Shown here: piece after piece, positions 1 to 64,000 of the stretch
Layout of the letters: each line of letters begins with the position of its first letter
Position numbering within the stretch: position 1 is the stretch's first letter
Assembly: GCF_026571515.1 (NCBI RefSeq)
Contig: NW_026862330.1
Coordinates: 248,001-312,000 of the forward strand
Source: Ruditapes philippinarum
Taxonomy: Eukaryota
Direction of reading: 5' to 3'
Length of the DNA: 64,000 nucleotides
Notes under the pieces: model-generated
What the model saw: only the letters and a program-made list of their open reading frames with translations
Told to the model about the DNA's origin: nothing
Databases searched by the model: none
Translations under genes and position numbers: made by a program

Positions 1-465
1 GCGTTATAAATACTCTCGGACGCTGTTTTGAAGAAGGCTAAACAGTAATATGCTTCATTTTCCAAAATAAAAGTACTGAAATACTTGGTTTGAAACGACA
101 CAAAATTGTTTTTTCAACAGAAATCAAAAGCTGAAGGCCGCTTTAATGAGCTATTAAAAGTGTTTATGAAATGAAGGGATTGTGTTTTTAATAAATTACA
201 CGTTGTTATCATGTATTTAATTATTCACCTTAAGAATCAGTCAACAATAGTCATTTAGAATTCCAAAAGAGAGTTGAAAGGATGGTAACATAAACCGAGT
301 TAAATACATTTATTGTTTTAAAATAAACAAATCATTTCGTATATAAGTTTATTCACTTGAAGACTAGTACACAAAGTGTGCAAGTATATGATAACTTTAG
401 GCCAAAAAATGAATAGTTATCTATACGAAAGTGAATTTTTAACATTATGCTCTTGTTTTTTTCAG

Positions 466-1028
466 GGCCAACATGTAGAAGAGGAGATCTGATAATCAAG
501 AAAGGTAAGCCGCAACTTTTAGGCGATAAAATTTGTGTTTGTGAAAGAAACTTTTACCCACGTGCGTTCTGTGTGACTGCGAATCCGTTCGAACGAAAAA
601 TAAAGAAGTTAATAGATCATAAATGCGTTGCCACGATAGAAGAACAAAAGAAAAAGTTTCATAAAGGAAAAGCCAAAGAGCCGGACAGTGGCGTAAGCAG
701 TGCAGGAAAGGGAAGTGGAAAGGGTAAAGGCTCTTCAAGCAAGAAAAGTAAAAGTTCGGGCAAAATGAGCGGAAAGTCTTCTAGCAAAAAGAGTAAAACT
801 TCGAGCAAAAAGGGTGGAAAGTCATCAAGCAAAAAGAGTAAAAGTTCGAGCAAAAAGTCATCTAGCAAAAATAGTAAAGGTTCGAGCAAAAAGAGCGGAA
901 AGTCATCAAGCAAAAAGAGTAAAAGTTCGAGCAAAAAGAGCGGAAAGTCATCAAGCAAAAAGAGTAAAAGTTCGAGCAATAAGTCATCCGGCAAAATCTC
1001 GGGAAGTAAAGGCAGTAACAAAAGTTAG
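466..1028 (+). CDS. Terminal coding exon of a VWC2/brorin-like (von Willebrand factor C domain) protein with a Lys/Ser-rich repeat tail; upstream exons not identified, probably outside the window
   Basis: Polypyrimidine tract and acceptor tttttttcag|466, phase 1. Reads GPTCRRGDLIIKKGKPQLLGDKICVCERNFYPRAFCV, matching the GPNC-x5-IIxxG...C-x-C...A-x-C pattern of the C-terminal VWC module of VWC2/VWC2L as I recall it. This is followed by ~110 aa of K/S/G repeats, a TAG stop at 1026-1028 and AATAAA at 1183-1188. Confidence 0.7.
730..1025 (+). repeat. Coding tandem repeat, 45-nt/15-aa unit (KSGKSSSKKSKSSSK), about 5-6 degenerate copies
   Basis: aagagcggaaagtcatcaagcaaaaagagtaaaagttcgagcaaa starts at 891 and recurs at 936; related units lie upstream. 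Confidence 0.9.
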
Positions 1029-1527
1029 GGCAGTAAAAGCTCGGCTTACAAATTCAAATAAAAAAGCGGAACTATTAGAAAAGATTAAGGCATGGCAAGA
1101 AGTAACAAACGAGTAATTTAACTCAATTTAAAACTTTAAAAACTGTGTCAAAATTGTTATTTAAATGATGTTATATATTAGCAATAAATGTATCGAAGCA
1201 TTTCTATTGTCTTAACTTCACTCACGTTATTCTGAATAGTAATGATATTTTGTAAATATGCTTCTTTTTATCAGTTTCCGTTCACTCCAGGTATCTTGAA
1301 TACAATATTTAAAATTTGTAAAATATTGTTAAATAAAAGATTTTGGTTTTAGTAATAGCTTATGTTTATACATGTAACAGTTTTGGTGTAAAAAGGAAAG
1401 AGGATTATACGAGAGTCGTCATGATTCAAAATTATCGTTCGTGATTTATACAACGAAAAACAATAAGAAGAGATAATATTTTTTCAATAAAGGGTAAAAA
1501 CACGCAACTGATGCTTGAGTACATGAA

Positions 1528-1750
1528 TAACATATTCAAGTTATAAAATGTTTATTTATAAACTCGAAAATATAAGCTCACCAGATGCTAGACTGTTTTT
1601 TATAACATATCCAAGCTATAGAATGCTTATTTATAACATTATAACATATTCACGTTATAGAATGCTTATGTATAGTTTATAACATAAACATGTAATAAAA
1701 TGCTTATTTATAACATATTCAAGTTATATAGAATAGTTATCAACTCGAAA
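1528..1750. repeat. Degenerate ~31-bp minisatellite (ataacatattcaagttatagaatgcttattt)
   Basis: Unit recurs at ~1528, 1603, 1641, 1680 and 1710. Confidence 0.7.
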
Positions 1751-3160
1751 ATATTAATCAATAATTTTGACCCAGGCGATAAGAGTTTGATTTATCTTCT
1801 TGTTGCCCTATTGTTCACGGACAATAGCATGTTTTAAAGGGAAAGAATTAATCGGTTATACGACGCATATAGTTTTCCCTTATATGATCTTTACGGTGTC
1901 GGTCAATCTGATTAAAATCAACACCTAATTAACGCTAAGCACTATGCTCTGACGGGCACCAATATGAGGTCACCTTCTAGTGACATATCTAGCAGGCAAT
2001 CATCGTTGGGCTTTCACAATTTTGAAAGCGATGCGGTTTCTAATTTTAACCTATGGAAAAGCGACACTGAGTGTTTAAGATTCACGATTTCAAATACAAA
2101 GCGTTGTCCTTAAAGCCGGTATGTATACTGGATAAACGGTCTTGCCTATTAAACGGAGTCTATTTTTCCAGTTTATTTGTTTCAAATTACTTCATACAAT
2201 TTCTTTTGTTCTTACAAAAATCAACAATTTCTTTCACAGACAGCGATATTTTGATGCTTTGTCTAATGCCGGTCTGTAAATTGCGGTTTGATTGCATGGC
2301 TATTAAAAGCTTTCTCGGCGAATCCGAATCAAAGTAAAGCCGAAACAGATACGATGGCGATCAGATCTTCATACAAGAAATATATTCTGTAAAACTGATC
2401 TTTACTCCGATTGCAATGATCTTTGAACTGCAAAACTGACGCAATTTTGTATAAACAAGCAAGTATGAAATATTCCGTCTAAGGAATAATTAAAATCCAT
2501 CCCGATTCTTATTTAATGAGCGGAATATAAATTAGCTATAAACACATTTGTTTTAAATTTAAGTTTTATACAAATCTTATACAGTCTACATCATATCATA
2601 ATTTCACAAAACACGCATACGATTGTTTATAAACATCTGATATACTATCATAAATGTAATTTTCAGTTTAAATCATAAGTCATTTATGCAATTTAAATCT
2701 ATTTCACTTACAGTATCTTATTATTTGTTTCGTTTGGTAAAAATTGTACATATTCTTAGAAGAAATAACGAGAAGATTCAAGAAATGGAATTACATAATA
2801 ATGATTACTCATGTAAAATGTGCAAATCACAAATTGATAAATATCATACGAATCTTCTTCTTTTATCAAACTTCTACCTGAACAATAGAGCTAATGATTC
2901 TTCTTATAAGGGAAATTTCCCGAATATTGTTTATCACTTGACCTTCGGTCATGAAGATAGTATTTCAATTCTACATAAAAATTATTAGTATCCCGACAGG
3001 AAAGCATGGCGAATGGCGTATCCTGCAGGTGCCCCAATTGAAGTTTTTGTTCTCAATTTTATTAGTAAGTGGTATTCAACTTTCCGTTCTGATTGGCTAT
3101 CGTCAAGCGGCGTGAGGGTAAAAATGGTAAAATCTTGTTAAAAATTGTCTATTTGGTCAG

Positions 3161-5889
3161 CTAGAAAGTGCGTTTACAAGAACAATATGTTGGCAATTCG
3201 AACTGATCAAACATCAACTTTTTAATATCTGTATCATATACAAGTAATGATAGAACGACATACTCCATAACACACTTTCCACAGGAATTCCCGCCATTTC
3301 TGAAAATATACATTGTCATTATTTAGAATTTAAGTTAAATAAGAGCTGCAAAATAAATATATGGGATAGGAAAATAAAAAACTAGCAGTAAGGAAGACAG
3401 TGATTAAAATATTCGTAATCAATAATTTTGACTAGACATTACAAAATTATCATCGCGTTAATATTATCTTAAAATAGCTTATAAGTTAAACACCAATGAT
3501 TTCAAAACTTATGATATACTCACGAGTTGTAACACTCCCCATATGGTACCCATTGATACGATGGCGGATTACCACTTGTCAAATGTACGATTGCTCTCTC
3601 TTTATTATTAGTGTTATTCAAATGTTGTTCCCGTTTTGTCCTGTGAATACTAAGAAACAAAAATCATTTAGAAACAAAAGCTATATGCAAATCTATGCGC
3701 TGTGTTTGAAAGGAAAGAAATTTTAGAAGAGACGACCAAGTGCTTACCATATTAGTGTGATTTTAAGCCTTTTTAGGACCTGAACATGGTAAACTTTCAT
3801 TATTTTCAGTGTCCAATAACATTTTCACAAAAATACTACTCATTAGCTATATCTATGTACTATAATTAACATATTTTGCATTAGGGCCGATAATAAAATA
3901 TTGTGATTAAGTTTAGAAGTCAAATTAATATTTTGACTTCTTTAATGGTATTTTTTCACAATCAGCGCTACTTTAAAAACATTATAAGCATGTAACATAT
4001 TTGTTTACCAATCAATTAACTTGAAATGTAACTTTTATATGTAAGTGATTAAATAAAAGACTTTGGAAATTGTTTTGCAATGCTCCAAAATTCTGTTTTT
4101 CTGTTGTTTTTATTAAATAAACAAAGATATGGTATCAGGGCCTACAGTTGATGAGATGCTTTTCACTAAGTCGATTTATTTTTATTCGCATTAATGAGAT
4201 GTTTTTGCACATCTCAATAAAAGCTTCCGTAACTGACAAAGATGAGGACAAAGATGGGGATTTTTTTAGGCATTGCAACTTTACTTTTCTCGATATACTT
4301 GATGCTTTTGTCTCTTCGATAAAAATCAGGTGAAAAAAATTACACTTCGTTATTTCACGACTTTGCTGAAATATTTAGTAAGACGCAAAGACGTTACTCG
4401 CATTGACAAATAGTTCACGTAATTCAACAAGTGTTTTCGCAATGATTAAATAACTTCTACGTATTACCTATTAATCATTACATGTTCATGGGATATTTTT
4501 TTGTCAAAACGAGAAGAGACAAGTTTACATGACATAAAACGTTTTGGTAAGTGGAAGCCCTGATAAGCTTCCGTAGGTCTTGATATTATACGACTATAAC
4601 AAAGCAAGATCTTTTCCTACTTTACGACATTTACAATAGTAAAGATACTAATAGACGATCTTGGACTCAAAAATGACATTTCTTAGTAAAAAAATTGAAT
4701 ATGTTGATTTCGAACAAATCAATAAAAATATAGTTGCAATAATTTTGATATAGTGAAGTTTATTACATATGAGATTTTTCTATAAAATACAGAATTTATT
4801 TTCATCAATTATGATAATATGAATTTCAAGAGTTGCGGCAGCCACGAGTGAATATGATAGTTTTCATACCACAAGATAAAATCAATTCTGTATTTACAGA
4901 AAAAAATCTTTATTTTTCTGTTTATTATATACCTTTTTTATTTTGTGAATAGGCTGAATTAAGAATAACATAGTCCGACATTGCTAAAGGAAACCAGTGA
5001 AAAATAAAAATAACTTTAAAAGTGAAAATACAGAAAAAGAAAAGACGCATTTTATTTCATCAATATTTCTCAATATTTCTTTTATTAGTATATAACAAAT
5101 ATATATATTTACGTGATACAGCATGAATCACCATCACCCTGTTTACGAAGAATAACGTCAACGTCATTTACACCTTGCTGACGCAAATATTTCGATCTTG
5201 ATTCCTGAAATATATATTCCTTCTTTTCGATTTCTTCCTTGGTATAGAAAAGTCCCGTATACGTCTTCATAAGCTCAAAAGGACTGAAAAAATGTACTAA
5301 ATACTGTAAAAATCTTGAAATGGAATGATATCTCGGTAGGAATGAAATCAAAATAATGGTTATGAAAATTGTAGATTTGTTTTTGTGGCAAATTATAAAG
5401 AACATGATTTTTATGACAGATGATAATATGAAGTGAAATATAAAGTTTGCGAAATATTAGATTCTGATTCAGATATAAAATATTTTTTATATATGTTAAG
5501 CAATAACATTATTTGATATCTGAACAGCCAATTAAAATTCATTGTCATGTAAATCCTAATATATTTCAATATAAGACTAAGGTCAAATTATGAATAAGTT
5601 ATTTCAGAAACTAGAAGGTTGAAACTGAAAAATAAAAAATATGACTATTAAAATCAATTCTTATTTCACCAAAACATTGCTGATTTCAACCTTCTTCTAT
5701 AAAAGCTAACAAATCAGCAAAATTTAGTAAATACCTGTATTTTTCACACCATGGTTCCGCACACTTTTTAAACTCTAACACAGTTTCTTCTTTTGCTGTT
5801 GACTTCGTGTTCTGTGTAGCAGATAAGCTGGTGCTTGTATAGAAACACTCCAGTATCAGTATAAAAATAATAACATGTTCCATGGTCAT
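3161..5889 (-). CDS. Spaetzle-like secreted cystine-knot protein, paralog A (196 aa, 4 exons)
   Basis: Exons 5889-5735, 5283-5113, 3649-3524 and 3299-3161 (155+171+126+139=591 nt), all GT-AG and phase 2, open frame throughout. Signal MTMEHVIIFILILECFYTSTSLS; CAEPWCEKY; knot GDGDSCCITIHRTKREQHLNNTNNKERAIVHLTSGNPPSYQWVPYGECYNSNGGNSCGKCVMEYVVLSLLVYDTDIKKLMFDQFELPTYCSCKRTF*. Alternative ATG at 5883 and an alternative in-frame exon-3 acceptor 9 nt downstream. Confidence 0.85.
4128..4575. mobile_element. Non-autonomous IS3EU-type MITE (~450 bp) in intron 2 of paralog A
   Basis: Ends ccctgataagcttccgta at 4575. The body is the reverse complement of the split MITE at 14194-14400 plus 30300-30565. 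The left terminus is eroded (tatggtatcaggg). Confidence 0.75.
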
Positions 5890-7098
5890 AGTATGGCCAA
5901 ATCTGGGTCTTAACAATCTTTCGACAACAGTCAAAAGAATTTAACAAGTTGCCTTTTCAAAAATTTTTAAATGCATTTGCTGAAACAGCAAACAGCCTTG
6001 TTTATAAATATAAGTAACGCCATTATCATTATAATCTGTATAACAACTTCCGTCGTCAACAATAATATTTCCGGTAAGAATCCTGTATGTTCAAGATCTG
6101 TTTGGTTTCAAAGTAATTAGATCTGCAAACGATAGTGCAATTAGTAGAAACAATTAAAATCTTAAGAACGTGTCATACACTTAGAATATCTAATGCGTAT
6201 TTTTCATCACAAAAGGAAAATCTGTACATTAATTTTGATTTAAGGATATTTCCATAAAATTTAATTTTCCCACAGTGAATTTTTTTCAACATTAATGTGT
6301 AAATAATACAGTTTTTTCGACTGCATACTATTGTCACAATCAAACATGAAATATAGCGAAATAAAAGCTTAGACAGTATATGCCACTAAGTGACGAGCAC
6401 CCGCTAAGCAAACAAGAAGGTCGAGAAAAGACAAATCCAGTTGCATTTACGATGCCGGCGTGAAGTATAATACATATAGTAGTATCAAATGATAACGCAA
6501 GTTTGCTCATTGAAGACGCTGTTCTTAATAGTGTAATACAATGTTTGTCTATGTTTAATTACTGTTAACTTAACAGAATATGTTAAGAATACACATTTTA
6601 CAAGACTGTTTATGGATAATACCATTCCATATATACGTTAAGATGGGAGTCACTTAGTGGCTAGTTTTCCTTTATTTAGGTTATTCTGAAACGTATTAAG
6701 TAACCGGACACTATTCCCTTAAAATATCCATGCCTCTTTCTAAATTCTGTATGTTCCAACCATTACTACTATTTGCTTCACTGATGGATCTGAAATGCCT
6801 TCATGTACACTGTATTTAAACTTTTAGTATCAACTTCATCCTGTTCAATACTCAATTTTTGACTTTGTCCTCTCTGAGTTTCACCATAAAAACCATGCAA
6901 TTTTCGAGTCATTGATCATTGTCATTGTGAAAACTAACAATAAAAGACAACACACACACATGATTCTGAATCAGATTTAATAGTTCAACCACTAAGTAAA
7001 ACCTCTACTTTCATATTACATAACGATGTAGATAGGCTTATCAACAATTGTTTTCTTTTACATAAATACAGACTTTGTCGTTTGGTCTAAATGTTCAT

Positions 7099-10000
7099 TT
7101 ATCCTGATACTCTTTTGCAGGAGCAATATGTTGGAACTAAGAGCTGATCAAATGTCAGTTGCCGTCGTATTGTATCATATACAAGAACAGTTCTAACAGT
7201 GTCCTCTAATACACATAATCCGTCACATTTCCTCTTTCCTCTGAAATACATGTAGGAATTATATCACCACGTGTACACTATACCACAACACAGCATACAT
7301 TTAGTTGTGTTTATGAAATGAAGTTCTATTAAAAGCAATATTAACATACGGCAACTGAATATATACTAATAATATAACAAATGACTTATCATTATGGTTG
7401 TTGTTGTAGTGATAGAATATCATTTAAAATTTTGTTAAAATGTACACTTGTTAGAATATTAGATTACAGAACGTCGCTGGTTTTACTCAGAAATATTGCA
7501 CGGAAGAGCATCTGAGGTCTTTCACCTAAATTATTATATAAAAAGTTGCACGCAACATAGTTGTACAGCAGACCATCACCTTTTGTAATACATAATTTAA
7601 AATAACATCAAGGTTCTGATTGTGGCGCTGTAATTAAACAATTTTTTTTTATTTTCTCATCATTTTCAGTTTTACATGTACCCGTATAAAAACATAAATG
7701 GAAATACATTTTACATACTAGTTTATAGTAGTTTGATATGGCATTATACGACTCATTTAGGCGCCTTTTTACGAAAACATAGTGTCCAAGATCAATTTAA
7801 AACGTAAAACTAAATAGATATATTTCAAAATAGACAAAATCTTCTTCAAACCAACACTTACATGCATTTAGCTTGTGTTATATACTGATACTTTGGTTGC
7901 GGAGCACTTGTAAGATGAACAATATGGCGTGTCTGTCCGAAGATATTTTGCATTGTATATTGTATGTGTGTACTCTGTTTTCTGGAAAAGAAAGTTATTT
8001 TATCAATGAATCACTTGTGTCGTAGAACTGTATTCGACACTCAGAACCCGATTGACTTCGTTTAAATCATCTTAAAACATTTAACTGAGCATATTTGTAT
8101 ACTGACAAACAAAACATTAAAATACAATTTTTTTATTGTTATACTTTATTTCGATTCATGTTTTACTGATTTGGAAAGTAATTAATTCTCATATAGCAAG
8201 ATTTACTCATCAGTGTGGGGAATATGTTTAAAAGTCATCTAGAAAGCAATGGGCTGGCTAGTTGCTTATTTCTAACTACGTGAGACATTTTTCCTCCTAA
8301 CCAGGGCATCATGTGTTCCAGCCCTACACATGTTTATTCTTACAAACATTTTTTATAATCTAGATACTTACAAAGTAATATAAGTTTTATTTAAGCATGA
8401 TTACATACGTAACACAGCATGAGTCACCATCACCCTGGGATCCATCAATCTGTCCTAAATTTTTTATACCTTCCTTATACAGAATATAATCTCTATCTAT
8501 GTCAAACATGAATTGTTGTAAAAACAGCTCGTATTCTGTCATGAACAACCCTTTGTACATTTGGTGTACCTCAGATAAACTGAAATGATGAAACGCAATG
8601 ACCAAGTGTTCTAATTTACATTTCTATAAATGTTTTCCTGTAATAAATACATGTTTGAAACTAGGCATAAATCAATTTATCACACACCCGTGCCGATTTT
8701 GCGACTCCGTAAAAATGGTATTGCACGGCCGTGCATATATTTTGACGTGAAATATCATGCTCGCCAGAGGCTCGCATAATATATTTTTGTTCAACTTGTT
8801 CAATAAATTCAGTATTGAACTTACACTCATTCAATATCCTATATATACTACCAGTTAATCTAAAACAATGTACGTATAGCTCATGTTATCCTATTTGTAT
8901 ACTAATTAATATTTTGTAGACATATTTTGTAAAAAAGAAACAAAACAAAAGACATTGCAATATTATAAAGTTGCATAATTATCATTTAGAGTTTTATTCT
9001 ATCAAACATTTTTTTAAGACGTCATTGAAATTGAAATGAATTGGATCCAAACTCCCGCATGAAATAAGTTTTGTAGGGTAGTGTATTTTTATTGAGTTTC
9101 ATATTGCTTTATTTTATACCTTTAGAAATATGCACTAATTTGGCTTTTCATAGAACGGCGGCTTTAGTAAGAAAGAAAACGCAAATTGGGAGAGTTCGGT
9201 AATTGTTGTATAACTTTCAATCGTTTAAATAAATCTTTTAAAAGAAGTAGTCGGATATAACTTAAGTAAACAGTCGCTTTGAACCAGCTGTTATCAGGAC
9301 GAACATGCTTTGATTTCGCACTTAAAGTGATAAGTTACTTCCACGAAAGGATTATTAATCGTTCAAATTAATCTCTTTCCTTGCCCACCGATTTTGATAA
9401 TAACCTTGATTAATTAATAGGAATTTGAGGGCGGCTTTAGTGGGATTTTAATTATTAGATATTTTCCATGAAAGGGGTAGAAAAATATGTCTTCATTTCA
9501 TCGTTTGGTACTATAATAAATCGATCAAATAACTTATTAAAACATTTATTACTGTAATAAAATTGTACCTTAATCGATTGTTAGTGCAAACGGTGTATTA
9601 ATAGAGGTCACAAGACATTAGGCTAAACAAAAATAATAATGTAGTGTATACTAGTATCTGTTACATTAAAGAAAAAAAAGACACGAAAAATCTCAAATGA
9701 CAAATTTGTATATAAAACTGTTCCATTACAATGACTTTTCTGGTGATATAAACTAAACAACAGGGATACCATAATTAATGTGAGACACCTTGAAAAACGA
9801 ATTTATATAGAATGTAGATAACGACAAAACAGTTGATTTTGTATGATTTTGTTTTGATATTTTCATTTTTTTCATGAAAAATTAATTTCATGGTATATAT
9901 AAACAAATTATAAAATATCAAAAGTCGAATTATAACCTAAGGAGGTCGTACTCGTTTTAATCGGCTGCTTAATAAGTTTATGACAAGGAGGAATTGTATC

Positions 10001-10668
10001 ACCAATTTGATTTTCTGTATATTAAAATGATTTGTATTTCTTTTTTTCAATTTTATTTTTTCGTTTTTACCGAAGTTTACAATTATTGACAAAGAACGTA
10101 ATTCTTAATTGATCTGAAAATTTGCTAACAAGTTCTTCATTCCGACCATTATCAAATGTTACACAAACCTAGTAAAATGTCTCAAATCCCGTCATGTCAT
10201 AAAACCTCAGCGAGGATTTAGATAAAAAAAAAACACTACAAAACACTAGATATCAATCAATTTAATAATTAAAACCTAGGAGAATAACGGCGATTTTGAC
10301 TTTTTGGCTCTTGGTGAAATTTTTCATTGAAATTATAACCACACTAATAGTCGGAAGCAGAGATAACCACGACATTAACCTAAAAGTGCATGGATAGCTG
10401 AAAGGAAAGTAAATAGCTTAGTTACTCATATCTTCCCGGTCAGTCAATGTTAATTACAAAGATAACAAATAACTGGTGTACTATAGAAGTGCCAAACGAC
10501 ATTAAAATACCTGTATGATTCACACCATATGTCTGTGCAGTCTTTTTCTATCTCCTTCTCTCCATCTGTATCCATATTTATAACATCAATGCCCTGATTA
10601 CCATCACCAGTGGGTAGGCAATAAACTCTAAAAACTATTAAATAACAAGCAAATAAAATAATATGCAT
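7099..10668 (-). CDS. Spaetzle-like secreted cystine-knot protein, paralog B (196 aa, 4 exons)
   Basis: Exons 10668-10511, 8579-8409, 7981-7862 and 7240-7099 (158+171+120+142=591 nt), GT-AG, phase 2. Signal MHIILFACYLIVFRVYC; CTDIWCESY; knot GDGDSCCVTKQSTHIQYTMQNIFGQTRHIVHLTSAPQPKYQYITQAKCIGKRKCDGLCVLEDTVRTVLVYDTIRRQLTFDQLLVPTYCSCKRVSG*. Confidence 0.87.
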
Positions 10669-10939
10669 ATTTCTTATTTTTGCTTGACACTATTGTCTTT
10701 AATATCAAAAACTTTATTTTTTGATACAAACCAACTATATAGTAAATGAATTAAATCATCTTCTTAATTATTATATGTGATAAAATCAGATAAAGTAGTT
10801 AGTATCCGGAAACAATTTTCAAATGTTTATGAACGTGACATATAGACTTGATTAACTTGTTGAGAAAAAAAAACAAACAAAGTAAACAAACATTTATCAT
10901 GAAGTGACCAAGCTCGTGCAACTTTTGGCCAGCAAGCGG

Positions 10940-11120
10940 TAACTGTAACGGTAACCCATGCAATCAGTGCTGACCAAGATCAGAAAGTACATCTATGCAG
11001 TCTGATCAATGTCGTCCCTGTTTGCTATTTAGTCAATAAATGCTTTTTAAATTTTTGCTACAAATGGTGAAAGGTTTTTGTCCAGATTGAAAGATAGTCA
11101 AGTCCGGTGGCAAAGGTTAA
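10940..11120. mobile_element. Short MITE-like dispersed repeat ending in ggttaa; related copy at ~37485-37670
   Basis: Shared blocks cagtg..gacc/aaagaccag, tctgatc..ctg..gctatt.agtca and tttgtc...ttgaaagat..caagtcc in both copies. The TTAA end suggests piggyBac derivation (inference). Confidence 0.45.
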
Positions 11121-11229
11121 TGACCGTGGGTTTTATACAATATCAACCAGCAGGCGTAAGACATTATATTAATACGTCCTTTTTGAAATTTAGTTTAAAA
11201 ATGTAAATTATTGATTAAAAGTACGAGTT

Positions 11230-12190
11230 CAAAAATACCATTTTCTGTATGTTTTAATACATCTCTGCCTAATATTGGTAAAATCTTAAATAAATATTGG
11301 GATCTATTATTTTTATCTGATTAGAAAGCGTTAAAAATGTGCATACCAAGTTCAAAACTATTTTAGCTTATAGACGTCATAAAATATTCGAGATTATCTT
11401 ATGAGAAGTGCTTTACTTGATCGCACATTTTATCTAGCCAATGTTTACGCAGTAGATGTTCACATTGTAAAAATATAATTGTTGGTTCACAATTTCATAG
11501 CATTACAGGTCGTTCTTTTGATTTACACAATGAAGTTAACTGTGCTATGCGTGATGTAATTTACCTCATCACATGTAAAGGCTGTAATAAGCAATACGTA
11601 GGCCAAACTAATCAAAATGTATCTTGCAGAATGAATAAACATAGATTTGATATAAGAAATTGTAATGTAAATCCAGTTTCACATTTTTGCGATCCATTTT
11701 GGATCACCCGAAAATAAGTGTTCATTGTCAGATTTTTCATTTTTGCCGATAGAAATTACAGATAACAACATGGACCGGTTATGTAAAGAGTCCTTTTGGA
11801 TTCATAAATAAAATACTGTACTATGATTCCAAATGGACTTAACAATAAAGTATTTTTGACATGAATATTAATATGTTTGCCTATTATCTTATTTTTATTA
11901 ACACTGTCTAATAGACATCTGTATCACTATTGATCCATTTTAATTCATATACCAGCTTTATTTATAACATAAATATTTGTTTCTACATGTTAGATCATAT
12001 TTTTGCCGCTAAACGCCGTAACGTTTTTCGCGCGATTTACGCATGCTCCGTTATGACGTCGCTTCCGGTAATTTTATTATGTTTTGCACTGATGAAGGCA
12101 TATAGCCGAAACTTATGCAATAAATAATTACTGAACATTCGTGTTTGTGTGGCTTGTCTGTTTAAATTATTGATTGTAACTTCTCTTAAA
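11230..12190 (+). mobile_element. 5'-truncated, decayed Penelope-like retroelement (RT C-terminus, Zn-knuckle linker, GIY-YIG endonuclease, 3' pLTR with hammerhead)
   Basis: Manual translation gives KIPFSVCFNTSLPNIGKILNKYW... AYRRHK..RDYLMRS... CLRSRCSHC... NCAMRDVIYLITCKGCNKQYVGQTNQNVSCRMNKHRFDI... HF... LPIE... RLCKESFWIHK*NT..PNGLN, with frameshifts and stops. These are the hallmark PLE GIY-YIG motifs (VIY-x-C..YVG-T..R..H..E..WI..PNGLN). Confidence 0.88.
12084..12120 (+). ncRNA. Minimal type I hammerhead ribozyme of the Penelope-like element
   Basis: ttgca-CTGATGA-a-ggc(atata)gcc-GAAA-ct-TA-tgcaa: stem I ttgca/tgcaa, conserved CUGAUGA and GAAA core, 3-bp stem II and a vestigial stem III. 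It sits in the PLE 3' region just before AATAAA. Confidence 0.75.
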
Positions 12191-13589
12191 ATATTTACTT
12201 CAAATTGAACACGAATCATAACACTAGCCCTGCAAACTGTTGGTCTTACAAATCAAATGCTAAAATATCAACTTTCACATTACAATAAATAACAAGGTTT
12301 ATTCCTCTTGCGTCAATATTTTATGAATAATATCACCCTCTAACATGGTTTTTCCTTAGTTTTTTCTCTTACTTCTTTATTTCTTCAGGGATTTACTTCA
12401 GACTTCAAATTAATGATCATTTAACACCCTTTATCATTTGTGATTAGAATTATATGTCTTGTACTTGCAATTTCAGATTTTAAACTTGAGAATTGTTACT
12501 TTTGTACATATATATCGTATATTTGTCTTCCATTACCGCGTCCGTTTTCTTTTAAAGATAGTGCTCGGCCTACTCTGATAGCTCTTGGTTCACCCCCCCC
12601 CCCCATCCGTTACTACTAAACTAGAGAAAACAGAATCCCCAAAGAAAGCCCAACACAGCAAAATTGAAAATGTTACAGACTCGGATGTTACAGGCTCGGT
12701 TTGATTATGAAGCCTGCATATTATTATCATAGACGTGAAAGGAATAATGAAAAAGATGGCAACACCCTAAGGGTGATTAAACAGTATTCAAGAAGTACCA
12801 CAAACATGCACTCACAACAATAATGTCGTGCTGAAAGACCTTCAAGGATCGAAAATATTACATTTTTGATTGAATGTACGGGGAGACGTTTTACACCCGC
12901 GTAACGGCACAAATAACATTGACAAATAACATTGATGTGACAGTAAAATAGAGAAAAAGATTAAGTTATTTGTCGTATGTGTCAATGCATATTAGATGTG
13001 TGTTTGACGAATTTCGTAGATATATTAAGGATGAAAAATGAAAGCAAAAATAACCAACAAAACTACAATTATAAGATGTTATAGAAAGTTTTAAAGAAAT
13101 CCAGTCATGTAATCATTAATTATCGCGGATGCCCGGTCATTTATTTCCATCATTTAAACTGAATCTACATATTGTTTACATCCGGTTGTCAAACATTTAC
13201 CAATATTTTAAAGGATTTACAGTAACAATATATGGGGCGTGATGAACAAGTTATTTCCGGAGTGGTAAACTGACATGAAACGTGCATTTTGTCCAATAAT
13301 TAGGATGTCCTTCGCCTACTCACTCACTATCTATGATTTCATCTAACTTCAATTTAAACGATGGAGGTCATACAAAAAGCTATTCGTACTAAAGGAACAA
13401 ACTTTTAAACCCGGTATCAATATAATTATCAACTGGTCTTACATTTGAATGATTTTATGACATTTTTAAAGACAATATGTCTTCAGAAGACTGTATTACT
13501 CCTGTTTAGAAGAGATATATAAACTTTTGATGCAGGGTGATATTGCATTAGTTTCACTGAGTAACCAGACATTAAGGTAAATCGTTATT

Positions 13590-13940
13590 AGATTATATTT
13601 TGTAACATAGTTAAAGTTTCCTAACTTAATGCATAAGATATGATAAGATATTATAACATTATTTAAATTTCTTAACTAAATACACTAGATATGTTAAGAT
13701 ATTGTAACATAATTTAAATTTCCTAACTTTATGCACTAGGTATGATATTAAGATATTGTAACATAATTTCATTTTGCTTACTTAATGCACTAGAAAAGAT
13801 AACATTTTGTAACATTTTTTAATTTTCTAGATTTGATAAAATATTGTTACATAAGATCAAGTATTGTAACATAATTAAAGTTTCCTAGCTTATTGCATTA
13901 GGTATGATTATATCCTGTATCATTTTCCTAACTTAATTAT
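13590..13940. repeat. Degenerate ~45-52-bp minisatellite (taagatattgtaacataatttaaatttcctaacttaatgcactag), about 7 copies
   Basis: The ttgtaacata core recurs at ~13600, 13650, 13702, 13757, 13807, 13845 and 13864. Confidence 0.8.
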
Positions 13941-15384
13941 ATGAGGCACTCAATATAGTAATAAATTGTAGAAAAGTTCACTTTTTTTTACTAGATATAA
14001 CTTATCGCATGGTAGTTATTGTGGGACTTAATACACTAGTTATGATGATAATCAAATTTATTTAATATTTTACTTTCATTAAATACATGCGCTATCAGAC
14101 GATCTATTGAAATATAGTTTACTTTTTACACAGTCGACATTTTAATTGATTGTAAATGAATGATTACAATACAATCACTTCTAAATGAATAACTACGGAA
14201 GCTTATCAGGGCCATCACTTATCTTAAAGTTTCATGTCATGTCAACTTGTTTTTTCTCGTTTTGACCAAAAACAAACCATGAAGACGTTATATTTAATAC
14301 GCAATACGTTAAACATTCCATGAAGACGTTATGATTAATACGTAATACGTAGAAAGTTTTTAATCATTGCAAAAAGACTTTGTTGAATTACGTGAGCTAT
14401 TACGGAAGCTTCAAAGGGTCACCTCTTACGCGATCTTTTGTGAGAAGATTTACGGAAGTGGAAAAAAGTAAGGCGCAAAGGCATGATATTGTCAGTGTTT
14501 TCGCAAAAAATAATTCGAATAAACGAGAAATTTTTAGCTAATTGGCCAAATTTTTTGTTGCAAGAAACAGAAACATTGCACATGACGAGTAATATTTTGG
14601 CGAGAAATTAATAAAAGGTCTTTTTCGAAAAACATGTAGACGCAATACTTGATACCTTTCACTTTCTCGAAAAAAATTATGACTCATTACCTAATACATA
14701 ATACCTTGTCGCAAAAACTTTTGATGCATTACTCTAAAACATTTCATTTGATGAAAATATTGTTTGCGCAATTCCTAAAGTGTAGTCTGGTTTTCGTTAT
14801 ATTTTTGTCGAGAAATGACATAATTATATTAAGATACACAGCAGCGGTAATTTTGCACGACCGTAGGGAGTGTGAGAACAAGTGCATATTTTATCATACC
14901 CGATAAATAACCCTTTTATTAAATAATTATTTCAAAATAGTATACTGAGTTAAAAATAAAACCTTCATTGTTGAAATATTTTTAAAGATGTCTTTTAATA
15001 ATGTAAATGTTTGGTTTGATTCAATATCTAGCCAACATGAAGAACGTCAACGCGCAATCTGATAACAACGTTCATGTGTGAGTTGTGTGTAATGTCTATG
15101 GACACGATGTGCATCTAACACAACGGATATAACTTGATTACACACCGTATATTATTAGTTATAAAGATTGATTGACAGTTATATGGCCATATATAAACGG
15201 TTGTTTGTAAATATAATCCGAGCTGCCGTCGAAAAATATAGGAAGTTTGAAATCATAAATTTACTGTGAGTCTGTCACGACTTTAAATACTAGATTTTTT
15301 TTTAAAAAAAAATCAGTTTTCACGGAGCTAGTGATCAATATATTGCTTTTAATATTTTGTGTCCATCTACTAGACCCCTTACCT

Positions 15385-15585
15385 TTTTGGTTCGAATCCC
15401 ACAAGATACTTAATATCTCTTTTACATGAGGAAAGATACTTTAACTAATTTACGGAAACGTCTCTTGTTTTATTCAAGTTCCCGTGTTGAAAAAAATATC
15501 CGAGAAGCACCTGAAGGGGGTTCTTTTTTCCACCAGTTTAAACTGAAAAAACCAATAAATTTCCCTGAACGTAAAACCCGACAAA
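15385..15585 (+). mobile_element. Degenerate tRNA-derived SINE copy (same family as 35003-35182)
   Basis: B-box ggttcgaatcc at ~15389; blocks tgaggaa..tttacggaa..gcacctga..ttccaccagt.aaactg..cgtaaaacccga plus A-tail align with the 35003-35182 copy. Confidence 0.6.
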
Positions 15586-17020
15586 AAATCTATGTATCAA
15601 CGCTTAATTTGTATACATTGTTTAAAATACTAGCTTTTCCAATTAGAAATTATCAACTTTGGTTTTATTTAGGTTTATATAAAACAAATTTTTTTTATTC
15701 GGGCGTTTTTTAAACTCGATGCTGATAAAAACACCCCAACTGAAAAAACCCAAACCCGTTTAAAAACAAGAAATTTTAAAATTATTGTAACAGTAAAAAA
15801 CGATTGCCACGACTGGGACAACCCACTGGCCACAATCGTTTAAATTTCTAAATCCCGACGAGTTTTAAACACTGGAAAATACCACATCTAACTTGATTTT
15901 TTAAAGAATCCCATTAAAATCTTATTACGCACATTCAAATGTTTTCGATGATATCAAGACATTAATAACAAATAAAACATTATATTCGGTCATCTACGAT
16001 ACATGTAACGCGTGTGTTACGTGTGTGTGCGTTATGTATAACTGTGTTTTGTGCCACAGGCAAAAAAAAACATGAGATCACTTTCCATTTTCCTTTCTGC
16101 AGGCCTTATCAGTTTGCCACGGCTAGCCGCTATTCATACTGAATAACGCAATAGAATAATGTGTATAACCTAAAATCCGTGACCATCTACATACTTGCCA
16201 ATGGCTTGAACCTCCACCTAAAAACCTTTATGACCAAATGGCTAAATAATGATATCAATGTCAGTCATAATAGATGTTTATGATTTATGAACTTTTTTTT
16301 TTCAATTTTTTCCAAATAGTTTAAATATAAATATATATTGATTTAGATTTGCTACACAAAATACACTAGTTAATATACATTAGTTTAACCTACGTTCTGG
16401 CATATCAATTTTAACCTGCCACGCGAGGAATTAATTACCCGCGATACCATGCCATACCTTAAGCTTTTTTTTCTCAAACTCATTCACCCCTTCAGACTAC
16501 AACCGGCAAAGTCTTGCAGAAAAGGGGATGCATAATATAACCAAGTGGAGATCTTCTATCTGCATGTACTTAAAGTTAGAACTTATTAATTACTTTTGAA
16601 AACAAGGCTTTTTACATTAAACTGCCTACTGGAACCATCCTAAAACCACTGAAAATGCGATTGAAATTTGTTTGTTGAATTAATGAGCAACAGTTCTTAT
16701 TACATCGCTATTACATCGCTTTGTTGCCATTTAAAAATACGAACCATAAGAATCATATAATATTATTATTAACATCTAAGTAAATCAATCTAATCAACCA
16801 GTCTGTCAGGTTAGACCCAATAAGTAAATTGTTCTGTCATTCTCCTTCGCTTTTTTCTAGATGATTAAGTTAAAAAAACATATTAAACTGGTGATTAAAC
16901 GAATTTGTATTTTTGTTTTTCATTTAGCAACCATATGTGAAAGATTCAATTAAAATTTATATAATTATTTTTTAAACTGCGTGTTAGCCTTAATCTACAA
17001 AACATGTTTATATATATGAA

Positions 17021-18125
17021 CCCCTGTAATTTCCAACACTATCGACAAAGATTTGTCCCTGAAAACACCTTATACAAACATGAATATTCGTACTACAAAT
17101 CACCTAAGGTGCATGTATAGCTGCAATTGTACAAAATTTGGGAAACCAGCACCTATGAATAAAACTATTATGCTTAGTTCCCATAATACTATAAATTCAC
17201 TTAATTAAGCTATTTAAATAGTCTTATTAAAATATAAAGTTATCCTGTTCCGTTCCGTTCCGTTAAATACCATAACCTACATTGGTATTGGTACTTTGCG
17301 GAACGGAACGGAACGAACAAAAATATATCACATTCATCTGCAACCTCAGTTTAATGTGACCGCCTGTAATTTCCAACACTATCGACAAAGTTTTGCCCTA
17401 TGAAAACGCCCTATAGATACATGAATATTCGTACTTCAAATCACCTCTGATGCATGTATAGCTGCAATTGTACAAAATTTGGGTTAAAAATTATGAAACC
17501 ACCACCTATGAATAAAACTATTATGCTAAGTTCGATAATATTATAAATTCACTTAATTAAGCTATTTTAATAGTCTTATTAATATATAAATTTATCATGT
17601 TCCGTTCCGTTCCGTTGAATACCATTACCTATATGGGTATTGGCACTTTGCGGAACGGAACGGAACGAACAAAAAGATATCACATTCATCCGCAATCAGT
17701 TTGATATGACCCCCCCCCCCGCCTGTAATTTCCAACACAATCGACAAAGATTTGCCGCATGAAAACGCCCTATAGATACATGAATAATTTTGCCCCATGA
17801 AAACGTCCTATAGATACATGAATATTCGTACTTCAAATCACCTATGGTGTAAAGCTGCAATTGTAAAAACTTGGGTTAAAAAAATAAAACCACCACCTAT
17901 GAATGAAACTTTTATTCTTAGTTCCATAATATGATAAATTCACTTAATTAAGCTATTTAAATAGTTTTATCAAAATATAAATTTATCCTGTTCCGTTCCG
18001 TTCCGTTAAATACCATTACCTATATGGGTAATGGTACTTCACGGAACCAACTAAAAATATATCACATTCTTCCGCAACCACAGTACAATCTGACCAGCTG
18101 CAAAATCCAACACTATCGCTGAAAA
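17021..18125. repeat. Satellite, ~340-375-bp unit, 3 full copies plus a partial, each with an inverted (GTTCC)3/(GGAAC)n microsatellite
   Basis: cctgtaatttccaacac starts at 17023, 17363 and 17722, with a variant at ~18098. Each unit contains tgttccgttccgttccg followed ~37 nt later by cggaac repeats (reduced in the third unit). Confidence 0.92.
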
Positions 18126-18946
18126 CGCCCAGAAGATAGACGGTGTATAGCCGAAATTTTACAGATCAATGCTTAAAATTAATCTCAATGACATTTATTC
18201 TGGCGAAGAGCGTTCAATTTTAGGAGCCTTAGTGTCTGTCTTGTGTGATATAGAACTATGTCCAGCGAGTATTTTTTTAATTTCGGAAGAAAAAAATGTC
18301 GCAAAGGGCAAAATATGGTGAATAAAAAGGGTGCAGTAAAACTGTCGCTACCTTGAAGGTCAAGGTCACAGAATGACCTTGCAGCAAAATCGTATCCAGC
18401 CCATAACTTCGTTATTTGAGGTAGGATTTTACAACTATTTCACAGAAATGATCACCATATTGACACAATGTGTTGCGCGCAACATTTGGGTTATTTTACT
18501 CTTTTAACTTTGTCTGTGACATAACTCTGAACTACAAGAGGTATACCTTCCTGTGTCCAAAACCTGTTCGGGGAGCATCACCCGGTTCAACCGGATCTTG
18601 TTTTACCAATGTCTCATATTCACAAGGAACATACCATAGGTGAATCTTTAAGTTTGTTGTCTCTGTGTTCATTGTAAAGTCTTGTATTTATATATTCTTG
18701 ATAAAAATAAATATTTTTTAAACTTCATCACAAGTCATTGCAATTGACTTGACAACAATTTTTTTACATTTACAATAATTATATAACTATATTTACTATT
18801 TTTTGACAATTTTTCTGTCCATAACTGAATGAATGGGTGAACATTTTTTGAAATATTGTTACTCAGACAAGAATTTTTGCCAGGGGAATTTGTGTTTAAT
18901 AAACACGTTCTTGTTAAATTCTTAACGTGCCACTAGGTGCTACTTC

Positions 18947-20480
18947 TTTTTATGCCACCGCAGCATCTGTGATGCGGTGGCATATAGCGATTCACCTGTG
19001 TGTGTGTTCTATAGATTATATAGTGAATTTAAAAAATCTTCTTATGAAAAACCACTGGTCCAATTGAAACCAAACTTGACAGGATTGATTCTTGGGTGAA
19101 GGGCTTCCAAATGTGCTCAAAGAATTTCATTCCATGCAGAAATCTGGTTGTCATGGCAACCAAAAGGAATAAAAAGAATAAATTTAAAAATCTTCTTGTA
19201 AAGACCCACAAGGCCTAGAGATATTTTGCATATGGCATTGTCTGGTAGACCTCTAGCAAAATTGTTCAAATTATAGCCCTTGGGTCAAAATTGGCCCCAC
19301 CCTGGGGGTCATTGATTTTCACTATGTACATATAGTAAAAAATTTAAAAAATCTTATTGTCTGAAGGTACAAGGCTTAGAGCTTTGATATTTGGTATATG
19401 ATATCATCTATAGGTAATCTACCAAAGTTGTTCAAATTTTGCCTCTGGTGTCAAAGTTAGCTTCGCCCCGGGGGCCATGGGTTTTCCATTTATGTATATA
19501 GTAAAAACTTAAGAAATTCATCTTCTTGAAATTGACAAATGCTAGAGGTTAGATATATTGCATGAAACTTTGTGTAGTGAACCTTTAGCCAGATTGTTCA
19601 AATTATAGCCCAGGGGTCAAAAGTAGCCCCACCCAGGGGGTCATTGATTTTCAGTCACTATGTAAATATTGTAAAAAATTATTAATCTTATTTTCTGAAG
19701 GTAAAAGGCTTAGAGCTTTGATGTTTGTTTTATAATATCAGCCATTAGGTCCTCTACCAAAGTTGTTCAAATTTTTTGCCCCTGGTGTGAAAATTGGCCC
19801 TGCCCGGGGGAGTTGATTTTCATTATGTACACATAGTTAAACAAATGTTTTCTGAATTGGAGAAAGCTACAGCTTAGATATTTGACATGAAAAAATGTTG
19901 TTTGTTGGACCTGTATCAAGATTGTTTGAATTAATCCATGGGGTCAAAATTTTGCCTTGCCTTAGGGGACAGTGACCTATTTTTTTGTCCTCTGATGTAC
20001 AGCCATGAAATGTGGACTATATGCAAAGTTTAAGTTGTAAAATTGTACTGTGATATCAGGTGAACTAGATTTTGAAGATGTGACCTACGTGTGCAGTTAT
20101 GAAATTTGAACCATGTGCACAGATTAAGATATAAAGTGAACTTTGTAATCAACTGGCGTAGATTTTGACAAAGTGTCTTACTGTGCTGGCCTTTGATGTA
20201 CAGTCATGAAATTTTGGCCATGTGAAATATGACCGTCACCACCAAATTCACTAGACTCAACTGCATTGATAGATTTCTACTCTGATCTTTCATTTGAATT
20301 TTGAATAACAATCGATTTAACCACTTATCTGATAATAAGAATTAGATAGGTCAGTGATCTATACATTATGGCAATCTTCAATTGTATAGAAACAAAAAAA
20401 ATGTGTTCCTACATTACTATTTAGTGTTGTACATGTATTAATGTGGTGGCATAGCGTTTTTCACAATTGCAATCTTGTTT
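18947..20480 (+). mobile_element. Non-autonomous Helentron/HINE-like element with an internal ~165-180-bp tandem array (about 5 units)
   Basis: T-rich start tttttatgccaccgc, adjacent inverted gcggtggcata, (tg)n tract, repeated aaattgttcaaattatagccc..gggtcaaaa..gcccc..ggggg units, 3' subTIR ggtggcata and a tcttgttt end. Confidence 0.65.
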
Positions 20481-20593
20481 AGAACTGATTTAAATTTTAA
20501 TATAACAGACGCCATGTGTTAAAATTCTGAAGGTAAAGTAAGCATCTCACTTTTACAAGTTCTTAATTTCAAACATCAATTCAAATATTAATT

Positions 20594-21640
20594 TCCAATC
20601 AGTAATTTTGAAGTTACATTTTTGTTTGATGTGTGATGGCAAGTAATGCCAAAATGTTAAAAAAGCTACAAAGTCTTAATTTTTAGCATGCTCTGTATTT
20701 TATTCTCATACCTTTATTGTGATAAGACAGAAACAAAGTATATAAACATTTTATTTAGTTCCGCCCATTGTTTTCTCGTTTAGGGCACACGCTTTATATT
20801 ACTTGGGGACCATACGCCGCTTTTCATGGAATGGCACGAAAGTGTCACATTGAAGGTTCCATGATAACCGCCGTATGAACACATCTGCGGATGTTTCTAA
20901 ATTCAAAATTTTACTATTGCATGTTTAAATGTTGAATTCTGCTTAAGCCGGTGCTAGGGGGCGTGGACGGTAACTTGCACTTTCCAGTACTGTCCATGAA
21001 CAGGCTCAATCAAACCGAGCCTGCAACATTTTCAATTTTGCCGTGTTGGGCTTTCTTTAGGGATTCTGTATTTATCTATTTTACTAGGTGAAGAATAGAA
21101 AGTCAGTCTTATCCAATTAGTAATTTTGAAGTTACATTTTTGTTTGATGTGTGATGGCAAGTAATGCCAAAATGTTAAAAAAGCTACAAAGTCTTAATTT
21201 TTAGCATGCTCTGTATTTTATTCTCATACCTTTATTGTGATAAGACAGAAACAAAGTATATAAACATTTTGTTGAGTCTAAGTCTTTACTAGGTGAAGAA
21301 TAGAAAGTCAGTCTTATCCAATTAGTAATTTTGAAGTTACATTTTTCTTTGATGTATGATGGCAAGTTCTGCCAAAATTTTAAAGTTACTACAAAGTCTT
21401 AATTTTTAGTGTGATCTGTATTTTCCTTTTATATTTTTATTGTAATGTAACAGAAACAAAGGTTTCGTATATATAAATATTTTGTTGATTTTTAACCTTA
21501 TATATATTAGGAATAGAAAATAAGTTTTCTTTAATTAGTGCCTTTGATGTTACAATTTTCTTTGATGTATGTTGGTTAGTTCTGCAAAAAGATTAAGAGT
21601 CATAAACTTTTTATGCGATCTGTTATATTTTATTTGAAAT
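20594..21640. repeat. ~205-bp tandem repeat (4 copies of varying identity), interrupted by an insertion at ~20751-21085
   Basis: ccaat(c/t)agtaattttgaagttacattttt recurs at ~20595, 21112, 21317 and, degenerately, ~21532. The first two copies are nearly identical. Confidence 0.85.
20751..21088 (+). mobile_element. Dispersed repeat family carrying gcttaagccggtgctagggggcgtg...ctcaatcaaaccgag; relatives at 12620-12705 (-), 25475-25937 (-) and 63755-63870 (+)
   Basis: Direct sequence matches between the four loci. The copies at 20751 and 12620 end in ...ggattctgt..t.tcta../ctag. Confidence 0.65.
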
Positions 21641-21946
21641 AAAACTAGAAATCACTCTTTGTTGTATTGTTTAGAAGTTGCATTGTCAGCATTGTTTTGA
21701 AACCAATTTGGAATTCATAAAAAGCTAGTATCCGGGTGTGTCTTATGTAATAACATTAAAGCCCTGGCATGGACAATGAAGGTTTTAAGATTTGACATTG
21801 AATTGTGACTGTAAATTCTATTAAGTTATTTTTTATGACAATTTTATCATACAAAACCAATTTTCTGTTCTACTTTTTTCTAACCTTTTATCATAACAGT
21901 CAGGTTGTGATTTCCATTGCACTCCAAAACTTTATTGTTGGTCAAA

Positions 21947-22420
21947 TTTTTAGCTCGACTATTCGATAAGAATAGGAGCTATTGTAGTCACCCGATTGTT
22001 GACGTCGGTGTAACCACTTATGTTAAAGTTTTTGTAATACCTCAAATATTTTCAATGTCCATTGACATATGGCTTTGTACCGTTACACATTTGTTAAACA
22101 TCATGACCCCAACCTGTAGACAGGAGGAGGTAAGTGTATCAAGCATTTGTACAGAATTATGCTCCTTTTTGAACTTAAAATATACATTAAGGTTTGCATA
22201 ACACCTCAAATATTTTTATATTCTATTGAAACAAGTTGAAATTGTATACTCTTCTTTGACAGCATAATAGGACTCTCTCAAAGGCCTATAACTGTAACGT
22301 GTATTAAAGAAAAAAAATTCCATTCGTTATTAACATACAAAATTTTACATTTTCAAGGCTCTTTTACTATCAAGCATTAAGAATAGTCGAGCGTTTCTGT
22401 CATACCGACAGCTCTTGTTT
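21947..22420 (+). mobile_element. HINE/Helentron-like non-autonomous element
   Basis: tttttagctcgactattc ... gaatagtcgagc subterminal IRs, 3' hairpin ctgtc(atacc)gacag and a ctcttgttt end. Confidence 0.6.
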
Positions 22421-22799
22421 ATTACGGAATCTATTGCTTTTATATTTGGACATCCTTTTGCACAAAATCTTTAATTATGATCCATAAATGACACGGTTCT
22501 TCAAAATTGATTAAAAATAGATTCAACTTTCTTATCGAGATGAAATCAAAATGGCGAGACAGGTCCTTCCAACCCTATATTCTATATCAATCATTAGCAC
22601 ATATTTTCTTGATGATGTGTGGTAACAGAAAATTTTAATTGGTATCAACCTTCAAATACATGTAAAATGAATAATAATATAAACTTAATTTATAATTATG
22701 TATACCTTCATTTGCCTTTATAGTATTTCTTTAAGACCGCCTTTAAATAGAGTAATAAATATGACCTTGACACCTAAATGACATTGATCGTCTTGGTCA

Positions 22800-23340
22800 T
22801 TTTTACCTCGACTTTAAAAAAAAACAAAAAAAAACAGTAGAGGTATTGTTATAGTCCTGGCGGCGCTGCCGTCTGCAAACTGGTACCTAGATCATAACTT
22901 TTTGAGTTCTTGGTATATTGTCTTCATACTTGGCCACACCAATTCTTGGGACAAGACCTTTCAGAAGACTACACTAACCTTGACCTTTATCCATAAATGA
23001 CCTTGATCTTCAAGGTCAAATGTCCAAATTTTGCTTGTTCTTGCTGTTATTGGCTGTTACTTTGTTATTTTTGGATCGATTGTCTTCAAACTTGAAAATA
23101 ATAATCTTCAAGGATAGCCCTTTTAAATAATCAGACAGACCTTGACCTTCACTTATAAATGACCTTGACTTTGATTAGTGCATTACATGACCAAATATAT
23201 TTATTGGTGTGTATGTACGTACGTGGACAGGATTCATACAAACAATATTATAAAAAGGAAACGTTAAGATTTGTGAAAACATTTCTTTGTTTGCTTTCAG
23301 AAAAAGTAAAAAGTCGAGAGTTGCCCCGCCCGGCTCTGGA
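22800..23340 (+). mobile_element. HINE/Helentron-like non-autonomous element
   Basis: ttttacctcgacttt ... aaagtcgag subterminal IRs with internal tgaccttgac repeats. Confidence 0.5.
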
Positions 23341-24858
23341 TTTAATTTGTCCTAAATGGTCCATAATTTTATTAATAGATCGATTTGATTAATAAATCTG
23401 AGTTTGACCTATGATTGACCCTGTTAACTCAGCTTGTGGTCATGTTTTGTTTTCCTGTCGATATATATTTGCGTAAGAAGCAGCCTTAAAGTTAGCAGTC
23501 GAGCTGCCCAGTGGCCTAGCATGGGGGGAATAGATATCATATAGCCACAAAATAGTTTAAGAATAATGTTATGTATCAAAAATGCCTTTCTCAGACTATA
23601 AGAAGAGATGTGGTTCATCAGTTTCAAAGGAAACAACTCATAGCAGCCTTACGTTAACTGCTTGGCAGTCTAAGTACTAGAGGTGTGTTGTGTGCCGACT
23701 GGTGCTTCGGGTGGCTGCAAGGCGTCACAATATTGTTATGTCTGGAGCAACATGAGGGGCTGTCTGCACTGTAAAGTTTCTAGTGACTTCGATGACATTT
23801 GTGCAGAGCGTTTTTATTTTCAAAAGCGACCTACATTAAATTCAATTTAAAAACTTACATGTGACTTTTACCACCATTTGACATTGACAGTCTTTTCGTG
23901 GACAGATGTAAGACATGATGCGTTCCTTTGTTATTTTATCCTCCAGAAGGGGCATTTTGACCTTTCAATCTGTCAGTGCTATAAATTATAAATAAAAAAC
24001 TGTTTGCAAACCAAGCACTTTCAAAGCACGGGAAAAGTTTGATAGTTTCAGGTGTCTAAAGGGTCGATATGCAACAGTGTAAGCATTCATCGTAAAGAAT
24101 GAACTGTCTTTGTTTAGTAAAAACAGTTTTGCAAATAATTTCGTCTTATTACGGTGACTTTATAAACAAAGCTGAATACTAAATACTAATTTAAAATGTT
24201 TTATTTTGGACATGCAGAAGTTGCTCCTACCATTTCCTATTACGTGTCTTCTAATTTTTTCCAAATTCAATATCAAATTATTGGGCTTTACAAACATAAA
24301 GAAATGCCTTAGGGTGTCATTATTAGAATTTCATCTGAGAATTACATTGGCTTGACAGGTTTGACAAATTAAGTGTTCACTTAAGCTCTGGTATACCTCT
24401 AGGTAAAATCTACAAGTGTTAGGTTGCTTTCAACTGCTTATAAACTATAATCTTTATTTGATTGAATTATGTATTAATAAAAAGTAAGTTTCGTATGTCA
24501 AGGAAAATAAGATCATCACATTAAAATATAACTCTAGTCTGTAACATATTATCACCATAAAAAGTTTGAAAACAATACTTTTCCGTTTTTATTTAATACC
24601 TGTACAAATGTGACAAATTGACATTAGATATGTTTCGATATTCTTAATCTATCGTTACCTTACAAATTATCAGATATATGTACACAAATGAAATAATTTT
24701 AGGGAAATTAACACATTTCGATTCCATAACATTTTAACAATTATCAAATATACATGTTTTTGCATGGGCATAATACAGACATTATAAGAACAACTCCACG
24801 TGGCCTATTTACTACCGTTGTCATATACCCCATGAAATGTGTCCCACTCACTAAAAAC

Positions 24859-26520
24859 CTAATTCTGTAGTAATCGACTATGAAGCGATGATAATATGTT
24901 TTGATAAACATCGCTTGCTTGTTCTGCAGTGTTCAGTTGTTGAAATAAATGTGCATTTAACCCCATCCAATTTTCACTCAACTGCCCCATTTCGCTGCAA
25001 CAGCCATGGATAGGTGATTCCTTGGTATACACCCGCACCAGATTCTCCAATTCTTCTTCAGAACAATTTATTGCAAACGAACAATCTGTATAACCAAACA
25101 TCCTTGGCTGATAATACATCATGTTGGGTTTACCTGTTACAGTCTCGCAATAAGTTTGTGCCCGAATCGTATGTATATTCCAGGATTTCTTAAAACTGTC
25201 AATATGATTTTGAATGAGAGGCATAAAACAAAGTCTGAGCCATTCGATATGCAACTGATCGGTATTATCAAATAGGTTTTGATCAATCAAATTTTTAAAA
25301 GGTTCCTCCAATAACAAGTAAAGTTTCTCGAGAGGAAACTCCAAAGCATTTCAATTCCTTGATTTGCAGTTGATCTCCCAACAGAAACAGAATTGTACCC
25401 TGACATGCTATCAGTATGTGACATTCTAAGTGCGATCTGAAGGTTCTCTAATGTACAGTTTTCAGTCCCTGCATCAAAATTCTGGAAACAAAGTGATCCC
25501 TCGGAAGCATTAATCACAACAAAATAACATAAGAATTGCAGACTCGGTTTGATTGAGTCTGTACATGAGGGATAATGAACAAGTGCAACATCCCTCACGC
25601 CCCCTAGCACCGGCTTGAGCGGTACTCAATTCTTAACACTTTATAGTGTTGGCACCAATGATCTCGAAGGACCAAAAAATATAACAACACTAGAGTGAAG
25701 TACGGGGCAACTTTTTACGGCTGCCACACAGCACTTGACACCTGCTGTTGTGAAGTACAAAATTCTGGAAACAAAGTGATCCCTCGGAAGCATTAATCAC
25801 AACAAAATAACATAAGAATTGCAGACTCGGTTTGATTGAGTCTGTACATGAGGGATAATGAACAAGTGCAACATCCCTCACGCCCCCTAGCACCGGCTTG
25901 AGCGGTACTCAATTCTCAACACTTTATAGTGTTGGCATCAACCCTTACCATTCTAGGTACATGACCACGTTTCTTTACACGTTGCATGAAATAAAATGCA
26001 AATAAAGCAGGGTTTTAATTTGATGGTGCAGCTCTCAACCATAGAATTTTTCGGGAAAATCCATTTATAGCTCCATGAATTAATATTCCAAATGGTTTTA
26101 GTTTGTCATATCCGTCAACATGAATTACGAAGTTTGGGCCTCGATTGAAATATTGTCTACGTCTTAATCGTCTTGCTTTCCTGTTGACTACTCCACAAGA
26201 GTCTAACGCCTTAAGACAAATCCTCACTGTATTTTGATGTGCTCTGATTCCATATCTCAAAAAAGCATTCTCCATGCTGCTCTGTAACCTAGTTCAGAAT
26301 AACCCTCTCGATGAAGCTGTACTACTCCACGAGCAATATCCTCTGGGTTGCTTTCTTCACGTCTACTTAAGTTTAAACGTCGAAGAATTCTTTTTATTTT
26401 AGTTTTGGAAAATACAATATGGTGAACAAACAAAAACATTCCAGCCATTTCCAAATGCGTATAACAAAGATTGAAGTATTTTTGGACAGTATCGTGTCGG
26501 CTCAGCTCATCTCGTAGCAT
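24859..26520 (-). pseudogene. IS3EU-type DDE transposase (integrase core), inactivated by frameshifts, a stop and a ~460-bp insertion
   Basis: Reconstructed: ...KRILRRLNLSRR...LGYRAAWRML/LRYGIRAHQNTVRICLKALD..GV..RKARRLRRRQYFNRGPNFVIHVDGYDKLKPFGILIHGAINGFSRKILWL...N*NP...GHVPRMVRVDA[insertion]GTEN...GRSTANQGIEMLW.../...LCFMPLIQNHIDSFKKSWNIHTIR...GKPNMMY. The putative catalytic D, D and E fall in HVDG, RVDAGTEN and QGIE. Confidence 0.88.
25475..25937 (-). repeat. Insertion in the transposase: two 180-bp direct repeats (25475-25654, 25758-25937; 1 mismatch) around a 103-bp spacer
   Basis: Flanked by gcatcaa at 25471-25477 and 25935-25941. Removing it restores RVDAGTEN in frame. Confidence 0.9.
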
Positions 26521-27014
26521 ACCATAAGACAACTTGATATGAATTGCCACAAGAAGTATCTGAAAGTAATCAAATAGCAAAGTAAATTATTAGAATTTTT
26601 CACTTAACATCATTAAATAGCAACATGCCTCCAGGTTCTTGCTTATTTTTATGAAATTTTTAAAAATGTATCTAAAAGTAAAGTATTGTAAAATGAATAA
26701 AGAAAGTCATTTATACATTTCAAACGGCATGTACAATCCACGTTAATAATAAAAAAGAGGTTAAAATATACATAAAAAATTCTTACTGCGTAACTAACGC
26801 AGTACTAGTGATTAATATTGCAAAAGCAGTCATTAAACGCTCATAACATGTAAAAAATTATTTAACTATTAAATCTTCTTACTTTTTAAAGATCTTAATA
26901 AATTTTTCCAAAGATTCAATTTCTTGAAATATTTTGGCTCATGTGGAGGCGTCTTTCAGTACTTTTGCAAAGAATATTATCGATTTCTATTAATATATGT
27001 AAAATAAAAGATTA

Positions 27015-27345
27015 CGACTAACGACAACAACGATGATTACGACGACGACGCATAAGACTAAGACGACTATTAATATAAATACTGCTTCTACTACTTAACT
27101 ACTCTTACTTCTTTGGCTACTACTATCACATGTACTTCTACTTATTATTACCTACTTCAACTACTACAACTACTGCTGCTACTGCTACTTATACTGCTTC
27201 TACTTCTTTGGCAATTACTTCTACTACTGCTGCTACTTATACTACTTCTACTACTGCTGCTCCTACTACTACTAGTACTGCTGCTGCTGCTGATGATGCT
27301 GCTTCTGCTGCTAGCAATACTAGGAAAAATACTACTGCAACGTTG
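27015..27345. repeat. Degenerate trinucleotide microsatellite ((ACG)n then (CTA/CTG/CTT)n)
   Basis: Low-complexity triplet tract. The overlapping poly-L, poly-T/A and poly-S ORFs are artefacts of it. Confidence 0.9.
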
Positions 27346-28750
27346 AATGGCGCTTTTCCAATTATCGGGGTATTTTAGGGGGTTTAAAACAACAACAACA
27401 ACAATCGACTCTTTCAAACAACTATGTAAATATAGCACACATCACTATGAACTTACGGTACGCTGATTTGGGTATACTAGTAGGCAGATCCAAGATTAGT
27501 GTCTGTCTTTTATCATATAGAACTGATTCAAGCGGTTTTTATTAGTGTTTTTTTTATTTCTATTAATTTTGGAAGAACAAAAAGGGGCAAGGTATGGTGA
27601 ATAAGTAGTGTGCAATAAAAATGTTACCATTTCTTCTGTATAATGGCAGATAATGAGCTTGGGCATTTTTGTAGAAGTATATTTTTGAAACCGGTTCATG
27701 GCGGCCGTGTTTTAAAAGTATCTTTTCATTTCTTCAATACTGCATTTTAATTGTACTTTCTAGTGAATTGCAACATGTTCACAAGAGAAGAAAATTGCAT
27801 ACCACAAAACATTTGCACTCAAGAAGCGTTTTAGCAAGAACATGCCTGTTGGTAGCTTTGCAGCCAATATTGTATTTCCAATTGTTCGTATGGTTCCAAA
27901 AAATGCACCCAAATTTCATTCATATTATTACATTTGCAAATTACTTTTTATCATATTTTGGTAAACTGTTCCAAGCATAGTATTATGTAAAACAAATTAT
28001 CATAATTTGTTGATTTTGTTTTCTAAGTCACTGTGACCTTGACCTTCACCCGACATAATCCATTGTATAAAATGATCTACCTTACATTGAGATTCACTTT
28101 CTGGCAAAGTTTAGTCAAAATCAAAGCAAAAATGAAAACGCTAGAGCGGTAACGCCAACTTTATTTACGGAAGACGGACGACGGAAAAATTTACCACAAA
28201 AGCTCATCCTGTTACGTGGCAGGAGAGCTTACACATTATGAAATTTGACCTTGATATCGGTATGACCTTGAAAGGTAAACATATAGTGATGATATTACAT
28301 AACTTTTTTTATTGAGTTTTGTATTATTTTCAAAACTTACCTCAATAAACACGTTTGGCTAAACCTCCATATTGAATTTCTTTAATATGACATTGTATTG
28401 GCAATTAAATTCTTTATAATGAAACAGAGATATGCTTTGTTAAGTACTTCATTGGTTACTTTTGCCAGTCGCAATACAACTAGTATATTAAGTACTTTGA
28501 TTTTACTTTTAATGATATCATATATATTGATAATTATGCATCCTTTTTTCTGAATTAAATACTAAGGTTAATTAAGATTCCTAAAAATGCTGTGTTTGGT
28601 AAGTATTTATCCTGTTATTGCATGCTTACAATCATTTTAAACCATTTTTTTGGGAGGGGGCCCACATAAATTTTAAGGTAATTTAAGCATACTGTTAAGT
28701 CTGGATGAACAAATAAATTGGAGTAATATAGTTATTTTGTCGCTTTAGCA

Positions 28751-29500
28751 TTTTTATGCCCCCGAAGGTCGGCATATAATAATCGCACTGTCCCTCTGCC
28801 CGCCCTTCCAAACGTTTGTTGGATAATCATGTCCTCGCTTTAAGGGGCGATTTAAGTGAAACTTCACAGGATTGTTTGTCACCAAATCTAGTTGTGCATA
28901 CTTTATTGGTTTTCCTCTTGAATCTTTTTTTTGCACAGATATGGCCCCTTTCTGGTCATTTTTCGAGTAAAATAAACTTGTCTGTGCTTCATCAAGAAAA
29001 CTGAGGAGTGATTCCAGTGACACTTCACAGGAATGTTTGTCACTATGCTTAGTTGTGCATAGTATCTTGATTTTCCGCTTGAATCTATTTTGGGACAGTT
29101 ATAGCCCCTTAATGTTCATTTTTTGAGTAAAATAAGCTTGTCCGCGCTTCATCACCAAAGCAGAGGGTGGGGATTATTCACAGAATTGTTTGCCACCAAG
29201 CCTAGTTGTGGATTCTTCCTGATTTCAGTAAATTAACTTTGCCACTTGGAAAATTTCAGTGAGCACTTATAAAATTGTTGGCATGCCAAGTATAGTTGTG
29301 CATTGTGCCATGATTTTGATTTTTCGCACAGTTATGGGCCCTTAATGATGATTTTAAGTGAAAATTGTTTAGACTTTTATCGGAATGACATTTATCAAAG
29401 GAGGTCGGGCATATATAACCAGTATTTTGGCATATATTGAGGATTTTATTTCAGAGCTTCCTATCGGGGGCATTAGTCACTTCAGTGACAGCTCCTGTTT
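28751..29500 (+). mobile_element. HINE/Helentron-like non-autonomous element with ~160-bp internal repeats
   Basis: tttttatgcccccga ... tcgggggcat subTIRs, 3' hairpin gtcac(ttca)gtgac, a ctcctgttt end, and repeated cacagga.ttgtttgtcacc..tagttgtgcat units. Confidence 0.65.
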
Positions 29501-31672
29501 AAGAATTTGTTTCCGTGGATTAAAATGCAAAATAAGGTAGGTAATGGCAGCCGTAAATCACTGACTATGAAATAATAAGCTATCATGAAAAGCCAAATGA
29601 GTGAGAATCTAACAAAGCGTGTACTACGACATGTACCTACTTAGACTGATACTTGCTGGGCTGCTACAACCACCGCCGCCAGCACCGCCACTTCTACAAC
29701 TCCTATTACGACTTATTGTAATACTACTAATAATGACGATGATAAAAATTATAACATCATACCAATACTGTTAGAACTTTCTCCATGACTTCGACAAATA
29801 CGCTGCCTGCTGTAGTCTTGAATATCACAATTTTATTAAAACTTATTTAACGAAATAATAAGCCATCGTATGCAAAACGAAAGACGATCTCGACAAAATT
29901 TATAACGAAAAGCGGAATACACTTTAGGCATTGCGCAAACTTTTTTTCATCAAATGAAATGTATTATGGTAATGCATCAAAAGTTAATGCGAGAAGGTGA
30001 AATGAATTAGATATTGCGTCATAATCTTTTTCGAGAAAGTGAAATGCATCATGTATTGCCTCTATATTTTTTTCGAAAAACACCTTTTATTAATTTTTCG
30101 TCAAAATATTAATCGTTATGTGTAATGTTTCTGTTTTTGCAAGAAGACATTTGGCCAATTAACTCAAATCTTCTCGTTTATTCGAATTATTTTTTGCGAA
30201 AACACTCAAGATATCATGCCTTTGCACCTTAATTCTTTCGACTTGCGTAAATCTTCTCATAAAAGATCGCGTAAGAGGTGACCCTTTGAAGCTTCCGTAA
30301 GCTATTTAACAATGCGAGTAACGTATTTGCGTCTTACTAAATATTTCAGCAAAGTCGTGAAATCACGAAGTTTCGACAGGATTGTTGTCGAAGAAACAAA
30401 AGCTTCAAGCATATCGAGAAAAATTCAGTTGCAATGTCTAAAAGCTTCTGATCTTTGTCATTAAATTTTATCGAGAAATGCAAAAACATCTTATCAATGC
30501 GAATAAAAATAAGTCGACTTAGCGCAAAACGTCTCACCAACTGTAGGCACTGATACGCTTCCGTAAATAACCATTCAATGACATATGTTTTAAATACTTT
30601 TAAAGCACGCATGCACTATACCTACAGTTGTATCTTAATTTGCATGAAACCTTACATATTGTTAACGAGTTAAATTTCGGTTTAGTATACAAATTAGATA
30701 ATATAACCTAGCTTAAAACACTAATTATCAACATAATTCACTCAACCAAATATGCAGTATTCCCTCCCTCCGTACTTAAAGGGTAACATTTATGTGAAAG
30801 AATTAGTACATTTTGTTACATCACGCATAGTACACACGCAAAATGTAACATGTGATTTTAAATATTTAATACTTTTCCTAAAATACATTGTATAGATATA
30901 ATAATAGTTTGATTTGACTGAATCATCTGTAGGTGTGCCGCTTTAAATTGTTTATTTTGTATCATTTTGCAAGTAGTTTAAAGGTGATAAATATAAATAA
31001 CATTTACAAACTGTAACCATAGTAAAATAAGTTAATGCGCCATGAAATCACGAAAAGTGATATTTTTAGAATTACGAACTTCAAGATACATTTATTATAT
31101 TTGAAAATTAACCCTAACGCTCCTGTGCCATTAGCTAATTGCCATTGTGTGTTTACATCAAATATAAACTTTTGTTGTATTGTTTGTATAAAATTAGATT
31201 TTAATTAAGTTATAATTGTAGTTTTATAGATATGTCGATAATAAACCACACATGCCTTAAATAATTTAACGATCAAATAGATAACTATGTTTTTATTTAT
31301 GAATATCTAAGGTTTCAATTTTAAAAGATCATTACATCAGTATAGACTGGAATATTTATTGTTAATTTCACTTAAATTTATCAAAAAGTTTATTAATCAG
31401 TAGGAAAATCTTCTCAGGTTAAGAGACAGATACTGAGGAAGTTTAAATTTTACTTTTATTAGAGAACGTCATTGATAAGTTACGTCATAATGCATGAATA
31501 TTCGTCATAAAAAATTATAGTCATTGAAAATGATCTAATTATAGAATGCAAAAAACACCATAATTTCTCAACCGTTGTGAGACATTTACAGTTTTAATAT
31601 TTCGGAAGTCAAATCGATAAAAGGTGTTTTATTTTAAATTTTATTTTCTAAAGATCGCTTTAAACAACAAAG

Positions 31673-34372
31673 ATGTTTTACCAGATGATAACACTGTGCG
31701 TAATACTGATGATCATGACGTGTTACTCACAGAAAACAGACGATATAACACGTGACCGGAAATCGCCATGTTCTAATTCTAAATGTGGAAAGTACAGGTC
31801 AGATAAGTTTCATTTGTATAATCTTATATTACTTTGGATTTTGGCGTAGGATTTTGGCGTAGTTACATTTGTTCGCTCAAACTAAATTTTCCTTATTTTT
31901 TTTATCATCTTTTTGCAAAATTTTGTAATTATTATTCACTATACATGATATTTGATAGTGATATAAATTGATTTTCAGTCACAAGTAATTCAAATAGTGA
32001 TTAAAGAAAGTATAATATTACAGGTATTGTAAACTCATATACTGAAGAGAGTATTGCCCGTTAAAAAATTATTTTGTCACACAGTTATAGGAAGATTTTG
32101 AAGATGTTTCCAGGAACGTTTTATACGAGAAAACAAATAGAAGGCAATGAAAGACAGTTCAGGGTGGCACGTATGAAATACCTCGTTGAGCAAGGTATTC
32201 ATATGAAGTCAGGGATGATCGGGGATGGTGACTCTTGTTGCCCTACGTAAGCAATAAACTTTCTTTGTTTAAAGTGATAGTATGCTCATTTTTGCACTGT
32301 CAAGCCGAGATAACGCATGTAGTTGTATATTTCAAAAGGTTGACTTTTTAAATGACGATTGAAAAATAATTTATAATATCAAATGTAACGTGTAAAAACT
32401 GCCTTCAAAATACAAAGACTACCCCACTGATTTTTCTTTATAAATTTAACATTATCGATATGTATAGATTTTTTTTGTGGGTCACAGGGGTTATTTTAGT
32501 TATAAACGAACATTCACTTTTTACTCTTGTATGGGCATAATGTCACTTTAAAGTTGTTAATTCAAAGTTATTTTTCTTCTGTCGGATGCGAAAATATTTA
32601 TAATGTTAAACATAAAAGGATCATTTTGTTATGTAATAGAAAGAGCACCGAAACACGAGGCTATCTGATTTGTACGAGGGGGCGTAGCCCCCGAGTATTA
32701 ATCAGATTACCGAGTGTTTTGGTGTTCTTTCTCTTTTGTATCATAGTCAAACATAAAAACACGTTCCCTGTTGTTACAATATGAAACCCCGGCAAAAATG
32801 AACCATTGAACGAGCATCTAAATATGACATTTCTGTCGATTTCACTTTCACTGCCGTCACAATATGTAAACCCCAGCAAAAATGAGCCAATCAATGGGCA
32901 TGCTCTGGAGTGCGGGTAACTAATACCCGCACTCCAGTTAACGCACTGTGCATGTATATGTATACGATTTAACCCTGACACATTTTCAACAGAAAGGTCT
33001 CCAAACTATGATACAATTTGTATTTGTTTCTGTGTGCTTTTGTACAAATTTAGTGGGACGGAATATAATAATTTTTTTACAGTTTTGAAGAAAAGCTAAA
33101 TAACATGACTGTTTATATTACCTTTATATGTGGGATTCAAGTATTTCATATGAATTATTACAACTTAAAGTTCATACAAATACATAATAATTTTCGAACA
33201 TTTTCAAATGTAACTTTTCAGAAAAACCCTTACGTTCACAAATTTCACGATGACCAATATTGACGGAGAGAACAAGTATTTAGTACATACACCGCCTAAA
33301 TACCAATTCATTCCTCATGGAGTGTGCATGTAAGTTTTCAATAACGCCATCTTAAAATATCTGACACGTTTTGGTGTAAGCTTATGTTAATTAGATGAAT
33401 TTAACCGTATTGTTAAATATTATTTAGTTTTCAAATGCCTTTACTTACACTGAAAATATTTTGTTTAAACAAAATAGTATGGTGCTAAGAAGTTAGCTGC
33501 TTGATTAAAAGAATTAACTTAAGTTCGTTCTTTTGCTCTTGCACATATCATATTTCAGTTTTGTGTTAGGGTCTACTATGGGCTTCTTTTTTCGTGAGAG
33601 TGGAAGGATTTGATAAAACCAATGATTGCCTCATGATTATTTTTTAACCTTAAGTACAAAGTTCATCGAAGGTATAATAAGTCGACAGCCCCAATAGCTG
33701 TCATTAAGTAGTCAGAATAAATCATTCATAAATTATCATCCTCATTAAAACTTTGGTTAACCGGTTTACTGCTCAGAAAAAGACGCAGTACAAAATTTGT
33801 TCTTTAATAATAAGAAAGTGACGGAGCAAGTTAATCATGCAATGATATAAAGCATAACTGCATCAACTTCTATTTCTCATTTAAAAAACATCCGATATAT
33901 GTTACAAAGTGCTTTTTTGGCCAGATATGAAATTGTATATACCATTGTCGGAATAAAAAAGAAATTCGGGAGCATCTTACGTACATATCAATTAAATGTT
34001 CGAAAGGCGATACCAAAGTTTTGATGATTTCTTTTAACAAAGTAATCACTCACCTCATTTGCATAGTAATAACATGCTTTATTATATACATATGATAAAT
34101 GTTAAAACGTTACAGCCACACTGTGTGTTATATGATATGAAGGACAACGCACTCGGAAGTAATATATAGATATTTGATATTCATCCCACTGTAAATTAAA
34201 CACTATATAATTATTGTTTTATATTTATATCTTCAGGAAAGGAGGCACTTGTGATGGGATATGCGTCAATGAACCAGTTACCCACTCTCTATTGACGTAC
34301 AATGTTGAAAAAGGAAAGCTGGAGTTTGACCTGTTTATCGTACCAGGATATTGTTCATGTAAATCAGTATAA
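31673..34372 (+). CDS. Spaetzle-like secreted cystine-knot protein, paralog C (176 aa, 4 exons; the only plus-strand copy)
   Basis: Exons 31673-31797, 32085-32246, 33222-33329 and 34237-34372 (125+162+108+136=531 nt), GT-AG, phase 2. Signal MFYQMITLCVILMIMTCYS; CSNSKCGKY; knot GDGDSCCPTKTLTFTNFTMTNIDGENKYLVHTPPKYQFIPHGVCMKGGTCDGICVNEPVTHSLLTYNVEKGKLEFDLFIVPGYCSCKSV*. AATAAA at 34605-34610. Confidence 0.88.
32640..32730. repeat. Long imperfect hairpin (part of a non-autonomous DNA element) in intron 2 of paralog C
   Basis: aagagcaccgaaacac..atctgatt.gtac..gggggcgtagcccccgagtattaatcagat..gtgttttggtgttctt. Confidence 0.7.
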
Positions 34373-35002
34373 CACTTGACCTTGTGATATGTATACACAT
34401 TGGCTTGCACAATCGACATCTAGTCCAATGTACAGTTGATTTTTAAAGACAGTATAGTAAATATTTGATGTAATATACATGTATCTTTCAAAATGGACTA
34501 TTATTACATGTTACTATTATTAACTATTATTCTTAAGTGATATTTTTTTTTGTTTGCTTCAAACATCAAAGTATATGATTTGTGTCCAAAATATCTATTT
34601 GACCAATAAATTAATCAATACTGTGTTACTATACAGTTCATTGTGAAGTTGTTTATATATCCTCGACTAGGTTCTAATAACTACACACCAAATATTTGAA
34701 ATTAGTAGATTACAACAAGTCATTCATACTTTTAACTGGATACTGATTTACCATAAAGAAGAGACCACGATTCGTATGAATAATTTTTTAAAGCCATCAA
34801 CAGTTATTAACGTGTTTTTCCTCACTGTCACTTTATATTTTTTCCTTGGGTAACAAGTTTTAAAGATATACTATGCTCAAACTTGATATTAGAAAATGTT
34901 GATAATTCTTTAACAGCCTATTGTAAATTTAAAATAAACATGATTTCATTAAAAGTAGATTTGTTATAATAATTGTTGGAAATTCTACACACTTTTACAC
35001 AC

Positions 35003-35182
35003 TTTATGAGGAAGCTATCCAGCTAGCTTACGGAACGTCGGTGGTTCTACTCGGGTACCCGTTCGTGCCTGAAATAATGCACAGAAGGGCACCTGAGGTC
35101 TTCCTCCACCAGTAAAGCTGGAACGTCGCGATATGACCTATACTGTGCCGATGTAACGTAAAAACCCAAAACAAACAAACAA
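35003..35182 (+). mobile_element. SINE body and tail (5'-truncated)
   Basis: tgaggaagctatccagctagcttacggaacgtcggtggttctactc...gggcacctgaggtcttcctccaccagtaaagctgga...cgtaaaaaccc with a (caaa)n tail. A homolog with a B-box lies at 15385. Confidence 0.7.
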
Positions 35183-36641
35183 ATCTACACACTTTGGGTG
35201 ATATATCGTGTAAATGAAAAAAAAAACAACAACAAAAACAAAAAAAACCCCAAAAAACACTGGCAGTTTCTTCTAAGAAAATACCAACTTTATTTGACCT
35301 GTAATAGGGAACACAGCTTCTCATACATATTGTATTCATTCTTTTATTCAAATTAGACATATTCGGTAGATATTTTATTACATTTCGATAAATTTCTGAG
35401 ATTAAAGCATTTTACACAAGGATGGGCATAATTTTACTTTAACACTTTATAAATTTGAATATTTCATAAAGAAAAAGACTGTCATGAATATACAAAGCCT
35501 GATTTGTTAATGGGTCAATTACATTTATATATATCGATCATGGTAAACAACAAGCCATAAATATTTAACACCAAGACTATTTTCAGATATAAACAGGAGG
35601 CATGGATCTCAGTCACATGACATTGCTGATAATGCAAAAAGCTACTACAAAATCATAAAAACTACGTGTGTTATTTTTCATTTTATTTAAAATCTTATTT
35701 TATCAAGACAATAAATAACCTAAAAATACAAAGTTACTAGTAAAGTAAACATAAATTTAAACATGAAATAAGTATGATAGCAATACAATATTTCTAATTT
35801 TTGTTTTTTAACAAAACTACAAAAGGGTCAATTTACTCGACACAACTGTGAAATTATTGAATAAATAGTGACATAGTTCATTACCGATGGTTTGAATAAA
35901 AACTCCATTTCAAGTATCCCATATTATCTGTCTTTATGATCAGTGTTTAAATCATCGATTTACAAAAAAGCAAGCAAAACAGAATAAAAAATGTAATAAA
36001 CCACAATATAAATATAAAAGAGAGGAAAAAGAAGATCAGAAACTTTGCAATACTCACAAAACCCCCAAACGAAACAAGCATTGATATTACAATTACATTT
36101 AAAGAGAAATAAGAAAACAAACATGTTTTGAAATCACTTTTGAATCTGTCAAACATGCAGTTCAATAAACTCAAAAGTTTTTTTTATTAGACATAATACT
36201 CAAATCAAGCTTTAATCATGTCAACAAGAAAGTGCCAAGAAAATGCCACTGCAATTTGTCCAGAAATACTTATAAAATGTTTTTTTTTATTTATAATTGT
36301 CTGATATCATCTCTTTATCAAAAGACCAAATATTCTTTTTAAATGTACACATTTTTTGCATACTGGTATTTTATCAATCTATTCCGTATCGCAAAACTTT
36401 TTTCAGAAATGCTAAATCATCTTCCAGTCATTTTATGTCTGTTTAAATAATAATAACTTTTATCTTCTTGTCTTATTTTCATTACGTTTTTCGACAACTC
36501 ATTTTACACACTTTGCCATTGTACGGCTAGTAACAATTAACTTTAAATGTTTTTTTTTCTTTTAAACTCCTCTGTTTCAATTCCAATATAACTTTGAGTT
36601 TATTTGTCACTGGCCAACTCTGACGATCAGGTGGTAAGAAT

Positions 36642-39270
36642 TTATACGACCTTGAAATCGTCATATGAATTCTTGCATGAACAGTACCCTGGTATGTTGA
36701 ATAGATCAAATCGGAAGTTGTTGTTTTCATCGTACCCTAGGAGTGTAATGGTTTTGTTTTCTAACGTACATTTTCCTTGACAGCTCCCTTTTCCCCTGAA
36801 ATATAGCATTTTGTTTTTGAACAAAGGCAGTTTATTTATCATATAATTATATAACTCCACCCCTTTAAAAGACCTGTTTAGCTATATTTAATATATGTTT
36901 CTTATTCATTCATGTAGAATAAATCACTTGACATCATTTTATAAAATATCATTTCCAAGTAAGGTGCGTCATTTATTAATTAAAACATAGAATGATATAT
37001 GTAGGTATTACTTAATGTTTACAAACTTTGATTAAGATACTTACGAACAGTTAGCAAGCGGCATATACTGATACATTGTCTTGGAATCGACGGTGAGATT
37101 CACTATCGTCATCATTCTATCATGAATGTTAAACATCTTCTTAACGTATGTATGCTTTATTTCCCTAGAGAATATAAAACATTTAAACATTATTGGCTTT
37201 TATTACAATATAACCGAAACATTTACTTACGCAATAAATCTTTATGGAAAAACATTGCAACAATTCGTTAACTGTTGTTAATAATTCACAAAACTTAAAG
37301 CAAGATCTGTTTGTAAAACGTTCCATTTATTCCCAGTTTCAATGCAAATAATCAAGGCATAAATCAAATATTTCAAGGCATAAAAAACATTATCGATTAA
37401 ATAATTGAAATAGTTTTGATTTGCTGCTATCATTACTTCTTGCAAATTTATTTATTTTGTGCTTAGACTGCTGGGCAGCAAATTATATTACTTTTGCGAC
37501 CAGTGAAGACAAAGACCAGCCTATGCTAGCCAGCCTATCAAAGTCTATGCCGTCTGATCGCCGTCTGCATAGTTGGCTATTCAGTCAGTGCGTTTTTCGA
37601 TTTTCCCTTAAAATGATAAATGATTTTGTCTTGCTTGAAAGATGTACAAGTCCATTTCAGATATTAAGTGCTGCGACTTCATTGATATTTTCAATCTTTT
37701 GTATTATTCTAAAGTAATACGAAAAGACTTTTTCAAACCGAGCTATACTTATTAGTTGGGCGTTCTTTATGGTTTTCGATTAATCTGNNNNNNNNNNNNN
37801 NNNNNNNNNNNNNNNNNNNNNNNNNNNNNNNNNNNNNNNNNNNNNNNNNNNNNNNNNNNNNNNNNNNNNNNNNNNNNNNNNNNNNNNNNNNNNNNNNNNN
37901 NNNNNNNNNNNNNNNNNNNNNNNNNNNNNNNNNNNNNNNNNNNNNNNNNNNNNNNNNNNNNNNNNNNNNNNNNNNNNNNNNNNNNNNNNNNNNNNNNNNN
38001 NNNNNNNNNNNNNNNNNNNNNNNNNNNNNNNNNNNNNNNNNNNNNNNNNNNNNNNNNNNNNNNNNNNNNNNNNNNNNNNNNNNNNNNNNNNNNNNNNNNN
38101 NNNNNNNNNNNNNNNNNNNNNNNNNNNNNNNNNNNNNNNNNNNNNNNNNNNNNNNNNNNNNNNNNNNNNNNNNNNNNNNNNNNNNNNNNNNNNNNNNNNN
38201 NNNNNNNNNNNNNNNNNNNNNNNNNNNNNNNNNNNNNNNNNNNNNNNNNNNNNNNNNNNNNNNNNNNNNNNNNNNAGGGGGAACCCCAGCTTATAATTCC
38301 TGAAATACCCTCTAGCAAACTTTTTAAAACATGAACAAATCAAACATATAAATAGGAGAAAATACATACGTTGGACAGCAAACGTCCCCGTCGTGCATTG
38401 TTCGTTCAGAATTTGTATTATGAAGTTCTTCCCTATCTAATGGTGTGTGTTGAATTGCGTTATCGGTATTATCAAATGCATCAATTTCTTTTTCTGAAAA
38501 GAACATGCCTTTCAACATTTCTATATCTCTGTCAGTTCTGAAATTGTCAGTAACATAATATCATATAGTTTTACCAATAAATTACTACACATATTAGTTA
38601 TTGTAGTAAATTATTGGGTCATAAGCTATGACAACTTGTGCACACAAATCAAAGTGGCAATGTTATGCTATGTTGACAAATTCATTTTCATAAGTGAGAG
38701 ATTATTATTGAACACTTAACGCTTAAATCGGTTTATAAAATTCCATGTTGGGTTCTATTAATTACAAATAAATAGTGGCATTATCAATTCGTAAGGAAAT
38801 CACTATTTTTGATCACTAATTCTTTTTCTTTAAAGTTATTGCTCATCTCTACTTTAGAGGCGTTGTAAACGTTTAAAATCTAAGGTCAAATAGATTAAAT
38901 GAAATAATTTTATAAATTTGAAAATGAATGTTACTGTTTCAAGGACGATTAACATTCAAAGAAGAGAGCCTTTCAATATATGTCAATATAAGCGCTATTC
39001 ATACTAAGCTTTTTAATCGTATATTTTTAAAAAATATAAAGTACCCTCACTATTCCGAGTTCCCGTATCCTCGAATCAGCGATGTAATGCTTCCCTTTCC
39101 GTAAATAAGAAACGTCCTTACCTTGTTTTTATGTCACATGGGCCTTTTAGACAATCCTGTAAGTAATTCGCTTTAAATCGTGGTGGTAAATTGATGGGGA
39201 AACATAAAGCGAAATAAATACTGTAACTGATAAATAAATTTATCTTCAAAGCACATGGTAACAATTTCAT
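36642..39270 (-). CDS. Spaetzle-like secreted cystine-knot protein, paralog D (196 aa, 4 exons; intron 2 contains the assembly gap)
   Basis: Exons 39270-39122, 38537-38370, 37164-37045 and 36795-36642 (149+168+120+154=591 nt), GT-AG, phase 2. Signal MKLLPCALKINLFISYSIYFALC; CLKGPCDIK; knot HDGDVCCPTEIKHTYVKKMFNIHDRMMTIVNLTVDSKTMYQYMPLANCSGKGSCQGKCTLENKTITLLGYDENNNFRFDLFNIPGYCSCKNSYDDFKVV*. Confidence 0.8.
37788..38275. other. Assembly gap (488 N)
   Basis: Run of n characters. Confidence 1.
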
Positions 39271-42025
39271 TTCCGTAAGATTTTTAACTCAGCAAAGTTT
39301 GATGATTCCAAAGAACTATTCGATGATTTGAATATGAATAAGAGAATGAATTCGAACAGTTTAAATACATTTGAGACTTGTCCATTTATTATTTATAACC
39401 TCTAAAAGTACTCCAAATAACTGGACATCAAAGAGAATAATTGACTTCAAGTTTGGAAAATGATCTATAAACCACTTGGCAAGTGGAAATGTACCACTTA
39501 CAAAAAGCCCCTAAGATATATAAAGGTAAAACATTGGCTGTCCCTGAAGCTCACATAAAAGCCCCAGTATAAAATATATAACGCATTATATGCACTTATG
39601 CCGATAAAATTTCAGAAAAGCGGGTGATGGACCTTTCCAGTTTTTTGCAGCGGAACATTTAGCCACACCCTTTCCATTCATTGCAAGATCAACTGCTCAC
39701 AAACAGTATCACAAACATAACCACGTGTTCTTTTGTGCAAACCAGGTCAACCAGTGACTATGTATTATATTAGTTTAGCAACTGGATAACAAGTTAACCA
39801 ATGTACATTAAACTGTAAACACTATAAAGGTCCATTAAGACACATGCTATTGTCTATTTTGTTTAGTATTACGTCTTTGTCATTTGCACGCTGCACCGTT
39901 TTTTACGCTTTTGTTATCGCGAGCACAAACGAAATCAAAAACTATTAATGTGTCGAAGTACTGTTGAATCCATGTTGACACTATGTAACGAGCATAAACT
40001 ACTGAAAATATGTACAGAAAAAATCTTTTGTGAGGTTAATGTTGTTGTAAGTTGTTTTCAGTTATACATAGACAGATACTGTATAATAGAAATGTTAAAA
40101 CTTTGCATTGCCTTAAAATAATATATCAGAATCCTTTTAAGTGGTCACCGAACTCGTTTTAGAGTTATCTGCATTCGAATTTGAAAAGTTATACACATTT
40201 AATGGTAGATAATTCACAAGGTTAGTAAGGTCTTAGTTCTTTCTTCTTTTTTATGTAGCTTACTTCCTTTCAAATGATTTTGCAAAACTTCAAGAAAAAG
40301 TGTACAGCGTATCGTTTTGTTGTTGTCAATTTACTCAAAGATAGTTACTTTTTTAAAAGAGTGTTGTTTACTATACATTAGATAATAAAGGGAACACAAA
40401 TGTAACGAAATTCCATTGTGAACATGGACTCAAAGCATAGTAAATTTTACTGCTTTATACGTGTAGTATGATCTATATAAAATTTTGTACAATCACTTGG
40501 AAATATGCGAGCCGGTATTAAGTGATAGAAAAACTAACGGATTGTAAGGAGTATTAGAATAATCCTTTAGGCGGCAGATTCTAGACGGGCAAATTAAACC
40601 ACATCATCACGACAGTCGATACCTTAGTGAATATCTACATGGTAATACATGTACCACCGTGCATATGCAGTAACGAAGGAATGTGCAATTAAGGTAAAAG
40701 TAACGCCCACTCTCTGCAACGCTATTGCCAAAACAAATAACATAGTAAGTAAAGGAACCAAAATATTTTATTTTATAAATAAAATTTAAAGAAATGAATT
40801 AGCGCATACGGTTGTACGACATTATACTTTAACCAGCATTACAATTTTGTCAGGAATATGTTTACTTTTTAGATCATTCGAGAGAAAGACAGCCCGATAA
40901 CTGTTTTAATGGTGACTTTTGTGTTTCGTCAAATAAATATGTACATTTAACGCATTAAAAATTAAAAACTTTTTTTTGTCACATCCTGTATACCTAAGAC
41001 ATTTGTTAAACTACATGTGTCATATAACAATAGAAGAAAACTGGTAAAATAGGATTTAGCTATTTTTAATAAGATAACTCTTGTGGCTTCAGTGCTTCAT
41101 TCACGAATTCGGTGTTACCTCGTAAAAATGGTTGTCTACTAAACTAAGTGTAATATGACACGAGTAGATTGGAAAATGTCTCAGGTACACCGAATATAAA
41201 AAATCATAAAGTAATATGTATGTTAATATATTTAACAATATCAACGAAACTAAAAATTGCCATCAAAACGCTAATCAGCTTGTCATTTTCACGAATGATC
41301 TTGAAAAATGAACATTTTATTGGAAATATTTTTGATGAGGTTAATGTCTAAGCAACCGTATGTGCTAACTCATTTCGTCCGTTTTGGCGTACAATAAAAA
41401 TATTGGTCCATTTACTTACCGCGGTGCTCGCTTAAGCCACTAAATTGCACAAATCTGCGTTACTTTTGCACAATTCCTGCGTTATTTGCACGTTCCTGCG
41501 TTACGGGATATACAGGATAGTGCACCGTTATAGCATTGATTAACATGGAGTTTGCAGGGTTTCAAAAATATCAGACGAGCTGTATTTTCTCCGGATATCA
41601 CTAATTTGGACTTTACAGTATTCAATGAATTGAAATCGAGACTAAGTTGAATCAGATAATCAGGTACGTGGCTCAGATCCTAAAACAAACATTCACACAA
41701 CTGTTATTTGACACAACAAACATATTGTGTAAAAGTTCATATTTTGCAATATTATGTAAAGTGTTTATATCATGTATGAAAACAAAATCAACAAGGAAGG
41801 GCGGTTTTCAACGAACGTATCTCCCAACACATGACTAATGGCAAGGAGCCCAATACGACACCAAACACGACAGGGTACGTTGCGTTTATAATGCATTCAG
41901 AATGATACAGTTCGTTAATAATGAATTATATATTTTATAATATTTTCGTATGTTTTAAACATTATCAAATACATGAAAAGTGTGATCATTCAATGGTAGT
42001 GTGAAGTATATATCAACAACAGCAC

Positions 42026-44977
42026 TCATGATGCTTTGCATGAACAATATCCAGGAACAACAAATTGATCAAATTCAAGAGCTAAACTGGCTGAGTTAAA
42101 AGTCAAAATTGTTTGGATCACTGGTTCAACTACACATTGTCCGTCACAAATACCACTTCTCCTGAAATCAAAGACAATACATGGCAAGTTAGAAGCTTCC
42201 CTATATTTGTGTGAACACAATCATTCTTAATTTTTGCATTTATTTCTGTGCTTAGCCATTGTCATTTCGAGATGATATTTTCAAACCTTAAATGTTGAAA
42301 GACAACAAAATGAATTAGAAAAACCCTTAACGATATTTTAATGTATGTTTTATACAGTCAAACTATAAGTAAAATATAACTATTATTTTCATTGTAACTA
42401 AACCATATATTAGAGATAGGTGATACTGCGTTTATACTCCTCAAGGTACGTTTGACATTATTTATATTATCACAACCACACTCTGACTATATTATGGTAG
42501 CTTACAAAAGTTTACGCTTACTAGGTCTAGAGATCAAATGTTCAAATTTTACATGCTGTAAACATGTTCAATACATTATTACTAACATCGCTTGTGTCAT
42601 ACGCACTGAACTATCTATGTGATTGATTGGGAAGGAGTAGACAGTTTAGTAAAAATTTGAAAAATAAGATCATCAAGAAAGGGCGGCACTCAATGAACGT
42701 CTCTCCCATCACAGGATTACAAGCAAGAAACCCAATAGGACACCAAATACGACAGGACACAAAACCTCAGTGCCAGTAAATAAAATTAGCAACAATCGTC
42801 CGATACTTGCCCGTAACAAACTTGTGTGTTGTTATCAATTAACTCATGCAATTTGATACGGTATTTGTCTTTACATTGTTATCTGAGATGAAAAATATGG
42901 CCTCTAGAAACTGTTATATCTTTTTTTAGTATTTGTGTTTAACATTAAGGTTAACAAGTTGGTACATAAAAAAGTAAAATGCAACAGTGTTTAGTATTAA
43001 GCTCGATAGATATTCATTACAAAGTAAGTTACTTACAAACAACTTCCATGAGGTACGAACTGATATTTTGGAGGCATATGTACAATAAACTTTTTTTGTC
43101 CATAAATGTTTTTCATCGTCGTATTTATAAATGTCTGTACTTTCCTGAAAAAAAGTTTAAAATCATCACGCACAGTTTTATTATTTGCTCGATTTGCGCC
43201 CAATGAAAAGAAAACAACCACTTTGGATAAAACGAATTATTGTTTCTGCTACAAGAAGGTGAATCGTGGAACAAATGTTCTCTCGAAGTTAATTCTAAGA
43301 GCATAAAGTAAAAATATACTGGAGAATCACTTGTACGTTAGGCGAATAACTGCCAGATTCCATGCGCTTGGAAATTACTGAACATGTTTCTAAATATGTG
43401 AGTCGCTGATTTTTTTCTAATATTGTGACTGGTGTTGAAAGCAGGTTTCGCTATTTAAGGCAATACGCATATGTATCAATAAGATTAGGGCCACTTAAAA
43501 TGTTCGTCAAGCGATTGACAAGTGTTTTCACGTTTTACTTTTTTCAATACCCGTGAAACTTTTTTCAATTTCCTGTTTCTATGGCCGTTCTGAGGCCTTT
43601 CTGTCACAACAAGAATAATAAAGATATCGTATTCAGAAAAGAATTAAAAATTACTTCAATCAAGTTCGTTTATCGACTGGTATGAAATGCCTGCATTTGG
43701 CACCATGTGACTTAATTCCTCTTTCCTTAAAACTGCTTACAGGGCATCGTTCATTGGTAGAAATTGACTTGGGTCGGGTATTCTTTCAGGTATTCAAAGG
43801 TTTACATAAGGAGGACTTCGGTGAGCATTTTAAACTTTGGAATAAATGTCTGAAAATTAGTATTGTAGTAGCAGTAAATCATATCTTAGTGTTGAAACTG
43901 AAAATTGTAAAATACTTGCTCTTAGATTTAATTTATTGTCCATATTGCATTACATATTGGCCTACCCTTGTACATGGTTAAACGAATATATCTTATAATC
44001 AGGAAAACAATCAAACGACATGTTGTACCATGATTTCTTTATTTAGATTAACATACTCTTGATAATAGCATGGAAATGTTATTGAACTTGGAATAAAAAG
44101 TTATAAAGATACGTTAAGAGGCTACTTACGTCTCACAGCATGAATCACCGTCACCTAACAACCCAACTGGAAGGTGAACATCTTGTTTCTGTAAATAGTT
44201 CTGTCTTGTTGTTTTAAACTGTGTCCATTTTTCCTTAGCCTCTTCACGGGAATAAAATAGACCTGGGAATCGCCATGATATATAACTGTAACTAAAATTA
44301 AAATATATGACACAACGTTTTAACCCTTAAATAACTTATTTTAATAAAAACTAAAAGAACTTTTACAATTTGTTCTCTATCAAATTTTTATATTTATCTA
44401 ACAGTTTTACCGATCAAAATGTGTTAATGGCTGATTTTCATTTTACATTAATTACGACACAAGAAAGTATTAAAGCCCTTTACACAAAACAATATTATAC
44501 AAGAGTAAATAACACTTTGACGTGACGTCAATTACGTAATAAAACAATTAGCGTTATATACGCATTTCACTTTATGCGCGTCAATGAAACATAATTCGTT
44601 TTAACTGTTAACCGTTCTTATTTTGGATATGTGATAAAACAAAGAATATATTCGTGTATATTCAATATTAAATTTATTTATCTTGTGAAATAAAACAATA
44701 TTTTGTTCGCCAGAAGCATAATGAGATTTCTTTTCAACTAGTTCAAAAAATCTAGTGCTAAACCTACATGAAAATCTAAAACTTTATAAGATTAACGGAG
44801 AAGTAGAGTGTATTACTTAACTTACCTGTATTTTCCACACGTGTACTCTTGGCATAGTGTTGCCTCACTTGTGCTCGGCTGTCTTGTCCTTTTTAAAAGA
44901 CGACCAAGTTTTCTGTAATCAGATGCACAACACGCAATAATCACTAATATAATAAAAATTCTAAACCAAGTAGCCAT
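42026..44977 (-). CDS. Spaetzle-like secreted cystine-knot protein, paralog E (183 aa, 4 exons)
   Basis: Exons 44977-44826, 44285-44130, 43144-43037 and 42161-42026 (152+156+108+136=552 nt), GT-AG, phase 2. Signal MATWFRIFIILVIIACCAS; CQEYTCGKY; knot GDGDSCCETKVQTFINTTMKNIYGQKKFIVHMPPKYQFVPHGSCLRSGICDGQCVVEPVIQTILTFNSASLALEFDQFVVPGYCSCKAS*. Confidence 0.88.
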
Positions 44978-47900
44978 AACAGACCAAAATATGTTAACTA
45001 TATAAAAAGACCGTTTTTAACAACTTTTACTATCAACGTATAAAATGATTATATTAAATGAATATAAACGTGTTTACTTTCTTAACAACCTTGACGTACA
45101 AATGTATATGATAATTGACTCAAAGGTCCCTCCTCTTTTCCAGTCGGGTTGATGTATTACGTGTAAAATATGTAGATATGCAAAATATGTAAGGTTACTT
45201 TAATTAATTCTTATACCTCAGCAATCAACCAACAATCAATGACAAAGTTAACATCAAGATAGCCCACATTCTGCTTTTAATATTTTTGGTTTCATCAATT
45301 ACCAACCTACCGTAACAATCTCCAGCTAAATTTTTTGTTATTGCCACCTGTACGTAAAAAATACGATTGCTCAATCCACAAAATAAAAAAAATCTGATGT
45401 AAAAATGAAATCAATAAAAATACATATCTTTAGTTTATCTGTAAGAAGTCATTTCGCTATATTCATTTAACATTAACGGAATGTTGTTTTCATCAAACCA
45501 CATACATCCAAAGTAAATGCGTAGATAATTCAATGTATATTAAACATGCCTTGTGGTATAATCGGCTAAGCCGTTTATCTGATATGTCAACCAAAACATT
45601 GTATTTTGTATAAAAATTACATATTTATTATCTAAGTGTGCAATGAACTAAAAATTAGACACATTATCTAAAATAATGAAGATAACAAAATTTCATTATC
45701 GTGTTTAACATAAGAATATAACTAGTATTACAACTATTATTAAAAAGTTCTTTATCTAAATGTTAACTAAATGTAATAGTGTAAAGTTATTTTATATATA
45801 TCTTATAACCCGAAAAAAGTTGGTTGACCCACATGTGTTTCTTTAATAAACTTTTCCTTTCTCCTTTAATAAACTTTTCTTTTCTCATATTCTCAAATCA
45901 TGCAAAGTTAACATAAATTCAGTTTTCATTTTGTCCATATGTCTACATATAACCCATTTGCAGATATACACGCCTTTTAACGCCTTTTTCACACACCCCT
46001 TTTTTGTTGTCTCAAATGGTGAAAAAAATGCCTTATTTAGGCCCCCAACACTTGTTTTTGTTGGAGAAATGTTGTTTAAGAAGTGACCGCCCCCTATCCA
46101 AAAGATACATCAGGGGGTAGCCAGAAGGGATGTGCCCCCTTTTGTTTGAGGGTTTGAAGGAGGGCGACAACGCTGCACATTGCAAATTTGGACTTGTGAG
46201 AGGCAAAAAATGACCCCAGGTCGATCATAAGGTAACTTGTAACCAACGCTGAAAAGCTTTTGACACTATATCAATCCATTGAGAAGTTGCAGCACTTTGA
46301 GTCAATTTTGGTGGAAAAAATCAACGCAAAATGGTGATGTTTTGGCAATTTTTAGAGTCGTCTCGTTGCCCTGGTAACAGGAAGTTTAAGACTGAGCCTC
46401 TTGTTGCAAAGACAATGGTCTAGTCAACATTTGTGCCAAGTTTAATTAGTATTGAAGCAGTTTTATAGTTTAATAGCAATTTGAACTTATAACGGGACCC
46501 TTTTTAATTAAAAGCAGTCATTTCTCACAAAATGCTCATGCTCAAGCAGAAATGAGTTAACTGTTAAAAAAAGAATTCCGTATTCCGTTATATATCGGAC
46601 AAGGCGTTTGAATGATTAAATGTTAAAGCATCGCCTTTTCAACCGCCAAAGTTCATTTCGAAACATCTAATTCATCTTTTCACGCCGATTTATATACGAA
46701 AATGAATCAAAACTGTCAGAATCGGCGAAAAATGCTATATATTTCTACTTTGTGATCATAATTTCTGCAAGCGTCTAGAGGGACTGCTCCATAACTGTAG
46801 TGAGATGTATCCGCTTTTATTTGACAAAGTTTTTATTTTCGCGTTAACGTCACGTTCCGTTTAGCGTATAGTTAAACGAACGTTGCGTCATATGTTATTT
46901 TATGAACTTCATTATTTTCTGAAGAAGACATAACGCCAAGAGCTAAAGCTAAAGAAAAGCGTTTGTTTTTATTGAACTGATTATATATATTGAAATATTG
47001 AACTGATTATATATGTCACTAAATATGGAAAAAAAAAACAAAAAAAAAGAAAAAAACAACAAAACAGCGCTTTTAGATAGATACATGTACCGTTTGGTTT
47101 TTTCATACCTTTTAAGAGCTTTTTAATTATAATAGAAAAATCAATCGACATAGGAAGAAGATCATAGTTTTGCTTTAGATGGATATTAAATATAGAAAGT
47201 TTGTCTATTGATACAATCTTACAAATATGTTATGCACAATTCGTTTAACTAATTCACTTGTCCTAGTTTGTGATGATGATGATGATGATGATGATGCATC
47301 ATTATTATTTGGTTTAATGGGCGAAAATAAATTCAAGTTCGTAATTGTTCGTGATACGGAAGTGTTTCGTAGACACTTTTTATGCCATAAACCCTTCCCT
47401 GTAATAAATACTTTATGTTTTCATCGTTAGTTTTAATAAAAAAAAATCATCGAATGACGTGGGTATACCACGAAATTATGATAAAAATCACCCCAGGTTA
47501 TTTTATATTTCTTTATTCGGTTATCTTCTCATCACAAAGAAAACAAGGTAAGTTTGGTGTCTGGCTGTATTATCACAGTTATTTATACATTGTTTTTGTA
47601 GATCTATATATCAACGAGGCCAACCTTTTGCATCAATAAGAGGTTATAAATACGTGAATAATAAATACACAAAACAATGTTAATAATAAATACCGCAAAT
47701 TGTCGGATTATCAATTTATATACCGGCTAGGAAATTTTTTAGGATAAATCTGCGCTGTAACACATAGTACTTCGCGCTAATCAATTTAAAAAGGACACTA
47801 CAATTCAAAATTATTATACCCAATTCTTTTTCTTAGGAATTTATTTGTAAAAACAAGAACTTTTCACAAGCAAATTTATAATTCATTTAATTAGGGTAAG

Positions 47901-50484
47901 TTAATTGCTAAATTTTGTATTTATGATTGGGTCGTGACGTTATATTACTGCACACTTTATCACTTAATCTGTTTGTAAACGTCCGTGCAGCTTAAAAATC
48001 TAATTAGGATTAATATCTGTATTTCTTTTTTTCCAATTTTTGAGTTTATCGATTTGTATAAAATGTTTGTTGAATCTACTTCTTTTCGAAACCAATATAT
48101 AGGGTTAGAACATAAACCCTAAAAAGCCAATCGTACCATTGTACATTAGTCTCTCAACCAATACAAAGAATGGGAAAGAAACAAGAATAAGACAGAGGCT
48201 ACTTTTAAAGTTTTAATATAAACTACACAATTTGAAAATTTTCGATATTTAAAAAAAAAAATTGTTTTGTGTTGCTTGTCATATATACAAGTATACAGAA
48301 GTAATAAAAATGTTCATTATAATATTAGATTAAGATTACATTGTACTACAAAACAGCATCTCTTTTTCACAATGAGTTATCGTCTACGTGAGCTTATGAA
48401 ATAGAAAAGTACCCATAATTTCCTTTATGCTATCGTTTCTAAAAACATTTTTAAACAATATCCCATGGGAAAATACTGCGATTATCTCGTTTGACCTGAC
48501 AAATAAAAAGCCGTAAGATATTTAGTAGGTGTTATAACTTTCGAGTAGATCAAGGTTAACACTACCATAAGTTAAAAACAGTAAATTTAATAGGTTTAAA
48601 TATATGATGAAATATCTTGTCAATAAACAATAAATTCTTCTCAATAAGACTTCAGTATGACAGCAGAGTAAGTGTGTTCAAACAAGGAAACAAAGTTACC
48701 GGATTCCATTCATTTTTGTGGCCACTTTAATTCAAAAAGAAGTACCGTAAAAGAGACCAATATATTTTCAAGTTGTCAATTTTATGGCCTAATACGCAAA
48801 TGTTTACGTTGCACAAACAGTTGGGTCTTGCTCTGACTGTACATAGAGCTACAATGATTTAGCATATCCTTGGTACGTCTAAACAAGGCGCAATAAATTA
48901 CAAGTTAAAATCTAACATCTTCGGAGTCATTATGTTTCACAAAAGAAGACGGTGTTTTGACACGTAGTTCATGATGACGTTAAGTTGTTTTATTGCTTGT
49001 TCTATTCAAGCATTTTACATTCTTATTTGTCACTTTATTGTTAGTGTTAACAACACACTTTTCAATATAATACATTTTTTATTAATACATATAATTTAAA
49101 AGGACAAAAATATTCACTACACAAATTGATTGTTTATTTGAACTAACGAAAATAATCAAACCCATAAAAAGTTTACCATATTTCAGCTATGTCATTACAT
49201 TTATCTGTTAACTAAACACTTAAAACTTAAAATGGTTACAGGAATGTGAATTGAAGACGTCATAATTTTAATGCACACCCAGTCAGTAAACTTAGTCTCT
49301 TATTGCGTGCAAACAAAAATATTTCATCATCAAATTTTAGTTAGATGATATAGTACTAAAATGTAAATATTTGACAACGCCAAAATTTGTTATTCATTAA
49401 TTGGCTAAGGGTGTAAAAATAACATTCCTTTAACAAAGTGTTTGTTTAAAAAATTCTAAAAAGCAAGGAAAAAAATCATGACAATAATATGCAAATTGAA
49501 TGCAAATATCATTCAAATATTTTCATAATACAAGTATATTTAAAGTCAATTATATGCCGAGATGGGAACTATCATTATGCAATGATTGTATAATATCCTC
49601 CGTTTAAAATTACATAAAAATACTTTCAGTTTGTTATGATTGAAAAAATCATTTGTTCCGATAACATGTTAATTCTGTATGTTTGTATCTATGCGTTAAT
49701 GTGCGTTTTTATCACATAAACCACGGCGCAGGAGTGTTATAAAGCTATTTAATAAAACGATATTGCACTACAATATAGTGTAATAAAACTACGTAACGTC
49801 ATTTTTATTATTCTAATCGCGCTAATGTTATCGATAGACAAATAAAAATGACTTTTATTTACTGTATACCCTCTTACTTTAGTTATTTAATAAAGAAAAA
49901 AATATATTCGGTAGATTCAATACTAAATTTATTGAAGTCGTTGAATAAAACAATATTATTTATCTCGATCAATAAATTAAGTATTTATCTACACCCATTC
50001 AGTATCCTCTATCAATAATACATGAACGCAATGATCGCACATTCCATTTTTTTTATCTTTTTGTAAACAAATTGTAAATTAATATAGTAATTTTGTTCAT
50101 GAATTTTGTTCATGTATATAATTGTTCACATAAAATGTCAATATGATATTATTGTAATACATATAAATGTAATATTTACTGTTTATATACTGTTTGAAAA
50201 TCGATACAATGTTTGAAGCTGTTCGTTGAGTCATGCAATTAAACAAAGTCACTATAAATTGAAATGCATAAACGTTTCAGATATTTAAAAACAACAAAAA
50301 AAGACAAACAAGTTGACTTAAAATATGTGATATTGTTTGTTTTATTCCACAATCAGTTTACATTTTTAAACGTTTATTTTAGCATAAAATACAGAAAATA
50401 TCAGTAAAGTATATAGAATTAATTGTATCACAGAAAAAGCTCTTATAAAAATCAAGTGTCAACGTCTTTTGGTGTATCAATTTT

Positions 50485-52779
50485 TTATTTTCTGAAATTT
50501 TTGCAGGCGCAGTACCCTGGTATCTCAAAAAATCCAAACAGAAGGGAGTTGCTTGAATTCATTGCTAATAAACTAAGAATTTTATTTTCGATCACGCATT
50601 CGCCCGGGCAACTTCCAGTACGTCTGAAATTGAAAAACAAATGTTTAAAAATGGATTATGGTAAACCAAATAAAAGTAAACTTGATAAAGACATTATTAA
50701 TTAATGCGATTATGTTACTTCATTTGATGGCATGACCTTTTGCAAGGAATTTAAGTAAAGTAAACCAAACGAGTGTAAAGTTGATATAGACATCATTGAC
50801 TTATACGATTATTTTACTTTTTTGGATGACATGACATTTTGCAAACGATTAAGATAAAAGCTGTCATGGAAACACAGGTGTCGAATAAGGCAGTCCATTT
50901 ATAAAATAAAAAAAATATAAAATAGATAAATACAGAATACAGAATCGCACTTATTTTTTGAAGATAGGAAAAAGTGAATAAAAAAGAATTTGTATTATTC
51001 TTACACGCAGGAAGCATGAGGTATATATTGGTAGTTGGGGTCGGCTTGACTAGTAAGATGAATAATACTCATACTTTCTCCGTTTACGTTCGTTAAGGTT
51101 GTGTTGATTTTATGCTGTATGTGCCTGTAGAAAATGAAGACATACATTTTCAAAAAACGTTTGAAAATGAGAATTTTTTCTCTCTCAAAAGTCAAAAGTC
51201 TATTCACATTATCAATTTCAAACGTTTTTCATTTTTTTTTTTGTTTAGGATAATTAAAGCTAACGTAACGTTCTGAATTGTAATGAATGGTATCATCAAC
51301 TTATATTACATAGGGATACGAAATCTCTAAAAATAGAAAACTTTTTCTTTTCTGGCCCGAAATCTATTGCGCGAGATTCATTGACCATTTGAGTTGATCA
51401 ATTTCCGCCATCTTGTTTATTGTAAGCAAATGTGTTTACATTTTCATCCATTACTGAGAATATTTAAATTTTCATAATCTTTATTGCTTTTATTTTACAT
51501 TTTTCGCAACATTTTTGTTACTTCTTTTGATTGACATAACAAATTTTAGATAATATGGAGGCGTAAATGTTCCCGTGTCAAACATGGTCTCAGAAAATAT
51601 TGCAATAATGTTGAAAATGAATCCCTGATACAAATTGTAAGTTTATGGCGCTATTGCTTATCTCCATTTAAGTACATCTCTGTGATTATATTGAATAGTA
51701 ATAATGTACATGAACTAATCCATTATTGTTTCAGTCTTTCTTTCAGATGAATTGTTATTTTGAAGATGTAATCACATTAGATATTGTGATATTTTCAACC
51801 ACAATTTACACGTATATATGTTTGTACTTAATTGAATTAAAATTGAACTTTCTTGTATTATTTACAATGTATTACTTTAATTACTTATTTTTATTGAAAC
51901 ATTTTTAACAGTTTTGATTATTTTGCAACATATGTATTTACTCACGTTGAACAACAAATAGAGCCGTCGTCAGCATAAGGCTGTAATTCAGGATTTTCAA
52001 GTCCATCTGCATATTCAGGATTATTTAAAGCTTTATTGCTAACTCTGTCTAGCGTTGATAGATCTTTCCCGGAATGAAATAATCCCCTATACACTTCCTT
52101 TAAGTATGTGTAGCTACAAATAACAAATTCTTATCATTATTATTTTTGAGAAATGATAGTTATATATTATAAGCAATAACTACTTGTTGATTTACTATGA
52201 TTGTAAAGTCAGTTACGAGTAAATCTGAAAATCAAATGTAAGATAATTTTTTTTATATAAAATTGCTGAACAATTTATTCACTTAAATAGATACATAATA
52301 TTGCCGACGACACAAACTTGCAAAATTCATATATGATAAATAAAAAAGCATTGCAATATTTCATTTCAATTATTTTTTGTTTATTTAACCGTCATAGCTA
52401 TCTTGAATTTGAAGCTTCAAACATTTGAAATTGTGAAAATATGTTTATTTCCTTCAGTATCATTAAAGCATATTTTTGATAAAATTAAAACACATGACAC
52501 TGAAAAAATCTTTTCTTTAATGATATAACTTTTATTTCATAACCTTCGCTTACTCTCTTTTTTATCACACTAATTGTAAGACAATACTAATCAGAAAAAA
52601 ATACACACAATTACTTTCAATGAATAAAATTCTTACCTGTTTATTCCACAATATCCATTATGACAGACAGTGGCTGGATCTTGCTTATAAGTATCATCAG
52701 TTGTTGGCAAAGTGTAGCTTGATATAAGCTTAACAAAACTAAGCGCATATAGAATTAAAAGACATGTTTTAAAATTCAT
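50485..52779 (-). CDS. Spaetzle-like secreted cystine-knot protein, paralog F (189 aa, 4 exons)
   Basis: Exons 52779-52637, 52113-51946, 51124-51005 and 50623-50485 (143+168+120+139=570 nt), GT-AG, phase 2. Signal MNFKTCLLILYALSFVKLISS; CHNGYCGIN; knot DDGSICCSTHIQHKINTTLTNVNGESMSIIHLTSQADPNYQYIPHASCVRTGSCPGECVIENKILSLLAMNSSNSLLFGFFEIPGYCACKNFRK*. Confidence 0.87.
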
Positions 52780-52897
52780 TTCATAGACAGAATCTTGCGC
52801 AAGTTGTTGAGAACACAATTTCGTTCAGTAGAATCAAATTTTCAACGTGTCATTTACCACAACTTCTAGCTGATTGAAGGTAATAAATACACCTCCC

Positions 52898-52907
52898 TAT
52901 ATTTATA
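52898..52907 (-). promoter_or_regulatory. Candidate TATA box of paralog F
   Basis: cc-TATAAATATA-gggagg on the minus strand, ~120 nt upstream of the ATG, with G/C flanks. The AT-rich background lowers specificity. Confidence 0.35.
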
Positions 52908-53895
52908 GGCCTTGACTGACCTGCAAAAATCGCTATTTAAACATATATCAAATATTGTAAGTAAATTTGCTTCATATTTTATTCTGTTAACATAAACCAA
53001 TGTCCAAGAGAAAATCATTATTTTTGTTATTCAGGTGACGAAAGAAACCTAATAACAAATTAGCAAACACATTCTAACCATATAATAATGCTTGGGAAAA
53101 AGTTGTTTTTTTTGTTATTTAAAATTAATATCAGTATAAAGAGTTCTTTAATATTTTTTCTTCCTTGATATTTTGCCTCTTTACCCTTCTTTTATTTCAT
53201 TCCGTTTTACCCTTTTTAGATAATTTATCTTTTATCCTACTTTTATGTTTAACCTTTTACCCTTTATTATATTTTACCTTTTTATCCTTTTTATGTTTTA
53301 CTTTATACCTTTTAAAAATAGTTTAACATTTTTGAATATATATTTTTACACTGATATATCTACTTTCAAAGTAAGTAATGTTTATGTCTTAAATTTGACT
53401 CTTGATTACTTTGAAAGAATTGTATATAATACTGTACAAACGATATCTTGTTATTGTTTTTTTCCTCTTATTCAAAGACACATGTGTCCATATTTACTTC
53501 TTTAAATGCTTAAATAGTTTGTTTGAAAGTTATATCTAAGTTGTAAACAGATAATTAAATGAAGTAATAAAACAAGAAACTAAATAAATAAATAAACGGA
53601 AACAAACTGACAGTCAATAAACAATAAAGAAGCAAAAAAATAAAAAAACACCAAAAAAACCCCAAAAAAAAAAAAAAAAAAAACAAAACAACAACAACAA
53701 CAGAAAAACAATATGCATTTTAGCAGCATTAATTGATAACATAGATAAAAAGACTCAATATGTAAATATGACCTTAATGCTTGATTAAGAATTATTCAAT
53801 GTCATACATTCAGAAAACTGATAATCTAGTTGCGAACTGTATAAAAGTGTGGCACTGTAACGGTCTATTATTCTTTTAGATTAATAATATCTGTC

Positions 53896-53993
53896 ATATG
53901 TTGCGGTTCGGATCGGAATATCCGTCCCGAGGTGACCCACCCATTGGGTGGGTTACCGAGGGACAGATATTCCGATCCGAACCGCCAACATAT
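53896..53993. repeat. Near-perfect ~98-bp palindrome/hairpin within a non-autonomous DNA element (~53890-54260)
   Basis: atatgttgcggttcggatcggaatatc.gtccc..ggt.acccaccca-t-tgggtgggt.acc..gggac.gatattccgatccgaaccg.caacatat. It is followed by tttcttgcata (~54004) ... tatgcaagaaa (~54248) inverted repeats. Confidence 0.85.
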
Positions 53994-55693
53994 GTCCGAT
54001 ATTTTTTCTTGCATATTTTACGCTATTACATTATATTTAAAATTATTTATCTTAATTTTCAATAGGAATTTATGTCATTACAACCTTTACTATTTTCGTA
54101 CAACAGCGTATGAAATTACATCTTCATTTATAACGGTAAAATTACGTCATCCTAAGCGTGCCATCGTACAGCCTGCGACTCATCTGGCACACCCTATGCC
54201 ATATGAAATTTCCGGCATGGATATAACTAACGGAAACGCCAGTCTTGTATGCAAGAAATACTTTGCCAGTCATATTGAGTCTTTTCAATAATATACATGT
54301 ACTCTCAATACAATCAAACACATAATTATCATAATTGAGCAGAAAGCCTATTCTATTGAATCATATAATAAATATATACGGTAATTAAACAATAAATATT
54401 TTTGTTAACCTTGACACATCAAGATAAGGAAGAATATTTAAATTACCTCCAAATATAAACACCTGTTTAAACGTATCCTAGATTTGGGGCTTGCACGTTG
54501 ACAAAGTTATAAATTTATGAAAACATACGTGGGGTTAAACACGATTCAAAATACAATGTATTTTTTTTGCCACACTTCTTTACATGTTAATGTCGTCTTA
54601 TTGATGCAGGTCAATTTAAAACTTACAAAAATTCAAAGGACATTTCATGATGCTGTAAATACAATTTAACACTTTAAATAATACGCATACAATTTTTATA
54701 CATCTTAGATATATATTTTTTTGGTTATATTCTACAGTTTACAGGAGACAACTAAAAATAACATGTCACAATACTCGTCGTTTGAATTGTCTTTCTTAGA
54801 TTATACAATATTTAAGAATTATGAAGTGGACTTTGGTTGACTTTGGGTAACTTCGGCTTTCTTCTGGTAATTTTGCTGTTTTCATCTTCTTTGAAATCTA
54901 CATAATATCTTTTTTATCCTGTCACTTGTATCAATTTCGGTCCGAAAACAAGGTGCCGTATATTTTAAATGATCTACGGCACTTGATCACGTGGTATGCA
55001 TGAATGGGCACCTATTTGCCGGACTACTTTTCAAGAAAAAATATAGTTATTATTATAATGTCCGACTTTATGTTTGGTGGTAAAATTTGTTTTCGCCTCA
55101 GAGTTTCCAATAGAAACGTTCTTTACAGTTCCAGTGGTATGAAAAAAACTGTCGTTAAAACTTCTGTGTGTAGAATAACGAATTTTGGAAACGTTGATTA
55201 AACTTTGTTTGTTTATTTTATTTCACTCTATAATTTTTCAAGCGAAATAAAAATTATTAAAAGTGATATTAATGTAAATCTTAATGTCGTTTGCGACATT
55301 AAAATAGCGTACTTGATTTGACTGTTTTGCACGTGCTGTTTGGCGCTACATTGTTACGCCACGTAAACAAGACTTTAAACGTCTGTACAGCGTTAACGAC
55401 TAAATAAAAGATATTGGTGTTCGAATTCATTTTCTTAGTTAGACCATTTTCTTTCATTCTAGATAGTTTTCACAACAAAATTCGACAAAAAATTGTATTT
55501 ATTTATCACATTTTTCAAACAAAATGGCGCCCTCAATGTGAAAAAACACAAGGAGATAATTAGAACGGCGAGTGCATTGTTGTAGAATAATGCACGCTTC
55601 GGGCCTTCTTTGTTTATATAGAAACATTTCCGATAGTGTGATTAAAGGTGGTTTGCCTAATAAAATTCTTAAAAAACGGTGACAGGATAAATA

Positions 55694-55812
55694 GAATAAT
55701 AGATTGGTGCCGTGGATGGAGAAAGTTTATCTGGCTCTGCTCCGGAATTAATTGGGTGAGCCGAAGTCTCGCCAGATAAACTTTCTCCATCCACGGCACC
55801 AACCTATTATTC
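55694..55812. repeat. Long hairpin with 32-bp perfect arms (extendable to ~42 bp)
   Basis: ttggtgccgtggatggagaaagtttatctggc (55704-55735) / gccagataaactttctccatccacggcaccaa (55771-55802). Confidence 0.88.
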
Positions 55813-56782
55813 TCCATATATCTGTTTTGTGATTTTGTCAGGTGAAGTGAAATGGTGTTGTCCAATCCACTCAACTCAACTTAACTCATATTTGATCAAA
55901 GACTAATCTTTGATAACAATTACATTAATCTAAATTTCAAACACTTAAAACATTTTACATACAATTAAACCATTAATTCATTTAAATTATGGAAGACTTT
56001 TATAAAATCTGTAAATGAGGATCGGCTAAATATTAACATATTTATTCATATTCGGTCAAAAACAAAATTAATCTGGTGCGTACATACGCATCAAAAATTA
56101 TGAAAGCAAGCGCCGAACAAGACCATCCCACGCCAGAGCCTGACAAGCGTCGATCCGCAAAGTAAAAAAGGAGTGCGGTGACAAGCGCATTAAAACAGTG
56201 AAAGATCGGCGCCAAATGAGATGACAAGAAGCACAGAACACCATAAACCACTCAAGACCTAACACATTCCATGTACTCTATTTGTAGTAGATCTACACTA
56301 CTTACAGATGTCATTTAATCATGAATAAAGTAATGACCTTCATAAACTAATTGATATGGAAATATCTGCCAGTGACGTCGATATTTTGTGAAAATACATA
56401 TATGGTGACTCTCATGCATGCACATTAGAGTCCGTGCTTATCCTTATAAGAACTTTCATGTTTAATATACAAGATAATCATTTGCTTTATCATAAGTAAA
56501 TTATCTAAAGTAAAAAACATGACGGTTCTAAAAAAATGATGAACATATCTTTTGGTGTAAGAAACTTCAGCATAAAACATTCGTGTAAAGAAACGATTTC
56601 AATATAAAATGGCAAAGTGAAAGGAAATTTACACGCAGTCGTACATTTTGTGCTTTGTGATATTTTTGATTCACACATCTCTCAATTAAGTTGAATATAC
56701 ACATAAAATGTTTCTGTACGAATCTTTTTTTATGTTTTGAATTACAAAAATGAAATAGAAATGTACAGAAAGCTAAACATGT

Positions 56783-59502
56783 TCACAGCTTAATGTCATA
56801 GACATGTATTTTGTCACTTTTTCCACTAGAAGGATCAAAAGTTATCATCATTTTGTCTTCCGGGACAGTAAGAGCAATATCTTGAGGTCCCATGACGTCG
56901 TCAATCCTGTTTAACACTTCAGATATCAAGTTTCCATCCTTGTCAAGGATTTGGACATTGTCAGATCCAAAACCACAAACAATGACACGCCCATCTTTTG
57001 TGACATAAATGCCACGTGGTGAATTCATACTATTATCCTAGAAATGAAAAAGGAATGCATTTTGTTAATCTTATCGAGTATTAACCATGATAAAAATGAT
57101 GACTTTTTTCACAAATACATGATAATTAAGTAGGACAATCCGAGTATCAGCTATGTCATAAAATTTGTTTTTGTAAAAGTTACTTTCGTAAGCTGTAAAC
57201 AGGTGAAATACGTAACCCCGAAACAAGGGAACCATGAACTCTAAATGGGGGAACCATGAACCAGAGTGCTTGTAATAACCGATCGTTCTCCTTTAATTCG
57301 TTCATCATTTAATATTTTAATACGCTGACAAGTCAATGATAATAACAAGCGGCGATATACAATGAAGTAAATTTTTACAATTTACCTTATAGACAAATTG
57401 TTTCATAGTCATTCCGGATATACATGTCACGTGGCTTCTGTGGCAGTCAGTAACGTACATTAACCCTCCAGTAGAGTTCAGTTTCACATACCAAGGTCTG
57501 AACAACATCGGAATGAAAGTGTCGTCTGGGCGAATTTCTTGCTTTTCCTTCCCATTTATATCAATTATCTACGAATAAATACACATACTAAATTTATATC
57601 TTTAAACTAAATTTCAGTATTTCTTATCTTTATATTCATACTTAATAACAACAACAACAAATGAGACGTGTACACAATAAATCATTCATTTAAATTACCT
57701 TCTTAAGAATTTAGGATAAAATCTGTTAACAGACAAACCTTTATAGATGGTGGTGAGGCACATGAGCATGCAACAGCAAATCTATCTCCAGCAAAAGATA
57801 TTCCATATCCTCGGTCAGATATCATAATGCTTTTGCTGAGGATAAGCGAAGCACCAATTTTGAAAATATCTATTCTATTCTCCCGTGGAATTGTCACAGC
57901 GAGTTCAGAGTCTGATATAATCGTGATTCCAAAGGGCTGACTTTCGAGAACCGTCTCTGATACTAATTTCAGATCTTTGCTAAGTATCTTCAGCTTATTG
58001 TTGTTTCTGTCAACCAAAATTGTTTGACCGTTTGGTGTACATACGATTCCCGTGAACCAGCATGTTTCTTTATCCGACGGAGAACTTGCAGAGAAAACGT
58101 CTTTTAAGTTTGCGTACATTGTTGATGAATGTACTGACTTCATACTTTTGATACTCTTTGTGTCTGATTTTAAAGTACGCCTTGATCCCATTATGTCCAA
58201 CTCATCTTCTGGATCCGAGTCCGATCTTGCTGTCATTAGAGTCTTTGATGTGGGTAACCGGGCTGAGGAGGACATTACCCTTAGTTCTCCTAATCGACTT
58301 ATTCCCTTCATCAGATTTTCCAAGTTGCTGTCTACAGCAAAATTTATTTTTGTATTCTTGATGCGACTATTAAGAGATCCTAGTTTTTCCTTGTAATATT
58401 GACTTTGTGTAGTATTATCTGGAAGGTTTTGTAAGACATGACTGTCCGTACCGTACTTTTCTGTACTTTCTACTAGACCATGAAGATTTCCCGATGATTT
58501 TCTTATACGCTGTGCTTCTTTGGTTTCACCACGGATTGTTTCCTTTTCTTTGTTGTGCATGGTGTGAAGCTCTTGGATAATTTGCGTCTCACATTTAGTT
58601 AAATTCTCGTTTATCTTTTTCCTGACATCTTTTATCTTTGTTAAAACATCATTCTGATCATCATCTACAGATTTATCAGCCTTCGTTCGGTTTTCATATA
58701 TAGACGTAGCTAGATTTGTTTCTTCATGAAGTGTACTGTTTGTTATATCTATCTGTGGTTTGTTCCTTGAAACAGCTTCCTTCAGCGTTAATACACCTTT
58801 GCATGTTTTATGACTTCCAGCCACGCATTTTTCACATAGGACTTCCTTATGGTTGTCGCAGTATTTAGTGACATTTTCTCCTTCGTGAACTGTGCAAAGC
58901 GGAGAAGATATGATATCAGCTATATCTTCTTTACGCAGTTTGGCCAGTTGAACTAGACTGTGTTGCTTCGTTGATTTCAGAGCATTATGAAAACCTACAC
59001 AGTTGTCACATAGTGCATCATGGCACATTTTGCACCACTCCGCTGCAACTGTTTTACGATTTTGTCGTCTGCAAGTATCACATGATTTATCAGGATCTTT
59101 GAGTCTTAGAGCTTCTAGATAACTTCGGAGGAATTCGTTCGTTTGAAGTTTATCTACTGCTTCCTCTGGGCTTTTAGTGTCGCTTGTAGTTTTAGTTAAT
59201 TGTAGGCATATTGGACAAAAGATACCGGAGTTGTCAGACTGTTTTGTTTCCGTATAATACGTAACCAGACAGTTTCTGCAATAGGAGTGCATACATGACA
59301 AAGATTTTGGATTGTCTAGAGTATGTTTACATAATTCACATCTTGCAAACTCCTCAGCTTGCGAAGTTACCTTTGTTGGGCTGTTAGCTTTCTTTAGTGC
59401 CTTAGCTTTAGCAGCAATAGATGCTGTGCTTGAATTAATATCACTCCGAGTACTCTTAGGTTTAACCGGACTCTTCGTCGGACTTCTTGATGTTGATGCC
59501 AT
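56783..59502 (-). CDS. Tripartite-motif (TRIM) E3 ubiquitin ligase-like protein: RING, B-box1, B-box2, coiled coil, NHL-like beta-propeller (733 aa, 3 coding exons)
   Basis: Exons 59502-57739, 57568-57386 and 57037-56783 (1764+183+255 nt), phase 0, GT-AG. RING CELC..CMHSYCRNC..CPIC; B-box1 CDTC..CKMCHDALCDNC..H..H; B-box2 CTVH..CDNH..CEKC..H..C; helical region; NHL-like repeats (FTGIVCTPNGQTILVDRNNNKLKI, PRGIYVTKDGRVIVCG, PQDIAL). An acceptor AG just upstream of the ATG (exon starts at 59509) implies a 5' UTR exon further upstream. Confidence 0.92.
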
Positions 59503-60439
59503 TTTAAATCTGAAATTTTAATAATAATATGGCGATGACTATATAAAAATGCTTAATTTTCCATTAGTAGTCAATGCATGACAAATTGGCACTTAAAGTT
59601 ACGGCTATTTTTCCTAAAAGGAGCTTCAATTAAATGAATTAACTGCTTTTCTGCGATTTTTAAAATAAATCATGAAAATAAAGAATAAAACGTGAAATAC
59701 ATCTAGCTTAATATGTGCAAATTGGCGTGTACAGACTTTTGAGGGACTCAAAAACTACACAATTACTGCACGGTACTCACAATATAATTATACCATTTAA
59801 ATTGCATGTATTATATTTTGATAACATAAAACAAATCATACCTTTCATGTACGTTTATTCTTCCATTTATATTATTTCACTACGATTTCATTCCAGTTTT
59901 TAAACTAAATTTACTTCACCAACTACTCCTATTCAAAATAATACATAAAGCATCATTCACCACCTTGTAATAAAGTTCGTTATGAATGGTTGTCAAAATT
60001 TAAACTCTAATGCTGTGGATTCAATTATAAATCTATTGATCGTTTTGGGTTTTCTTTTAATTTTGTATCTGAAGTTTAATGAAAATATAAAACATCATTG
60101 AATAAGAATATATCGATTTGTCCGTTTCTTTAGAAAAAGAGAAGAAAAACATTTACATCGTTAATCTAAGGGTATTTCATTACCTTTTGAAATAAATTTA
60201 TGCGTATTTGAAAGATGAATAGAAGAATTTAATATCAACACTGATATGATAAAAAATTAAATAAATTTGAATGAAAGAATGATATTGATAGATCTAATAT
60301 ATCTAAAGAAAATAAAACCTTGTCAACTTTTATTTGCTCTTAAACTTTTCTTCAACAGAAATACCCTTTTTCTCCGACAAAAACTGAAATTGAATATGAC
60401 AGAGAACTATACGTATATAATATACATGTAGATGTGATT

Positions 60440-60585
60440 AAAATATAAAAACATAAGTTATTTAAAATATTTAAATATAAAATATAAGTTATTTAAAATA
60501 TTGAAATATAAAATATAAGTTATTTAACATATTTAAAGATAAAAAAATTAGTTATTTAAAATATTAAAATAAAAAAACTATTTAA
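60440..60585. repeat. AT-rich ~31-bp minisatellite (aaaatataagttatttaaaatatttaaatat), about 4.5 copies
   Basis: agttatttaa recurs at ~60456, 60487, 60518 and 60550. Confidence 0.85.
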
Positions 60586-63500
60586 ACAAATATTTCCATG
60601 AATATAAATTTTCGTAAAATTATACAATTTATACCATTTAAACGGATGTGTATAACTGACAATAGCAAAATATTCAGCGTGTTTTATGCATGATTAACTT
60701 AATGTACACTTCTTCTGAGGTGCCAAAAATATATTTAATTTGTTTTTATATGCAAAGCGAACACTCGTTTATCTTTAACTGAAATAAATTTTGAATTTTG
60801 TCCAATAAATAAGTAGTTAACAGATAGAAATTTTATTGCTTGTCGAGCCGACAACTTGGATAATGGGAATTTTAAAAGTTACACTTCTGAAACCAAGTAG
60901 TTTTGATAAAATACTAAATGGAGTGCTTTATTTGTTATGACTGAATGACACCTTTTCAATAAATACCGAGTTTATAATTAGTATACGTGTACCTTATTTG
61001 TTGCTATATCATGTAATATGAACAGTTAAAATACGCGGTAAAATACGGGGGAGACCACTCAACGTGCAAAATGATACTGTATTCTCGTTTTCTAAGAAAG
61101 ATATGTTAGATAGTATTTTAGACAAACATTGAGAAACACGCTATATTATTTCTTATTTACTGGTATTATAGCATTTCTTTTATTGTTGTCGAATAGGTTA
61201 TTACATTTATTTGTTTATATTTTTATTTATAACAAAAGATAATTGACAAACACTTTTAATTAAGTTACATGTTTGCTTACATGACCACATGTTTCCATGA
61301 AATTTATAAAAGCACAACAGAAAAATTAATCTTTTATTAAGTTGTCATGATTAATATTTGCTTATCTAAATACAATGTTTATAAACGAGCTAGCTGTTAC
61401 CGATTCAAATTAATTATCTTATTGAACGATATATGAGAAATTGATAAACAATGGAAACATTTGCGGCAAAGGTCGCAAAAGTCTCTTTTCGGATATCGGT
61501 AAATAATAAGTCTTAATGTACAATTAACCTAATTTATACTTACTGAAAGGGAGCAAATTATACCCCAAGTCAACGTGTATATTATATACTATGATAGATT
61601 GACTAACCTCATATCAACGTCAAAGGTAACACGTGGTGACTTAGAGATAATGCCATCGTTTGACATCTGAGATTGAACTTTTTGTAATAAAAGCCCAGTC
61701 TTCACATTTCGAGAATATCATACTGTATAGTTTTATCTATCTTTTTATTAATAATATATTTCTAAAGATTGGCTATTATAATGGTGATTGACCAATAATT
61801 AATGATGAAAAATGTGCATGATACATAAAAAAAACTACGTAAGCCCTAACGAAACTTTCCACTCTTTTTAAGAATTGAGTGTTGCCGATAATTCGGTAAG
61901 ATATTTATAGAAAATACCGTTGGTAATATGGATTATTGATTAATTGTTCATAGTACAATATAAAACTGAATATATTTATGACAAAACGTCAAGTTATTTT
62001 CATTTTAACAGTTCACAGACCATTTACATTTGGATGGGCATGATATCAGTTCAAGTTTTGCACATGTTATGAATTTAAAGTAACTGAACTGCTAATTGCT
62101 TTCCTTAAAGTCATACATTATGACTATAATTACAAAATCTCATAATTGAATATGTATCCGATATCTTCCATACATTTATACGTTTATCTCGACACTTCGT
62201 TATCTCGACTTTTATCGGCGGTTCCAACGGCTTCGAGATTTCGACTACACGGGTATGATGATGTAATTCCTTGCTTTATTCATCTATATTTTCCTTTGAA
62301 CATTATTTTTGTACCCCATGTATCTTATTTTGCTATGCATAAATAATGTTTTCTCATAAATACAGTCTATTGAAGACGTTTATAGAAGACGGTATTTGTC
62401 TTTTTAAAGCAGTACATTGATTAATTCATTTCAAATAATGTGTAACATACCTAGCTTCTTTAAATGAAATGGCAAATTAAAAATTTAAGCAAAACTTAAA
62501 ATATTTTTTTCTAAATAAATAAAATTGGTAAATAATTTTTCGCACTGCAATGATAATGTTAATAAAATCTATCATAAAGTTTAAAGACTCACAGATAAAA
62601 TATATTTGTTTATACGATTTCGGTACAAATGTTGTTCAGTAAACACTTGTTGTATTGCCGTTAATAAGAAAAATAAAGATAACACAACTAATTAAACATC
62701 AATTCTGGTTCTATAACTCCCGTACCATATGCTACATTACTATGACGCAAACTTTATGCTTGAATCAATAGGTTCTGTCCAGATAGTACTATAAAAGGAT
62801 GGCGCACCACAATGTTAACAATAACCTGCCAGGAGTAGAAGCGGTCAAGGGTGATTATTTCCGATTTTAAATCTAATTTAAATCATATTTCCAAATTACT
62901 AGGTAAGTTTGTTCTCTTTTTCATCATATAAAAATATCAGAGTATTTTAACTTAACGGACTGCAAAACGGTTGGTTTTCTTTGGTTGGGTTTTAAGGCGC
63001 AGCAACACAATAAAGATCATATGGCGCGTCAAATCAAGAAAGATGGTTTTAACTAACTCCTGGTGTCAACACCAAGGGTCAAAACAACCTCACCACCGCA
63101 GCGTATATTTTGTTTTGTTTGCTTTTCGGCGCATCAACTTAGTCTGAGTCATGTGGCGCCTAAACAGGATAACCTCGGGTTTTACAATCTAAGAATTGCA
63201 TAGACTTCAGTTATTCGAACCAATTTACTATCACTCAGGGATAAACGATGGCAGCAATTCTGATGCCTAAATCCTTAAAGACAATCCTTCAGCCACAAGG
63301 GAGCTACAAAACTGTTGGCATTAGACATTAGAATTGAAACACATTCTTAGAAACGTAACATTGCGTTTTGACAGAAACATGATATTCCGATTTATATTAC
63401 AAAACCTTGAACATTTTGTTTTACATGTCAACTTTTACAAAGAAAATAAAATAAGACAGCTAGTAAACATTCGTCAGGCAGTGGTATTTTACACGTGAGA

Positions 63501-64000
63501 TTGCAAAGATACTAAAGTTTTTCAAACAAAATACGGTAGTATAAAAATCAAGGGGTCTATATTTTACCTAAATTTTATTTAATGACTTCAATGGTCTAAA
63601 AATAAAGATGTTCGTTAAAGTATTTGATAAACATATCCTTCCTTATAAATTATAATAATAAAGTATGGGAAGGGGGGGGGGGGGGTAATCAAGTAAATAC
63701 ACTGAACGTATTCATGTGTATTTCTGTAAAAGTATATTGCGACTAAAAAGGCTCTACATTCAAAATTTCACGATATTGATGTTTAAATATTGAATTCTGC
63801 TTAAGCCGGTGCCATTTTCCAGTTTTCTCTTTCAGGCGTACTTTAAGGATTCTGTTTTTCTCTATTTTATATATATGGGGAGTTAAGAAGAATGCTACAC
63901 AGAAAAATATATGATAACAATGTATTAAATTTATTTTTGTACACTGCATTATTGTTATTTTTCTGTTCCTCCGGGATAACTGATTCCAGTATTAATGTTT

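What the first reader, a model, noticed from the sequence alone, without database searches (positions are those of the whole stretch)
3161..52779. Hidden tandem cluster of six intact, highly diverged Spaetzle-like cystine-knot cytokine genes
Seen in sequence: six genes with the same 4-exon layout, all introns phase 2, no stops or frameshifts, each with a hydrophobic leader and 9 invariant Cys. The knot consensus is CC-x-T-x9-(M/L)-x-N-(I/V/T)-x2..(I/L)(V/I)(H/N)..YQ-x6-C..C-x2-3-C-x2-E-x5-6-L..F(D)xFx(V/I)P(G/T)YCxCK. Established knowledge: this spacing follows Drosophila Spaetzle C-106 (LC..IVN..YKQ..EEC..C..C..L..FKIPSCCKC), the proteolytically activated Toll ligand with an NGF-like fold. 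Inference: Spaetzle-Toll signalling is characterised mainly in arthropods, so a locally expanded, strongly diverged array in a probable mollusc may be an uncharacterised cytokine system for TLRs or other receptors. Exons of 108-171 nt leave the genes largely invisible to ORF callers.
Basis: partly seen in the sequence, partly recalled or inferred. Interest (0 to 1): 0.9.

Follow-up and report, generated by a model that had tools for sequence, protein, structure and literature searches.

The report
Six Spätzle-like clam knot-protein genes
A 50-kb stretch of the Manila clam genome holds six intact, old and very diverged copies of a gene for a secreted Spätzle-like cystine-knot protein; this is a real and moderately interesting candidate signalling family, but five of the six are already in RefSeq as unnamed genes and their receptor is untested.

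Summary
Six paralogous four-exon genes lie at exactly 3161-52779, with all introns in phase 2, GT-AG splice sites, no stops, a leader peptide and nine conserved cysteines. The genes are 27-47% identical. The N gap lies inside intron 2 of gene D, so it cannot affect the reading frame.

The genome is Ruditapes philippinarum. The genes are not hidden: exons in the window reproduce five RefSeq "uncharacterized protein" models exactly (A, B, C, E, F). Only D has no public model.

The Spaetzle reading is largely supported.
- Pfam Spaetzle is the only consistent family hit and spans the whole domain, but every window protein scores below the gathering cut-off.
- Two members of the same clade pass the cut-off.
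- The family profile's best solved-structure match is Spätzle C-106.
- A confident AlphaFold model has the NGF-type knot fold.
- A homodimer test passes.

Three features differ from canonical Spätzle.
- The odd cysteine has moved, and a Tyr sits where Spätzle has its extra, presumed dimerising Cys.
- No conserved basic cleavage site precedes the knot.
- The N-terminal region is predicted to be folded.

Toll binding is untested.

A clam Spätzle was published in 2015, and UniProt auto-names relatives as Spaetzle-domain proteins. The scan noted similar Spätzle-like gene groups elsewhere in this genome (s1-792523, s1-803754).

The parts
3161..5889 (-). Gene A (RefSeq LOC132718691). Coding exons 5889-5735, 5283-5113, 3640-3524 (RefSeq uses acceptor 3649) and 3299-3161. 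Length 193 aa (196 aa in RefSeq).
   Evidence: Pfam Spaetzle 24.0 bits, model positions 3-95 of 96.
7099..10668 (-). Gene B (LOC132718692). Exons 10668-10511, 8579-8409, 7981-7862 and 7240-7099. Length 196 aa.
   Evidence: Identical to P0003. The AlphaFold model has pLDDT 84.7. The dimer test passes. Pfam Spaetzle reaches only 11.2 bits.
31673..34372 (+). Gene C (LOC132718693), the only one on the + strand. Exons 31673-31797, 32085-32246 (or from 32091), 33222-33329 and 34237-34372. Length 176 aa.
   Evidence: Identical to P0045. Pfam Spaetzle 25.7 bits.
36642..39270 (-). Gene D, for which no public model was found. Exons 39270-39122, 38537-38370, 37164-37045 and 36795-36642. Length 196 aa. 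It has the weakest leader of the six.
   Evidence: Exon 4 alone hits Pfam Spaetzle at E 0.0033. The nearest paralogue is F for all four exons.
37788..38275 (.). Assembly gap (N run) inside intron 2 of gene D.
   Evidence: One search gives the N run and the exon positions. The flanking exons are both phase 2. The gap was not filled.
42026..44977 (-). Gene E (LOC132718677). Exons 44977-44826, 44291-44130 (or from 44285), 43144-43037 and 42161-42026. Length 185 aa.
   Evidence: Identical to P0043. Pfam Spaetzle 18.1 bits.
50485..52779 (-). Gene F (LOC132718694). Exons 52779-52637, 52113-51946, 51124-51005 and 50623-50485. Length 189 aa.
   Evidence: Identical to P0009. There is no Pfam hit on its own. 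It is linked to the family by phmmer at 71 bits from gene A.

Best explanation
The window holds a tandem cluster of six functional paralogues. Each encodes a secreted pre-pro-type protein of 174-196 aa. Each protein has three parts:
- a signal peptide;
- a conserved N-terminal module, with a C-x4-C loop, a Y-x-G-L-F-x-(T/S)-x-x-E motif and helices;
- a C-terminal domain of about 90 residues that is a divergent Spätzle-type (NGF-fold) cystine knot with seven cysteines.

The proteins most likely form symmetric dimers and act as extracellular ligands, that is, as cytokines or growth factors. By analogy with arthropod Spätzle, the likeliest receptors are multiple-cysteine-cluster Toll-like receptors, which bivalves possess.

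Basis of each step:
- Shown: gene structure, intactness, sequence constraint, age of the duplications, and homology to the Spaetzle domain.
- Predicted by models: the fold and the dimer.
- Inferred only: secretion, ligand function and receptor class.

Activation probably differs from Drosophila Spätzle. There is no conserved basic cleavage site, and the N-terminal module is predicted to be folded and to contribute to the dimer interface.

My confidence of 0.72 is for the identity (functional Spätzle-type dimeric secreted knot proteins). I put the Toll-ligand part alone at about 0.3-0.35.
For: Gene structure and intactness:
- Six intact four-exon genes with phase-2 GT-AG introns.
- Five of them are identical to RefSeq models.

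Homology to Spaetzle:
- Pfam Spaetzle is the only recurrent family. Exon 4 alone gives E 2.7e-5. Full-length A, C and E score 24.0, 25.7 and 18.1 bits over model positions 2-95 of 96.
- 24 of 37 family representatives hit it.
- Two representatives, P0010 (36.3 bits; it falls in the 16-row clade that holds the window genes, 88/78 support) and P0026 (31.6 bits; a neighbouring clade of the tree), exceed the gathering score of 27. Both are linked to gene A by phmmer, at 1.2e-15 and 2.3e-9.
- The family profile run against all PDB sequences finds Spätzle C-106 (4bv4_L, 3e07_A) first, at E 0.014. No NGF, IL-17 or coagulogen sequence appears even at E up to 10.
- The nearest ESM Atlas clusters are Spaetzle clusters.

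Fold and dimer:
- The AlphaFold2 model of gene B has pLDDT 84.7 and an NGF-type knot fold. Foldseek gives E 1e-4 to neurotrophins.
- The homodimer test scores 0.74 against a best control of 0.25. That mark was reached by 21 of 30 solved homodimers and 0 of 23 solved monomers. The runs agree in at least 78% of contacts, and the partner pLDDT is at least 72.

Constraint and age:
- In the knot domain pN is 0.25-0.46 against a saturated pS of 0.71-0.93, in all 15 pairs.
- Genes E and F each group with a Mercenaria gene rather than with their window paralogues C and D. The duplicates have therefore been kept since before the two clam genera split.

Receptor plausibility:
- Bivalves carry Drosophila-Toll-type mccTLRs (PMC10279657).
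Against: - No window protein reaches Pfam's gathering score by itself, and F has no Pfam hit at all.
- By structure, vertebrate neurotrophins score higher than the Spätzle chains.
- No conserved Arg/Lys precedes the knot. The last basic residue lies 7 to 26 residues upstream in the six genes.
- The position that I infer, from the C-x-C knot rule, to be Spätzle's dimerising Cys is Tyr here.
- The 90%-identity clusters of A, B, C, E and F hold only the genome-derived protein, with no transcript-derived twin. Expression may therefore be low or restricted.
- The dimer pass may reflect the model's memory of solved NGF and Spätzle dimers.
- No binding data of any kind exist.
Confidence: 0.72

Rival explanations
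1. They are neurotrophin-type ligands. On this reading they are members or functional equivalents of the NGF family and signal through molluscan Trk or p75-like receptors rather than Toll-like receptors.
For: - The ESM Atlas also lists NGF clusters.
- Molluscs have Trk-type receptors (PMC2772990).
Against: - Pfam NGF (PF00243) hits none of the 37 family members at E up to 0.01. It hits none of the 30 proteins scanned at looser cut-offs (E up to 0.1 or 1) either.
- The profile search of PDB sequences finds Spätzle but no neurotrophin.
- The same genome has at least seven true NGF-family genes at 58-71 bits. The window family is only remotely linked to them (hhalign probability 4%).
Confidence: 0.12
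2. They are coagulogen-like clottable or structural haemolymph proteins rather than receptor ligands. On this reading the N-terminal helix would be excised to trigger polymerisation.
Against: - No Pfam family other than Spaetzle recurs, and no coagulogen chain appears in the profile search of PDB sequences.
- The proteins have nine cysteines, whereas coagulogen has 16 (from my knowledge of that family).
- No conserved basic sites flank the helix.
Confidence: 0.04
3. They are IL-17-like cytokines, a family known to be expanded in bivalves, that have been misread as Spätzle.
Against: - No Pfam IL17 hit appears even at permissive thresholds.
- All six knot cysteines are present, whereas IL-17 keeps only two of the three knot disulfides (established knowledge).
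- The structural scores are lower than for NGF or coagulogen.
Confidence: 0.03
4. They are gene models that are not expressed or are decaying, that is, a dead tandem array with no present function.
For: I could not obtain RNA evidence. No transcript-derived identical or near-identical protein sits in the 90% clusters of A, B, C, E or F. Gene D has a weak leader and no public model.
Against: - All 24 exons are open with canonical splice sites.
- All nine cysteines are kept at 27-47% identity.
- In the knot domain pN is far below a saturated pS.
- The duplicates predate the Ruditapes-Mercenaria split and are still intact.
- Relatives occur as uninterrupted coding sequences on short Logan contigs of 910 and 935 nt (P0004, P0047). 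These are most simply spliced transcripts.
Confidence: 0.05

Closest known systems
Spätzle (Drosophila Spz C-106 and arthropod Spz1-6; Pfam PF16077)
   Same: - Both are secreted, with an N-terminal region followed by a C-terminal knot domain of about 90-106 residues carrying seven cysteines.
- Six knot cysteines and the IV(H/N), YQ and FxIP-x-C-x-C motifs align with C-106.
- Pfam Spaetzle is the only recurrent family.
- A dimer is predicted.
   Different: - The window proteins score below Pfam's gathering cut-off.
- The seventh cysteine sits next to knot Cys I (CCxT). Spätzle has its extra Cys just before knot Cys V; here that position is Tyr, and the two Tyr188 residues touch on the predicted two-fold axis.
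- No conserved Arg cleavage site precedes the knot.
- The N-terminal module is conserved, is predicted to be folded, and carries its own two cysteines.
- The knot is split over three exons by phase-2 introns.
Paphia undulata Spätzle homologue (PuSpz; Yu et al. 2015, Fish Shellfish Immunol 47:712; cited in PMC7773633 and PMC8637286)
   Same: It comes from a venerid clam. [quoted passage not shown] It is reported to be induced by heat-killed bacteria, and its link to TLR signalling is undemonstrated.
   Different: The paper and the sequence are not held, so I could not test whether PuSpz belongs to this clade or to the canonical single-exon Spaetzle cluster on another contig. No tandem six-gene cluster is mentioned in the texts I could read.
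Vertebrate and invertebrate neurotrophins (NGF family, Pfam PF00243)
   Same: They share the NGF-type cystine-knot fold and are the best structural matches. They are also dimeric secreted ligands.
   Different: There is no sequence-level match to PF00243. The clam has separate true NGF genes that are only remotely related to this family.
Canonical Spaetzle-domain cluster of the same genome (G000 contig C4951, five tandem genes)
   Same: It is also a tandem array in the same genome. It shares the CCP(S/T) start of the knot and the C-x-C end.
   Different: Its knot is encoded in one exon. It scores 35-40 bits on PF16077, above the cut-off, and also hits NGF at 40-43 bits. It is closely linked to the NGF genes (hhalign 97%) but only weakly to the window family (26%).
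Horseshoe-crab coagulogen (1AOC)
   Different: There is no sequence similarity. It has many more disulfides, and it is a clotting substrate rather than a ligand.

Membership tests
Spaetzle (Pfam PF16077) | The protein itself scores above the Pfam gathering cut-off (27 bits). | tested here: not met
   A 24.0, B 11.2, C 25.7 and E 18.1 bits; F has no hit. D could be tested by exon only (exon 4, 18.4 bits). E-values down to 1.8e-5 are significant, and the match spans model positions 2-95 of 96.
Spaetzle (Pfam PF16077) | Homology to proteins that do pass the cut-off (transitive link). | tested here: met
   P0010 (36.3 bits) and P0026 (31.6 bits) pass. They match gene A by phmmer at 1.2e-15 and 2.3e-9 in a library of 1.84 billion proteins. 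P0010 falls in the same clade as the six genes. 24 of 37 representatives hit PF16077.
Spaetzle (Pfam PF16077) | Six knot cysteines in the Spz C-106 register. | tested here: met
   The profile alignment to 4bv4_L and 3e07_A pairs all six, plus the flanking motifs, at E 0.014.
Spaetzle (Pfam PF16077) | A seventh cysteine just before knot Cys V that makes the inter-chain disulfide. | tested here: not met
   That column is Tyr in all six genes. An extra Cys lies next to knot Cys I instead. That this column holds Spz's dimerising Cys is my inference from the C-x-C knot rule. The literature I read says only that one of the seven Cys dimerises and that the central inter-chain bond is conserved in DmSpz (PMC8637286; PMC9427763).
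Spaetzle (Pfam PF16077) | NGF-like cystine-knot fold. | tested here: met
   [not shown]
Spaetzle (Pfam PF16077) | Homodimer. | tested here: inconclusive
   The model supports pairing: 0.74 against a best control of 0.25, a mark reached by 21 of 30 solved homodimers and 0 of 23 monomers. The pass may come from memory of solved relatives. A covalent link cannot be tested here.
Spaetzle (Pfam PF16077) | A pro-domain removed by a clip-domain serine protease at a conserved Arg just before the knot. | tested here: not met
   The last Lys/Arg lies 7, 15, 10, 8, 16 and 26 residues before the CC in genes A to F, and its position varies across the family. No furin-type motif occurs in the six genes.
Spaetzle (Pfam PF16077) | Binds and activates a Toll receptor. 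| not testable with these tools
   The candidate receptors number in the dozens or more and their ectodomains are large. No pairing test was justified.
NGF / neurotrophin (Pfam PF00243) | Sequence match to PF00243. | tested here: not met
   No hit among 37 members at E up to 0.01, and none in the 30 proteins scanned at E up to 0.1 or 1. No neurotrophin appears in the profile search of PDB sequences at E up to 10.
IL-17 (Pfam PF06083) | Sequence match to PF06083 and a two-disulfide partial knot. | tested here: not met
   [not shown]

The most novel reading that the evidence does not exclude
This mollusc-wide branch of Spätzle relatives may supply endogenous cytokine ligands for part of the hugely expanded bivalve Toll-like receptor repertoire. 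If so, ligand-driven (Drosophila-style) Toll activation would not be an arthropod peculiarity. The branch has a relocated odd cysteine, a folded N-terminal module that is not obviously cleaved, and paralogues retained for a long time. Its six diverged paralogues, possibly forming heterodimers, would address different receptors through an activation mechanism other than Arg-specific cleavage.
Probability: 0.3. Interest if true: 0.75.

Novelty: new variant of a known kind. Interest (0 to 1): 0.45.

Why it matters
Bivalves have the largest Toll-like receptor repertoires known (PMC10279657). It is still open whether any of these receptors is driven by an endogenous Spätzle-type cytokine, as in insects, rather than by microbial molecules directly. 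As of 2020 a single clam homologue had been described outside arthropods, and its role in signalling was unproven (PMC7773633).

This locus gives six intact, long-retained and strongly diverged candidate ligands in an aquaculture species. Exon models are defined, a confident fold model exists, and specific features are testable: the moved cysteine, the missing cleavage site and the folded N-terminal module. The ligand question therefore becomes directly testable.

The locus does not reveal a new kind of molecule, and most of the genes are already in RefSeq.

Tried and rejected
- **Fragment alignment.** I aligned RefSeq protein A with exon fragments of B-F as separate rows. MAFFT scattered the fragments, so I did not use the alignment as a profile. 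The exhaustive search used P0001 alone.
- **Word-indexed search.** A search with P0001 found only itself. This is a limit of word sharing, not evidence of absence; the exhaustive search then found 39 representatives.
- **PDB search with one protein.** It gave only chance ribosomal L34 hits. The profile was needed.
- **dN/dS.** Synonymous sites are saturated (pS 0.7-0.9), so ratios are not meaningful. Only the contrast between pN and pS is reported.
- **Within-genome comparison.** The family HMM scored the clam's canonical Spaetzle genes and its NGF genes about equally weakly (15.7 against 14.1 bits). hhalign was only slightly more informative (26% against 4%).
- **PuSpz paper.** It is not held.
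- **Joined models.** I sent no joined spliced sequence to any search tool. Searches used exon references or public protein ids identical to the models. Joined sequences were used only inside local scripts for alignment, tree and substitution counts. Gene D, which has no public id, was searched exon by exon only.
- **Rejected readings.** IL-17, coagulogen, neurotrophin membership and a dead array; see the rival explanations.


Full report
**Observation.**
- A motif scan found six terminal exons ending in P(G/T)YCxCK.
- An all-against-all comparison of open six-frame segments recovered three homologous exon classes in six sets, with E-values from 1e-5 to 1e-18.
- Leader exons with a hydrophobic start, a C-x4-C motif and a phase-2 donor were found for all six genes.
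- The assembled models are six four-exon genes. A, B, D, E and F lie on the minus strand and C on the plus strand. All 18 introns are phase 2 and GT-AG, no frame is broken, and the proteins are 174-196 aa.
- Nine cysteines are invariant, and pairwise identity is only 27-47%.
- No extra or decayed exons of the family lie in the window.

**The assembly gap.** The N run 37788-38275 lies inside intron 2 of gene D. It starts 94 nt after the exon 2 donor and ends 623 nt before the exon 3 acceptor. Both exons are phase 2, so the reading frame does not depend on the gap. All four D exons have gene F as their best paralogue, which fits one gene on both sides.

**Organism and annotation status.**
- A stop-free reference covering exon 2 of gene A found a RefSeq protein of Ruditapes philippinarum, 'uncharacterized protein LOC132718691'.
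- Further searches returned LOC132718692, -693, -677 and -694.
- Window exon coordinates reproduce these five proteins letter for letter.
- For C and E, the RefSeq exon 2 acceptor lies 6 nt upstream of my first choice. It matches the spacing seen in the Mercenaria orthologues and is probably right.
- For A, the RefSeq exon 3 acceptor lies 9 nt upstream and adds three residues that no relative has, so the downstream acceptor fits better. Only RNA can decide.
- Gene D has no public model that I could find.
- The genes are therefore unnamed rather than hidden.

**Family assignment.** I sent no joined spliced sequence to any search tool. I used exon references and the public protein ids.
- Exon 4 alone hits Pfam Spaetzle (PF16077), C-terminal half, in four of the six genes, with a best E of 2.7e-5.
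- The full-length proteins match model positions 2-95 of 96 but stay under the gathering score of 27 bits: A 24.0, C 25.7, E 18.1, B 11.2 and F none.
- An exhaustive phmmer search of 1.84 billion representatives found 39 relatives.
- Of the 37 relatives scanned, 24 hit Spaetzle and none hit NGF or IL-17.
- Two relatives pass the cut-off: P0010 from Potamilus at 36.3 bits, and P0026 at 31.6 bits.
- A profile of the family run against all PDB sequences puts Spätzle C-106 first (4bv4_L, 3e07_A; E 0.014). Six cysteines and the flanking motifs are in register, and no neurotrophin, IL-17 or coagulogen sequence appears.
- The nearest ESM Atlas clusters are Spaetzle clusters, the first of them molluscan.
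Strict Pfam membership of the individual window proteins is not met, and homology rests on the transitive link.

**Structure.**
- AlphaFold2 on gene B with a 29-sequence alignment gives pLDDT 84.7 and pTM 0.73. Residues 45-196 are mostly above 90.
- The last 90 or so residues form long beta hairpins. Before them lie three confident helices (54-60, 68-88, 94-98).
- Foldseek matches neurotrophins at E about 1e-4 and coagulogen at 5e-3.
- The fold class (NGF, Spätzle, coagulogen) is clear. Structure alone does not single out Spätzle.
- A homodimer test passes: 0.74 against a best control of 0.25. The mark was reached by 21 of 30 solved homodimers and 0 of 23 monomers. The runs agree in at least 78% of contacts, and partner pLDDT is at least 72. 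The tool warns that this may be memory of solved relatives.
- In the predicted dimer the two Tyr188 residues meet on the two-fold axis. The conserved Y-x-G-L-F motif of one chain lies against residues 177-182 of the other.

**Differences from canonical Spätzle.**
- In the profile alignment, the Cys that precedes the terminal C-x-C of Spätzle is Tyr in all six genes. By the C-x-C rule of cystine knots, that Cys is the non-knot, dimerising one; this is inference. PMC8637286 and PMC9427763 say that one of the seven Cys forms the central inter-chain bond.
- No conserved Lys/Arg precedes the knot, and the six genes have no furin-type site. Easter/SPE-style activation therefore has no sequence support.
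- The N-terminal module is conserved across the family, has its own two cysteines, and is predicted to be folded.

**Evolution.**
- The family occurs in Mercenaria, Mya, Potamilus, Pecten and the snail Candidula.
- In a maximum-likelihood tree the six genes fall in one clade (88/78). Gene A pairs with a Mercenaria gene, though its SH-aLRT support is weak (98/38). Gene E is closer to a Mercenaria gene than to C, and F is closer to a Mercenaria gene than to D.
- At least the C/E and D/F duplications therefore predate the split of the two clam genera.
- The chromosomal order C-D-E-F, with C/E and D/F as the nearest pairs, suggests duplication of a two-gene unit.
- Synonymous sites are saturated. 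In the knot domain, non-synonymous differences (0.25-0.46) stay far below synonymous ones (0.71-0.93) in all pairs. This indicates long-term purifying selection.

**Genome context.**
- A six-frame census with the family profile finds all strong hits inside this window. Weak terminal-exon hits lie on two other contigs.
- The same genome has a separate tandem cluster of five canonical Spaetzle-domain genes, with the knot in one exon, scoring 35-40 bits on PF16077 (contig C4951).
- It also has at least seven NGF-family genes at 58-71 bits.
- Those two groups are closely related to each other (hhalign 97%). The window family is only remotely linked to either (26% and 4%). It is therefore a third, more diverged lineage of the superfamily.

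**Literature.**
- In 2009 no Spätzle gene was found in lophotrochozoan genomes (PMC2772990).
- In 2015 a 'first mollusk spätzle homolog' was reported from the venerid clam Paphia undulata.
- A 2020 paper still called that gene the only one described outside arthropods, with no demonstrated link to TLR signalling (PMC7773633).
- I could not obtain that sequence.
- Bivalves carry Drosophila-Toll-type mccTLRs within the largest TLR repertoires known (PMC10279657).

**Limits.**
- The 90% clusters of the five public proteins contain only the genome-derived entry. Expression may therefore be low or restricted.
- Relatives on 910-nt and 935-nt Logan contigs with uninterrupted coding sequence (P0004, P0047) suggest that the family is transcribed somewhere.
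- Receptor, activation and disulfide map are all untested.

**Verdict.** The cluster is real, intact and ancient, and it encodes divergent Spätzle-type knot proteins. It is a new variant of a known kind and is largely already annotated but unnamed. Interest is moderate because it offers concrete candidates for the unresolved question of endogenous TLR ligands in bivalves.

Noticed in passing
window 57703-59502 (-): An intronless 599-aa ORF with a RING finger and a B-box (TRIM-like), just downstream of the cluster. This kind of gene is often expanded in bivalves.
   Followed up: partly
window 24862-25344 (-): An ORF fragment with an integrase core domain (PF24764, E 2.5e-7). It is probably a retroelement remnant in the 21-kb spacer between genes B and C.
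   Followed up: partly
window 4117-4616, 14193-14903 and 29906-30615: Copies of one interspersed repeat in opposite orientations, up to 86% identical when translated. One copy lies inside intron 2 of gene A.
   Followed up: no
window 13590-13827, 19251-19841, 21080-21590: Tandem repeats with periods of 51/105, 166 and 205 bp in the spacer between genes B and C. Further internal repeats lie at 17.0-18.2 kb and 25.3-26.0 kb.
   Followed up: partly
window 3640/3649, 32085/32091, 44285/44291: Tandem in-frame acceptors 6 or 9 nt apart at A exon 3, C exon 2 and E exon 2. RefSeq and my models differ there. These may be alternative splice forms.
   Followed up: partly
G000:C4951:198206-248996 (loci L003-L007): A second tandem cluster of five canonical Spaetzle-domain genes with the whole knot in one exon. 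It scores above the cut-off on PF16077 and also hits NGF. It may be the array noted earlier as s1-792523.
   Followed up: partly
G000:C1078:72506-131725, plus C7532, C4626 and C12899 (loci L008-L014): At least seven NGF-family (neurotrophin-like) genes, four or five of them clustered on one contig, scoring 58-71 bits on PF00243.
   Followed up: partly
G000:C2310:55158-55289 and 60845-60976; C1824:224092-224229 (L001, L002): More distant Spätzle-like terminal exons ending in C-x-C, two of them 5.7 kb apart.
   Followed up: partly
[not shown]
   Followed up: no
window 447-1028 (+): A 193-aa ORF with no Pfam match.
   Followed up: partly

What the first reader, a model, noticed from the sequence alone, without database searches (positions are those of the whole stretch)
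32220..34372. Rewired cysteine code: the Spaetzle dimerisation Cys is replaced by Tyr and a new Cys appears next to knot Cys-I
All six paralogs end P(G/T)YC(S/A)CK, whereas Drosophila Spz has PSCCKC, whose first Cys forms the interchain disulfide. All six instead start the domain with a CC doublet (SCC/VCC/ICC). Seven Cys are kept but the spare one has moved to the N-terminal end. Inference: this could give a different dimer geometry, heterodimers among paralogs, or a covalent tether to the pro-domain. The coordinates show paralog C as the example.
Basis: partly seen in the sequence, partly recalled or inferred. Interest (0 to 1): 0.7.

Follow-up and report, generated by a model that had tools for sequence, protein, structure and literature searches.

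The report
Mollusc Spätzle-like family, relocated spare cysteine
Six neighbouring clam genes encode predicted secreted Spätzle-like signalling proteins that lack the cysteine insects use to bond two copies together and carry a spare cysteine elsewhere; this pattern is shared across molluscs rather than special to this cluster, and the proteins are predicted to pair in the usual way, likely linked through the relocated cysteine.

Summary
Observation confirmed: six intact four-exon paralogs (25-47% identical) all have a CC doublet at knot Cys-I and P(G/T)YC(S/A)CK, with Tyr where Drosophila Spz has its interchain Cys. The pattern is not special to this cluster: 90 of 97 complete homologous domains have it, across bivalves, gastropods and a brachiopod; the insect arrangement occurs in 2 of 97 (beetles), both together in none. 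A predicted homodimer (0.42, best control 0.02; may reflect solved NGF/Spz dimers) puts Tyr170 against Tyr170', the usual geometry, with the spare Cys93 at the interface base; a Cys93-Cys93' bond was not shown. A pro-domain tether is unlikely: relatives without pro-region cysteines keep the doublet. One gastropod clade lost knot Cys-III but kept CC, so the spare could be Cys93 or Cys137. Verdict: a real mollusc/brachiopod variant of the Spz/neurotrophin family, not described in papers I could read (the Paphia Spz paper was unavailable). Interest 0.38.

The parts
31673..31797 (+). Paralog C exon 1: signal peptide and pro-region Cx4C pair (Cys33 at 31769, Cys38 at 31784)
   Evidence: junction 31797/32085 in contigs of runs X1 and X2; protein identical to database P0001
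32085..32246 (+). Paralog C exon 2: helical pro-region ending in GDGDSCC; spare Cys93 (32236-32238), knot Cys-I Cys94 (32239-32241)
   Evidence: junction to 33222 in X1 and X2 (listed one base shifted)
33222..33329 (+). Paralog C exon 3: first finger of the knot, Gln124, knot Cys-II Cys131 (33325-33327)
   Evidence: junction 33329/34237 in X1
34237..34372 (+). Paralog C exon 4: Cys137 (III), Cys141 (IV), second finger, Tyr170 (34349-34351) at the Spz interchain-Cys position, Cys171 (V), Cys173 (VI), stop
3161..5889 (-). Paralog A; exons 5889-5735, 5283-5113, 3640 (or 3649)-3524, 3299-3161
7099..10668 (-). Paralog B; exons 10668-10511, 8579-8409, 7981-7862, 7240-7099
36642..39270 (-). Paralog D; exons 39270-39122, 38537-38370, 37164-37045, 36795-36642
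   Evidence: no database copy and no junction among the rows shown, so the model rests on splice signals and homology
42026..44977 (-). Paralog E; exons 44977-44826, 44291-44130, 43144-43037, 42161-42026
   Evidence: 3 of 3 junctions in X2 and X4; identical to P0002
50485..52779 (-). Paralog F; exons 52779-52637, 52113-51946, 51124-51005, 50623-50485
   Evidence: 3 of 3 junctions in X2; identical to P0006

Best explanation
These are six intact paralogs of a mollusc- and brachiopod-wide family of predicted secreted Spätzle-like cystine-knot ligands that are predicted to form the usual parallel Spz/NGF-type dimer, with Tyr170 filling the two-fold position of the insect interchain cysteine and the odd cysteine at the base of the knot likely supplying the covalent link instead. 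Shown: gene structure, cysteine pattern, alignment to Spz, spread of the pattern. Inferred from the family: secretion; knot bonds 94-141, 131-171, 137-173; Cys33-Cys38 paired with each other; release of the knot from the helical pro-region by proteolysis; signalling through a Toll-type or neurotrophin-type receptor. Predicted only: the dimer. Untested: whether the odd cysteine bridges two chains, and whether it is Cys93 or Cys137.
For: Cys pattern and signal peptide in 6 of 6. Profile match to Drosophila Spz E 2e-6, next NT-3 E 0.004; hhalign to beetle Spz 96%. AF2 model pLDDT 91.5, pTM 0.77; fold matches coagulogen Z 7.6 (rmsd 3.8, 116 aligned) and NGF Z 7.2 (rmsd 2.7, 84 aligned), tied. Of 97 complete domains 90 have Cys at I-1 only, 2 at V-1 only, 5 neither, 0 both (after dropping one fragment). 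Homodimer of residues 84-176: score 0.42, best of 3 controls 0.02, runs agree in at least 74% of contacts, pLDDT at least 82; the mark was reached by 21 of 30 solved microbial homodimers and 0 of 23 single chains, by 17 of 29 eukaryotic pairs (animals 7 of 16) but only 1 of 7 without an older solved relative, so the pass may be from memory of NGF/Spz dimers; 170-170' and 151-151' are among the best pairs; 89-94, 136-139 and 172-175 are in the interface. Knot-domain Cys count is odd in 65 of 90 (related sequences, not independent). Three named neurotrophin-like clam proteins have exactly seven mature Cys with the same doublet and no pro-region Cys. Precedent for a basal interchain bond: Aedes Spz1C Cys59 (PMC9427763, passages).
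Against: Cys93-Cys93' is not among the 25 lowest-error pairs listed, and no tool gave coordinates, so no S-S distance was measured. The doublet is lost in some members (chiton P0047, P0074), so a link there is dispensable. Whole-protein Cys parity was uninformative (odd in 36 of 72, crude signal-peptide cut). A six-member gastropod clade lacks Cys-III yet keeps CC, which fits an intrachain role for the I-1 Cys. 0 of 9 full-length proteins reach Pfam's Spaetzle cut-off (best 25.7 against 27 bits). No conserved basic cleavage site before the knot (some basic site within 30 aa in 41 of 90). The survey was seeded with these proteins, so it favours their pattern.
Confidence: 0.55

Rival explanations
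1. The knot itself is rewired or mobile: the I-1 cysteine (Cys93) bonds Cys-VI (Cys173) within the chain, and Cys137 (position III) is the spare one, free or interchain; or the dimer is non-covalent, as in vertebrate neurotrophins, with one free thiol.
For: A supported clade of six gastropod proteins (SH-aLRT 99; Aplysia, Lymnaea, Elysia and Candidula among those named) has no Cys at position III but keeps CC and CxC; 5 of the 6 have six domain Cys. Cys93, Cys137 and Cys173 all fall in the predicted basal interface. The III-IV spacing is only 2-3 residues in the six paralogs.
Against: That loss is one evolutionary event. Cys137 is kept in 84 of 90 and aligns with Cys-III of Spz and NT-3. Members that lost the I-1 Cys keep the six canonical ones (P0047, P0074).
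Confidence: 0.25
2. Cys93 tethers the knot covalently to the pro-region, as the first reader suggested and in the manner of horseshoe-crab coagulogen.
For: The best fold match, coagulogen, spans model residues 26-176, pro-region included, and the pro-region is confidently folded. That coagulogen links its N-terminal part to the knot by disulfides is recalled, not from a call.
Against: The pro-region has exactly two Cys, four residues apart, in 6 of 6 paralogs, so a tether would orphan one; a beetle Spz without the I-1 Cys has the same Cx4C. 11 of 72 full-length CC homologs have no pro-region Cys by a crude count, nor have P0143, P0144 and P0146.
Confidence: 0.1
3. The spare cysteine gives a different dimer geometry or drives obligate heterodimers among the six paralogs.
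For: All six share the doublet and sit in one cluster; interface residues Gln124, Leu151, Phe162 and Tyr170 are shared by the paralogs, so mixing is sterically plausible.
Against: The homodimer model is symmetric with 170-170' on the axis. The doublet is family-wide, not tied to this cluster.
Confidence: 0.1

Closest known systems
Insect Spätzle, Spz1/C106 (Pfam PF16077; PDB 3E07, 4BV4, 7B1C)
   Same: Signal peptide, pro-region with a Cx4C pair (beetle Spz), six knot Cys in register, Pro three before Cys-V, seven Cys in the knot domain; best sequence match among solved structures (E 2e-6).
   Different: No Cys at V-1 (Tyr instead); extra Cys at I-1; Cys III-IV loop of 2-3 residues against 13 in Drosophila Spz; below Pfam's cut-off; short, predicted helical pro-region.
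Neurotrophins NGF/BDNF/NT-3 (PF00243)
   Same: Same fold (Z about 7); no Cys at V-1 (alignment).
   Different: No PF00243 hit; lacks the neurotrophin consensus between Cys-III and Cys-IV quoted in PMC2772990; four-exon gene; odd spare Cys.
Horseshoe-crab coagulogen (PDB 1AOC)
   Same: Top fold match (Foldseek E 4.6e-4, Z 7.6), helical N-terminal part packed on an NGF-like knot.
   Different: No sequence match at E 10; many more disulfides and a clotting role (recalled); Z under 8 may mean only a shared arrangement.
Prothoracicotropic hormone (PTTH; PDB 5AOQ)
   Same: Cystine-knot homodimer with three intrachain and one interchain disulfide (PMC6587680, passage); that its interchain Cys lies just N-terminal of the first knot Cys is recalled, not from a call.
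   Different: Weaker fold match (Z 4.1); no sequence match; Torso receptor.
Paphia undulata Spz (Yu et al. 2015, PMID 26477575)
   Same: A venerid clam Spz homolog with seven Cys in the knot domain (second-hand, from PMC8637286).
   Different: Paper and sequence not seen; it may belong to this family and may already show the pattern.

Membership tests
Spätzle (PF16077) | Six cystine-knot Cys in Spz/NGF register | tested here: met
   6 of 6 paralogs; aligned to 3E07/4BV4
Spätzle (PF16077) | Pfam gathering score of 27 bits | tested here: not met
   0 of 9 full-length proteins; best 25.7 bits, E 1.8e-5; 7 of 9 hit the family below the cut-off
Spätzle (PF16077) | Signal peptide and pro-domain before a C-terminal knot | tested here: met
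   Hydrophobic N-terminus and pro-region in 6 of 6; signal peptide judged by hydropathy only
Spätzle (PF16077) | Interchain Cys next to Cys-V (Spz1/Spz2 type; 'some Spz paralogues' in PMC2772990) | tested here: not met
   Tyr in 6 of 6; Cys in 2 of 97 homologous domains, both beetles
Spätzle (PF16077) | Conserved dimer-interface Pro before Cys-V (taken to be Pro136 of PMC2772990; figure not seen) | tested here: met
   Pro168 in 6 of 6; aligned with the Spz Pro
Spätzle (PF16077) | Disulfide-linked parallel dimer | tested here: inconclusive
   Dimer model passes, 0.42 against 0.02, possibly from memory; no S-S distance available
Spätzle (PF16077) | Proteolytic activation and binding to a Toll receptor | not testable with these tools
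   No conserved basic site before the knot; no binding test made
Neurotrophins (PF00243) | Pfam NGF match and consensus motif spanning Cys-III to Cys-IV | tested here: not met
   0 of 9 hit PF00243 at E 1; only 2-3 residues between Cys-III and Cys-IV against the motif quoted
Neurotrophins (PF00243) | NGF-type fold | tested here: met
   Z 7.2, rmsd 2.7, 84 aligned (4zbn_A)
Neurotrophins (PF00243) | Trk or p75 binding | not testable with these tools
   not tested
Coagulogen | Sequence kinship and disulfide-tethered N-terminal region | tested here: inconclusive
   Fold Z 7.6 over residues 26-176; no sequence hit

The most novel reading that the evidence does not exclude
Molluscs and brachiopods have a large, largely unannotated family of Spätzle-like cytokines, candidate ligands for their expanded Toll receptors, in which the covalent staple of the dimer moved from the centre of the interface to its base, and in which the new cysteine can even stand in for a knot cysteine: in one gastropod lineage the 'invariant' Cys-III is gone and the I-1 cysteine would close the bond to Cys-VI, a naturally rewired cystine knot.
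Probability: 0.25. Interest if true: 0.65.

Novelty: new variant of a known kind. Interest (0 to 1): 0.38.

Why it matters
A 2009 survey recovered no Spz genes from lophotrochozoans (PMC2772990) and all these clam proteins are annotated as uncharacterized. The CC...x-C-x-C signature gives a handle on a family present in bivalves, gastropods and brachiopods, which are candidate ligands for Toll-type or neurotrophin-type receptors in farmed shellfish. If the spare cysteine links the chains, it shows the same dimer stapled at two different places in two animal lineages. It is a modest structural variation, though: mosquito Spz1C already has a second, basal interchain bond, and nothing here shows a new mechanism of signalling.

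Tried and rejected
Cluster-specific innovation: rejected. More paralogs: none in the 30 kb upstream or elsewhere among the candidates scored. Raw RNA reads of runs X21 and X23 gave about 0-1.3x depth over the exons of C and no junctions; no RNA holder was on record; this says nothing about expression. A 9-sequence profile found no solved structure at E 10; the 92-sequence profile did. Whole-protein Cys parity was uninformative (36 of 72 odd). The tree is the quick one, 98 columns, many forks open; the beetle-plus-Priapulus clade (96) joins long branches and is not relied on. Neither structure tool returns coordinates, so Cys-Cys distances could not be measured. No heterodimer job (the one complex job went to the homodimer). 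Literature: 10 searches turned up no description of the doublet; seven structural or Aplysia papers asked for by DOI or PMC id were not held; Yu et al. 2015 was not requested or seen; figures (such as the alignment in PMC2772990 Fig. 3) and supplements were not seen, and words printed with an umlaut may be missed, so absence from print is not established. Searches of earlier scan notes by sequence and place were empty.

Full report
1. The observation. A six-frame scan of the window finds the terminal motif P(G/T)YC(S/A)CK six times and a D-(G/D)-x-(S/V/I)-CC-x-T lead-in six times; 40 shuffles gave none of either. Each pair belongs to a four-exon gene with phase-2 introns: A (-, 5889-3161), B (-, 10668-7099), C (+, 31673-34372), D (-, 39270-36642), E (-, 44977-42026), F (-, 52779-50485); the proteins are 176-196 aa and 25-47% identical. 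B, C, E and F are identical to database proteins labelled uncharacterized Ruditapes philippinarum proteins; A differs by a 3-aa acceptor choice; four Mercenaria mercenaria proteins are close relatives, and the tree pairs C and B with Mercenaria genes, so the cluster is older than that split. No further paralog was found in the 30 kb upstream or among the genome-wide candidates scored.

2. Exon 1 encodes a hydrophobic signal peptide and a Cx4C pair (Cys33, Cys38 in C), invariant in all 9 clam proteins aligned. Each paralog therefore has nine Cys after the signal peptide: two in the pro-region and seven in the knot domain. A beetle Spz has the same Cx4C in its pro-region, so this pair is most simply an intrachain bond (inference).

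3. Which Cys is spare. A profile of 92 homologs aligns Cys94, the second of the doublet, with the first knot Cys of Drosophila Spz, and Tyr170 with the first Cys of PSCCKC (E 2e-6); hhalign to beetle Spz gives the same register (96%), and members with a single Cys there keep the second position. So Cys93 (I-1) is the addition. AlphaFold2 with the deep alignment gives pLDDT 91.5, pTM 0.77; the fold matches coagulogen (Z 7.6, rmsd 3.8, 116 aligned) and NGF (Z 7.2, rmsd 2.7, 84 aligned) about equally, mosquito Spz1C at Z 5.2. Pfam Spaetzle is hit by 7 of 9 proteins, none at the cut-off.

4. How widespread. A profile search of 1.84 billion representatives gave 124 hits at E 0.001. With the earlier hits, 131 proteins were aligned; 33 fragments or incomplete domains were dropped by rule and one more 89-aa fragment (P0082) by eye, leaving 97. 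Of these 90 have Cys at I-1 and none at V-1, 5 have neither, 2 have Cys at V-1 only, 0 have both. Of 30 looked up, 23 carry a name: 19 are molluscs or the brachiopod Lingula (18 with the doublet; the chiton lacks it) and 4 are ecdysozoans (three beetles, Priapulus; none with it; two beetles have the insect arrangement). The survey was seeded with these proteins and favours their pattern, but an independent Pfam search of the same genome found five neurotrophin-like genes on another contig that also have CC at Cys-I and Gly at V-1, as do the three named clam relatives read out (of six hits). The either-or distribution fits functional substitution but amounts to roughly two lineages, so it is not statistical proof. 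The V-1 residue is Y 62, H 12, F 6 of 90: the constant is loss of Cys for a mostly aromatic residue, not Tyr as such.

5. How it likely works. ESMFold2 on two copies of residues 84-176 scored 0.42 against a best control of 0.02 (contacts agree at least 74% between runs, pLDDT at least 82; the alignment was not used). Calibration: 21 of 30 microbial homodimers and 0 of 23 single chains reach the mark; 17 of 29 eukaryotic pairs (animals 7 of 16), only 1 of 7 without an older solved relative, and 0 of 30 single chains, so the pass may be from memory of NGF and Spz dimers. Among the best pairs are 151-151' and 170-170', so Tyr170 sits where the insect interchain bond sits, and the geometry is the usual one. 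Residues 89-94, 136-139 and 172-175 are in the interface, but 93-93' is not among the 25 pairs listed. I therefore read the protein as a secreted pro-ligand whose knot forms a parallel dimer, with an odd cysteine at the base likely bridging the chains (0.55). In favour: the knot-domain count is odd in 65 of 90, three related clam proteins have exactly seven mature Cys and no other partner for the spare, and Aedes Spz1C has a basal interchain bond at Cys59 besides the central one (PMC9427763). Against: the bond was not modelled explicitly; the doublet is lost in some members; whole-protein parity was 36 of 72 odd; and a six-member gastropod clade (support 99) lacks Cys-III while keeping CC and CxC, five of them with six domain Cys, which suggests that the I-1 Cys can pair with Cys-VI (0.25 for a rewired or non-covalent form). 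A pro-domain tether (0.1) is disfavoured because the pro-region pair is self-sufficient and 11 of 72 full-length CC homologs have no pro-region Cys by a crude count. Another geometry or obligate heterodimers (0.1) has no positive evidence and heterodimers were not tested. Cleavage site and receptor are unknown; no basic site is conserved before the knot.

6. Comparison with what is known. It works like a Spz/neurotrophin-type ligand by fold and architecture. It is not a Spz1/2-type member (no Cys at V-1, below the Pfam cut-off) nor a neurotrophin (no PF00243 hit, short III-IV loop). Extra cysteines are a known variable among Spz subfamilies, and the V-1 Cys is described as present in some Spz paralogues (PMC2772990; passages and section 16); that paper found no Spz in lophotrochozoans. 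PTTH is a knot homodimer with one interchain bond (PMC6587680, passage); its position just before Cys-I, and the CC doublet of TGF-beta with an intrachain partner, are recalled only. Papers seen: PMC2772990 (passages, section 16), PMC4812194, PMC9427763, PMC8637286, PMC8398477, PMC4772477, PMC6587680 (passages); PMC10279657, PMC8609888, PMC6915886 (term look-ups: only reference-list mentions); PMC9334734 (no occurrence). Yu et al. 2015 on Paphia Spz is known to me only through PMC8637286 (seven Cys) and may already show the pattern. Ten searches found no description of the doublet; figures and supplements were not seen.

7. Verdict. New variant of a known kind; interest 0.38. The boldest open reading, a relocated staple that can also replace a knot cysteine, has probability about 0.25 and would merit 0.65.

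Noticed in passing
P0031, P0032, P0035, P0044, P0062, P0083: A gastropod clade (Aplysia, Lymnaea, Elysia, Candidula among those named) has lost knot Cys-III but keeps the CC doublet and the terminal CxC: a possible natural rewiring of the cystine knot.
   Followed up: partly
G000:C4951:198206-248996 (L001-L005): A second tandem cluster of five neurotrophin-like genes (knot domain on one exon, PF16077 over the cut-off; relatives also carry PF00243) with CC at Cys-I and Gly at V-1; four of the five are near-identical.
   Followed up: partly
window 56783-59517, - strand: A RING/B-box (TRIM-like) gene next to the cluster; 603-aa open frame with Pfam RING and B-box hits and further exons downstream.
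   Followed up: no
window 32630-33017 and 35007-35163: Short interspersed repeats inside intron 2 of paralog C and downstream of it draw very deep read cover with loose ends in all runs; probably small mobile elements.
   Followed up: no
window 32246 and the matching donors in A, B, D, E, F: In all six genes the CC doublet lies at the very end of the pro-region exon, two codons before a conserved phase-2 intron, so knot Cys-I is on a different exon from the rest of the knot.
   Followed up: no
P0030, P0045, P0059; P0066, P0105, P0123, P0124, P0129: Some homologs add single extra Cys five residues after Cys-VI (scallop P0030 and relatives) or in the III-IV loop (freshwater snails among those named), positions that could pair with the spare Cys.
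   Followed up: no
window 27074-27441: Low-complexity trinucleotide-type repeat giving long poly-Thr/Ala, poly-Leu and Cys/Tyr-rich open frames; probably not coding.
   Followed up: no
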